A stretch of DNA of 64,000 nucleotides from Leucoraja ocellata (lineage: Eukaryota). This document shows, in pieces, positions 1-64,000 of this stretch. The stretch spans positions 124,001 through 188,000 of the forward strand of contig JAWMAR010001858.1 of the NCBI GenBank assembly GCA_036785375.1. The letters are read 5' to 3'. The position numbers were made by a program, and so were the translations under genes. The first letter of the stretch is position 1. Each line of letters starts with the position of its first letter. The notes beneath the pieces are model-generated. The model was not told where the DNA came from, made no database searches, and saw nothing but the letters and a program-made list of their open reading frames with translations.

Positions 1-215
1 CACACTTAGGGCCAATTTAGAAGTTTACTGAAGCCAATTAACTTACAAACCCGCACGTCTTTGAGTGTAGAAGGAAACCAGAGCACCTGGAGAAAAACCA
101 CGCAGTCACAGGGAGAATGTACAAACTCCGCACAGACAGCACCTGTAGTTAGGATCGAACCCGGGTCTTTTGCTCTGTAAGGCAGCAACTCTATGGTTAC
201 GCCACTATGCCGCCC
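1..215 (-). mobile_element. HE1-type tRNA-derived V-SINE (5' part)
   Basis: Reverse complement reads ggcggcatagtggcgt...agagttgctgccttacag...gggttcgatcct (Pol III A/B boxes) followed by the V-domain ggagtttgtacattctccc. Confidence 0.85.
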
Positions 216-965
216 TATAATGAATATTGAACACACACTGTGTAGTCCACCTGCACCAATTTAATTTGGTGCAGCTGGGATATACTATTTATTTGTGACC
301 CTAATTCAGATGTGTATGTGCATGCTATATTTCAGCTCATTTGTTACTGTGCATTTCGCTATCATTAGTGCTGCAGTACCTAGTAGCTGCCAACTGATTC
401 ACACACTAATTGACATCAGATTTCCAGTCCTTAAAGAACACCTGCCTACTAAGCCATTGCAATGCAGTAAGCATCTGGGGAACGATGTAATGAGGTAGTA
501 AAAGAAGAGGCAAGGTACGGAAGATACTGTGCCTATTGTTTCTTGGGCATAGCCCTGATATTCTTGTGAAATAGCTGAAGTAGAGGAGATATATGGTGTG
601 CACCAGGTGCTCAAGAGATCTTCAGAGAAGAAGTAGAATGTAAATTAGAGGAAGTTGGTCAACCATTTGTGAGATTTACCAGATTGCCTTTAGAATTTGA
701 AGTAACTTTGTGATCTCACTGTCTTTGCTGAGGTGGGTATTCCAACCTTTATCACTGTAGCTGATAAACTAAAACACTGAGCAGCAAGACTTATGCAACT
801 CACAGGTCGTAATTTGCAGTGTGCACCAATGGCAAGCCCATCGCAGTAGCTACATTCTTTTCTGTCATTTCATGCTCATAACCTCAGCATTTCCCATAAC
901 TGACAGCTCAAATTACACACTCAGACTCTGGAAATCTTAACAAACACTGACATATTTCCCCTTTA

Positions 966-2438
966 TATTGAAGGGACAAGGGCTGCATGGAAATACCTTG
1001 GAACGATAGACAATTAAGCCTAACATCTGTGGCAGGAAAGTTACTAGAAAGGATTCTGAGAGATAAGACCTACATGCATTTGAAGACAGTGGTTGCTTGA
1101 CAGTTTTGCACATTGGTGATTGTGTCTCATGAATTTGATTGTGTTTTTTGAAGTAACCAAAAAGGTTGATGAGGGCAGGGCTTTTGACATAGTCTATATG
1201 GACCTGCAATGCCTTTGATAAGGTTCCACATAATAGGCTACTCTGGAAGGTTAGATTGCATGGAATCCAGGAAGAGTTAGCTAACAGGACATCGAATTGG
1301 CTACATGGAAAGAAGCAGAGGGTGATTGTAGTAGTGTTCAAGAAGGAGTCTGAAGAAGGGTTTCGGCCCAAAACGTCGCCTATTTTCTTCGCTCCATAGA
1401 TGCTGCTGCACCCGCTGAGTTTCTCCAGCAATTTTGTGTACCGGTGATGGTAGTAGGTTGTTTTTCAGATTGGACGCCTGTGTCAAGATGTGTGCCTCAG
1501 GGATTGGTGCTGGGCCCATTGCTGTTTGTGGTTTATGTCAGCAAATTGGATGACAATGTAGATGGCTTGATTAGTATGTTGGCAGATGATACTAATGTAG
1601 GTGGTATTGTAGATAGCGAAGATGGTTATCAAGCAAGATCTTGATCAGCTGTGTGAGTGGGGTAAGGAATGGCTAATGGAGTTTCATTCAGATGGTGCAT
1701 TTTTGGAATCGAACAAGTTCAGGACCTTCACAGAGAACAGGGTAGATCTAGGCGTGCAGAGATATAGTTCCCTGAAAGAGGCGCCGCAGGTAGATAGGGT
1801 AGCAAAGACGACTTTTGGCACATTGGCCTTCATCAGACTGGGAATTGAGTATAGAAGTTGGGATGTTCTGTTACAGTTGTACAAGATGTCGGTGAGGCTT
1901 CACTTGGAGTATTACGTTCAATTTAGGTCACCCTGCACGAAGAAAGATACCATTAAACTGGAAACGGTGCAAGAGGTATTACGAGGATGGGTGCCAGTAC
2001 TCAAGGGTCTTAGCTATAAGGAGACATTGGGCAGGCTAAGACTTTATTCCTTGGACCACATGAAGTTGAGGTATGATCTTATGGAGATATATAAAAGCAT
2101 GAATGGAATAAATGGTGTGTATTCCAGGATAGGGGAATCAAGAACTATAGGGAACTACCATAAGTTTAAGGTGACAGAGGCGAGATTTAATAGGAGCCTA
2201 CAATAACGGAGCAACTTTTTCGCAAAGAGAGTGGGATGTATAAGGAATGAATTGCCAGAGGAAGCAGGAACAATAACCATATTTAAAGACATTTGGACAA
2301 CTACATGGATAGAAAGGATTTAGAGGGATATGGGCCAAATGAAGGTAAATGGAACAAACTGTGATGAGGCATCTTGGTCGGCATGGACAAGTTGGGCCGA
2401 AGGGCCAGATTTTTTCTTGCATGACTATATGTCTCTAA
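966..2438 (+). mobile_element. Decayed CR1/HER1-type LINE, RT and 3' region, interrupted by a Penelope unit
   Basis: Motifs VPQGLVLGPLLF, LADDT, VRLHLEYYVQF and a CR1 3'UTR; several frameshifts. Confidence 0.9.
1335..1442 (+). mobile_element. Short Penelope-derived hammerhead unit inserted in CR1
   Basis: CTGAAGAAGGGTTTCGGCCC-AAAACGTC core at 1350 (G12 mutated to A). Flanked by ggtgat[t/g]gtagtag at 1321-1334 and 1443-1456. Confidence 0.85.
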
Positions 2439-4338
2439 CAGGCTGTCTAGAACAGTTAGCTCTCCCACCAAGATGGACCCACCGACATGCTTACCACCTA
2501 AGGATGTCTCAGCTGGAGAGGAATTTAAGCTCTTCGGCAACCCACATAAATACTTTCTGTACTCGTAGCTACCCACAGCTTTCTATGCCTGCTTGCGTGC
2601 TGAGCACTACCTCCAACTAAACCCCACAAGCTGTTTTAGGCTTTATCACTGCAGTCACATCTAATACGACCCCCTCAGCCCTCACCCCATATAGGAGATA
2701 TCTGCAGAGAAGGAATATAGTGCATCCGTGGACATGACCTGCAGTGTGGTGCTTTAGTGAGCAGGTGTTCTTTAAAGACTGCAGCCCTGATGTCAATTAG
2801 TGTGGTAATGAGGTAGTGCCTATGTGGAATTGCCTGACAACTCCAAGTACCAGTTCAGATGCTGGCACTGCAAGGACTAGCCATAAGCACCATTTTCACA
2901 TGAGAAAACACTGGCACTAATAGGCTGTAATAAGGCCAGAGGACCAGAGAGGCTAATGTGTCAGCTCTCTGCAAGGCACATTCGCATATCAGTTTTGCTA
3001 CAAACAGTTCAGATGAAGACCGTGTTAGTAGAATGTGTTGGAAGACTGCACATGGAAATGTTGTCCAGGTTGCAAGATCAACACAAAGGCACTGGAGTGA
3101 CTCAGCTGGTCATGCAGCAGAAAAAGGACGGGTAACGTTTGGAACATTATCATCACATGTTCCGAGGTACAGTGACTTTTTTTGGAACCTATCTCCACCC
3201 ATCCATTTTCTCTAGAGATTCTGCCTGACCTGCTGAGTTACACCAGCATTTTGTGTCCATCTTTGGTATAAACCTGCATCTGCAGTTCCTTCCTACATAT
3301 TTTGTGTGCTTTCAAGGACAAACAAGAAATATTTGGGGAATTAATCTCTAACCTATGGCAGGACTTTCTAAGGAATCAGAGGCGCACCCATTCCCATTGG
3401 GAACTGGTTGACACCTCAGTGACATTTGCACTCCCACAGTTGAAGGAGAAGATTTATGCTCATACTGAGACATAGATCGAGACTGGTCAATGTGTGTGAG
3501 CCACAGTTCAATCAATCTTCTCCTATCAGCAACCCACTTGTGGTCACCCTGAAGTAGGCCGCTGTTGTCAGGCACGGGAACGACCAATCTGATGCACATT
3601 TCTTCCCATCAAGGCGCAGAGAGCTGCCATTACATAACCAGAAAAAGACACAAAGTGATGGAGTAACTCAGCGTCCCGAGATAGTTGAATAGATTTGTGC
3701 CTTTTTTTTAAAAAGCAGCATCTGCAGTTCCTTTTTTCTGTATTACAGAACCAAAGGCAGAGGTAGCGATGGTGTGACCTTTATTACACCACATGAGAGT
3801 GCCCTTTATATACCTGATCCCTAAGGAGTCATGCAGATGTGCAATGCTTTCTCAGATTGCCAGCATGTTTGCTGTGGTTGTTGGTTCTCTGCTGTGCCTT
3901 CATAGATATACCACCGGCACTGAACGCATACTGATGCCCTTCAACCATTGCGGTCTGGAGCAGTGTGTAGGCTTCCGTCAGGGTCATCAACAAACAAGCC
4001 GCTGAAATGGAACAACGTTCCACCGTTCCGGCTGCCTCCAGAGCAGGAACACCACGGAGGGTGCTAGCAAAGGAACACCAAGCATAAACGCCGACCAATT
4101 GTTAGCTTCATTGCACTTTAATGATCTGAAAATTAATGTTCACTTAACTTTAACCGTGGGGCCGCCAGCAGCAGGCCTGCCTCACCCACCCTAGAGGTGA
4201 GGAGCCCGGTCTCGAGAGGGAAGCCACCAAACCCGGCCCCTGCTCATACCGGAGGACTGGAGAGGAGGGTGGAGAGAGTCAAGATGGCTGCGACGTCACC
4301 AGGCGCAAAGAACAGGAGTCAGTAAGAGGAAGTGGGAC

Positions 4339-4428
4339 CTGAAGAAGGGTCTCAATCCGAAACGTCACCCATTCCTTCTCTCCACAGATGCTGCCTGTCC
4401 CGCTGAGTTACTCATTTTGTGTCTATCT
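4339..4428 (+). mobile_element. Short Penelope-derived hammerhead unit (older subfamily)
   Basis: CTGAAGAAGGGTCTCAATCCGAAACGTCacccattcc...gatgctgcctgtcccgctgagttact. Confidence 0.8.
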
Positions 4429-4654
4429 TGGTTTCTTACCTTCCGTTGAATCTGAATGTCGGCTTCGGGAGGCCTCCCCTCTCTGGGCACAAAGGCTGAA
4501 CGGTTGTGACACAAGGAGCAGACCGATATGAAGATCCAGACTGAGGCAACAACTGGAGGCCCTGCAGTAGCCTGGGGCTCAACTGGATTTAGCTCCGTCA
4601 CAAGAGACCAACTGCACAGACCAGACATGGTCTGCAGTAGGACAGAGTGGTGAA

Positions 4655-4832
4655 ACATAGAAAAATAAATGCAGGAGTAGGCCATTCGGCCCTTTGAGCC
4701 AGCACCGGCATTCAATATGATCATGGCTGATCAACCAAAATTAGTACCCCATTCCTGCTTTCTCCCCATATCCCATGATTCCGTTAGCCCCAAGAGCTGC
4801 ATCTAACTCTCTTGAAAACATCCAGCAAATTG
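4655..4832 (-). mobile_element. CR1/HER1 LINE 3' end fragment
   Basis: Reverse complement of the CR1 3'UTR (gaatggcctactcctgc...tttctatgttt tail). Confidence 0.8.
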
Positions 4833-5068
4833 GAGCAGTAATGGAGGACACCTACAGATTTGCTCCGCCAGGCTGACCCAGCAACACCGCCACCTGGACA
4901 TCGGGCCTTTATGGCCAGTTGCACTTAAAGCAATTTGGACTTTGAAAATGGCGACAAAACCTGGCGACTTTTGTATATTGCGTCAGTGGACTATTTCTAT
5001 ATACCTCATGCTTAATCTACAGTAATATTTAATACAGTAATATTTTACTGAACTGAAAGCAAACTGCA

Positions 5069-6240
5069 CCTGGACTTTCAGAAAACATTTGATAAGGTCC
5101 CACATAGGAGATTAGTGGGCAGAATTAGGGCACATGGTATTGGGGGTAGAGTGCTGACATGGATAGAGAAGTGGTTGGCTGACAGGAAACAAAGAGTAGG
5201 GATTAACGGGTCCCTTTCAGAATGGCAGGCAGTGACTAGTGGGGTACCGCAAGGCTCGGTGCTGGGGCCGCAGCTATTTACAATATACATCAATGATTTG
5301 GATGAAGGGATTCAAAGTAACATTAGCAAATTTGTAGATGACACAAAGCTGGGTGGCAGTGTGAACTGTGAGGAGGATGCTATGAGAATGCAGGGTGACT
5401 TGGACAGGTTGGGGGAGTGGGCAGATGCATGGCAGATGAAGTTTAATGCAGATAAATGTGAGGTTATCCACTTTGGTAGCAAAAACACGAAGGCAGATTA
5501 CTATCTAAATGGCGTCAAGTTGGGAAAAGGGGAAGTACAATGGGATCTGGGGGTCCTTGTACATCTACGGAAGTAAGCATGCAGGTACAGCAGGCAGTGA
5601 AGAAAGCGAAAGACATATTGGCCTTTATAACAAGAGGAGTCGAATATAGGAGCAAAAGGGTCCTTCTGCAGTTGTACAGAGCCCTAGTGAGACCACACCT
5701 GGAGTATTGTGTGCAGTTTTGGTCCGCTAATTTGAGGAAGTACATTCTTGATATTGAGGGTGTGCAGCGTAGGTTTACAAGGTAATTCCCGGGATGGCGG
5801 GATTGTCATATGCTGAGAGAATGTAGCAGCTGGGCTTGTACATTCTGAAGTTTAGAAGGATGAGAGGGTATCTCATTGAAACATATAAGATTGTTAAGGG
5901 TTTGGACACGCAAGAGGCAGGAAACATGTTGGGGGAGTCCAGAACCAGGGGCCACAGTTTAAGAATAAGGAGTAAGCCATTTAGAATGGAGACGAGGAAA
6001 CACTTTTTCTCACAGAGAGTGGTGAGTCTGTGGAATTCTCTGCCTCAGAGGGCAGTGGAGGCAGGTTCTCTGGATGTTTTCAAGAGAGAGCTAGATAGGG
6101 CTCTTAAACATAGCGGAGTCAAGGGTTATGGGGAGAAGGCAGGAACGGGGTACGGATTGGAGATGATCCGCCATGATCACATTGAATGGCCGTGCTGGCT
6201 CGAAGGCCCGAATGGCCTACCCTGCACCTATTGTCTATTG
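5069..6240 (+). mobile_element. 5'-truncated young CR1/HER1 LINE (RT domain to 3' tail)
   Basis: [39 protein letters not shown]; ends in the ctattgtctattg tail. Near-identical to the copy at about 57260-58265. Confidence 0.95.
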
Positions 6241-6501
6241 GAAGATGTGACGATAAAATGCCATTTAACTTTTTTGTCTAATCAGGAGTAATCAATGGCC
6301 TCCATAATGCTGTGGTCTCAGCATGCTGAGATATTTTCCAATCTGGAGGAATGCAAGGATTCTAAAGTTTGGAGTAACAATGACCCCAACCACTTTGTGG
6401 AGACCCTTCCAAGGATGGATGCATCGTGCAGCTGTGTCTCCACAGAGTCAAATTTCTGTCTCCACTAATTTACTCTCTGGATATGAATGCAAGCCCTTAC
6501 T

Positions 6502-7005
6502 CTCAAGAGAGTCAAGAGTCAATTTAATTGTCATTTGGACCCCTTGAGGTCCAAACGAAATGCCGTTTCTGCAGCCATACATTACAAACAAATAGACCCC
6601 AGACACAACATAAAGAGTCCCGCGGCCATTCCAAGCCGCGCGGGGCTGTGATGTTAGGCCCCGCTCCAGGAGCTCTTCGACCCCGCAACTCGGGCGGGAG
6701 AAGTCGCCGTTGCAGGAGCCCTGAAAAGCGGTCTCCCTCCAGGGACCCGCGGGCTCCCGATGCCGCCGTCCGCAGACCCGCAGTTGCAGCCTCCGAATCA
6801 GCAGCAGCAGCAGCAGCAGCGCTCCACCACCGCTCCACCTGCTCTGGACTCGGCCAGCTCCGCGACGGTGAGGTGAGTCGGCACCAGAGTCCCCGGTCTT
6901 CTTCTGTTGGAGGCCGCTCCTCATTGCAGCCCCAACGACAACGGAGACCCGACAAGAAAAGGTCGGGTCTCCCGTGCAGGGAGAGATTTAAAAAGTTATA
7001 CCTCC
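6502..7005 (-). mobile_element. GC-rich non-autonomous element with a Rex1/Babar-like 3' tail
   Basis: Reverse complement ends ...aaacggcatttcgtttggacctc...caaatgacaattaaattgactcttgactc (poly-A-like signal plus short repeat tail). CpG-rich body with a (CAG)n tract; architecture similar to 58362-59215. Confidence 0.6.
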
Positions 7006-7054
7006 AGCTCATGCAGTAGAAAGAGTAGAACCATCACCAAGGCACCGATGACAA

Positions 7055-7295
7055 AGAGGGCGTTTAGTCAGAGGGTAGTGAATCTGTAGAATTCATTGTC
7101 ACACATGGCTGTGGAGACCTAGATAATGGATATTGTTAAGGCGGAGATTGACAGATTCTTGATTAGTATGGGTGTCAGGGGATATGGGGCAAATGAGGAG
7201 AATGGGGTTGAGAGGGAAAGATAGATCAGCCATGATTGAATAGCAGACTAGACCTGATGGGCTGAATGGCCTAATTCAGCTGTTAGAACCTATGA
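7055..7295 (+). mobile_element. CR1 LINE 3' end fragment
   Basis: tttagtcagagggtagtgaatctg...agatagatcagccatgattgaat...gggctgaatggcctaatt. Confidence 0.8.
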
Positions 7296-7871
7296 AGGTG
7301 GTAACTGAATAAATGACAATACACCTTGCTCATTCCGTCAAACACTGCATATAAATAATTGGAAAGTGTTCTTTGATGAATAAACAAACAAAGTGAAGAA
7401 TAGCACTTAAAATAGTGGAGCTGCAGTGAAAGCTGTGCAGGGAAAAATATGACCCAATTTCAGTGCCTAACACTCCAGATGAACGATTGGTGCTATTCCA
7501 CACACTATGGTGTGCCGTACATGGGACTATTGGATTGAATTTCATGAACTTAATCACATCATACAGAATGACTGGCTTTCCACAACGCACATTCAGAAAC
7601 CTATAGACAAGTTTAAAAAAACCCCATGAATCAATGTCTTGACTTGTCTCTTTTAAGTCTTGCATTACAATTGAGTTTCTAGCACATTTCAGCAAGGGAC
7701 TCGGCTTTTACAAGCTTAGGAATAATTTAAATTCAGCCTACGCGGTACTGTATTTGCTTATATGAGATAAATTTCATCAAACAGCTTCTTACTGTGCAGT
7801 AATTGTTTCCTGTTTCAAGGTAGACAGACTGTACTGGTGGATGTTTGCACAGCATTTGATATTAAATCAAT

Positions 7872-9100
7872 CTCAAGTCCAAGTTCAAGAGAGTTTATTG
7901 TCATGTGTCCCTGATAGGACAATGAAATTCTTGCTTTGCTTCAGCACAACAGAACATAGTAGGCATTGACTACAAAACAGATCAGTCTGTCCATATACCA
8001 TTATATAAATATATACATACATGAATAAATAAACTGATGAAGTGCAAATAACAGATAATGGGCTATTAATGTTCAGAGTTTTGTCCGAGCCAAGTTTAAT
8101 AGCCTGATGGCTGTGGGGAAGTAGCTATTCCTGAACCTGGTCGTTGCAGTCTTCAGGCTCCTGTACCTTCTACCTGAAGGTAGCAGGGAGATGAGTGTGG
8201 GGCCAGGATGGTGTGGGTCCTTGATGATACTGCCAGCCTTTTTGAGGCAGCGACTGTGATAGATCCCTTCGATGGAAGGGAGGTCAGAGCTGATGATGGA
8301 CTGGGCTGTGTTTACTACTTTTTATAGTCTTTTCCTCTCCAGGGCGCTCAAGTTGCCGAACCAAGCCACGATGCAATTGGTCAGCATGCTCTCTACTGTG
8401 CACCTGCAGATGTTAGAGAGAGTCCTCCTTGACAAACCGACTCTCCGTAATCTTCTCAGGAAGTAGAGGCGCTGATGTGCTTTCTTAATAATGGCATCAG
8501 TGTTCTCGGACCAGAAAAGATCTTCAGAGATGTGCACACCCAGGAATTTGAAGCTCTTGACACTTTCAACCATAAACGGGACTGTGGGTCCCCGTCCTAC
8601 TCCTTCCAAAGTCCACAATCAGTTCCTTGGTTTTGCTGGTGTTGAGGGCCAGGTTATTGCGCTGGCACCATATGGGCAGTTGCTTGATCTCTCTTCTATA
8701 CTCCGATTCATCCCCATCAGTGATACGTCCCACAACAGTGGTGTCGTCAGCGAAATTGATGATGGAGTTCGCACTATGACCGGCTTCGCAGTCATGGGTA
8801 TAGAGTGAGTACAGCAGGGGGCTGAGCACGCAGCCTTGAGGTGCTCCCGTGCTGATTGTTATCGAGGCTGACACATTTCCACCAATAGGAACAGACTGTG
8901 GTCTGTGAATGAGGAAGCCGAGGATCCAATTGCAGAGGGATGCGCAGAGACCCAATTCTGCGAGTTTGGTAACCAGAGGGGATGATTGTATTAAATGCCG
9001 AACTGTAATCAATGAATAACAGCCTGACATATGAGTTTTTGGTGTCCAAGTGGTCCAGAGCGGAGTGGAGGGCCAGCGAGATCGCATCCACCGTTGATCT
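7872..9100 (-). mobile_element. Rex1/Babar-clade LINE, 5'-truncated
   Basis: [62 protein letters not shown]; aataaa plus repeat tail near 7872-7900. Confidence 0.93.
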
Positions 9101-9859
9101 GAGTCTTTTCATTCAACTCCAGCACTGCTGGAGACTTTTAGCAGAAATCTTGCCTAATGGTGTGGGCACCAAGGTGAGATGGCGGCAATTGTCACTGTCA
9201 ATGTAATAAGATACACACCCCATTGTCCTTGTCTGTGAAATGTTGTTTTGGGCTAAATGTCACTATATTATAATCCAGTTTTATGTATAAAAAATTAAAT
9301 GTAATATGTTAAAACTAATCCCATAACTCCAAACACTTTAACGCCATAACTCTATTGATTTTTGTCTTGAAAGTACTCAGCTACAGAGGAGAGGACTATA
9401 AAGCCACTACCCATTGGGTGAAGACATTTCTTCTCAACTCAGTCCAGAAAACCTCATAAATGTGCCCAAGGTACTGGGCCATCTTCAATCCACCATCAAT
9501 ACCTTCATTGAATATCTTGCCTTTGCTTGTCAATGCTCAGGCTGAGTGAACATGGTATTGAATGGTCAGAGACTGAAGCTTGAAGCATACCTATTTCCGA
9601 GGCTGGATCCACAACTGTACATTAACACATGGATGCCATCAATTGAAGACTCAATTAACTACTCATCAAGCAAGCAGTCTCTATGGTGCAGATTTACTAG
9701 CCCGAGGGACCCAAGCCCGTACCACCTCAATCAACCATAGAATACTTCACACCAGTAGGGAGCAAGTCAGTGCACACTAGAGCTGTGTGATTGATTATTT
9801 CTCCTTGGCTTCCAGTTATGAAGTATTTAGCTCCACCTTGCATTCAGAGAGAAGTTACA

Positions 9860-10275
9860 ACAGATGAACTGCTTGTGAAGGGAAGAGAAGGAGTGAGGTC
9901 ACCTGAAATTGGAGAATGCAATGCACATGCCATCTGGTTGTAGACTACCCAAACGGAATATGAGGTTCTGATCTTCAAGGTTCCATGAGGCCGCAATGGT
10001 GGAGGCTGAGGACAGACAGGTCTGTGTGGGAATGGGAATTGAAGTCTCCAACAACCAGGTGCTCCAGCAGACACTTGCGGACAGAACGCAATTGTTCAGC
10101 AAAGTGGATCACCTAGTGTATGCTTGGTCTCCAGAGGAGACCACATCAAGAACACTGAGGGTGAAGGAGATGAATGTAAAACCTCCATCTCTCCTGGCAG
10201 GGCTGTTTAGGTTCTTGAATGAGGGAGGAGGTGCAGGAACAGGTGTTGCACCTCCGGTGGTTGCAGTAGCCAACC
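9860..10275 (-). mobile_element. Old degraded Neptune-type Penelope-like element (GIY-YIG region)
   Basis: Fragments CNHRRCNTC and LEDQNLIFRLGSLQPDGMCIAFSNFR are homologous to the element at 28942. Confidence 0.8.
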
Positions 10276-11424
10276 CAGGTAGCTATGTCATCCAAACCTT
10301 GATGCACATCGCAAAGAAAAGCCCACTCACTAAGTTTAACATTGGGAACTGGAAGTCCCACTTGACAAGTGAGGATACTATTATTTGAAATGGTAAATTT
10401 GCAATTGATAAATTAATATATTGATGGTATCAATTCTGTGCAGCTCTGAAACAAAATTGTACCTCAGAAATGTCTGCATGCCAGTGTTTTTCTGGAGGAC
10501 CTCCATCGTTAACATTGCTCACCTCCTGCTTAAAAAGTGATCCTACTCCCTCCTAGTTCTTTGAGATTCAAGTTTACTTATTTCCACAGCTTTGTGAGTC
10601 CTCAGGTGACTGAAATTCCTTTACAGGAGGCATAAACCTTGCCACAAGTGGGGCATGTAACGCTTGGAAGATTGTTAATTGAGACATTGGGAAGTTCTTC
10701 CACTTTTAACATCTGGCCTCCTCATGGTCCCATTATGGAGACACAAGGTTTTCAATGCCTGCTTGGGGCACAAAACAAATTAAGATATCTATCTGCAAAT
10801 GACAGTACAGCAAGCATTTTGCACTGGGAGATGGTAAATGTATAACTCAATGATAGCCACTCTATGGTCTCATTGCTCAAAAGTTCTGCCTGTTTAGGAA
10901 AGGGTAAATTGAAGCATCCTTCAAACATCTTTTAAACTGACCTCGCCCTGTATTCCCCACTTTCCTGACAAATAAATAGTTTTGCCAGCAGCATTCCTGT
11001 CCGTTAATTAAACCTTGCATCAGTGAACTCAACTCCCTGTTAGTTAATCTGCTGAATTAGTTTGTTAGCGCATAATGAATAATGTTCGCCTCAGCTCCTA
11101 GAGCATGAAGTTCATCACCAACTGAAGATTTCAGACAGCAGATTAAAAAGTGTCCTGAAACCAAGTGGGCAATTTTATTAATTGTCACATGTTTTTGATC
11201 CTGCATTTTGTGCTGGGATTTTGATTGTTACAGATTTCAGCTTATATAAAGATTTAATTTAATACTTGATTACGGAAGTCAGGTGTCACAGTCTAAATTT
11301 CTCCCTAGCCACAGTAACATCACGGACAAGCACCCCTTTAGTTTGTCAGACTTTGTGGTTTATGTATTAAACGATTCAATCTTTACTGGAATTTCAACAA
11401 GTAGAATGTCCTATCGAAGATCAT

Positions 11425-11750
11425 GGATAATGTTGGGCGAGTCCAGAACCAGGGGCCACAGTCTTAGAATAAAGGGGAGGTCATTTAAGAATGAGGTGCG
11501 AAAAAACTTTTTCACCCATGGAATTTATGGAATTCCCTGCCACAGAGGGCATTGGAGGCCAAATCACTGGATTGATTTAAGAGAGAGTTAGATAGAGCTC
11601 TAGGGGCTTGTGGAGTCAAGGGATATGGGGAGAAGGCAGGCACGGGTAATTGATATGGGACGACCAGCCATAATCACAATGAATGGCGGTGCTGGTTCGA
11701 AGGGCCAAATGGCCTCCTCCTGCACCTATTTTCTATGTTTCTATGTTTCT
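11425..11750 (+). mobile_element. CR1 LINE 3' end
   Basis: MLGESRTRGHSLRIKG followed by the 3'UTR with a (ttctatgt)n tail. Confidence 0.9.
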
Positions 11751-11921
11751 ATCACATTTGGGTATTACCTGCCAAAACAATCAACCTTTCCTGATCCCTT
11801 CTATGTGCATCTGGTTTGATGGATAATAGCACCCCAACACCCCCCCCCCCCCCCCCCCCCCCAGTTTCTGGAGACTCTCATTAGGCTAAATATTAAAACA
11901 TGCATTTTAACTGCTCTCTTA

Positions 11922-12748
11922 CATAGAAACATAGAAACACAGAAAATAGGTGCAGGAGTAGGCCATTCGGCCCTTCGAGCCTGCACCGCCATTCAATATG
12001 ATCATGGCTGATTATCCAACTCAGTATCCCGTACCTGCCTTCTCTCCATACCCCCTGATCCCTTTAGCCACAAGGGCCACATCTAACTCCCTCTTAAATA
12101 TAGCCAATGAACTGGCCTCAACTACCTTCTGCGGGAGAGAATTCCAGACATTCACCACTCTCCGTGTGAAAAAAGTTTTCCTCTTCTCGGTCCTAAAAGA
12201 TTTCCCCTTTATCCTTAAACTGTGACCCCTTGTTCTGGACTTCCCCAACATCGGGAACAATCTTTCTGCATCTAGCCTGTCCAACCCCTTAAGAATTTTG
12301 TAAGTTTCTATAAGATCCCCCCTCAATCTTCTAAATTCTAGCGAGTACAAACCAAGTCTATCCAGTCTTTATTCATATTAAAGTCCTGACATCCCAGGAA
12401 TCAGTCTGGTGAACCTTCTCTGTACTCTCTCTATGGCAAGAATGTCTTTCCTCAGATTAGGAGACCAAAACTGTACGCAATACTCCAGGTGTGGTCTCAC
12501 CAGGACCCTGTACAACTGCAGTAGAACCTCCCTGCTCCTATACTCAAATCCTTTTGCTATGAATGCTAACATACCATTCGCCTTCTTCACTGCCTGCTGC
12601 ACCTGCATGCCTACTTTTAATGACTGATGTACCGTGACATCCAGGTACATCTCCCCCTTTCCTAATCGGCCACCATTCAGATAATAATCTACTTTCCTGT
12701 TTTTGCCACCAAAGTGGATAACCTCACATTTATCCACATTTATCCACA
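11922..12748 (-). mobile_element. Young CR1 LINE, 3' part
   Basis: VRPHLEYCVQFWSP and YSLEFRRLRGDLIETYKIL; near-identical to 49752-50430. Confidence 0.93.
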
Positions 12749-13384
12749 TTACCATGCAATTGAATCTATATTTCTTGAGGACCAACAGAAGAATGGTATT
12801 AATTAGAAAGGATTCAGTGTATCAATGCAAGGGTCTGCTTAGACTCCCACCTAGTGGTTTGTTTGTAGGTTGTCTTTATTTATAGTACATTCAGAAAGTA
12901 TTCAGACCCCTTCACTGTTTCCACATATTGTTACGTTTCAACCTTATTCTAAAATGGATTAGATTCTTTTTTTTTTATCATCACTCTGCACACAACACCC
13001 CATAATAAAAAAGCAAAAACAGGTGTTTTGTAATATTTGCAAAGTAATTGAAAAGAAATAACTGAAATATCACATTTATATACGTATTCAGACCTTTTAT
13101 TCAGTACTTTGTTGAGGCACCTTTGGCAGTGATTACAGCCTCATGTCTTCTTGGGTATGGCCTGTATTCGGGTAATTTGGGTAAGCTTGGCAAACCTGTA
13201 TTTGGGTCATTTCTCCCATTCTTCTCTGTAGATATAGACAACAGATGCAGGAGTAGGCCATTTAGCCCTTTGAGCCAGCACCACTATTCAATGTGATCAT
13301 GGCTGATCATCCACAATCGGTACCCCGTTCTTGCCTTCTCCCCATATCCCCTGACTCCTCTCAAGCTCTGTCAGGTTGAATGAA

Positions 13385-14155
13385 GACAGAATGAAGAAGT
13401 TAGCAGCCTATCTGGCCCTGGGGATTTATCAGTCTTTAATCCATTCAATTTACTTAACACCACTTCTCAGCTAACCTGGATTTCACTCAGTTCCTCCATC
13501 TCATTTTGTATAAGTTTGTATACTAATCTCTTATGTGGGACCTTGTCGAAAGCCTTCTGAAAGTCCAGATATAACACATCCACTGGTTCTCCCTTATCCA
13601 CTCTACTAGTTACATCCTCGAAAAATTCTATAAGGAACTACTCCAGAATCTAAAGAGTTTTGAAAAATTATTACTAATGCATCCACTTTTTCTGGGGCTA
13701 CTTCCTTAAGTACTCTGGGATGGAGCCTATCTGGCCCTGGGGATTTATCGGCCTTTAATCCATTCAATTTACCTAACACCATTTCCCGACTAACCTGGAT
13801 TTCACTCAGTTTCACCATTTCATTTGACCCCCAGTCCCCTGCTATTTCCAGCAGATTATTTATGTCTTCCTTAGTGAAGACAGAACCAAAGTAGTTATTC
13901 AATTGGTCTGCCATGTCCTTGTTTCCCATGATCAATTCACCTGTTTCTGACTGCAAGGGACCTACATTTGTTTTAACTAATCTTTTTCTCTTCACATATC
14001 TATAAAAACATTTGCAGTCAGGTTTTATGTTCCCTGCCAGTTTTATTTCATAATCTATGTTCCCTTTCCTAATTAAGCCCTTTGTCCTCCTCTGCTGGAC
14101 TCTGAATTTCTCCCACTCCTCTGGCAGGCTGCTTTTTCTGGCTAATTTGTATGCT
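13385..14155 (-). mobile_element. Rearranged CR1 ORF2 middle fragments inside the Tc1
   Basis: KADKSPGPDRLHPRVLKEVA; the segment agcctatctggccctggggatttatc occurs twice (about 13405 and 13724). Confidence 0.85.
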
Positions 14156-14407
14156 AATGTATATAAAAGAAAGCTAACAAACCAATGAAGAAACCATAAT
14201 TGTTGGTATAATTTTCAGTAGCACTCATCACCTGTTTGTCCTCTGGTTTAGTTGTGAACAGGTGTGTTGTTTTGTGGATCGCTGAAAGAAATTACCTGTT
14301 AAATTGAATGTGATTATTAACAATCGAGAACAGCTTTTATAAAGCGTGGATTGCTACATTATTATATGCATACCATTCAGTTTCTGGAAGGTTAGTTTAC
14401 CACCGGT

Positions 14408-14692
14408 CATGGGTGATGTTTCTGGTCGGGACTCTTCTTCAGACTTCAACCACTAGAGCTGCTACCTCACTGTGCCAAAGACCCTGGTTCAATCCTGACA
14501 TCGGGTGCCATCTGTGTGGAGTTCGCCCATTCTCCCTCTGACCATGTAGGTTTCCTCCTGTTCGAACAAGGGTCCCGACCCGAAATGTCACCCATCCTTT
14601 AACTCCAGAGAAGCTGCCTGATCATCTGAGTTACTGCAGCACTTTGTGTCTACCTTTGGTATATACCTGCATCTGCTGTTCCTTCATGCACA
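14408..14692. mobile_element. Degenerate inverted Penelope hammerhead pair separated by a V-SINE fragment
   Basis: Minus-strand core ending at about 14445, SINE fragment at about 14452-14560, and plus-strand aagggtcccgacccgaaatgtcaccc with tail. Confidence 0.65.
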
Positions 14693-15230
14693 CTCGTAGA
14701 ATCATATAATGGTTGTAACACTGAATGAGGCCATTCAACATGTGAAGTCTACAAAGATTGTGAGGAAGGCAAATGTAAGTGGGCAGCAAGGTGGTCTAAT
14801 TCTTTTCAGAGTATGAGCTAGCTGACCATGCATGCGGCCACGACTCCGCAGTGCGCGCAGATGGGAACTGGTTGCAAAATACGTTTCACAAAACATGGGG
14901 GGGGATGGGGGGTGGATCGTCCCCCACCTCTGAAAACATGTAGGGGACCCGTCCCCCCCCCAGGATTTCCACCCCCTGACAGGATGCACCTAAGCTTCAT
15001 TTTGAGTGTCATAGCAAAAAGTCTGAATACTTATGTAAATGCGATATTTCAGTTATTTCTTTTTAATTACTTTGCAAGAATTTCTAAACAACTGTTTTTG
15101 CTTCTTCAGTCTGGGGTATTGTATGTAGATTGATGGGAAAAAAAAGAATTTAATCCATTTTAAAATAAGGCTGTAACGTAACAAAATGTGGAAAAAGTGA
15201 AGGGGTCTGAATACTTATTAATGCACTGTA

Positions 15231-15360
15231 TCTGAAGAAGGACCTCGACCCGAAACGTCACCCATTCCTTCTCTTCAGAGATGCTGCCTGATCCACTGAG
15301 TTACTCCAGCTTTTTTGTGTCTCTCTTTGGTTTAAACCAGCATCTGCATTTCCTTCCTGC
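15231..15360 (+). mobile_element. Penelope hammerhead unit abutting the Tc1 right end
   Basis: CTGAAGAAGGACCTCGACCCGAAACGTCacccattcc...ccagcatctgcatttccttcct. Confidence 0.8.
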
Positions 15361-15544
15361 GCATTTTATTTATCTGAAGCAAGGTCATCCACTGCAAATG
15401 GCTTTGCATAAACATTTCTAGATTGCAGAACCAAATCCTCAACATATTCCAAATTCCTGCATATCGAAGGAACACATTTTCAACTATTTAGCCTGAATCA
15501 TGCACTTTTATCAGAAGAAAAGCAAAACCACAAATCCAACATAT

Positions 15545-15942
15545 TAGTTTAGTTTAGTTTCTACAGCGTGGAAACAAGCCCTTTGGCCCAACGAGTTTAC
15601 GTTGAGTAACAATCACCCATACACTAGTACTATCCTACATACCAGATTCAGATTCAATCTTTATTGTCATTGTGCAGTGTACAGTACAGAGACAATAAAA
15701 TGCAGTTAGCATCTCCCCAGAAGAGCGAACATAGAATAAAGAGCAATACAAGGGACAATTTATAATTAACCTACAAACCTGCACATCCTTGGGATGTTTT
15801 AGGAAACCCAAGCACTCAGGAAAACCCATGTGATCACAGGAAGAACGTACAAACTCCGTACAGACAGCACCTGTAGTTAGGATCAACCCGGGTCTCTGGT
15901 GCTGTAAGGCAGCAACTCTACCACTCGGCCACTGTGCCGCCC
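15545..15942 (-). mobile_element. HE1-type V-SINE containing an inserted Rex1-type 3' tail (about 15643-15745)
   Basis: (tttag)n tail, tRNA boxes at about 15880-15940, and an internal cagattcagattcaatctttattgtc. Confidence 0.85.
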
Positions 15943-16159
15943 AAATTATTCATGGAATGAATTATTGAATCATTTTATTATATGAGTATTAGCTCAGAAT
16001 ACTTTGCTCAATGTGAAAACAGGATATTATACTGGAGCAGTTTGCAATGTATCCAAAGGCAGATAACGACAAATTACCTTTCAAATCGTCACAGGTTGAG
16101 TTACGTTGTTTATTAGCTAAATTGATTGTGGTATTGAGGGCAAGAAAATAATTGGGCCA

Positions 16160-16349
16160 GTGTTTAAGAGGGAACTGCAGATGCTGGAGAATCGAAGGTT
16201 ACACAGAAAAGCTGGAGAAACTCAGCGGGTGCAGCAGCATCTATGGAGCGAAGGAAATAGGCAACGTTTCGGGCCGAAACGTTGCCTATTTCCTTCGCTC
16301 CATAGATGCTGCTGCACCCGCTGAGTTTCTCCAGCTTTTCTGTGTAACC
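16160..16349. mobile_element. Penelope-derived perfect palindrome (76-bp arms) plus a 37-nt tail
   Basis: Arms 16197-16272 and 16274-16349 are exact reverse complements. TSD aaataattgggcca at 16146-16159 and 16350-16363. Confidence 0.93.
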
Positions 16350-16542
16350 AAATAATTGGGCCAACTGGCCAGCACGGTTTTCTGGATTTTCATCAGATTG
16401 CACACAGTTTCTGCTTACTAGCGCTACTGACCAAGGCCCAGCCTCAGGGTCACGACTAGAATATGCCTGCGTGCAGCAGATATTTTGTGTTGCTGATGGT
16501 GCATTTTGTAGTAAAACGCCCCCTGGGATGTTTTCCTGCGTT

Positions 16543-16645
16543 TAGAAAGGATGCTGGTTTACAGCGAAGATAGACGCAAAGTGCTGGAGTAACTCAGCGG
16601 GTCAGGCAGCATCTCTGGAGAAAAAAGATGGGTGACGTTTTGGTC
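16543..16645 (-). mobile_element. Penelope-derived unit, antisense
   Basis: gatgctggttt...ctggagtaactcagcgggtcaggcagcatctc...gggtgacgttt. TSD tgttttcctg[c/t]gtt at 16529-16542 and 16646-16659. Confidence 0.8.
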
Positions 16646-17042
16646 TGTTTTCCTGTGTTACAGGTGCTCTACAGTGGTAAGACGTTAGTTTCACTGCCTG
16701 TCTACACCAGCGCTGTGTGACCAGCAGAGGCAAACAAAGTGTTTTTTTTAAGTTTTAAGCTTTGATCACTTGCAATCATCATTTTAACTGCGTCCCAGGG
16801 TTTCCTACGCACAGCTTTCTTTGGCTCAAATCATCTGAAATTTGTTTAGGACTAAGTTGCTTTTGCAGCTTCCTGTAATGTACTCGACCAACAAGCTGCA
16901 CACTCATTCCATCTGCCAGGAAATGTCAGCAGTGACACCTGGTGGCAGGGCCGGCAGAGTGGTGCCCCAACAATGGCTCCTCCACAGCCCCATCACCTAC
17001 TTCCCTTCCCAACCCACAAGAGAAGGCGCGGGACCACAGTGT

Positions 17043-17151
17043 GTAGGAAGGAACTGCAGATGCTGGTTTACATCAAAGCACAAATGCTGGAGTAACTCAG
17101 CTGGTCGAGAAATGCTGCCTGATCCGCTGAGTTACTCCAGCATTTTGCTTT
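17043..17151. mobile_element. Small inverted Penelope-derived unit
   Basis: aaatgctggagtaactcagc ... gctgagttactccagcattt inverted pair. TSD gggaccacagtgt at 17030-17042 and 17152-17164. Confidence 0.8.
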
Positions 17152-18189
17152 GGGACCACAGTGTTGGAATGAACCCTTTCTGACAATAGATATAAACAGG
17201 AATGCATATGTCAAAATTCATCCTCTGCTTTACACGCTAGATGAATAATAGATCAATTTATTGTCGCCCACTTAAATTTTGAATTACGATGCATGCTTGG
17301 CGTATATGACGGATATTGCTCTCTGTAGATATTGTACTGGGAATCCCTTTCCATACTTCCTGCTCCACCTTTAGGATATTTTTTGTTGGTTGGGCAGGGG
17401 CTGAGTTGGTTTTATTTCCTTAACGATTTTTTTCTGGCAGTCATTGTGTTATCAGTGTCAATTTTACTTATATCTGTCCCCAGTGGACAATAATGACCAA
17501 AAGGCAGCTGAACCAAGGGTAAATAGCTTCCACTGCCATTTAAATTGCATTCCCGTAAACTGTAAATGCCTTAAGTAAGTTTGTTGTGTTAGTGCCATGC
17601 CAGCTAAATTTACTGGTAGTGCAGATAAGGAGAGCAGGCTTGGAAATTCCTATCTGGATAATACTGATTTAGCAATAATGGCTGTAGATTCAAAGCATAG
17701 TCTGAGCAGACGTGCACACAGGTTAGTAAGACTTTGGTTGACCTCAAAGAAGATCTCAAGATAAGTCAGCAGAAAACCATTCTATCCCAAAAGTTCATTA
17801 CATGCACAATCAATGAAGAAGAAAACTCGATTTCTGTAGATCTGCAAAGAATCATTACATTTGACAGCACCTCAGAAGTGGAAGTGGTGGCATCTATCAC
17901 ACCTGCTACACCCCCCCCCCCCCCCCCAGGCGTATTCTGTATTCACCTCCAGAAAACCTTTGCCATCAAAGGGCAACATTAAGCTTGATCAATTGCCCGT
18001 TTAGAATTACTGACATTGGTATTTCACCCCTGACGCCACTGCGTTCTGGCCCGATGAATGCTGTAATGAGCTGACTGTGGGAAATAATGAATCCACCCCT
18101 ATGAAGTGAGATGTGATCTTGGCAATTGTTCAGCTGGGCTAGTCTAGCTCCAGCTTCAATAATGCGCTGTCCTCTTTGTGGTTTCACAG

Positions 18190-18393
18190 GGACTATTTGG
18201 AGAAAAGTATGGCAGCGCTCGCATCCCCGGGGAGGTTGAGACTTCTGAATTTGAGATGATTTTGGATGCTGCTGTGGAGGCACAGCTGGAGACAAAAGTC
18301 TTGGAGGAGTGGTACTGCAGAGATGAAAACTCCGTCCCACCAACATACTACCTCAAACCAAAGTCTGAAATGCTGAAAAATTCACAGAATGTG
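18190..18393 (+). CDS. NWD2: NWD2 internal coding exon (204 nt, phase 0/0): GLFGEKYG...KSEMLKNSQNV
   Basis: Acceptor ctttgtggtttcacAG|GGA and donor GTG|GTaaag. The peptide matches my recollection of vertebrate NWD2 (GLLGEKYGNIRIPGEVEASEFEMILDAA...WYCRDENSVP). Confidence 0.93.
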
Positions 18394-18649
18394 GTAAAGT
18401 TCTTAAACGTTCCAAATGCTTTCATTGTGCTTTTTTCATTGGGCTGTGAATAATTTTGAATATCTTCAAAAATTCTTCATGTGCTCTTCACAGGTTTCTG
18501 TAATGTATGACTTACGTATAATTTATTGTTTAGGAGATGTGGCGATGGATGTATCAATTAAAATATTCTGCTGATAACAATGTTATAGTTTCTCTGAGCT
18601 CTACATTAACCTGGTCCGAGGCATAATGACTTGGGTATTACGCACATGA

Positions 18650-19325
18650 TATGGTTATAGAGTCATGCGGCACAGAAACAGGCCCTTTGGCACGACTTAC
18701 TCATGCCAACTAACATGCCCATTATATCCTAGACGCAAGATGCCTCCATCTAGGTCATTTGCCCATATTTGGACCCTATCCCTCTAAACCTTTCCTGTGC
18801 ATGAATCTGTCCAAATGCCTTTTAAATCTTGTTATAGTACCTGCCTCAACTACAGGGTCTGTCCCACTTAAGTGTTATTTGTGCGTCATTTACGCGACAT
18901 CATTTACACGTCATGATGCACGATGTGTGCGTAAAGCGTGCATGGCGTGCATTTACGCACGTATGGCGCGTGGTGAGATGCGGTGGCGTAGGCAATGATG
19001 CGCGGTAGCGCGCGGCGCCCCAGGATTTTGGGATTCTCAAAGTGGGACAGGCCCTTACCTATTGCCATATACCCACCACCCTCTGCATGAAAAAAAAAGC
19101 TGCCACTTAGGTTTCTATTAAATCTTTCCCCTCTAACCTTAAACCAATGTCCTCTGGATCTTGATTCACCAACTCTTGGTAAAAGACCTTATCTATTCCC
19201 CTCATGATTTTGGACACCTCTATAAGATCACCCATCAGTCTCCTTTATTCAAGGAATAAAGTCTTAGCCTTCAACCACTCCCTATAGCTGAGGCTCTCAA
19301 ATCCTGGCAACATCCTCGTAAAATC
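18650..19325 (-). mobile_element. Decayed CR1 3' fragment hosting a MITE
   Basis: Antisense CR1 3'UTR: gaaacaggccctt..., ccctctaaacctttcc, cacctctataagatcacc. Confidence 0.75.
18854..19055. mobile_element. PIF/Harbinger-like MITE
   Basis: Termini AGGGTCTGTCCCACTT ... AAGTGGGACAGGCCCT, 3-bp duplication TAC, CpG-rich interior. Confidence 0.75.
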
Positions 19326-20060
19326 CAAACATTGGGTGAGAAACATGATCCAGGTTGACAAGGATCAAAGGTTTACAGGTATAATGGCACATAAATGTGT
19401 GCGATAACACAATGGTTGTATACAGAACAGATAACTCAGAAATCTGAGCTGGAGATGTGAATTCAAATCCTACAAAACCAGTTGGCAATTTTATATTCAG
19501 TTCAATAAACCTGGAATATAAACCAGTAATCACCTCTCTTAGACAGTCTCTTGGGGTAGATGATGGCTTGGTTCCATTGTGGTTCTGAGGTGGTCAATGT
19601 GAGGCCTGCAGGAGATGCTTGATTAGCGTAGTAGGTGGGTACATCCGAGATGGGACACTCCTTCCATTATTTATGTCAGGTGTCTGGGTACTCATGGGAA
19701 ATTGACATTAGATTCTCAGTGTTTCTGTGAACAGAAATCAGCCAGGCATTTCCCTAAGTTGGTGAAATATTATTATTTTCATGAAAGTTAGGAAAATATC
19801 CTTGAATCGTAATCTCTTGATGCGATGAGAACAAAGTGCCTGTTCCAGGAGTAAAACACAGCATGTCAGGCATCATCTGTGGAAGGAGAGAAAATAAGAT
19901 AGTCTCCGTATCACAGATGGTGGAGCAGCACAATGGGCAGAACAATGCAAATGTCAGAGATAGGATGGAACGATCTATCTATTAAATGCAGCAGAGCTCC
20001 CTTGTCCATTTAATGTGCTTCTGATGTGAAGTCTGGGTGATTTGCGGTCTGGCCAATAGA

Positions 20061-20370
20061 GGGTGGTATAGCAGTGCAGTTGCTGCCTTGTAGCGCCAGA
20101 GACCTGGGTTCGATCCTGACTACTGGTGATTGTCTGTACGTAGTTTGTACATTCTCCCCGTCGTCTGCGCGGGTTTTCTCCGACACCTTCCGGTTTCTAC
20201 CACACCAAAGACGTACAGGTTTGTATGTTAATTGGCTTGGTATAAATGTAAATTGTCCCTATTGTGTGTGGGATCGTGTTAATGTGCAGGGATTGCTGGT
20301 CGGTGCAGACCCGGTGAGTCGAAGGGCATGTTTCTGCGCAGTTCTAAACAAAACTAAACTAAACTAAACT
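20061..20370 (+). mobile_element. HE1-type V-SINE
   Basis: gttgctgccttgtagcgccagagacctgggttcgatcc, V-domain, and (aaact)n tail. Confidence 0.9.
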
Positions 20371-21149
20371 GGGCCTTGGCCAGTAAGACAGGTAATACAA
20401 ATGAAAGAAAAAATAGAGGAATGGCAAACAAAAGTTAGTTCTGAACTAAATAGAAAGAAAACGTAAGCTAGCGGAAGTTGGAGAATTCAGCGTTGACTCC
20501 TGCAGTCTTAACTTTCCTCTTAATTGACCTAGAAAAACACATGGTACAGTCATAAAGTTGAATCAATATGTAAACTGTTTCTTCGACCCAACTCATCCAC
20601 AACAACCAAAGTGCCTGAGCTGGTCCTATTTGCCTGTCTTTGCCCCATATCCCTCTAAACCATTCCCTTCCATGTACCTGTCCAGATGTCTTTTAAAAAT
20701 TGTACCTGTACCCACCTCTACCATTTCCTATGGCAGCTCGTTCCACATACCACCCGCACCCTATGTGAAAAAGTTGCCCTTTAGATCCCTTGAATTCTTT
20801 CCCCTCTCATCTTATATTAAACTTTAAAAATGCCCAGAATTTGCTGATCAATGAATGCGGTAGGTGATCTACCACTCTGCAAGCTATGGGGGAAGGTGGA
20901 CAAATGACGTTAGTTCCCTTCCGCTAAATAAGAGAATTATCTTATTTAGCGGAAGGGAACAAACATAATTTGTCCATGTTTGCTACCGATACAAAATCAG
21001 GAGTGTAATGTGTAGTGGCTTCAACAGTTGAGTGGGCAAGAACATGGCACATGCAATATACTGTGAAAAATATGATTGTATAGACTTTGGTGCAAAATAT
21101 TAAAAAACAGAGTATTTTTAGATATATTTTGAAAACCTGGATAATGTTG

Positions 21150-22450
21150 ATGTTCATAAGGTCATATATGTCCTTGTACATAAGTCACAAAGCCAACATC
21201 CAAGTGCAGCAAGCATTAAGAAAGGAAAATGGTAGGATTTTAATACAAGAGTAAAGATATCTAACTGTATTTAGTGTGTACAGTGTTGGTCTCTATATCT
21301 AACAATGTATATGTTTGCCATTGAGTTCAATGAGGTTCAAATGACAACAAATAAATTGTATTGTATTGTATTGTATTGAGGGGGTTCAGTGACCAATAAA
21401 CTGGTTACAGGTTTGTCATATGGGGAAAGATGGAGTTTATAGACCTCTGTACTATAGAATTTAGACAAATAAAGAGAGATCTTGTTGAAACCTACCAAAT
21501 TCATACAGGCCACAACAGCCTGGATGCTGCAAAGACATTTTATACACCTCTATAAGAGGTGTATAAAATCTCCTAGCAATCTCCTATGCTCCAAGGAATT
21601 ACTTTTTAGCCTGCCCAACCTCAGTCTGAAGAAGGGTTTCGGCCCGAAACGTTGCCTATTTCCTTCGCTCCATAGATGCTGCTGCACCCGCTGAGTTTCT
21701 CCAGCTTTTCTGTGTAACCCTCACCCTGTTACTCACTCCCTTGAGTCCTGGCAATACCATTGTAAATCTTTGCTGCATGCTTTCCACCTTCATAGCATAT
21801 TTCCTTTATCAGCATGACCAGAATAAGTGCAGCCTGAACAATGTCTTATACAACTGCAACATAACATCTCAACTTCCCTGCCCTGAATGATGAAGGCCAG
21901 CTTGCAAAAGTCTACTTCACCACCCTGTCCACCTGTGACACCACTTTCAGGGAAATAGGTGCTTGTTATTCCAAGGTCCCTCTGATCATAACACACCTCA
22001 TAACCCCATTGTTTACCGTGAAACTCCTACCCTGCTTCAACACTTTGCACTTATCTGATTTAAACTCCATTTACTACATTTGGCCAGCTTGATAAAGACC
22101 CCTCCTGACAACCATCATCATGGTCTACAAAATCACTTATTTCAGTGTCATCTGCAAAAGTACTAACCAGACCTTGTACATCCTCATCCAAATTGTTGAT
22201 AAAGGTGATAAAAAATAATGGGCTGAGCCCTGAGGCAGCTGTTAGCCACAGGCTCCACTCTGAAAGAAAAACTTTCTTCATTACCCTCTGCTTCCTATCA
22301 TGAGCCCAATTAGCTCTCCCGGGATACCGTGCAATCCCATCTTTCAAAGCAGCTTACCATGCAGAACCTTAAAGTCCATATAGACTATGTTTACCACCTG
22401 CCCTAATCGACCTTTTTGATTACATCTTCAAAAAACTCAAATCAATTTTG
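21150..22450. mobile_element. Decayed CR1 fragments (+ at about 21150-21520, - at about 21530-22450)
   Basis: The minus frame contains LSPLFFITFINNLDEDVQGLVSTFADDTEI. Confidence 0.75.
21622..21719 (+). mobile_element. Young Penelope hammerhead unit with intact core
   Basis: cagtCTGAAGAAGGGTTTCGGCCCGAAACGTTgcctatttcc...tgtgtaacc. Confidence 0.9.
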
Positions 22451-22688
22451 GGAGGCAAAATACTCTATATCAAATTGCCCGATCCACGGAAATTATCTCT
22501 ACTGGGTAAAAATAGATTTTTAAGAGCGTAGTGCCTAAAAAAACTTGCTACACAGTCCAATTTAATAACTTAAATCTAAATAAATATATCCACACCCCAC
22601 ATTCCACCCGATGTTGTCCAAGGGACTTAGAGATTTGTGACAATTTTGAATGAGATTGATTTGATATCTCTTACTTTGTGTTATGTAG

Positions 22689-22833
22689 ACAGATATAACT
22701 ATAAATTCCCCCAACCCCAAGAAATGGAAGGAAATATCAGAGGACATCAAGAAAGTTTTTAAAACTGCAGTAAACTTACTGCAAGAGCGAGGAACTATGG
22801 AGAGTTCCAAAGCCAAGAAGTATCTTTGTTCAG
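22689..22833 (+). CDS. NWD2: NWD2 internal coding exon (145 nt, phase 0/1): TDITINSPNPKKWKEISEDIKKVFKTAVNLLQERGTMESSKAKKYLCS
   Basis: Not in the ORF track; found by manual translation. Acceptor ttactttgtgttatgtAG and donor CAG|GTaag. Resembles NWD2 WQEISDEIKKIFKAAVKLL...AKRYLFS, and its phase joins the flanking exons in frame. Confidence 0.9.
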
Positions 22834-23879
22834 GTAAGAACTTGCATTTATTTACTACATAGTTCAGCAATGAAAATGAAATCAGTTCCATTGTGGCTAG
22901 AATGGTATTTTATAGAATACCAGTAGTAATGAGAAATATCATGACAATGTCAGTGTAACTCAAATAAATTAGTGCAGTGACAGATTTGCCACTCAGCCAA
23001 ACGCATATCAAAACCAGTGGGAAAGTTATTAGGACCAACAATATTTGGAAGGCATCCAGTTCCAAAAAAACAGTTATGTAATATTCCTAGAGGATTAGTT
23101 TGAAGGTCCATGACTGAGGTAAAATTAGCTTGGTTGTGCAAAGGTTCAAAATATTTTCACAGAATCTGAGAATCTTAAGGCATAAAGGGGGGCCTTTTGA
23201 CTTTTCATGTCTATGCTAGCAGTTTGAAAGAACTGCCTAATTAATCCCATTTCGCTTTCCTCCCATAAATCAGCAAATTATTCCCCTACAAGAATTTCCA
23301 CTCAGCAAGACCATTGCAAAATGTAACTTTGTTTTACCTGCACATTGATACTGTCATGTAACATTTTTGGATGCTATTGCTAATAATAATTTCCAATGTG
23401 GTGTCTTACTAAATATTGGAGAAAATATTCACTAACGTTTACAGAAGAAGGGAGGAAAACATTGGTGATTTTATCGGAGTGAAGTTCTTCAGCCATTTCA
23501 CCATACATTTGACATTTGACCCTTTATTTACTGGCGTCATTAGGTTTGTTTCTAGGCTCGCTGAGATGGTGGATGCCAATTATACAAGGAAGAGAAATGC
23601 CCAACTAATTCTGCTCAGTGAAAACCATTACTGCTTATTTTCCTTCTTTGATTTGCTTTGTTATTAAATCAGAACTGACAGTCCAATGGATAATAATGTC
23701 CTTTTCGTTTAATAGAGGGTCTAGTACAGAACCAACCGTGTCGGGCTTTCTATGAGCTTCTAAAGATCTCTTTAGGCAAGAGTCTTTTAAATGTTGTTAA
23801 AGTTCATTTTGACAAATATCTTGACTTGCTGTGACCCCTTACTCAAAAGGTAATGAGATGTTGGTTTCTTTACATGAAG

Positions 23880-24469
23880 CAATTGAAGATGAGTTTGAGT
23901 TTGCCCTGGGAAACCAAACGCCAGCATTTCTAAAGAAGTGTGTGTGTTATATCAGGAAAATCGCAAACATTGACCGTCACGTGAAGAATCCAGAAATGGG
24001 CCGGTACATGGACATCATAGAGGTCAATGGAAAACTTATACGAGACCCCATTGCGATTGAAAAGCTTGTGAAACTGAGGGACGAGTTCATTCCTACGATT
24101 GTTGCCTCTTCCAACCTGAGAGTATACACGTCCATTACCCATTGCGATATGAAGCTTGGATATTCAGAGAATGTAGAAAACCACTATGTTGAAGGCCTTT
24201 GTAAGCAGTTCTATGATGATATGATTGACATTATTCAATCTATAGTTCAACAGAACTTTGACATTGAATCTGATGCACTTTATGATGAAGTTCTGCAGCA
24301 CTTGTCCCTTTGTAAAATGAATGCCTCTTTCTACCAATATGAATGTGAAGCCTTGGACCTCATCCAGAAGTATATACTGCCTTGCAAATCAGCACAGGTG
24401 AACCCACTTGTGGTATATGGTGGGCCATGCACAGGCAAAACATTTCTACTGGCAAAGGTGGCACAACAG
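23880..24469 (+). CDS. NWD2: NWD2 internal coding exon (590 nt, phase 1/0) containing the NACHT Walker A motif GGPCTGKT
   Basis: Acceptor ttggtttctttacatgaAG|CA completes the Ala codon; donor CAG|GTaata. Peptide AIEDEFEFALG...YGGPCTGKTFLLAKVAQQ; P-loop at about 24419-24442. Confidence 0.95.
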
Positions 24470-25299
24470 GTAATAATAGCCTATATTTTGTTGTATAATG
24501 TCTGATGCTTTTATTGGATCCATCAGTCTATTTGCATTATCCTTGTAAATCTGTGTTGTTGTTGTCTCATATTAAATAAACAGTTAAGTAAATTGGGAAT
24601 TAAAAATAACCCACCTTCAGGTAGCAGATGTTATTTTAACATCAGTTCACTAGATGGGCCCAGTATGATTCGATTTCTTCATCCTCAGCCTGGTATGACC
24701 AGCCTGGTCGTGCCTTACCATCCAATCTTACTTAGCAAGCATAATATTCATGAGAATATGTGATCATAAAAAAGCAGAGTAGATCATTCAGATACTTGCA
24801 CCTGCTCTGAGATTCGGTAAGATTATGGCTGCACTCTGAACTCAGCTCCACTTTCCTGCACTAATGTCTTTCTATTCCCTTAGTAATGAAAATTAAGAAT
24901 TCCAAAGATTCATTACTATCCAAGTGAAGATACATTTTTTCATTTCTCTCCTGAATTGCCAGCCCTTAATGGGTGTCTGAGACCCCTAATTCTAGACATT
25001 CCAGCCAGGGAATTCATCATTCCTGCATCTAGCCTCTCAAGCTCATTAGGAATTTTCTGCATTTCAGAGAGATGACTTCTCATTTTCCAAAATTAAAACA
25101 GTAGGGGACCTGACCAACAACATGCAGAGTTTGAAGGAGTGACTATTTTGATAGTCGATGCACTGTTTGAAGGAGAGAGCAAACAGGGAAATATAGACTA
25201 GTTAGCTGAACATCAGTGGAAAGGGAAATGCCAGCATCTATTGTAAAGGAAATAGCGAAAGAGTACTTTGAAATTAGTCATTCAAATGGACAAATTGAA

Positions 25300-25836
25300 G
25301 GCGGCACGGTGGCGCAATAGTAGAGTTGCTGCTTTACTGTGTTCAATCCTGACTATGGGTGCTGTTTGTATGAAGTTTGTACATTCTCTTCGTGACCTGC
25401 ATGGGTTTTCTCCGGGATCACCGGTTTCTCCCCACACTCCAAAGACGTACAGGTTTGTAGGTTAAACGTGTAGGAAGGAACTGAAGACGCTGGTTTACAC
25501 CAAAGATGGACACAAAATGCTGGAGTAACTCAGCGGGATAAGTAGCATCTCTGGAAAGAAGGATTTTGGGTCGAAACCCTTCTTCAGACTGAATCTCGGA
25601 CGGATCTCGACCCATAACGTCACCCATTCCTTCTCTCCAGAGATGCTGTCTGTCCGAGTTTAGCATTTTGTGTCCATTTTCAGATTTGTAGGTTAATTGG
25701 CTTGGTATAATTGTAAATTGTGTCTAGTGTGTGTAGAATAGCGTTAGTGTGCGGGGATTGGTGGTTGGTGTGGACTAGGTGAGCCGAAGGGCCTGTTTTT
25801 GCGCTGTATTATTAAACTAAACTAAACTAAACTAAA
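25300..25836 (+). mobile_element. HE1-type V-SINE interrupted by an inverted Penelope unit (25466-25680)
   Basis: ggcggcacggtggcgc start and (aaact)n tail. The insert is flanked by cag[g/a]tttgtaggttaa at 25450-25465 and 25681-25696. Confidence 0.88.
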
Positions 25837-25839
25837 GCT

Positions 25840-28150
25840 AAGATAATAATGGATTTATGTATGTGATAACAATTTTTGACAAAGCTCTAAAGTTGTTTTG
25901 AGGTTATAATGAGTAGTACAGAGAAAAGTTTAACAGTTGATGTGATATATTTACACCTGCAGAATGCCTTTAATTAAGTTTGCATGAAATTATTGGAGCT
26001 CAGAATATTTGGGTTAGATTGTGGGTTTAGATTGGGTTAATGGATAGAAAATAAATTATAGGACAAAAAATAGAAACAAATAGGAACAATGTATTAGGAA
26101 GCTGTGACTCAAGCTGTGCCAAAAGAATTATTGCTGGATCCCTGAGCTATTCCCACTATATTCTTATGATTTGAATAAGATGAAGAGAAATATATCCAAG
26201 TTTGCCAATAATACAAAGCAGGTTAAACACTGAGGGGAATAGAACATGTGAAGCAAATGGGAGAGGTCAGGGTAAATCGAACATCAACCTGGAAAATGTG
26301 GGGTCATCCACTTTGGTAGAAAAAATTGAAATATAAAATCATTTTAAAAATGAGATAGAAAGGTGCTTGTTTTCAGAGGAATCCAGGTCCTTTTATAAAC
26401 AAATCACTGAAAGTTAACATGTGGCTATAGCAAGGAATTATGAAGACAAATGATATGCTGACCACTGCAAGAGTATTTGAGCAGTAAAATAGAAATGTCA
26501 TGCTCCAGTTATTTGGGGTGAGACTGCATCGGGAATATCGTGCACAGGTCTGATCTCCCTAAATAAGGCAAAATATACTCCCCACCACAAGTTGTATTAC
26601 ATTGCATAATATTGTACCAGATCGTGATAAATCCAGCCCACACCTCATGTTCACTCCCTGCAGGATGTCACCAGTCACACTCGCTCTTACGTTTTGCAAC
26701 CAGTAATGCCCTGGAGTATCTGCTGTTCCAAGTGATACTGTACACTGTACACTGACAATGACAATTAAAATTGAATCTGAATCTGAATCTGAATCTGAAG
26801 TGATCACAGGCAGATCTCCTGCCACTAGTGACCAGCCATCAAGCACCACAAGATGTCCACTACTGGATTTTTAACTGCTTGTACTAAAGCCTTGTCCACT
26901 ATTAAATATCTTCCATGATCAGAGATGTTTAGAAAGGTTGAAGGATTTTAAAGAGGAAACAAATAAACAAGTAATAAGGGCCAATTTGCCTGTTATTTGT
27001 GGTTGGAAAATACTGGAACCCATTATCAGAAACATGATTACAATGCACTTAGAATGTCTTAACATGATTCGATAGATTTAACATTATAGATTTATCAATG
27101 AAAGGGAAGTCATGCTTCATTAATCTGTTAGCATTTTTGAGGTTGTAATTAGCAAAGTAAATTGGAGTAACCATGGGAATACTGAAAAGATTTTTAAGAG
27201 TATTAGATAAAAAGGCACAGGAAAGGGCATATAGAATTGCAGGTGGTATAGCAGAGTGGATTGAGAATTATTATTAACAGATGGGAAATGGAGAAATGGA
27301 TCATTCTCAGATCCGCAGGCCATAACTGATGAAGTAACACAAAAATTGGTGCTTGGGTCTCGGCTATTTTCAAACTAACTAAATGAGCTTGGTGAGGGAC
27401 AGAGCAATGCATCATTTTCAAGTTCACACATTATAGGAGAGAATTGGGCCATTCGGCCCATCAAGTCATCTCTGCCACCTAATCCCATTTTCCTGCCTGC
27501 TCCCCATAATCCTTGACAACCATTGTAATCAAGAATTGATCTATCTCTGCCTTAAAAACATCAACTGACTTGGCCTCCTTTTTGCTGACCAGGCAGAATT
27601 AATTTGGGAAATAAGCCGCAAGGAGGATGAAAAAGGCAGCAAAGCTATATGACTGTGCTAATAAACAAGCAAGAACCTGGTAAATGGATTATAGGGTGGA
27701 GAAACAAAAGTTTATCAGTTTCTGTAGAATAAGTAGAAATGTGGCATATTTTATAAAAGAAGAAAGGTTGGGAAATGATGTCATTCAGAGGAATCTGAGT
27801 GTCTTACTGAAATAACCAAATTGCATGCAATTAGGAAAGTAAATTACAAAGGGGTTAAAGTATGTGCAAGACAGCATATGATTTTGTAGTGCATTGGTGA
27901 GATGAAATCCAGAGTATTGTAGGTAATGCTGATCCTGGACAGAATAATGCTGAGGCATTGAGAATCCCTGGAGTTTAGAAAAAGAGATACATAATCCAGT
28001 TGAACTAAGTTTTTTTTGAAGGGTGACTAGTTAAATGCAGACAGAAGAGTCTGGAACTTCTGGAGATAGATCAGCCATAATTGAATGGTTGAGTAGATTT
28101 GATGGGTCGAATGGCCTAACTCTACTCCGATCTCTTATGTCCTTATGACC
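25840..28150 (+). mobile_element. Heavily decayed old CR1 LINE fragments
   Basis: Residual motifs atatccaagtttgcc, ggtcatccactttggtag, agatagatcagccat; no intact ORF. Confidence 0.6.
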
Positions 28151-28379
28151 TGCAGTATGTCGGTGCGGACTCAGTGGGCCAAAGTGCCTGTTTCTGCGCT
28201 GTATCTCTATTAAACTAAACCTCTCAGATTCAGAATAAGTCATCAGCTACGTGGGACTGACTTGAAGATTTTATTTTCCAAAGATAAAGAGTCTTTGGAA
28301 TTCACCACAGCAGAAACATCTGGATTGTAACAGTTTTAATAGAGAGATGGGTGGATTTCTGGACTCATCAGGGGATATT

Positions 28380-29742
28380 CAGTATTTACTTTAATGTCAT
28401 TTTAGCTGAATACTTACATACACAGATGAAACGAAAAAATTGTTTCTCAATCAGTTCCCGTCACTGCAGTTAATAAAAACAGAATAAATACATAGAGCTT
28501 TAAAAATTAAAATTACCATATCTAAAATAGTCCTAATAATTGAAATAAAAACAGGCATTCAGACCGAACAGTGGCTTTGCATTGACAGGTGCCGAGCTGT
28601 CAAAGTATGGGCGAGGTTAGATGTGTTGGTGTATGATATATGGGGAGGGGACACAGTTCGTTAACCAGTCTTATTGCCTGTGAAAAGAAGCTGTGTAGCA
28701 TCCTGCTGGTTTTGCAGCTGGTGCTCCTGTACCTCTTCCCAGATGGCAGAATGGAGAAGATGTGGTGTGATGGATGATAGGGTTCCTTGATAATGGAGAT
28801 AGCTCTGCTGTTGCTCCGCTTCTGATAGATCTCCAACAGGAAAGGGAGTGGGGCACCAATGATCCTACTGGCTGTCTTCACTATCCTGTTAAGTTGGTTT
28901 TGCTCATAAGCCTTGCAGCTCCCAAACCAGGAAGTGATGCCTCCCCCCATATCTGCCTTCCGCAAAGACCGCTCCCTCCATAACTCCCTTGTCAATTCTT
29001 CCCTTCCCTCTCGTACCACCCCCTCCCCGGGCACTTTCCCTTGCAACCGCAAGAGATGCAACACTTGCCCCTTTACCTCCCCCCTCGACTCCATTCAAGG
29101 ACCCAAGCAATTGTTCCAGGTGTGACAGAGGTTTACCTGCATCTCTTCCAACCTCATCTATTGCGTCCACTGCTCTAGATGTCAGCAGATCTATATCGGT
29201 GAGACCAAGCGGAGGTTGGGCGATCGTTTCGCCGAACACCTCCGCTCGGTCCGCAATAACCAAGCTGACCTCCCGGTGGCTCAGCACTTCAACTCCCCCT
29301 CCCACTCCGTCTCCGACCTCTCTGTCCTGGGTCTCCTCCATGGCCACAGCGAGCAGCACCGGAAATTGGAGGAACAGCACCACATATTCCGTTTGGGGAG
29401 TCTGCATCCTGGGGGCATGAACATCGAATTCTCCCAATTTTGTTAGTCCTTGCTGTCTCCTCCCCTTCCTCAGTCCCCCTGCTGTCTCCTCCCATCCCCC
29501 AACCTTCGGGCTCCTCCTCCTTTTTCCTTTCTTGTCCCCGCCCACCCCCGCCCCCGATCAGTCTGAAGAAGGGTTGCGGCCCGAAACGTTGCCTATTTCC
29601 TTCGCTCCATAGATGCTGCTGCACCCGCTGAGTTTCTCCAGCTTTTTTGTGTAACCCAGGAAGTGATGCCGTAGGTCAATATACTCTCGATGGTGCCCCT
29701 GTAGAAGGTCCTTAGATGAACAGTAGGGAGACCTGCTTTTCT
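28380..29742 (-). mobile_element. Rex1/Babar LINE 3' part, split by a Penelope insertion
   Basis: FYRGTIESILTYGITSW | FGSCKAYEQ...ILPSGKRYRS is continuous across the insertion. Confidence 0.85.
28942..29655 (+). mobile_element. 5'-truncated Neptune-type Penelope-like retroelement: Cys-rich linker, GIY-YIG endonuclease, and 3' repeat with hammerhead
   Basis: CNRKRCNTC...(one stop)...NLIYCVHCSRCQQIYIGETKRRLGDRFAEH...HFNS...RKLEEQHHIFRLGSLHPGGMN, stop at 29444-29446. Hammerhead core at 29563. Perfect 15-bp TSD CCAGGAAGTGATGCC at 28927-28941 and 29656-29670. Confidence 0.95.
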
Positions 29743-30278
29743 TATATAGGAAAAGGATGGGAAAGTAGATCTGAAGTGCAGGATCAGCCATGACAGCACA
29801 CATGCAAACATCAAATGCCCAGTTCTTGCTATCAATTTTAATATTCTTGAGTTTTCCTACTTACTAAACCGAAATATCACAATTAAGTTTTATACCAAAA
29901 CTTCTAGTTCAGGGTTTCCCCTCATGGAAAATCATCTGGTAGGATCAGATCCCCAAAATGCAGCATGTTCAAGTTTTTTAATCAACTCAGTGATAGTTAA
30001 CTGGGCGGAAATTTGTTTGGGCTCTAGTGAAGTGAGATTCCAGCCACCAATATTTTTCCTATAAATTATATTCTGCAATCATTGCAAAATAAACTATAAA
30101 TTGTTGCATTGTGGTTTTTAATCTTCAGGCACCTTTGATTACCTGCATCCGGCAAATCAATTATATCTCATGTGTGTTTTCAAGTATTCACATATATAAA
30201 GTAATAAAAATGAACATTAAATCATGTTATGTGTTCTGCTCTATCAGTTCCATCTTATAACACTGTTTTAAATTTCAG

Positions 30279-33200
30279 GCCTACTCATGGCTTCAAGAGG
30301 AAATGGGCTCCGATTCTGTTCCAGTTATAACTGTGAGGTTCTTGGGAACAACTGAATTAAGTACAGAGCTTAAAACCTTACTGCAAAGTCTCTGTGAACA
30401 ATTAGCCATTAACTACCGATGTCTCATACACAGTTATCCTCAAAGAGTACATGACCTGAGGGATTTATTCGTAAACCTACTGAATGAGTCTTCATTTCAT
30501 CGGCCGTTGGTGTTAATTTTTGATGCTGTGGAGCAATTGTCAGATGGTGAGGAAGCTCGCAAATTGTGGTGGCTTCCCATTCACCTTCCGCGCTCAGTCC
30601 GGATAATATTGTCAACGCTGCCCAACAAACATGGCATTTTGCAAAAACTGAGATGCTTGATACAAGAGGACGATAATTACATTGAGTTGCCACAACGTGA
30701 CAGGAAGATCTGCAGTCAAATGTTGAAGTGTCAGCTTCTGCAAGTGAAAAGAAAGGTCACCTCTGGACAGCAGATCTATGTCAATGAAGCCCTGTCAAAG
30801 TGTACTCTGCCCATGTTTGTTAATCTGATCTACCACGAGGTCATGCAGTGGAGATCACACAAGGATGTCGACGAAACCTCACTTTGTGGGACGGTACATG
30901 ATAACATTGAGCATCTTTTCTGGACACTTGAAAATAAGTGCGGATCAAGACTGGCCTCAAGAGCTCTTGGTTTTATCACAATGGCCAAAGTTGGAATGAG
31001 TGAAATGGAACTGGAAGATGTTCTTTCACTTGATAACCATGTGCTAAACGAAATCACAACAAAGTCTGAGCTTCGGAATCCACTGCGGATACCATATCAT
31101 TTCATCGCAAGGTTGAAGGAGGAGCTATGCGGATATTTAGTGGAGAGGCAGGTGAGGAGTGTCACACTTCTAGTTTGGGCAAATCGCCACCTTCATCTGA
31201 TCGCTCAGAAACTCTACCTGCAGAATGAGGAAGACATACAGGAAATGCACAGCATTCTGGCAGATTACTTTTTAGGAGTATGGTCAGGTGGGAGACCACG
31301 GTTGTTTCAGCTTGAGAAAGGTCAGGTCCGACCTCCAGACAATAACATCAAAAGCATGATTAAAGAAAATGAGACTGGTGAGAAAACCTTTGATCGGCAA
31401 GTCCCTGAACAGCCGTGGGTCTTCCAGTGCAATCCATTGGAGCCGGATATCTTTTTTGTGAATCATAGGAAGAGCACAGAGCTGCTGCATCACCTGACCA
31501 GAAGTGGGAGGACAGATGAACTCATGTACAGTGTCATCATGAACTTCAGTTGGCTGTACACCATGATCAAAATTGGCCACCTTGACAAAGTCCTGTCGGA
31601 CATCGATCTTGCCTACAATTACTCGCAGGAGAAAGAACTGAAATTTCTAGCAAGGACGCTGCGAAGCATCAAGTTGAAAGTTACAAAGAACCCGAGCTCG
31701 CTGTCGGCTGAGCTGCAGCAAAGGCTATTGCCTGTCATTAGCTCGTTACCAAAGCTGAGGCACCTTTTACTGGAGTGCGACAAGGACGGCCCAAAGTACT
31801 GCTCGATTGTGCCTTTGCATTCCTCCTTGGACGTGATGTACAGCCCCGAACGGCTCCCACTGACCAGCAGCCATGCCCATGTGATCGAGGTGCTGCCAAC
31901 GTCAAGCCCCACTGTGGTCATCGCCGCGTTGGAGAACGGTTCCATTACTACCTGGGACGTGGAGTCGCATCAGATTCTGCGGCAAATCACAACTGCAAAC
32001 TCTGCTGTGTTGGGGATGAAACTCACACACGATGAGAAGTACCTGGTGGTGTCAACGACAAAAAATACACTGTTGATATACGACAATCATAATTCATGCC
32101 AGTTGTCAGAGGTGGAGGTCAAGGGTTCCAAGCACTGCATTGCGGGTGGAGGCAACTGCTTCATTCATGGCTTCACTTTATCAATTAACCATGCCCTTGC
32201 ATGGTTGCAGGGCAGCAAAGTCGTGCATGTGATTGATTTAATTTACGGCTGGCCACTATACCAGTTCCATTGTTGGTATGAAGTTACTTGTGTGCAATGT
32301 TCTCCCGATGGAGTGTACGCGTTCTGTGGGCAGTACTTGAACACGACCACCATTTTCCTCTTGGGGAGCGGTGAAAAGCTCTCCACGGTGACATCAGAAT
32401 TTTCTGGCGGCTACGTGAAATCCCTTCTCATTCTGGCCGCAGTTCAAGAAATGGTGATGATCGATAATGAGGGCAGCCTGTCTGTGTGGAACATAGATGA
32501 AATTACCAACCCCCAACTGATCGAGGACTTTGACTGCAGAGGGAAAGACAACGAAGTGGTCAGCCTAGAACTGTCGGAAGACCAAAGTGCAATCCTCATC
32601 TGTAAGACTTTCAGCATTGAGGTATTGGACACCAGCATCTGGAAGGTGGCTGAGAAGTTCAAAGCAAAGCGGAATGAACGCCTCACATCAGCGGTTCTCT
32701 CCAAAAACGGTGACTCGATTATAGCATCAATGGAGCATATGTCGTCGATATTAGTGTGGCGGAGAGATACTGGGCAGTGCATGGCAAGTTTGCAGGAAAG
32801 TTCTGGAGCCATTGTACAACTGGTGAAATCAAACCAACACAATCTGCTGCTGTCTTTAACGAGCAATGGTATTCTCTCTGTCTGGGATATCGACATCATA
32901 ACGGCGATCTCAAACATCGACAAAACCGGCAAACCAATTCAAAGCCTTCTCCTGCCGGGCAAAGGTGAACTGATTTACACACTGGATGGCTCCGAATCTG
33001 TTCACAAATGGAGTTTTAACACTGGATACATTGAGGCTATATTTAAACACGAGAGCGTTGTGGAAAATTGTGTTCTCACATCATCAGGTGAGCTCATGGT
33101 TACTTCAGATGACAAGGGCAGCCAGTATATCTGGCACACCATCACTGGGGACAATATCTTTCGCATCAACGGGCAGAGGATATCCCAGCTACTGATAACG

Positions 33201-34217
33201 CACAATGATCAGTTTGTAGTCTCGCTCTGTAACCAAGGCGTCTCTCGGGTGTGGAGGCTGTCCACTGGCCAGAAAGTCTGCAATATTCTGGTTCCCATGC
33301 AGAATGCTTTTATCACATATCCCAATACCTTTGTAATTGGTGTTTCAAAAAACAAGTTGCTGGCGGTCAGCTTGTGGACTGGAAGTGTGACAAAAAAGTT
33401 CTGCTGTGACGATGGTACCACCATTGTAAATTTCAAGCTGATCCCCGATTCCCCAGACTGTGTGGTTTTCATTACATCGTCAGAAACACTGTTTGTATGG
33501 AGTGTAACCGATGAAGCAGTGTGTAGGCGTGTGCAGCTTCCCAATAATTTCCTCAAGAACCTGGAGGATTTTCAGATATCTCCCAATGGGAAACTGGGAA
33601 TTTTGTCGCGGGGTGACGACAACATCAACATCATGGATCTGCACAATGGAAAGCTGCGTCTTGTTCCCGCCACTGGCATCATCTGGCGCCAGAGGCTTTC
33701 ACGCGACGGTCGTTACCTGGTGTACATTTGTTTCAGAAACTGCAGTGAAGACGAAGACAATGTGGCTATGTGCATCTTAACAGTGGTCAGGCTGGCCGAT
33801 GGGAAAAACATTGGAGCATGTTCACTTTACAAGACTCCGGCTTTTCTCAGTCTCTCACAGCGGCATCTGAACATTATCATAGGTTTTGATGACGGCAGCA
33901 TTGGAACCTACACCGTCGTAGACCGAGTGGATGCTGCCTTAAAAATTAAAATAGCTACTTCCAACAGTCGACAGATTTTTAGTAACACAGGTCAACAGAT
34001 CAGGCCAAAGCATGCAAATTTCATGTGCAAATATACAGCAGACTGCATATGGAGAGAGTCTACTGAGATTTTTGCCAGGGATAGCCCGATTACAGTCTCC
34101 GATTCAAGTGAGACACAGGAGACAGCACCTACCAAAAAGCAACCTTACTGTTCCGATAAGGCAGGTTCAACATTACAAATAGACTACAAATGTCAGAACT
34201 TTGCAGCCGAAAGCTAA
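30279..34217 (+). CDS. NWD2: NWD2 terminal coding exon (1312 codons plus stop): remainder of the NACHT domain (Walker B LVLIFDAVEQL), helical region and WD40 repeats
   Basis: Acceptor ttttaaatttcAG|GCC TAC TCA TGG is in frame with the 1304-aa ORF at 30303. Many WD-type repeats (ITTWDV, LSVWNI, LSVWDI, SRVWRL) and NWD2-like C-terminus ARDSPITVSDS; stop TAA at 34215-34217. Confidence 0.97.
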   Translation, partial: AYSWLQEEMGSDSVPVITVRFLGTTELSTELKTLLQSLCEQLAINYRCLIHSYPQRVHDLRDLFVNLLNESSFHRPLVLIFDAVEQLSDGEEARKLWWLPIHLPRSVRIILSTLPNKHGILQKLRCLIQEDDNYIELPQRDRKICSQMLKCQLLQVKRKVTSGQQIYVNEALSKCTLPMFVNLIYHEVMQWRSHKDVDETSLCGTVHDNIEHLFWTLENKCGSRLASRALGFITMAKVGMSEMELEDVLSLDNHVLNEITTKSELRNPLRIPYHFIARLKEELCGYLVERQVRSVTLLVWANRHLHLIAQKLYLQNEEDIQEMHSILADYFLGVWSGGRPRLFQLEKGQVRPPDNNIKSMIKENETGEKTFDRQVPEQPWVFQCNPLEPDIFFVNHRKSTELLHHLTRSGRTDELMYSVIMNFSWLYTMIKIGHLDKVLSDIDLAYNYSQEKELKFLARTLRSIKLKVTKNPSSLSAELQQRLLPVISSLPKLRHLLLECDKDGPKYCSIVPLHSSLDVMYSPERLPLTSSHAHVIEVLPTSSPTVVIAALENGSITTWDVESHQILRQITTANSAVLGMKLTHDEKYLVVSTTKNTLLIYDNHNSCQLSEVEVKGSKHCIAGGGNCFIHGFTLSINHALAWLQGSKVVHVIDLIYGWPLYQFHCWYEVTCVQCSPDGVYAFCGQYLNTTTIFLLGSGEKLSTVTSEFSGGYVKSLLILAAVQEMVMIDNEGSLSVWNIDEITNPQLIEDFDCRGKDNEVVSLELSEDQSAILICKTFSIEVLDTSIWKVAEKFKAKRNERLTSAVLSKNGDSIIASMEHMSSILVWRRDTGQCMASLQESSGAIVQLVKSNQHNLLLSLTSNGILSVWDIDIITAISNIDKTGKPIQSLLLPGKGELIYTLDGSESVHKWSFNTGYIEAIFKHESVVENCVLTSSGELMVTSDDKGSQYIWHTITGDNIFRINGQRISQLLITHNDQFVVSLCNQGVSRVWRLSTGQKVCNILVPMQNAFITYPNTFVIGVSKNKLLAVSLWTGSVTKKFCCDDGTTIVNFKLIPDSPDCVVFITSSETLFVWSVTDEAVCRRVQLPNNFLKNLEDFQISPNGKLGILSRGDDNINIMDLHNGKLRLVPATGIIWRQRLSRDGRYLVYICFRNCSEDEDNVAMCILTVVRLADGKNIGACSLYKTPAFLSLSQRHLNIIIGFDDGSIGTYTVVDRVDAALKIKIATSNSRQIFSNTGQQIRPKHANFMCKYTADCIWRESTEIFARDSPITVSDSSETQETAPTKKQPYCSDKAGSTLQIDYKCQNFAAES

Positions 34218-34634
34218 GCCATGTTTTTCGTGTGTGCATAAAAAAAGTGTATACAGAAACAAATATTTTAATATGCTGAGTGTGATTTTAAAAGTCACTC
34301 AAAGATACTTTGGTTTTGTTACTTTAGAGGAGAATTATTCATTAATTCAAGGGGACTAATAACTCAGGATTAAAGTAAATATTTCTGATAACAAACTTAT
34401 TTGTTTGCTATGACTTTTCCTAACTTTGTTGCTCTGGTTGACACTCTCAGTATGCTCATCTTTTTACAGCAACTGAATTACCGTAATGTTTTAGCCCTTA
34501 GGGATTGAGAGTAAATAGTTTACTCAGCCTCATGTTTTCTTTGTTAACTCTACCCCATCCTGATATCCTAGTACAATCCTGGCTGAAATAGTTGTTGTCA
34601 ACCTTTCAATCTTAGCAGAGAAGAAACCCATACA

Positions 34635-34764
34635 ATAAATAGGAAAGTGAATTGATAATCTGATAAGATTATAGGAGAAAGGAACAGCGAATAATTTAAT
34701 TAATTACTTTGTTTCTTGAGTTTCATCCATTTTTTAATAAAGAAGTCACACCTTTTAAAATAAA
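34635..34764 (+). terminator. Candidate proximal NWD2 polyadenylation signals
   Basis: Three AATAAA hexamers (about 34635, 34736, 34759) within 550 nt of the stop codon. The region is AT-rich, so chance occurrence is possible. Confidence 0.35.
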
Positions 34765-35419
34765 AGCACAGTGGGGTGAACAATTCCCGGCCATTCCCTG
34801 GATAAATCCCACTCATAACGTTAACATTTACAACTGCAGAATGCCATTATTCCTATTCTTAATGTGCGTTCTGGTAGTATTGGTAGTATTGTGAACAATT
34901 TGTGCTCTTACTATTCCATAGAGTTTAATTCATGCATAGAAAAATTAATTTGTGATACAAAGCATTCCAGGAATATATATTTGGAAATGTTTCAATCGTT
35001 TGATCGGAGTCTAGTGTGACCCCTCCCATTTTGGTCCACATTGGCCATTTTACACTCAAGATGAACTTGATAATAGTTATTCATATCATGCACATTATTA
35101 TGCATCAAGGCCATTAAGAAGTTGAACTTTCTAAACATAGAATAGTGAATGTTAGTGTGGATGTTAAGAGGAGATTTGGCAGAGGAGTAGAAAGTCATGA
35201 CAGGTTTAGTTAGGGATGTTAATTCTGTAAACAGATAGTTCAAGGATTGTGGGAACAAATGTTCACGTAAAGACAAGGAGCAGATGATGGTGAGGAGCAC
35301 CCCTTTGATCTAGAAATTACCTGTAGGTGGAAATGAGGGGCATCACTAAAAAGACCAAATAACAGGGTTTTAGGAAAGGAGAGCAGACAAGAGGACCGAT
35401 TAAATAACATCGACAATTT

Positions 35420-35928
35420 CCTGAAAATAGCAGCACAAGTAGATAGATTGGTAAAGAAAACATACGGTATGCTTGCCTTCAATTGTCGGGCCATTGAGTA
35501 TGAAAGTCAGGAAGTCATGTTGCAGCCTTATCAGACTTTAGTTAGGCCGCATTTGGAGTGTTGCGTGCAGTTCTGGTTGCCCCATTACAGGAGGGGTGTG
35601 GAGGCTTTGGAAAGGTTTACCAGCATGATGCCTGAATTAGGTATGATAGCTACATGGAGAGTTTAGACAGACTTGGTTTGTTTTCTCGGTAACGCTGGAG
35701 GTTGAGGGAAGACCTGATAGAAGTATATAAAATTATGAGAAATATAGATAGAGTAGCAAATATGTTAGTGGCATCTAAGAGACATTTAGATAGGCCCATG
35801 AATCTGCAGTGAATAGAGGGATATGGATTATGTACAAGCAGATAAGAGCTGGTTTTGACATCATGTTCGGCACAAACATTGTGGGCTAAGTGACCTGTTC
35901 CTGTGCCGTGTACTGTTCTATGTTCTAT
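35420..35928 (+). mobile_element. CR1 LINE 3' fragment
   Basis: VKKTYGMLAF...LVRPHLECCVQFW and a ttctatgttcta tail. Confidence 0.88.
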
Positions 35929-36074
35929 CTTTTATGGATTCTTCAAAGAGCCAGCAGGGACTGAGTAAGCTGAAGGGCCTCATTCTGTGCTCTCGTAGTT
36001 CCATGATTCTAAAATGCAAATTTCTCTGGATGCAGTCACACAGAAGCAGCTCGCAATGTAAATTCTTCCCGCTA

Positions 36075-36490
36075 GTCATTGAGTCATGCAGCACAAACAG
36101 GCCCTTAGGCCCTGCTTATTCGTATCAGCCAAGATGTCTATCTACACTAGTCATACAAGGTTTAGTCACTAAACCTTTCCTATCCGTGTACCTGCCCAAA
36201 TGTCCCATAAATTCTGTTATTATATTTGCCTCAACCACTTCTTCTGCTGCCTCTTTCTATATACGTACTGCCCTTTGTGTGGAAAAGTTGTCTTTTAATT
36301 TGCTATTAAACTTTTCCTCTCTTACCTTAACCAAATGCCTTTTAGCTTTTTAATCCCCTATCCTAGAAAAATAGACTATGTGCGTTCCCTCTATCCCCCT
36401 TATGATTTTACACAGCCCCATAAGATCACCTCTCAGTCTCCCATGCTCCAAGGAATAATGTCCATGCCTGCCCAACCTCTCCCTGCAACT
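36075..36490 (-). mobile_element. Decayed CR1 3' fragment
   Basis: Antisense CR1 3'UTR motifs (aaacaggccctt, aaacctttcctatcc, aagatcacctctcag). Confidence 0.7.
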
Positions 36491-38142
36491 CAGTTATTGT
36501 CACATCTCCAGCCACTGAACATCACACCATGTTTCAATGCAGAAAATGCTGAAAATATTCATCCAGTCAGACAACACGTGCGAGGAGAAAAAAGGTGAAT
36601 GTTTAAGGTCAGTGTATTTTTCTCAGAACTGAGAGTTTCTAAAATGGATTCTGGAGTAAGGAGCATTCTGGATAGTTTGTGCTTTGCATTGTTCCATCAA
36701 CACTACAAATTATGTTGGTGTTAATTTCGGAAAGTAGCTCACCTGCCAAACAGTAAACAGCAAGAGTTAAAACTGCATCTACAAATAGGCAGATATCTTA
36801 GTCATAAAACTATTTATTTTGGAAACATGGACCTACCCTAACATTATTGTATTTCCACACATGGTGTGGGTTAGCAACAAATAGTAGTGTTCCCATTTCG
36901 TAATTTCCGAGAGAGGAACAGGTATAAAATCTGACGCGATGTGATTCTACCCGGGATAATTGTGTAAACTGCACCTGGTGAAATGAACCGTAAATCACCA
37001 GCAGCTTAGCTGCAAATGGTTTCAAACCTTTGTTGGAGGGTTGTGTTTCATTAAATTAATGAGCGTTTTTGATTGTTTAATAACAAAGGATGTTTTGGAA
37101 AATATAGGTGTTAAAACAACTTACCATTCCAAATTGAGGACTGTTCCAAAAGAGAGAGGAAGTTGTTTTTAATTCTTAGTGGAGGTTATTAGGCATTCAC
37201 ATTTTGGTGAAGTTTTATTGAAATAAGTTCAGGAAACTTCTCATTCTACACGTAGATAGAGTCATAGTCATATAGTGTGGAAGTAGCGCCCTTTGGCCCA
37301 TCATACTAGTCCCGCCCACCTGCATTTGGTACATCCCTCTAAACCTGTCCTATCCATGTACCTGTCCAAATGCTTCTTAAATGTTGCGATACTAACTGTC
37401 TCAACTACGTCCTCCGGCTGCTCGTTCCATATACCCTCCACCCTGATATACTATATTGATATATGTTCATCAGTAACATTCTACAAAGGAGAGTACTTCC
37501 ACTACTATTCCTTTAACAAAATGCAGTTGGGCCATAGAACAATGTCACAGCAGCATTAAAAACTACTATTTAGATGGCTAACATAATGCAAACAGTTATT
37601 GAAGAAAAATGTTTGAAACAACTTTTTTATTAAATGAAGACAGGGTATTTTTATGTTGCATTCATTAGGATAGATTTGGCCTTTGACTGTCATCGTAATC
37701 AATTATCCTTTACACCCATTAGTATTAAACCAAATCAATTTACTGGATTATGCTTTGAAGGCAGGTAGTCACTTCTCTTAATTTTGCACATATTGTAATG
37801 GTTTTACGTTGCATTCTGCTTTGGAGATAAGATTTTATTGTCTTCAACAGAACTGAATTTCTAAATTGGAATGCGGTGCACAGCTGCTGCTGTATTTGCA
37901 TATGTAGCACGAGCAGTCGAAGCAAATCTCATTGAAATGTACAAGATTTTAAGAGGCTTTGACAAGGTGAGACGTAGAGTTGATCTTTCCCCTGGCTCAG
38001 CTGTTGAGAACCAAAGATCACCATCTCAAAATAAGGAGAATTTTGTTTTTTAAACAGATTTAGGCAGAGATTTTATTCACCCAAAGGGTAGTGAAACTTT
38101 CAAATTTACTACCAAAGAGGGTTGCGGAAGCACAGATACTAA

Positions 38143-38386
38143 AGGGCCTGTCCCACTTGCCGATTTTTTTTGGCGACTGCCGGCATCATTGACTGACGTA
38201 TCAGGGTCGCCAAAAGATTTTGAACATTTCAAAATCCAGTGGTGACAAAAAAAATGTTGCGACACTTGAGGAAACACGTCGTCAATACGTCGTCACGCCA
38301 CATCACGCCGCGACTTTTTCGGTGGCCCGATAAGTCATTCAATGATGCCGGCAGTCGCCAAAAAAATTGCCAAGTGGGACACACCT
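38143..38386. mobile_element. PIF/Harbinger-like MITE with long (about 70-80 bp) inverted arms
   Basis: AGGGCCTGTCCCACTTgccgattttttt ggcgactgccggcatcattga ... tcaatgatgccggcagtcgccaaaaaaattgccAAGTGGGACA; flanks taa and caa. Confidence 0.8.
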
Positions 38387-38394
38387 CAAGTAGG

Positions 38395-38672
38395 GAATCA
38401 GGCCCTTCAGCCCACCATGTCTACGCTGATCATCGATTACCTGTTCACACCAGTTCTATGTCATCCCACTTTCTCATGCACTCCGTACACATTATGGGCA
38501 TTTTTACACAGACCTATTAAACTACACACATCCTAGGGTTGGGGGAGGAAATCGAAGGAAACTCACACAGTCACAATGAAAATGTGAAAACACCACACAG
38601 TCAGCACCCAAGGTCAGGATCGAACCAGGTCTCTGGTGCTACAAGGCAGCAACTCTACCAACTGTGCCACTG
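38395..38672 (-). mobile_element. HE1-type V-SINE
   Basis: aggatcgaaccaggtctctggtgctacaaggcagcaactctacc. Confidence 0.82.
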
Positions 38673-40009
38673 TACGATGCTCGTTCAATAGATAGGTAGG
38701 TTTTCAGGGGATCAATGGATATGGGATTAATATAGAAAATTGCCACAGAGATAAAAGATCAGCCTTTTCTACCAATGGCAGAGAAAGGCTGAATGGCCTT
38801 TTCCTGCTTCAGCTCGTTAGGTTTCTTAGGAATTTCTTCTCAATGCCACAAGCCAGGTTTAAATCCATTTTTGCCACTTCCCCAACAGCTGCCAGCTGTT
38901 AACAAAGATGGGTCCATTCCTGACCATTGAACATTGGTCTTTTCCCAAAGGCAGAGTTGTGTGGTGATTAACTCACCAGACAAGCCACCAGAGTTCAGCA
39001 CCATTGATCTAAAAACATCCATTTTCTCCAGTGTTGCTGCCTGACCCGCTGAGTTATTCCAGAACTTTGTGTCTGTGCCTTCTGTGGTTGGTCATTTTTA
39101 TTGCTATTTCCAGTGAATGGACGAATAGCAGGTGACGATGAGAGCATGCACAAAATGAGACCTTTTAGTCAATTAAATGAATGAAGTGAAATTGTTATGA
39201 GCTGCATGTGATCCTCCTCACCCAGATTTCCTCCATACACTACACCTGGGGAATAGTTAAAGATCAAAGTACAAAATGAAGAAAACTTGTTTCTCTGATA
39301 TTTTGCACACATCAGTGTGGTTTAAACATTCCATTCTTAGCCCCAGTGGGCCTTTGGCTACATGGTTCATCTAATTCATATTCTCGTGTACTTTGGGTAG
39401 TATGGTAACTTTTCAGGCAAGTTTTTCAGCCGATTTCTCGTCAATTGTTTCAAAATAAATCAGATTTACACATAATTTTCAGTTATTTAGTTATTTACAC
39501 ACGTTTTTGTATGCAAATCCAAACATAGGACAAAGGCACAACCTAATCTCAGAGCGATAGTGGTTCATTTACTGGAAATCATTAATCAGAGCTTTTTATT
39601 ACTTGCCATCACATTGTTAGGTAGCCCTGACCTACCTATCTTATTCTAAGTTTGGACGTTAGAGGAAAATAACTTACCTTTTGTATATTTACATGTGTGC
39701 AGAAAAATGCAGAGCAGCAATGTCCGATTATAATTGCCACTATGGAGCCTCATGAGACTTGAGTGGGGATCAGAAATGAAGTTACTTTGGTCATTGAAGT
39801 CACTCTAAGACTCTATGACTATTCCATTTCCATATTTCCTTACCATAGCTTCACCAGCCATCTCACAGCTTCAGCGATCCGCTGCACACTGGCAATTTGA
39901 AGCATCTTCGCATCGGAAACAGAATCCATTCATTCTGGCTCGGATGAATGCAATTGTGCTCTAACATATGGAGATTGCAGACTTGTCAGCGCTCATCTGA
40001 ATTCTGTAT

Positions 40010-41120
40010 TTAGAGCATAGAACAACAGTACAGTACAAGAGCGGGCCCTTCAGCCCACAATGTCCACATCAAACATGATGCCAAGTCAAACTCTTCTTCT
40101 TTCGTGTGGCGTGCACAGCCTAAAGTTGTTGGACAACTTGTTCTATTTGATGTGTTCAAGAAGGAACTGCAGATGCTGGAAGATCAAAGGTACACAAAAA
40201 TGCTGGAGAAACTCAGCGGGTGCAGCAGCATCTATGGAGCGAAGGAAATAGGCGACGTTTCGGGCCGAAACCCTTCTTCAGACTGAAAGGGGGTGGCGGG
40301 GAGAAGGAAGGAAAAAGGAGGAGGAGGAGCCCGAGGGCTGGGGGATGGGAGGAGACAGCCCGAGGGCTAAGGAAGGGGAGGAGACAGCAAGGGCTAACAA
40401 AATTGGGAGAATTCAATGTTCAAGCCCGCAGGCTGCAGACTCCCCAAGCTCAAGAAGTTCTTTCAGACTGAAGAAGGGTTTCGGCCCGAAACGTCACCTA
40501 TTTCCTTCGCTCCATAGATGCTGCTGCACCCGCTGAGTTTCTCCAGCATTTTTGTGTACCTTTGTTCTATTTGATCTTCCGTTTGTGCACGTCGAATTGA
40601 TTGCATTAGTCAAAACAGGGCAGAAGGTTGCAATCTTCCACCCCCCAAGTCAGTTTGATCTCATCTGTCTATATTTGATCCACAACCTTCCATACCTTGC
40701 ACTTTTATGTGGCTATCTAAACCCTCTAAAATGCCACCATCGGATCTGCCTCCAGCACCACCCATGACAATGCATTCCAGGCCCCATCACACGTTTAAAA
40801 AAACTTACCCCGCACATCTCTAATAAACTTCTCCACCCCCCCCCCCCCCCCCCCCCCTCACCTTATAACTATGCCCTCTAGTATTGGGCATTTACACCTT
40901 GTGAAAACGTTTCTGACTATCTACACAATCTATGCACACTATGATGTTATGTACTTCCATCAAGTCTCTTTATAACCTCCAATGTTCCAGAAAAAACAAT
41001 CCAAGTTTATCCAATCTCACCTTGTAGCTGAAACCCTCTAATCCAGGTAGCATTCTGGAACGCATCCTCTGCACCCTCTCCAAAGCCTCCACGTCCTTCC
41101 TATAATGGGGCAATCACAAG
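40010..41120 (-). mobile_element. Decayed CR1 3' region interrupted by a Penelope insertion
   Basis: agaacaacagtacagtac...ggcccttcagcccacaatg; tctgcaccctctccaaagcctccac. Confidence 0.7.
40152..40561. mobile_element. Inverted Penelope structure: antisense tail, hammerhead and ORF end, followed by a sense hammerhead unit
   Basis: Minus core at 40275-40281 and plus core at 40468-40474. The antisense part is homologous to 29395-29655. TSD ttgttctatttgat at 40138-40151 and 40562-40575. Confidence 0.92.
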
Positions 41121-41496
41121 TGCACACTGTAATTTTCTTCCAAATATCACTGTGCTCCATCATAACATTTTATAAACTTCAAAAATATAAGGCAGCCAAT
41201 GTATTGTCATGTATGGACATTTAAAATATTATACAGAAATGAAGGATAAATTACCATTTCAAAAAAGCTCCTCTCTCAATGATTGGCATGAACATTCAGA
41301 GTTCGACAATTGCCAAAGCTACCATTTACCTTTGATAGAATTGTCAATAGAGTTTAATATGACATTGTATCATGTAATTTACTCTGTTAGGACTGTAGAT
41401 ATATAGTGAAAATGAATATGCTCATATTAAAATGGCATTCTATCGCATGGTACATATTGCAATTAGGCTATTGGACAGGTGGCTGACAAAAATATG

Positions 41497-41581
41497 GTTT
41501 TGGCCCGAAACGTTGCCTATTTCCTTCGCTCCATAGATGCTGCTGCACCCGCTGAGTTTCTCCAGCTTTTTTGTGTAACCA
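41497..41581 (+). mobile_element. Penelope unit truncated within hammerhead stem II
   Basis: ggcccgaaacgttgcctatttcc...tgtgtaacc. Perfect TSD ctgacaaaaatatg at 41483-41496 and 41582-41595. Confidence 0.9.
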
Positions 41582-42039
41582 CTGACAAAAATATGTTGGA
41601 TTGCTAGCTCTCTACAGTAATGTTTTACGGTTTCCTGAAAGGCTTATTTTCCTGCCTCTACACCTTCCAATATATTTATCTGGCTCAACCAGAATAAGAC
41701 AAATAAGACAGTATTACAGATCCACACCACATTCAGAAGTTACCCTAAAATTTTGAACGACTTAAAATTTCTACTGCATCTTAAAATTAAAGTTAAGCTA
41801 AGAGAATCGCATTCCACAAAACCCTGTTGAACATGAGGTAGATTGTAGAGATATTCGGTTTATCCCACGTGGAGCTCTTAACTTCCAGTAAATTCCTTTT
41901 TTTCTCTGTTTCTTTCCTTTGCCAAAACCTATCTCCAAATTTTCAGTCCAATTGTTCTGAAGTTGGAGGCACAAACGGGCCCTAAATGGAAGCCATCATT
42001 ATTTATTTATTCCCCAGCCCTGGAATAGGTGTTCCTCTC

Positions 42040-42375
42040 AGGCTATCCTTTGGAATCGAGGATGACTTGCTTCACGTCGGTTTTGTGGGTTCGGAGGTGA
42101 ATGTGGGGAGCATAGACTCTTCCACAGATAGGCTGGCGGATTGGGAGTTTGTATGGTGGTGTGTATCTTCTACCACTTACCCAGGGCTACTGTGGACTCC
42201 TCAGGCACATCTAGGAAGTTCTCAGTATCATCCCGAATTATTTTTCTCCACTACATGTGGTCAGGGAACAGTGGCTCCCAGCACACAATGGGGATGTAAC
42301 AATGGAGATGTAACATTTCTGAGCACATCCTTGAGTCTTCTTCACCAATTGCCTGTTGATCTCTTCCCATGACAG
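42040..42375 (-). mobile_element. Probable old RTE-type LINE 3' fragment
   Basis: tcgaggatgacttgcttc...gtgggttcggaggtga, with a similar decayed copy at about 19545-19720. Family assignment is from pattern memory only. Confidence 0.4.
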
Positions 42376-42944
42376 AGGTGGGAATAGAGTGAATGGCAGC
42401 AGGCTATTGACAGAAAAGGACTTAAAATTCCGGAAGGACTTTGACCCTACTTGATATCCAGCAGAGCTGGTCACCAAGGTCAACCACAGGAACCCCGGCT
42501 ACTGTTACTGAGAGGGCTGAAATTCATCTTTAAATTGAACTTCAATCATGTGCATTACAATATTGCACTAAGCCATGCCATGGACTCCACTCCTGCAGGT
42601 GACCTTGAAATATTTCCATGGCATTGAGTTTAGTTTGGAAACAAAGGATGTCTTTCATTCCAAAGAAAAAATTGAAATTTATTTCTCATTATTGGGTTTT
42701 CTCTGCCAGACTGGAAAAGCAACACAAGGATATAAAGAAACCATCATTATTCAAACAAGGGCAAGGACTGTTCTCTCAGCTCTGTTTGATCGGTAGTGTT
42801 TCATGGCCGCGCCACTTGATACAGCATCAGTACCATAGTGTCAGCAAATTCTGAGAAAACCATGCAAGCATTTATCATTATAGAGACAAAATGACAGTAT
42901 GTTGGCATTGCACCTTCACTGCAGCAGCAGAAGCACAGTATGAC

Positions 42945-43240
42945 TTTAGACATACAGAGCGGAAACAGGCCCTTCGGCCCACCGAGTCGGCATCGACCAG
43001 CAATCAACCTGTACACTGATACTATCCTACACACTTGGGACAATTTACAATTTTTTTACCAAAGCCAATTAACCTACAAACCTGTATGTCTTTGGGTGTG
43101 GGAGGAAATTGGTGCACCCATGGAAAACCCACGTGGCCACAGGGAGAATGTGCAAAACTCCATACAGACGGCACCTATAGTCAGGATCGAACCTGGGTCA
43201 ATGAAGCTGTAAGGCAGCAACATTACCACTGTGCTACCCT
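42945..43240 (-). mobile_element. HE1-type V-SINE
   Basis: ggaaacaggcccttcggccc...gtcaggatcgaacctgggtc...gtaaggcagcaac. Confidence 0.87.
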
Positions 43241-43694
43241 TAATGCTTTACATATTGAACACCAAACCCAACCAGTGAAGGTAATGAGCTGAAGGGTGTA
43301 ACCATCACTACTTCTTTTTTCCGGTACTCAATGGTCTATGACCAACTGCATATCTTTGAGTTCAATGTTGAGATCAGTCTGTAATTCACTTTGCTGTCAG
43401 CCTTAACAATCCAGATTGCAAAATAGCAAAGCACCTGCTCTGATTACAAAAGCCTCATAGATTACTTTGGAAATGTGCATTCTTCCAACGTAACAGAGCA
43501 TTTCTTTCCTCCAGAATGCAAGAGGCTAACGTTCTATTCACAGAACATTTGTATCAATTTCTAAAAGTTACTAAGCAAAGAATTTAAATTAGTTCTGATA
43601 CTTATTTTTTAAACTGCTAAGTTGGATTGATTGTCCGGAGGTTGTTGCCAGTTGCCCGCCGCTCACACTCACCTCTGGTCTATGTGATGGATAC

Positions 43695-44262
43695 GTAAGG
43701 TCATAAAGAATAGTAAAATTAGGCCATTTGGCCCATCACTCATGGCTGATCTATCTCTCCCTCCTAACCCCATTCTCCTGCCTTCTCCCCTTAACCACTG
43801 ACAACTGTACTAATCAAGAATCTATCTATCTCTGCCTTAAATATATCCACTGACTTGGCTGAATTCCACAAATCACCACCCTCTGACTAAAGACATTTCT
43901 CCTCATCTCCTTCCTAAAAGTACGTCCTTTAATTCTGAGGCTATGACCTCTAGTTCTAGACTCTCCCACTGGTGGAAACATCCTCTCCACAGCCACTCAA
44001 TCCAAGCCTTTCCCTATTCTGTATGTTTCAATGAGGTCCCCCTCATTCTTCTAATATCCAACGAGTACAGGCCCAGAGCCAACAAACGCTCATCTTAGTT
44101 AACCTACTAATTCCTGAGATAATTCTTGTGAACCTCTAGAGCCACCACATCCTTCCTCGGATACGGTGCCCAAAATTGCTCACAATATTCCAAATGCGGC
44201 CTTACCAGCACCCTATAGAGCTTCAACATTACATCCCTGTTTTTTGTATACAAGCTTTTGTT
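43695..44262 (-). mobile_element. CR1 LINE 3' part
   Basis: Antisense CR1: ctatctctccctcctaaccccattctcc...cacaatattccaaatgcggccttacc. Confidence 0.85.
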
Positions 44263-47200
44263 TATTCACTAATTTTGATGTGTCAATAAGTACCACCATT
44301 AACCTAAATAGTGAAGCCCTGCGCGTCTTAAGCAACTGTACGGTGCCTGGACAAACACGTGCAGGTTGATAAGGTGGTTTTACCAGTGCCCATGCTGTAC
44401 AATGTGCTTTGTCATTTGACTTCACAAGGAAACTAACTTAGATACACTTTTGGGAAACCACCAGCATAGAGCAATCAGCAAGTTCAGGACTTATCTACTT
44501 ATGAGGGAAACTTGACCTTGGTTACATTTAATTGGAAAAATGCCAACAGTACAGAATGCAATGACCTGCATTTCTCAGCGTTCTAACCCATTAGTTTCTG
44601 GAGGCTGTTTCAATGAAAGATCTAAAAACTGGGATTGCTCTGGCAGAAGCTTTGGCTTATGGATGTAGCAAAATGTACTATAGCAAAGAAAAATCAAGGG
44701 TCTGGAAACATTGTATTAAATGTATTATGAAAATTATTTTCTGATAAAATTTTGTCATTAAAAGCTCAGTCGCAGAACAATCACAAATTCCTTTTAAAGT
44801 CCTCCATCCAAATGACATTCGGAATTATACAATTACACATGTTTGAATTCCATTTCAGCAAAGGTCAATTGTGCATGCATTATCATCAAATGCTGTAGAT
44901 CCTTCTTGTAGAAATGAGCTTTCACAACACGTGAAACGTGAAACCTCTGCAATGCAACGTAAAGGCTACTTGCTCGACCACCATCCATTGATGGGGAGTC
45001 TGGCAGTTAGAAACTCCAGATTAGTCCCTATTATACTCCCACTTACTTCTGCACAGTAGATCATCTTCAGACCCCCATTATCAGTCAACTGGCCAATTGC
45101 AATCCTAGTCGTACTCATTGGGATCCAAACGGTACCTTGGTACATTTGACAATAAACCAACCTGAACTAAACTCCACCCCCACCCCTCCCAAACCAATCA
45201 AGTCTCCCAATCCCCACTGACCAAAGCTCTGGTACTCCCACCATCCAAACCCAAATGTATTCCTCTGCTTGCTCTGCCTTAACACAGGAAAGGCCTTTGT
45301 GCACACAAACTATGCAAGAACTGTTCTATTGTCAACAATGCCTTGAACATTGTGCCCAATGGAATTTTGCAGCAGGTGGCCCGTGCACAAAACACGCATT
45401 GTCACACAATGCTGTTGGTCTAATGTGTCTTTCTTGGTATGGAACAGTTTCTCAGCCAATGTGCATTAATCCGATGCAGTACAGCACTAATGAGTACCTT
45501 GGGACAAAATTCTGTGGCAATTCGTGTTTAGAATTGGCACCATGTTCACACATGGTCTAACCTTGACACCCGGGGCCAAGCCAAAATTGGACCTTAAGGC
45601 TCACTGGTTGGTCTCAAATGTAATGTGGATGAACTGGTGGCAAGTCGTTTCTTCATACCCAACTTGTTCCCTTCTCAAAAAATAATTGTTTGCACCATGT
45701 TAGGTGGTGATCTAACAGAAAGTGGGGAGACATTGTAAGTGCAATGGACTCAATTCTTCCCAGCCCCTAGAATGTTTTTAAACATTTTAATACATTATGT
45801 TGGTGGCCACAGACCTGAAGAATCGTATAGAGAGCAGTCACAGATCCACTGATCAGCAATTGGATTTCACCAGAGAGGGCCTAAAACAAATATTATGGTT
45901 CATAACCCTGCAGGCATATCACCAGATTGTAGATGCTGATCAGGCATAGGATGTTGCATCTTGATCTGTGTCACAAAAAACGTGCCATCATGAAGTTACA
46001 TAACTAATCCAAAGTGTGCTGTAGCAAATCAATGCTGTTACAAACCCATCAAAGTAAAGGACACTACAGATATCTTTAATACACTCTTCATCAAGTGATA
46101 TAATGTTTTATAAATTGGCTATGTTGTGCATATTATTTAATGGGTTATTGTTGCAAAAAAGCTAATTAATTTAAGATTAAAAATTGTTATAGAAGTGTTT
46201 GCATTTCAAATATCAGTACAGTTAGTGATATGTCAGGTATTGGAACAGCTTTTTTGATTGTGGCCCTAGACATACAGAATGTTTTTTAATGTAATAATTT
46301 GTACTGTTGAAAGTAACCACCCTATATGCTTTGCAGAGATTTATATTTTTCATAAATGTTCTATTTATTTAAGGTTTTGTTACAAAGTTGCATTTATTAG
46401 AAAGGATAATATAAATGTGATGAGCAATAAAATGCATTGTTTATATTAATAAAAATCAGAATGGGAAAAACCCTTCTTTCAGGTTCTGAATGTAACAAAA
46501 GTAAGAGCTTGAATGTGTCACTTTAATTTTGAACACTTATAATATATTACCACATCCACTTGCTAACATCATGAATTACTTTGTAGGGAAAGGAAATTTA
46601 GGTGGCAGAGTACTTCCACTGCCGAAACTATATAATATAAATTACTCCAAATAATGATCAGGAATGCTATAATCCGGAAGCGTTGGTCCCTACGTGAAAT
46701 TGGTACATGTAATCCATTCCACTTCCAAATGGCCACTGGCCAAAACAGAAAAATAGCTCTAACTCAGTACAGTTTGACAAGTTCACTCAGGAGGATTGGA
46801 ATGCCAGCTGAAGCAAAAGGAAACGTTTCGTAACGATGCATCTAGCTAATGTTTTTTTCTCAAACTGCACTGAAGCATAAGATTAAAATGAACTATAAAA
46901 TGGCTGATCTGAAGAAACTTAATGTTGACAGCAAGTAGTTGAGTAGTTCATCGAAATAGTTCTAAAATAGTTCATCTCTCTGTTTCATGAATAGAGGGAT
47001 CATGAAACAAGGCAAGAAAATACAGAAAAACTTGGCAATACATTGAAAAGTTCCTGTGGTAATTATATTCGAGGAGACAATAACCTTCACCCACACAATG
47101 CACAGCAGCTATTTCTGTTGATAGTAAACATCTCCTCTGTTTTGATGAAGTAGGTGGAATGCTCGTTTTATACATCACTGGGAATTATTTTAAGCTGGGA

Positions 47201-47445
47201 GGCAGTCAATAGAGACCGGGAGACCAAAAATTGCTGACCTGCTATCTGCAAATTGAGAATAAAGTATCACATTTGAAATTTTAATTGTTGGGCTAGGTAT
47301 TTGAACAATGGAAATTGATGCCTAACTTGCAAACCTTTGAGGCAATCTCTCCCACCCTCACCGCCATCGTCCATTTGGTGGGGGTGAAGGGATAGAACAC
47401 AATACCTCCCTGTTGTACTGTGCTCTCGGAATGGACAAAGGAACT

Positions 47446-47769
47446 GGAAAACATGAAGGTAGTCACAAAATGCTGGAGTAAGTCAGCAGGTGAGGCAGCA
47501 TCTCTGGAGAGAAGGAATGGGCGACAATAGACAATAGGTGCAGGAGTAGACCATTCGGCCCTTCGAGCCATCACCGCCATTCACTGTGATCAAGGCTGAT
47601 CATGGAATGGGCGACGTTTCAGGTCGAGACCCTTCTTCAGTCTGAAGAAGGGTCTCGACCCGAAACGTTGCCCATTTGTTCTCTCCTGATATGCTGCCTC
47701 ACCCACTGAGTTACTCCAGCATTTTGTGTCTACCTTCGATTTAAACCAACATCTGCAGTTCTTTCCTAC
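47446..47769. mobile_element. Head-to-head Penelope hammerhead palindrome with a nested CR1 3' tail
   Basis: ...gacccttcttcag T ctgaagaagggtc... centred on 47641. CR1 tail at 47526-47603 flanked by ggaatgggcgac; outer repeat acaaaggaact at 47435-47445 and 47770-47780. Confidence 0.85.
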
Positions 47770-48265
47770 ACAAAGGAACTTGCAATCCAGGAGAGTTCCC
47801 TGTGCCTGCATAGTTCATGGCCCACCTGATCTTTGTCAACTGTAGTCCAAACTCCAAGTTGCAGTGGGCATTTAAAGATTTGACCCTATGAATACAACCT
47901 TCCCCATTTCTGGACCTATGCACTGAACTGTGTAACATTCCAAGAAAATCAGATGTCATTTTCCAAAGTTATCCAACAGAGTAATCAACTAACGTTTGCC
48001 ACTGTTTAACAGCTGTAGATCAGTTACAGAGAATCACTATATTTAGGGAACTGCAGTATCTAAGACACCGCTAAAATCATTGGGAGATACAGCACAGACC
48101 ATGTCCATGCAAACCATCCAGCAACTAATTAATTTACTTACATCTCACCTTCACTCGTTTTACTCTTCCCACATTCACATGAATGCCCACCACCCGCCCC
48201 CCCCCCCCCCCCCTCACTGCCACATACGTGCACATAAACACACATTCACACATACACATGCAACC

Positions 48266-48542
48266 ATGAATGAACAAATACATTTATTGGCCAAGTAGTC
48301 ACATACAAGGAATTTGCCTTGGTGCTCTGCCCGCGACATGACATGACCTACAGTGACAGTTAGGAATGATACATTAAACATGAATAATAAAATATTATCG
48401 ATTAAACATGTGAATTACATAAAATAACAGAAAAAAAGAAGGCAACAGATTTTTGGTTATTGAGTAGAGCTACTACTCGTGGAAAATGTTTTTATGTCTG
48501 GCTGTGGCAGTTTTGACAGTCCGGAGTTGCCTTCCAGAGGGA
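48266..48542 (-). mobile_element. Rex1/Babar LINE 3' end
   Basis: PSGRQLRTVKTATARHKNIF followed by a 3'UTR with aataaat and repeat tail. Confidence 0.75.
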
Positions 48543-49171
48543 CACACCTCACACACAGCCACACACACACACGTATGAACACAAACACACACCGCACATA
48601 TACGCACACACACACACATACGTACGTGCACACAGGCAAACACATATCCTTCTGAGTCTATCACTCATCTGAGCACGTGGGACAAATTACTTCCACACAC
48701 ACATACTTTTGGGATGTGGGAGGAACCCACAGCACCTGGAGGAAACCCTGGCAATTGCAGGAAGACCACGCAAACTCCACACAGAGAGCACCGGAGTCGG
48801 GATTGAGCTCTGTGAGACACAGGGGATTCCTTTCTGTTGCAGTGAAGTGAAACAAAACTCCAGACTCTCACATGTGCTTTGCTGAAATAATGAGACTGCG
48901 CAAATGTAAAATGCCTTGTCTGCTCGCTTAGATGTCAAATATTTTAGTTTTGAAGAAAATAAGTGAATTACTCCAAACTGTCTCACCACCAAACGAAGAT
49001 TATCACAAAGCAGTGTGTAGCAACTTACTGCACAATACAGAAGTTACCAGAGTTCAAAATCACTTTATAAAGTTTTAAATTTGCCATATAAATAAAAGCC
49101 ATTTGTTAACCAGCAGATGCTTTATCAACTACAGATGCTTTAGCCACTGACTGGAAATCTAGAAAGGGTTG

Positions 49172-49470
49172 CGGCACGGTGGCACAGTGGTAGAGTTGCT
49201 GCCTTACAACGCCAGAGGCCCTGGCTCAATGGGTGCTGTCTATACAGTGTTTATACGTTCTTCTCGTGACCACGTGGGTTTTCCCTGGGTGCTCCGGTTT
49301 CCTCCCACGCTCCAAAGACGTGTAGGTTTGTAGGTTAATTGGTTTCAGAAAAGATTGCAAATTGCCTCCAGTGTGTAGGATAGTGCTAGTGTACAGGGAT
49401 CGCTGGTCAGCGTGGACTCAGTGGGCTGGCCTGTTTCTGCACTGTATTCCCAAACTAAACTAAAACTAAA
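49172..49470 (+). mobile_element. HE1-type V-SINE
   Basis: cggcacggtggcacagtggtagagttgctgccttac...(aaact)n tail. Confidence 0.88.
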
Positions 49471-49751
49471 CCCTGGCTGTTGCCAATATGTCGCAGAAAA
49501 TGCCCAGGGTAGCTTAAAAAGAATGAGCAGTTTACTAAAGATTATGCAGCTACCTAATGATGCTCATTTCTGCCATTTCATACAACTGTGCCAGCTTTAT
49601 TAAGGGCTTCAGTTGGTACTTTCGTAAAGAAAAGAAAGAGATTGCCCTGCCACATCCCTCTCCCTCTCTCTCTATCTCTCTCTTGCTCTCGCTCTCACTC
49701 TCTCAGGCTGTCCTTTGATATCAAAGATGAATTAGAACAAATCAACATTCT

Positions 49752-50430
49752 TAAGCAGTGAAGAAAGCAAATGGTATGTTAGCATTCATAGCAAAAGGAT
49801 TTGAGTATAGGAGCAGGGAGGTTCTACTGCAGTTGTGCAGGGTCTTGGTGAGACCACACCTGGAGTATTGCGTACAGTTTTGGTCTCCTAATCTGAGGAA
49901 AGACATTCTTGCCATTGAGGGAGTACAGAGAAGGTTCACCAGACTGATTCCTGGGATGTCAGGACTTTCATATGAAGAAAGACTATATAGACTTGGTTTG
50001 TACTCGCTAGAATTTAGAAGATTGAGGGGGGATCGTATAGAAACTTACAAAATTCTTAAGGGGTTGGACAGGCTAGATGCAGGAAGATTGTTTCCGATGT
50101 TGGGGAAGTCCAGAACAAGGGGTCACAGTTTAAGGATAAGGGGGAAATCTTTTAGGACCGAGATGAGGAAAACATTTTTCACACAGAGAGTGGTGAATCT
50201 CTGGAATTCACAGTGCCACAGAAGGTAGTTGAGGCCAGTTTGTTGGCTATATTTAAGAGGGAGTTAGATGTGGCCCTTGTGGCTAAAGGGATCAGGGGGT
50301 ATGGAGAGAAGGCAGGTACAGGATACTGAGTTGGATGATCAGCCATAATTATATTGAATGGCTGTGCAGGCTCAAAGGGCCGAAAGGCCTACTCCTGCAC
50401 CTATTTTCTATGTTTCTATGTTTCTATGTT
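49752..50430 (+). mobile_element. Young CR1 LINE 3' part
   Basis: 156-aa ORF KKANGMLAFIAKGFEYRS...TRGHSLRIRG; (ttctatgt)n tail. Confidence 0.94.
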
Positions 50431-50649
50431 TGGAGTAGCTAGTATTATTTGGCAACATAAGCAATGACCTATGCAAAGTGTGACATTATGCTGGAATAAG
50501 CAGCTATTTGCATATGAAGGTGGGTCCAATTACCATTTATCATGTTGACAACAGATGCAAGAGGTCAATAACCAGAATTCATTTGATTGTTTCACAGGCA
50601 TGTATTACTCCAGTGATGGACACTGCTTCCTATGTTAATAACCAGCAAC

Positions 50650-50970
50650 ACTATGGTGCAGTTTGTATAACCTCTGCCTCACAGTGCTAGTGATCCAAGT
50701 TAAATCCTGACCTTGGGTGCTGTCGGTGTGGAATTTGCATATTCTCCCTGTGACAGTGGGGGTTTCCTTCGGTTGCTCTGGATTTCTCCCACAATTCAAA
50801 GCTGCGAGGACTGGTAGGTTAATTGACCTGTGTAAATTGTCCCTGGTGTGTAGGTGAGGGAATGTTCATGAGAATAACAATGGGTTGAACATAGGATGGG
50901 TGGGTGGTTGATGGTCGGTGAGGATTCAGTGCTGAAGAACCAGCGTCCATGCCACATCTCTCAAATTACA
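50650..50970 (+). mobile_element. Older V-SINE
   Basis: aatcctgaccttgggtgctgtcggtgtggaatttgcatattctccctgtgac. Confidence 0.75.
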
Positions 50971-52045
50971 CATTTCTATGATTTTTCATGCGCTCTTCAA
51001 AGCCTCACTGCTCAATTTAGACCTGGCATTGATCAGATAGTTCTTGCCTGAGGTTTAGTGGGGAGGTAAACAAGAGAGCTGGATCGCGCAGCATTCCAGG
51101 AAATCCTGGGCCATGGTTTCCCTTAATATTCAGCTCCACCATAAGGTCGACAATATTTAATCCTGAGATTGACTTCCACCTTGGGAAGGTCACGCCCTGA
51201 TAGCTTAATCTGAATCAATAACAAGACACAGTTACTGGACTGTAAAGGATGGCAGGTCGCCAAAAAGCGTAAGTAAGCTGTGTTCATTTTATGAAATCTA
51301 CAGTCATTGTTGATCAATTTGTTCAAAAAATGTTTTACTCTGTTACAACATGTATGTTAAAGAAGAAACCAAAGTCATTCAACAGATTTTTGCAAAAGAT
51401 CTGGAAGAGACGCAGTGTCGATAGGCAAATATGCTTTTGTTTTGAAGATTTCTCTTAATTCAGTATTTAATTTACAAAATGCAAAAGCTTAATTTTCTTC
51501 GTAGTGCACCTTTGCTTGTAACTGGAAAAACCAGTGTCTGCAAATGAGTTAGATCACACGTACCCAATCTGAATAAATATCTGGATAAGCAGGCAACCTC
51601 TTGTAGCTGGTTTAATTTTTAACTGCTTTGAGTCAGCCCTTTCTGGTAAAGGCAGCCACACTACACTGGGTGTAAGTAAACATCTATTTGCAGCAGTTTG
51701 AAAGGATGGCTTGTAAAATGATACAAGATAAATATTTACTGCATTTGCAGCCTAAGCATTCGGTTAATCACATGTTTTGCACTTTGAAATGGCAAGGCAA
51801 AATTTGAATGAAACAACAAGTCAAAATGTCAAACAATTCTTCACTGTGGCACTCAATAAAGAAAGGCACGCTACGGAAGAGGGGTGTGAACCGCAAGGTC
51901 ATGGTACCGCAAGGTTCAGATATTATTAGTTGTGTAATTTGAATAAAATAGATTGTTATAATTTAACTGACAACAACTTCCATTTGAATATCAACTTTCA
52001 TATTGGGAACTATCTGCAAATTGCTTTAATAAAGCATTGAGTTGG

Positions 52046-52225
52046 ACTTTGGATAGAAGTGCACACCTCAAACTAATCCACAATTTGATTAATTCTCCAT
52101 GAAAATATTTGCAGATGCTTCCTAATTGAATATCAACTTTCATTTTGGGAAGCATCTGCAAATATTGTTTATGGAGCATTAATCAAAACGTGGATCAGCT
52201 TGCGGTGTGCATTTTTACCCAAAGT
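52046..52225. repeat. Imperfect 180-bp palindrome (probable ancient MITE or hairpin element)
   Basis: Arms of about 86 bp, e.g. atatttgcagatgcttcc / ggaagcatctgcaaatat and atccacaatttgattaat / attaatcaaaacgtggat; 8-nt loop at 52131-52138. Confidence 0.85.
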
Positions 52226-52499
52226 GTGTGACCAGTCTGCCAGTCACTGTGAGCCTCTCTGTCTAATGTCGTCTGACTAGATGCTTCAGGATGGGTTGCT
52301 TCAACAAAGTACTAACTGCGCAGGACTGAGTTTGGTCCAGAATGTTTGTGGTCAGTTTGGGTTCTGGTTAGGTTGAATCCTATACCCAAGTCAGCCTCTA
52401 CTTTGAGATAACTGAAATTGAATTCAGCATAGATTTTGCTTCTGCTGATTTGTGACAAACACAGGCAACTCACATGGAAACAAGTTAAAAGAATCAAAA

Positions 52500-53525
52500 A
52501 GTCACATCAAAGGCCCTTCATCCCACCACATCCACACCAAGTACCAATTATCTATCTATACTGATCCCATTTAGCACCATTTGGCCTGCATCTGTATTTT
52601 CCTTGACTATTCAGGTCGTCTTGTAGACATTTATTTAATGGTGTGTCACGCACACCCTCTCAAGCGTGTTTCAAATTGTAACCAATCTCTGGGTGAAATA
52701 ATTCTTCCTTAGATCTCCTCTAAACCTCTTCTCATTTACCCTAAATCTGTACCCTGTAGTTTTGGCATCTCTGTCAATGAAAAAAGTTTCCATTAATCAG
52801 ACATCCCTATCCATCATAACTTTTCACACCTCTATCAAATTCCCACCTCAGCTTCCTCTCCTCAGAGAAAAATAAACTCAGATTCTCCAGCCTCTCCTCA
52901 AAGCTGAGATGCTCCATTCCAGGCAACATCCTGGTGAAACTTCCCTATATCCTCTCCAGTGCAATCTCATCCTTCTCAGAGTGCAATGACCAGAGGTCAC
53001 CGCCCAGCAACAGCACCTCATATTCCGCTTAGGTAGCTTAAAACTCAATGGTATAAATATTGAATCCTCCAATTTTGGTTCCCACAGTACAATTCCCAGA
53101 AGGAGGAATTTAGGAAAGAGATGAGGAGAAATGTCCTTAGTCAGAGGGTGGTCAATCTGGAATTTTTTTGCCACAGATGGCTGTGGAGGCTATCAGTTGA
53201 TATTTTTAAGGCAGAGATAGATAGATTCTTGATTAACATAGGTGTCAGAGGTTATGGGGAGAAGTCGGGAGAATAGGGTTAGGAGGGAGAGATAGATCAG
53301 CCATGATTGAATGGTGAGCTAGACTAAATGGGCTGAATGGCCTAATACTACTCCTATTCCTTATGACCTTATGAAGAGGTACCCCGATTGTAACCTAACC
53401 ATTGTTCAATCAAGCTGTACCACGTCCTCCCTGCTCTTACAATCTTTGCCCCAGCTAATGAAGACTAGTATCCTGTGTGCCTTCTTCACCTCTATATTTA
53501 CCTGTGAGTCCACATTCAGGAATTG
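52500..53525. mobile_element. Mosaic: antisense CR1, a Penelope ORF-end fragment (about 53005-53080, +) and a sense CR1 3' end (about 53105-53375)
   Basis: QQHLIFRLGSLKLNGINIESSNF-like fragment, with CR1 3'UTR motifs on both strands. Confidence 0.7.
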
Positions 53526-54580
53526 ATAGATAGATATGCCATTTATTGTCACTATACATGTACAGTGAAACTGAAAGCTGCTCATACTCAGTGCATACAT
53601 ACAATTTAGCACAAAAAACAAGAAACAGAAAAAACAAAAAACAGAAGGGAGATGGGGGGGGGGGAATAGGTGCACAAATTCTGCGGCGCTACATACATAT
53701 ATACATATATACAGATGGAAGTCCGTGTTGGGTGGTGTAGTCAGTGCATGTGTGAATTTGAATTTATAGTAGATATAATTCTTGGAAAGCAACTATTCCT
53801 GAGTCTGTTTGTCCTGGATTTGATGCACCTATAGCGCCTTCCAGAGGGCAGCAGGTCGAACAGTCCAAACGCAGGATGGGAGCTGTCTTGGATTATCTTC
53901 TTTGCCCTGCTAAGGCAGCGGGAGGTGTAGATGTCCATCAGGGAGGGGAGAGGGCAGCCAATGATCCTCTGCGCTGTCCTGGTTACCCTCTGAAGCCTCT
54001 CCCTGTCTGCCATGGTGCAGCTGCCATACCATGCTGTAATGTAGTATGTCAGCAGGCTCTCGATGGACGAGCGGTAGAAGGTCAGCAGCAGGTTAGAGTC
54101 CAGGTTGTGCTTCCTGAGGACCCTCAGGAAGTGCAGCCGCTGCTGAGCCTTCTTGATGACCGCTGTCGTGTTGTCCGTCCAGGAGATGTCAGCAGCGATA
54201 TGGACGCCGAGAAACCGGAAGGTGTTGACCCTCTCCACACACTCGCCGTTGATGTGTAGGGGGGCTAAGTCGGTGCTGTGCCTCCTGAAGTCGACAATGA
54301 GCTCTTTTGTTTTCCTGGTGTTCAGAGCCAGATTGTTTTCTGAGCACCAGGTTGTCAACTTCAGGACTTCCTCTCTGTAGGCTGCCTCGTCTCCCTTCGA
54401 AATAAGTCCGACCACAGTAGTGTCATCAGCAAATTTGACGATGCGGTTGTTGTTGTGGGCCGGACTACAGTCGTAGGTGTAGAGACAGTATAAGAGGGGG
54501 CTTAGCACACAGCCCTGTGGGGAACCGGTACTCAACCTGCGAGTGGAGGAGAGGTGGGGGCCAAGTCTCACAGTCTGGAT
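53526..54580 (-). mobile_element. Young 5'-truncated Rex1/Babar LINE inserted in an antisense CR1
   Basis: Uninterrupted frame of about 280 codons: [54 protein letters not shown]; tail aataaatggcatatctatc. Confidence 0.93.
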
Positions 54581-55499
54581 TGCAAGCCAAAGTTCCCTAT
54601 TCCTCAAAACTCCCTGGGCCCCAACATTCATTGTGTCCATTCCAAAGTGTACAACCTCACACTTATCGAGATTAAATTCCATTTGTCATCACTCTGCCCA
54701 TTTACTCTAACCTAAGTAGTTGTCTTCTGAGCTTCATTTTCTTACTTCCACTCTATGTGACTTGTCATCTTTGCTCAAATCTCTGAAATCATGAAAATCC
54801 TGCTTGTTGATGTTTTGATCAATTTTCTCTTGTGCCTGGGTCCTCGTACAATTTCAAGTTCATAGATTTGTAACTAAGTTACACTTCATGTCATAAAATA
54901 TATTGGGCATCTCTGCATGTCGTTCTGCACGAAACCATCTTTGTCTTGTTTGTTTTAAATCCATGGTTTGTCAAATTAATGAAGCATTGTCGTTAAGTAA
55001 ATGCCTTTCTGTTTGAGTGGTGTTTGATCATTATCACAAACAAAATGTTCCAATGGTGAAAATCCAAGTTTCTGAAAGATTGATGAATGGATTTTATTCT
55101 GGTAATGAGCATGATGTTTAACACTTTCAAAGGCAGATAGGGACAAATCAAGTGAATGGAAGTTATATATGATTTGGAAATGTTGGTGAGAGATCATGCT
55201 ACAGCAGTTTAGAGAAGTACAGATAGTTAAATGACACTTTTGATCTTCAAAGAGCAGAGTAGTGACCCCCCCCCCCCCCCCCCCCCCCCCCGACACACAC
55301 ACACACCAATTCAAATGTCCTGACTTCCCACTGCGTGTTTCACAGCCATTGAGGCACGTGCCCGGCAGGCAGATAGTGAGGTACAGTGTCCAAACCCATG
55401 GCCACTGGTGGGGTTTACAGTAAAGCACCCAAATCCTTTTAAGATGCAGAAAGATTTCTAGGTCTGTTTGGCTTAGCTTTTGTCTCGAATTAATGGGAA

Positions 55500-58265
55500 G
55501 GAAAGCTTGAAAATGGACAACAGAATAAGATCAGGGCCAATTGCGAGGGGGGAAGTGAATACGGAGGTCAAAGTGCTGTACATGAATGCGCGAAGTATAA
55601 GGAATAAAGTGGACGAGCTTGAAGCTCAGTTAAAAACTGGCAAGTATGATGTTGTGGGAATTACTGAGACATGGCTGCAAGAGGGCCAGGGCTGGGAACT
55701 GAATATTCAAGGGTATACCTCCTATCGAAAAGACAGACAGGTAGGCAGAGAGGGTGGGATGAGGAATGAAATTGGTGAGGAATGAAATTCAGTCCCTTGC
55801 AAGGGGTGACATTGAAACAGGAGATGTGGAGTCAGTATGGATAGAACTAAGGAATTGTAAGGGTAAAAAGACCCTAATGGAACTAACCTACAGGCCCCCA
55901 AACAGTAGCCTGGACATAGGGCGGAAGTTGAATCAGGAGTTAAAATTGGCATGTAGCAAAAGTAATGCAGTGGTTGTTATGGGAGATTTCAACATGCAGG
56001 TAGACTGGGAAAATCAAGTTGGTACTGGACCCCAAGAAAGGGACTTTGTAGTGTGCCTTTGTGATGGATTCTTTGAACAGCTTGTATTGGAGCCTACCAG
56101 GGGGAAGGCAATTCTGGATTTAGTGTTATGTAATCATCCAAATTTGATAAAGGACCTCGAGGTTAATGAGCCATTAGGAGGCAGTGACCAATACATGATC
56201 AGGTTTCATCTACAATTGGAGAGGGAGAAGAGTAGATCGGAGGTGTCAGTGTTGCAGTTGAATAAAGGGGACTATGGGGCCATGAGGGTGGAACTGGCTA
56301 AAGTTGACTGGAAAGATACACAAAAGATGCCAGGTGTTTCTAGGAATAATACTGAAGGTGCAGGATCAGTTCATTCCTAGGAGGAGGAAAGATTCCAAGG
56401 GGAGAAAGGGACGACCATGGCTGACAAGGGACGTCAGGGACAGTATAAAAATTAAAGCGAAGAAGTACAACATAGCAAAGATGAGCGGGAAGCAAGAGGA
56501 TTGGGTAATGTTTAAAGAATAACAGAAGATAACCAAAAAGACAATACGGGGAAAAAAGTTGAGGTACGAAGGTAAGCTAGCCAAGAATATAAAGCAGGAT
56601 AGGAAAGCTTCTTTAGGTATGTGAAGAGGAAAAAATGAGTTAAGACCAAAGTTGGACCCTTGAAGACCGAAAAAGGTGAATTTATTATGGGGAACAAGGA
56701 AATGGCAGATGAGTTGAACAGGTACTTTGGATCTGTCTTCACTAAGGAGGACACAAACAATCTTCCTGATATAGTAGTGGCCAGAGGATCTGGGGTGACA
56801 GAGGAACTGAAGGAAATCCACATTAGGCAGGAAATGGTGTTGGATAGACTGATGGGACTGAAGGCTGATAAATCCCCAGGGCCTGATGGTCTGCATCCCA
56901 GGGTACTTAAGGAAGTGGCTCTAGAAATCGTGGATGCATTGGTGATAATTTTCTAATGTTCTATAGACTCAGGATCAGTTCCTGTGGATTGGAGGGTAGC
57001 TATGTTATCCCACTTTTTAAAGAAAGGGGGAATAGAGAAAACGAAGAATTATAGACCAGTTAGCCTGACATCGGTGGTGGGGAAGATGCTGGAGTCAATT
57101 ATAAAAGATGAGATAGCCGCACATTTGGATAGCAGTAACAGGATCGGCCCGAGTCAGCATGGATTTACGAAGGGGAAATCATGCTAGACTAATCTTCTGG
57201 AATTTTTGAAGATGTAACTAGGAAAATGGACAAGGGAGAGCCAGTGGATGTAGTGTGCCTGGACTTTAAGAAAGTCCAGGTACACTAGGTCCGACATAGG
57301 AGATTAGTGGGAAAAATTAAGGCACATGGTATTGGGGGTAGAGTGCTGACATGGATATAGAAGTGGTTGGCAGAGTAGGGATTAACCGGTCCCTTTCAGA
57401 ATGCAGGCAGTGACTAGTGGGGTACCGCAAGGATCGGTGCTGGGACCGCAGCTATTTACAATATACATCAATGATTTGGATGAAGGGATTCAAAGTAACA
57501 TTAGCAAATTTGCACGACACAAAGCTGGGTGGCAGTGTTAACTGTGAGGAGGATGCTATGAGAATGCAGGGTGACTTGGACAGGTTGGGGGAGTGAGCAG
57601 ATGCATGGCAGATGAAGTTTAATGCGGATAAATGTGAGGTTATCCACTTTGGTAGCAAAAACAAGAAGGCAGATTACTATCTAAATGGCGTCAAGTTGGG
57701 AAAAGGGGAAGTACAACGGGATCTAGGGGTCCTTGTACATCAGACTATGAAAGTAAGCATGCAGGTACAGCAGGCAGTGAAGAAAGCGAATGTCATAGAA
57801 TAGAATAGAATAGAATAGAATAGAATAGAATAGAATAGAATAGAATAGAATAGAATAGAATAGAATTACCTTTATTGTCATTCAGACCTTATTCATTGAA
57901 ACATATAAGATTGTTAAGGGCTTGGACACGCTAGAGGCAGGAAACATGTTCCCGATGTTGGGGGAGTCCAGAACCAGGGGCCACAGTTTAAGAATAAGGA
58001 GTAAGCAATTTAGAACGGAGACGAGGAAACACTTTATCTCACAGAGAGTGGTGAGTCTCTGCCTCAGAGGGCGGTGGAGGCAGGTTCTCTGGATGCTTTC
58101 AAGAGAGAGCTAGATAGGGCTCTTAAAAATAGAGTCAGGGAATATGGGGAGAAGGCGGGAATGGGGTACTGATTGGGGATGATCAGCCATGATCACATTG
58201 AATGGTGGTGCTGGCTCGAAGGGCCAAATGGCCTACTCCTGCACCTATTGTCTATTGTCTATTGA
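55500..58265 (+). mobile_element. Long CR1/HER1 LINE ORF2 (APE endonuclease plus RT), frameshifted, with an internal deletion replaced by (TAGAA)n
   Basis: YMNARSIRNK, GITETWL, YRPP, MGDFN, ILDLVL, GSD (APE); [31 protein letters not shown] (RT); 3' tail tattgtctattg. Confidence 0.95.
57796..57865. repeat. (TAGAA)14 microsatellite
   Basis: 14 perfect copies followed by ttacctttattgtcatt (antisense aataaa), i.e. the tail of an inserted element. Confidence 0.95.
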
Positions 58266-58361
58266 ATTAATATAGTGAAATATAGTATATCTGATCCTTT
58301 ATGTATAAAATAGATTTTTTTTAAATATTTATCAATCATAATGTGAGATGTGTCAATGTCA

Positions 58362-59215
58362 CTAGGGGCGCTGCACTGGCAGCAGCCTCTACCTACAGCC
58401 TGTCTGTTATTTCTATCTTTTTTTTAATTTTTAGTTAGTCGAAAGTTTTGTGTTGGGGGAAACTTTAACTTTTCTATGTGGGGGAGGGGGGCAGGGTAAG
58501 GGGGAAACCGTTTCCCAGTCTCTTCCTGGCGGGGACGCGACTATTTCACCGAGTCGCGTCCTCGCCCCCCACCTCGCGGCCTACCAGCTGGATTGGAGCG
58601 GCCTTTCCTGCCGGGGACCGGGAACCGGACCAGGGCTGCTACAGCGGCGGCGTAGTGCTGGAGTCACCGCGGAGCGGGCGATGCCTACCTGGGTCGCAGT
58701 TTGGAGCTCCGGAGCGTTGGGCTGCTGCTCCAACATCGAGGAGTTCCGGTGCGGAGAGCTTCCAATGCGGGCGGCGCTGGACAACATCGTGGAGTCCTGG
58801 GGCGCCTTGCAGAGGGCCTAAAGCAGCAGTCACCACCCGGCGCGACCTGCGGACTTTGGAAGCCGCCGACTCGGGTAGGAGGGGGCCGACTCTGTGTCCA
58901 CGCCGCTGAGGACATCCCGCAGCCCCGACGTCGGACTTACAACACCCCGGCGAGCGGTCCTGGACATCGGGCCGCCCGTAGCGGCAACTGCGGAGGGCTT
59001 GGGGAGGCCCTGACCACGGGGAACAGTGGAGGAAGAGACTGACTTTGGTGCCTTCCCACACAGTGGGAAACTTTGATTCTGCTGTGTGGGGATGTTTTAT
59101 GTCAAACCCTATAGTGTGTTGTGTCCCTTTTTTTATTGTATGGCTGTATGGGAATTTCATTTCACTGTGCCATCTGGCACATGTGATGAATAAATCTATC
59201 TTGTATCTTATATCT
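58362..59215 (+). mobile_element. GC/CpG-rich non-autonomous element with a Rex1-like 3' tail
   Basis: ggggcgctgcactggcagcagcc start; ends atttcatttcactgtgcc...atgtgatgaataaatctatcttgtatctt. No conserved ORF. Confidence 0.6.
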
Positions 59216-60679
59216 TGTTAGCTTAAACTGGAAACTCTGCATCTAATCACAGACCCTTGGAATGTTAAAATGACCTGGACACCATTTGATACCATGAACT
59301 TTTCTTGATCGAGAAAAAAGCCAAGGTTAATTTCCAATGAGGAGATTATGCATACAAGCTCTGTAATCATGTGACATTATAATCCCTGTTTACAAGCAAA
59401 CAGGAAAGGCTTAGCAGCCACACCAAGAAAACGTTACTTCTAAATGCATGCATCAGCACGGGAGTGTAGCTGTTGAATAACATGATTCTTGTCATTAATG
59501 TCTGTGCCTTACTTATAACCCTCACCATTTCTACACGGAGAGTATGGGTGGAGATGTCAGGTGGTGACTCAACTCACTCAATACCATTCCCAGTACAGCC
59601 TAGTTAATTCACATCTTTGCCTTACTGAAGGTCACATCCTACAGCTCGATATACCACAAATTACAGGAATACCAATGTGCACCAAAGAAAATATCGCATT
59701 TTCTGAGGCAGCCATCTAAACCCGCAAAGACATTGTGCTAAGACTGAAGGACTGTGTTAAATGTCCCAGGTTCAAATATTAATGCTCGTCATCCTGACAC
59801 TTTCTAACTGTGGCAGTGCTTAAAGCCAGAGATAGAAGGGAATTTCTGATGTGGCAGGGACTAGCGCAACTTTACTTGTCACGGAATCCAAAAATAATTG
59901 TATATCCAAGAAGGAAAAACAAAAAAGAGTTTGGGGGAATGGTTGCATTAAACGCTTTCCCCTTTATCATGTATCTATACACTATGGATGGCTCAATTGT
60001 AATCATGCCTTTCCTCTGACTGGATAGCACGCAACAAAAGCTTTTCACCATACCTCGGTACACGTGACACTAAACTAAACTAAATTAAATATGAACTTCA
60101 AGCAGATAGTATAGATTATTCAAGTGATGGAAAGTAAAGTTTGATTTTATAGTGAAAAAAGCAAAGTGTTGATGTTAAATGCAAGTATAAGCACGATAAT
60201 GTCAAGAGTAGTAGAAACAAATTATAAACCTGTATATGTAATGTGTAAGAAGGAAATGCAGATGCTAGTTTCAACCGAAGATAGACACAAAAAGCTGGAG
60301 GCATCTGGTGAGGACCTGGCAGTGCTAGTAAAGAGGTCGGTGTAGCGGTCGATGATGACGCTGACCAACAGATGAGGATGGACAAGCGGAAGTGAGGACG
60401 CCGCTGCCGAGGGAAAGAATAAATGAGGACCCGAATGGAGGCACTGCCTTGAGGGGGAGGGAAGAGCATTAAGGTCCCAGTGTGGGGGAACCGCAGTGAG
60501 AGGGGGGGAGGAACAATGCACATTGGAGGACCCAAAATGGGGGACCGCCGTGAGAGAGGGGAGGCAGAGCAGAGGGGAACCTGGCATGGGGGGGGGGAGA
60601 AATTGTAAAGGGCCCTTTATGGTTGACTATTTGCATACCTTGGTGACTTGTCACATGTGACAATAAAGTATTCAATCAA

Positions 60680-61105
60680 TCAAGAATCTATTAATCTCCA
60701 TTGACCTGGCCTCTACAGCCATCTGTGGCAATTAATTCCACAGATTCACCATCCTCTGACTAAAGAAATTCCTCCTCATCACCTTTCTAAAGGTACATCC
60801 TTTTATTCGGAGGGTATGGCCTCTGATCCAAGACTCTTCCACTAGTGGAAACATCGTCTCCACATCCACACTATCCAGACCTTTCACTCTTCGATAAGTT
60901 TCAATGAGGTCCCTCCCCCCCCCTCATCCTTCGAAACTCCAGCGAGTACAGGCCCATTGCCGACAAATGCTCATCTTATGTTGACCCAATCATTCCTGGG
61001 ATAATTCTCATAAACCTCCTCTGGACCTCCTCCAACATCAGTACATCCTTCCTCAGATATGGGGCCCAAAACTGTTCACAGTACTCCAATTGTGGTCTGA
61101 CCAGC
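60680..61105 (-). mobile_element. CR1 LINE 3' fragment
   Basis: Same family as 43695-44262 (cacagattcaccatcctctgactaaagaaattcc...cagtactccaattgtggtctgacc). Confidence 0.82.
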
Positions 61106-61429
61106 GCTTCAGTATTCCATCTCAAACAACAGTGTTGATCGATGGTGGGGCAGCTGAATCAGAATTAGCTCAACGTGGCACAGAATCCCCATACAAAATG
61201 TGTACCATAGAGACACAAATACAGAACTGAAATACAGAAATACAGAGCTCATGGGATGCTGCGAGTATCTGACCCAGTGAGTTGACAGACTGTAAAATAG
61301 TATCTCCCCATTTAGGTATTCCTAAGGAGCTGGAGTGCAGTATACGACCTCTGGGAACAACGCAGGGTCAGATGCTCAGGACCAACAACCAGCAACACTG
61401 CATCAGCTGAATTTACTTAACTGCCCAGC

Positions 61430-61765
61430 ACTGTGGTAAAGCTGCTGGAACAGTACAATGAGAACTGGAAGAAGTGAGTTCAAATTCCACCACGGCAAAA
61501 GGGATTTTGAGTGCAACTAATTCAATAAAACCTGAAAATAAAAAAGATAATATCATTCATAGCAATTATGAAACTATCTGACTGTTGCAAAAACCACCTG
61601 GTTCACTAAAGTCAAGGGGACTCAATAATGTCCCCTTATTCCTAACCGTAGCAATACGTTGACTGCTATATATGACAGAGCAGGTCAATAAACCCAGGGG
61701 CTACTGGGGGGTGGGTAACACATGCTGGTCTACTCAGCATTGCCCACATCTTCTGAATACATTTT
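61430..61765 (+). mobile_element. Ancient tRNA-derived SINE (decayed); a related fragment lies at about 19440-19530
   Basis: gagttcaaattccaccacggc (B box), aataaaacctg, aaaaaccacctggttcactaa, tgcccacatc. Family recognised from memory only. Confidence 0.55.
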
Positions 61766-62020
61766 TAACATTTATTTGATTACCAAATGGGTAAGTAAAC
61801 CTCCTGACTTCCCCATGCATTCAGTTAACATATTGTGTTTGTGGCTCGTAGTTCTGCACTGTAGTAAAATTGCTGATAGCCCATCTCGATTCTTCCAGTA
61901 TCTCAAGGATCTACGTATCTGGATGTCTCCTCCCCCCCCCCCCCCCCCCCCCCTACAGAAGTAATCCCAGACTGTTGACGTATGCATTTCCTCTCAGATC
62001 TGCTATCTACTAGTGGATGG

Positions 62021-62129
62021 TACTGCAGATGCTGGTTTAAACCGAAGATAGACAACAGGTCTCGACACGAAACATCACTACTCTGCTGAGATGCTGCCTG
62101 TCCCGCTGTGTTACTCGAGTTTTTTATGT
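62021..62129. mobile_element. Degenerate inverted Penelope-derived unit
   Basis: actgcagatgctggttt (antisense tail) then ggtctcgacacgaaacatc...gatgctgcctgtcccgctg. Flanking repeat ctatctact[a/t]gt[g/a]gatgg at 62003-62020 and 62130-62147. Confidence 0.72.
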
Positions 62130-62262
62130 CTATCTACTTGTAGATGGATCTCTTGTATATCGTCTTCAGAATTGTCCATGGTGCTCCGGGTATGGTCTGA
62201 TCAAGATTCCATGCAGGTTTAACACGAGGCCTGGAAATTAATGACATACGTGTTTTTTTTAA

Positions 62263-63975
62263 GGGTGATACAAATTATTTCTGGTCACAATACTGGTCCA
62301 AGAAAAGAGACTTTCAACTGAGCTCTTCAGCACACGATTCACAATGCTGTCATTAATCCAAATGTAACAACCAGTAGGTGACTCCCCGAAGAAACTGATC
62401 ACAGTTATGTAATTAACACTCAGTATAGACTGCACACATAGAAGCACGCACGTGCTCCACACCTGTGCTGTTTAAATGCATCGCCTCACTCCTGTAGATC
62501 TGTTGGGAGTCAGTTGCAAAAGAGCTCCCTTCATTCCACCGGGCTGAAACCACGAGGCAGATTCACAGCCGTCACTTCTTCGTATTAAGGGCCTGTCCAA
62601 CTTGGGCGACCTAATCTGCGAGTTTAGAAGAGTTTGCCCTTGACTCAAACTCACAGCATGGTCGACACGAGGTCCTAGGTGGTCCTATGAGCTCGCTGGA
62701 ACTCTCCTTCATGCTCGAGGAAAGTTCTCGAATACTCGCGGCCTCAGCTAAGTCGCAGAAAGTTTTTCCAGCGTATTGAAAATTTTTCCGCGAGTAAAAT
62801 TTGGTAGACATGGCTCTTTTTAACTCGTAGTGCAGTGGAGTGGGGTTTGCTATTTAGTTACAGGCAGTCGAGGGCAGCCATTAGGCAATCTCCTTCACTG
62901 ACCGGGCCATTTTGATTGGCTCATTGGAGTTTTCAGGACCCAGGAAGACCTATCGGTAGGTAAAATGCCTGCTAAACTTTATTAAACTTCCGAGGCTTTC
63001 CAGGCAAGTGCCCTTGAGTTGGAAGGTCGAAGACACTCTTTTCAACTCGCTGATTAGGTCGCCCAAGCGGACAGCCTTTAGGATGATTCTTCAGTAAGTG
63101 TCTACTTTTGATGTTTCTGGAAACCCGATTATAAAACTTCAATTTTTACAACTTTGAATGTTGTTTGGCACAATCTTCTAGAGAATTTAATTTATTTCTT
63201 CCTCTTCTTTTTCCAGGTTGCCCATTGCATTCAGTCATATCCGTCGCATTTTATGATGAACAACACTGTAAAATATAACTGATTTAAGAATATAAAATCA
63301 ATTTTTGTCGCAGTCTTTCAAATTATAGATTATCTTCCTCAAATAAACCAAAATTTAAAAAAAACATTTTCAGTCTAACGCATTGATTTTCAACCTTCTT
63401 AACAATTTACTACTGAAAAAAAGTGGTGATTTTCAGCAAGAATGGTGATCGTCACAAAACTTTTCACCAACTTCCTCTAAAACAATATTAACTTCAGATG
63501 AATAGGCAGAAACATACTGTTCATTTATCAATTACAATTGATAATTATGGTAATTGTTGTATTATTTTACATATTATGAGCATAAATGTGACTGATATGT
63601 CTCAGCGTGATGGAGATGATTATGTTCATGAATGCCGCATAACGTAGATGACCAAAGGGCGATTCTTCAGTAACTGTCTACTTTGGTGTCCCGCTACTTT
63701 GATGCTGTATATAAGGAATATCCGTAATTCTATCCCATTTCTTCTTTTTCTATATTGTTAATAAACATAAACCTCATAAATAAAGATTAAACCCTAAATA
63801 AATAGTGTTTATTTTTTAATTTTGTCCTGATGTTTAATGCCCCCCCCCACCCGTGATACCATGTCCCGATAGTTACGTGTGAAATTTCAAGTCGGCATAT
63901 TTATTTAATGGGGGATTTATCTGAAATGAAAATACTTTAAACGGTGGGTATTAATGATTAAAACATTTATCACCC
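62263..63975. mobile_element. Candidate non-autonomous Kolobok-like DNA transposon
   Basis: TTAA|GGGTGATA ... TATCACCC|TTAA; subterminal gtgaaatttcaagtc; AT-rich non-coding interior. Confidence 0.5.
62588..63077. mobile_element. PIF/Harbinger-like MITE
   Basis: tta|AGGGCCTGTCCAACTTgggcgacctaatc...gattaggtcgcccAAGCGGACAGCCT|tta; about 45-bp imperfect TIR. Confidence 0.8.
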
Positions 63976-64000
63976 TTAAAAGAAATGCCTCTATTCTTGA

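Follow-up and report, generated by a model that had tools for sequence, protein, structure and literature searches.

Repeat loci in the window

The window, a stretch of 64,000 nt from Leucoraja ocellata contig JAWMAR010001858.1 (124,001-188,000), contains a dispersed family of short repeats. A profile made from natural copies identified 25 arms at 20 loci (Table 1), and no arms in the reversed-sequence control. The family described in the earlier note, at about 15 loci, is therefore real. All signed positions are relative to C3, the C of CTGA, which is set to 0.

Table 1. Loci of the repeat family in the window
Position	Strand	Description
1335..1442	+	Young, -3 to +92; preceded by ~12 nt from the tail end, in inverted orientation; G12 changed; 14-bp TSD (1321, 1443)
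3046..3298	.	Old; arms head-to-head, hammerhead core missing; minus arm 3046-3140, tailed plus arm 3196-3298
4338..4430	+	Old; begins at hammerhead 5' edge; stem II mismatched; TSD not clear
14409..14449	-	Old fragment, hammerhead only
14559..14692	+	Old, tail present, core degraded
15229..15362	+	Old, hammerhead edge through tail; stem II mismatched
16159..16349	.	Young fold-back pair, joint in stem II; minus arm to +130 (tail), plus arm to ~+90; 14-bp TSD
16550..16643	-	Old arm, start within GAAA box; 14-bp TSD
17038..17147	.	Old short fold-back pair; tail on one arm; 13-bp TSD
21621..21719	+	Young solo, -5 to ~+93; hammerhead motif intact at 21626
25468..25682	.	Old inverted pair; tail on minus arm; 12-bp TSD
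28940..29656	+	Autonomous-type, 5'-truncated; GIY-YIG remnant with one stop, ORF end ~29445; pyrimidine-rich spacer; hammerhead at 29563; 15-bp TSD
39016..39076	+	Old fragment, core absent
40152..40562	.	Classic inverted Penelope insertion; minus arm spans ORF end (-170) to tail (+129); plus arm runs from hammerhead edge up to +94; 14-16-bp TSD
41496..41580	+	Young solo, start at +9; 14-16-bp TSD
47455..47773	.	Old inverted pair, joint at palindrome just 5' of CTGA; minus arm broken by another repeat (47527-47603); tail on plus arm; 12-13-bp TSD
60242..60302	-	Old fragment, tail only
62010..62135	.	Old decayed pair of inverted tail piece and forward arm; 12-bp TSD

The plus-strand motifs reported at 1350, 4339, 15232, 21626, 29563, 40468 and 47642 were located at the same positions, and the minus-strand ones at 14442, 40281, 47640 and about 25587, a few bases from the figures first given. 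Several of these copies are nevertheless broken, as G12 is changed at 1350, stem II is mismatched at 4339 and 15232, and the arm at about 25587 has the motif but not the cleavage triplet. The claim that copies have their own TSDs was borne out by duplications of 12-16 bp at 10 of the 18 window spans examined, and the proposed young and old subfamilies are supported. Most copies had been described as ORF-less; two that are not lie at 28940-29656 and 40152-40447, which carry the GIY-YIG ORF end.

The same profile identified 470 arms at 365 loci across 1.214 Mb, a density of about 300 loci per Mb, which extrapolates roughly to a million loci in the genome; one unit of about 140 bp makes up about 3.8% of the sampled sequence. 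Across the 3.44-Gb genome, an exact 23-nt sequence of the young core occurs 34,833 times, and it is absent from the reversed control. Direct neighbours within 300 bp number 27 among the 470 arms. Solo units with TSDs are the majority product.

The autonomous element

The genome contains an autonomous Penelope-like element, and the short repeats are inserted copies of its terminal repeat (pLTR, comprising hammerhead motif and tail). The suggested Penelope origin is supported by their match to this element with its RT and GIY-YIG ORF. The intact natural ORF of 1,233 aa encodes an RT plus a GIY-YIG domain at the C-terminal end (RVT_1 E 1.4e-6 and GIY-YIG E 0.013, both under the Pfam curated cut-off, with the GIY motif visible), and its ATG lies about 167 nt after C3. 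Tandem units of 3,946 and 3,985 bp (about 3.95 kb) are about 99.5% identical, with hammerhead and tail at each junction. Tandem and partial-tandem pLTR units, inverted 5' copies and a 30-40-bp tail on one end were all found, as expected of EN+ Penelope-like elements. A CxxxxCxxC motif in the RT-EN linker, near residue 1100 of ORF P0001, points to the Neptune clade by the linker motif only; a zinc-finger-like motif at this site is given as a Neptune trait, common to Nematis (PMC8557442). The source element has been recently active and is, as a class, of a known kind.

The hammerhead motif

The motif was recognized in the earlier note as a minimal type I hammerhead, and the CUGANGA, GAAA and NUH core, stem II and a palindromic stem III are indeed found in all subfamilies. 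Core conservation exceeds that of the flank, as none of 10 core columns but 6 of the 10 following columns vary between subfamilies (p 0.011), which could also reflect overlap with a possible promoter. The invariant core is kept in only 83 of 226 full-core arms, and helix I has 2 bp beside the core followed by a mostly A-C third pair, short of 4-6 bp.

Stem II had been thought to keep its pairing while the loop varies, but at each of the 14 column pairs examined, stem pairing across copies is no different from what independent columns would give. The suggested check for covariation likewise gave a negative answer: stems across the 226 arms show only one-sided U-A to U-G changes, and compensatory double changes are not common. 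As read from the sequences, the "varying loop" is one-sided subfamily change together with CpG decay.

Rfam returned no match at gathering scores within the window, and no hammerhead or HDV-like match up to E 10 on the pLTR. Minimum-energy folds of monomer or dimer did not return the hammerhead structure, although such folds are uninformative for motifs of this type. An HDV-like reading of the 5' boundary was rejected by eye, the conserved P3 and P1.1 being absent. Cleavage is predicted from sequence to fall after +27. Self-cleaved RNA was also considered as template and rejected: just one young arm in 67 begins at +28, the first base past the predicted cut.

Ends of the copies

Among 70 consecutive exact-core copies, 35 have their 5' end at -2 to -7, one at -12 and 34 at -68 or beyond, with none from -13 to -67. 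After removal of three duplicates, 34 of 67 ends fall within the 6 nt from -2 to -7 against 0.65 expected (p 4e-50). Of the 34,833 exact cores genome-wide, 6,745 deviate as early as -3, and the 7 nt most often found upstream occur in only 12,280. Similarity among 112 old flank-like arms drops towards background 5' of -3/-4, and long copies show a continuum of 5' ends. Since the copies retain sequence 5' of the predicted cut, their template was uncleaved.

An initiator-like TCAGT lies just before the hammerhead. Young copies most often end at G(-2), however, a base further in than the initiator A(-3), which speaks against a start at this motif. Penelope pLTRs have been described as carrying an internal promoter of the initiator/DPE type (PMC2377424, PMC3846280). 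A slight excess of G 5' of -2 (41/100 against 30 expected, p 0.012) would fit an RNA start there, but the signal is weak, and mutation in long copies could produce it.

None of 22 independent loci longer than the unit stop at the boundary on the second pass; within that subfamily, first-pass copies do so in 4 of 12 cases (p 0.011). This comparison has just 12 first-pass copies, its loci were picked by top identity, and tandems may also expand at the DNA level. Because none of the 22 stop there, the boundary is not a sequence-intrinsic stop.

The 3' ends of the 70 copies fall at +89-96 (n = 44) and +127-131 (n = 23), with three elsewhere. The two sites match the pair of internal RT starts by which the tail is defined in PMC11167929. 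A tail is present on one arm in 66 of 84 inverted pairs, on both in 1 and on neither in 17 (p 1e-8), and fold-back junctions cluster at palindromes in or beside the hammerhead.

Long and ORF-start copies were studied in the 60 top-scoring loci, the ORF-start query being taken from a locus that is itself a mini-tandem. Of 30 ORF-start loci of an older subfamily, 27 stop at +234 to +285 and 23 are joined to a second pLTR piece; some start at 0 to -6, and one locus pair is joined via an A run. Locus L340 also fits this ORF-start pattern of a short RNA. ORF-deleted hammerhead dimers of 250-400 nt are rare; In L298 one junction occurs two times, and a single junction is found in both L296 and L314, whose flanks differ.

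Origin of the short copies

We regard it as probable that, among these pLTR copies, about half of the young ones are run-off cDNAs of an uncleaved RNA that starts 2-3 nt before CUGA, begun at +90-95 or +127-131. Identity with the autonomous element, the two 3' ends, the sharp 5' boundary, the TSDs and the single tail per pair are direct observations on which this proposal builds. The boundary would be a transcription start at the initiator-like TCAGT, and the RNA would mostly be a short promoter-proximal transcript ending at about +235 to +285, which may escape cutting because it has only one hammerhead. The cDNA would start internally at either of the two sites and run off the RNA 5' end, and inverted pairs may form when two cDNAs, one per start site and target strand, anneal via palindromes within and next to the hammerhead. 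Lacking sequence 3' of the start site, inserted short copies are probably dead ends.

Long and tandem copies would derive from another pool of RNAs lacking this 5' end, either read-through multimers or ribozyme-made circles. This pool must be assumed, a point against the proposal, because plain unit-length mRNA with that start would yield full-length copies ending at -2, and none were seen among the top-scoring long loci examined. RNA reads from related organisms (polyA and single-cell libraries) contain the element, with no start pile at the boundary separable from passive copies. Read ends at -2 with unrelated flanks occur in 220 contigs of one run and 354 reads of another; such loose ends repeat the genomic boundary, one of the runs may share its source with the window, and they are no evidence for a start site. 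A look-up of recorded RNA data listed none containing the element.

Published accounts usually describe short copies as the short end of random 5' truncation (PMC8557442, PMC8969392), which would agree with the continuum seen in long copies. For the young family in the sampled copies this is already refuted by the concentration of ends and the empty interval upstream of it, so that the short copies are not a random tail, an outcome that the earlier note named as refuting it; we give this explanation next to no probability. An origin of the boundary in processing is unlikely, whether by an endonuclease cut at a 9-bp pseudo-palindrome (-5 to +3), by the RT halting at the hammerhead, or by use of the pyrimidine tract and CAG ahead of the hammerhead as a 3' splice site, as happens in D. 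virilis Penelope. The sequence does contain the pseudo-palindrome and a pyrimidine tract that closes with CAG at -2, the CAG is kept across subfamilies, the clustering of fold-back junctions at palindromes would suit such processing, and PMC4209133 places the end of the Penelope intron where a 2-bp helix I has its 5' end, an arrangement also seen here. Yet no stop was seen where cDNAs traversed the hammerhead for a second time. Splicing is further opposed by TSDs flush with or overlapping the element start in 13 of 24 solo short copies examined, which leave no room for an upstream exon, by zero genomic matches to two exact splice or back-splice junction patterns (exact patterns miss variants), and by the lack of a spliced joint among the read joints listed.

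The earlier note favoured a separate non-autonomous master of 95-135 nt, SINE- or retrozyme-like, with its own transcription and mobilised in trans by the Penelope protein. A sharp 5' boundary, own TSDs, the ORF-deleted dimers, the repeated junction of L298 and the junction common to L296 and L314 would all follow from such a master, as would the one subfamily that is skewed to short copies (11 to 1; pooled 18 to 7, permutation p 0.024). As the main source it is not supported, since haplotypes are common to short and long copies (the top one has 11 long members and 10 short, the second 6 and 3) and both occur in all five subfamily classes; with such a weak skew in one subfamily, a master lineage of its own, as in a SINE, was not found. 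For a tRNA, 7SL or 5S-derived head with a Pol III promoter, as in SINEs, Rfam had no match in the window or pLTR, and the head consists of pLTR sequence from the element itself. At about +80-86, 4-6 consecutive T would halt Pol III, whose transcription is stopped by T runs, before either 3' end, and the ORF-start motif occurs only 3 times in 1.214 Mb, against 365 loci. The copies also end at the tail sites and lack downstream sequence; by analogy, the anole protein needed such sequence in vitro (PMC11167929). Taken together, we judge a separate master to be distinctly improbable. Annotation could mislabel the pLTR unit of about 140 bp as a SINE.

Within the run-off reading, we tentatively raise the possibility, which is far from secure, that two RNA pools are sorted by the hammerhead. 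Short capped RNAs with one hammerhead would stay uncut and give rise to 95-135-bp insertions in their hundreds of thousands, with a retrozyme dimer now and then, RNAs with two would be cut and circularised to give long and tandem copies, and inverted insertions would be two cDNAs from two start sites. If so, the genome would preserve a record of where transcription starts, of the two RT starts and of how retrozymes arise. Questions on PLE tails, inverted arms, tandems and the role of the hammerhead have been stated as open (PMC8557442, PMC11167929). A very young intact element with a huge copy set yields quantitative rules that any mechanism must reproduce: a 5' boundary at a set position, 3' ends at two sites, a single tail per inverted pair and no second-pass stop.

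Comparison with known systems

The form had been thought perhaps undescribed, but it is largely in print, including one chondrichthyan (PMC4209133; bioRxiv 10.64898/2026.07.22.740005). The fixed 5' boundary in about half of the young copies may be new, the class itself being already known. No description of this boundary or of the hammerhead-stub family was found in the accessible literature, although Repbase, Dfam or subscription journals may contain one.

Minimal hammerheads of metazoan PLEs are mostly single and probably come from truncated PLEs (PMC4209133). They resemble those here in being type I and minimal, with an extra base between 9 and 10.1, G10.1-C11.1 and palindromic 15.2-16.2, and in occurring mostly singly or as opposite-strand pairs tied to truncated PLEs; a helix I of only 2 bp beside the core is shared with the D. 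virilis variant. Copy number here is about 100-fold above the 4,000-9,000 given there for coelacanth and Xenopus with a different search method, and the parts of that paper covered make no mention of a fixed 5' boundary.

Anolis Poseidon (PMC11167929) likewise has tandem units, a hammerhead near the ORF start and two internal RT starts that define the tail, and uncleaved RNA is its main substrate, as inferred here. In contrast to Poseidon, the ORF of the present element starts past both start sites, at the ATG position given above, and its linker zinc-finger motif points to Neptune; the inverted-pair asymmetry and 5' boundary here are known from genomic copies alone.

Non-LTR retrozymes (PMC7229834; bioRxiv 10.64898/2026.07.22.740005) are also ORF-less, pLTR-derived and hammerhead-bearing. 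A retrozyme-like form does exist here, as had been suggested, but it is rare: tandem ORF-less hammerhead units are represented only by the 250-400-nt dimers, which fit the retrozyme definition as well as the mean of 363 bp given for one chondrichthyan in the bioRxiv report. The bulk differs in being monomeric or inverted rather than tandem, in its minimal rather than canonical hammerhead, and in sharing haplotypes with the autonomous element.

Penelope elements of Adineta and Drosophila share the inverted pLTR with an optional 30-40-bp tail on one arm, palindromic junctions, TSDs and an initiator-like pLTR motif (PMC3846280, PMC2377424, PMC8557442). In those systems, as far as the parts of these papers covered go, solo pLTRs are few and credited to recombination or deletion, and palindromes to self-priming, whereas solo units with TSDs dominate here.

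Abundance and state of the repeats

Positions are numbered with the C of CTGA (C3) as 0, which puts the predicted cut between +27 and +28. In the window, a profile made from natural copies identified 25 arms at 20 loci; in 1.214 Mb made up of the window and eleven arbitrary blocks, it identified 470 arms at 365 loci, covering 46,245 bases. Reversed sequence, the control for this profile, gave 0 arms. Extrapolation from the sample gives about 1 million hammerhead-repeat loci in total, and the genome contains 34,833 exact matches to the 23-nt young core. Many loci are present twice with common flanks (L206 and L218, pairs among L291-L320, and L091-L095), which points to segmental duplication or uncollapsed haplotypes and to inflated copy counts. 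The motif positions of the earlier note were borne out, those on the minus strand being a few bases off, as were the copies' own TSDs (12-16 bp, at 10 of 18 window spans).

The motif fits the published description of minimal hammerheads and is, by this match, a candidate ribozyme. Its core is constant between subfamilies, the next ten bases vary, and helix I is 2 bp; an Rfam search did not detect the hammerhead motif. Stem II had been said to keep its pairing while the loop varies, and no compensatory base change in the stems was found among the copies compared. The invariant core is intact in 83 of 226 full-core arms, decay being the majority state. PMC4209133 and PMC11167929 describe minimal hammerheads as cutting weakly, as dimers or with protein, and one of nine Xenopus dimers cut in bioRxiv 10.64898/2026.07.22.740005.

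Parent element and surroundings

Candidate places matching the window's Penelope copy (table) number in the thousands, with identity up to 99%, and walking upstream recovered the element in full. Its units, 3,946-3,985 bp long and about 99.5% alike, often lie head to tail. The unit-to-unit junction is the hammerhead and tail, in the order ORF stop near -120, pyrimidine-rich spacer, hammerhead, long hairpin, tail and ATG near +167. RT, GIY-YIG and a zinc-finger motif in the linker are encoded by a natural ORF of 1,233 residues, whose Pfam matches (RT, GIY-YIG) are both below curated cut-offs. The element is provisionally placed in the Neptune clade from its linker motif, as set out in PMC8557442, and not from a tree.

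Full-length Penelope units, nearly identical to one another, are arrayed head to tail at G000:C1:8,660,000-8,675,000 (L201-L203), with like arrays on contigs C300, C265, C8 and C1093 (L264-L283). In the first C1 unit the ORF is intact, and its N-terminal third is long, proline-rich and repeat-bearing and differs in length among subfamilies. The large exon in the window matches an NWD1-type winged helix and an NWD2 C-terminal propeller in Pfam, the frame upstream of it had no Pfam match, and the hammerhead repeats around it sit within introns of this NWD2-like host gene.

Features of the window
Feature	Positions	Strand	Remarks
Penelope copy	28940-29656		End of GIY-YIG ORF; inside fragment of second LINE type
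Intron-like spacer (with homologues)	29445-29561		Donor-like bases at stop codon, pyrimidine tract, CAG at -2
Short upstream ORF (with homologues)	29613-29654		At least about 14 codons; begins downstream of an AG in hairpin 3' of hammerhead; ATG conserved in young and old copies alike
Very large coding exon	30261-34217; upstream frame at 23825-24505	+	1,318 codons stop to stop
APE/RT LINE fragments	5052-6291, 11400-14214, 49755-50430, 55763-58260		RVT_1 match for 5052-5573; near-identical inverted copies 12139-12593 and 49755-50209
Second LINE type	53741-54685, 8566-9108, 28600-28900	-	RVT_1 and ALKBH8_N matches
Other abundant short repeat family (D18)	66-185, 14454-14562, 15794-15871, 43097-43199, 48715-48806, 50674-50793		Often adjoins hammerhead copies

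Ends of the copies

Ends were mapped in the first 70 of 100 listed places among the 34,833 core matches, chosen blind to upstream sequence except that base -2 was required. The 3' ends fell at +89 to +96 (n = 44), at +127 to +131 (n = 23) or elsewhere (n = 3). The 5' ends lay at -2 (n = 18), -3 (n = 8), -4 (n = 2), -5 (n = 5) and once each at -6, -7 and -12; 34 ranged from -68 to beyond unit length, and none of the 70 lay at -13 to -67. Once three copies (a segmental duplicate and two tandem repeats) were removed, 34 of 67 copies ended inside 6 nt, against 0.65 predicted from the background rate. A block sample of 67 young arms, free of the requirement for base -2, agrees: 5 are long, 22 begin at -5 to 0, and inverted-pair junctions at +1 to +22 account for many of the others. 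Of the 34,833 core matches in the genome, 6,745 deviate as early as -3 and 12,280 have the most frequent 7-nt upstream sequence; the rest comprise mutated copies, copies of other subfamilies and ends lying between -3 and -8. Old subfamilies have their boundary at about -3 (112 arms). The explanation that the earlier note had set against its own reading, a random tail of 5' truncation, thus fails.

Origin of the 5' boundary

Thirty of the youngest loci with the ORF start were examined: 28 extend as far as the upstream hammerhead, and every one of the 28 (22 independent loci) continues past it. In their subfamily, 4 of 12 first-pass copies stop at the boundary versus 0 of 22 on the second pass (p 0.011). 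Such run-through argues against a sequence-tied stall or cut at the boundary; it likewise argues against a plain unit-length mRNA with its start at this point. Within an older subfamily, 27 of 30 loci with the ORF start (about 20 independent) end at +234 to +285, and 23 of these are joined to a second piece of the terminal repeat (pLTR), whose start varies from -134 to +32 and lies between 0 and -6 in several. The query for this subfamily came from one such joined locus. The RT would jump from the template 5' end onto a free 3' end near +260, giving joined pLTR pieces. Bases -5 to +1 fit the initiator consensus, and the CAG at -4 to -2 is conserved among subfamilies, though -4 and -3 are unpaired in helix I. 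From the joined loci, the initiator-like bases and the kept CAG, we infer a short transcript that would run from -3/-2 to about +260.

The boundary bases can also be read as a palindrome or as a 3' splice site. The spacer before the hammerhead is intron-like, a likeness to Penelope of D. virilis; a spliced form appeared neither as a junction in the genome (two exact patterns) nor as a joint among the reads listed. In RNA reads from related organisms the element is present, with no build-up of read starts at the boundary distinguishable from passive copies.

Short copies and inverted pairs

The short copies are read from their sequence as by-products of the autonomous element. A separate ribozyme-plus-tail mobile family, as had been proposed, fits poorly with the sharing of the top 68-nt haplotype by 11 long and 10 short copies and of the second by 6 and 3, and with the presence of both kinds in all five subfamily classes (92 pooled arms). 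These observations, and the absence from short copies of sequence 3' of the RT start sites, make it improbable that a true non-autonomous master lies behind a large share of them, although one class is skewed as such a master would predict (18 short vs 7 long; permutation p 0.024). The by-product copies retain the whole hammerhead 5' of the predicted cut, and the template was therefore uncleaved.

In 84 head-to-head pairs, the tail is on exactly one arm in 66, on both in 1 and on neither in 17, some of the last being decayed or cut short; independence would give a one-tail share of 48%. Junctions cluster at stem II, the palindrome around -1 and the ACGT of stem III. PMC11167929 shows two internal RT starts and double-strand cutting for an anole element, and by analogy an inverted pair may be two cDNAs, each from its own start site and target strand, which would anneal via the palindromes where junctions cluster. 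Self-priming, the origin proposed in PMC3846280, may also apply.

Comparison with known elements

The earlier note held the abundant minimal non-autonomous form in a chondrichthyan to be possibly undescribed. Single minimal hammerheads from truncated Penelope-like elements, inverted arms, tails and pLTR-derived retrozymes, the last also in a chondrichthyan, are in print. The literature searched, Repbase, Dfam and closed supplements excepted, gave no description of a fixed 5' boundary, of the lack of that boundary on a second pass or of a measured one-tail rule, and such end statistics are useful for mechanism. The mini-dimers match non-LTR retrozymes but are seldom met, with 3 ORF-start motifs in 1.214 Mb. 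At L291-L320 (e.g., L298, L296, L314 and L295) and L340 lie hammerhead dimers that have lost the ORF; they are 250-400 nt long and differ in their junctions. One junction is repeated twice at L298, and L296 and L314 have a common junction in different flanks. These dimers may represent retrozyme birth in progress.
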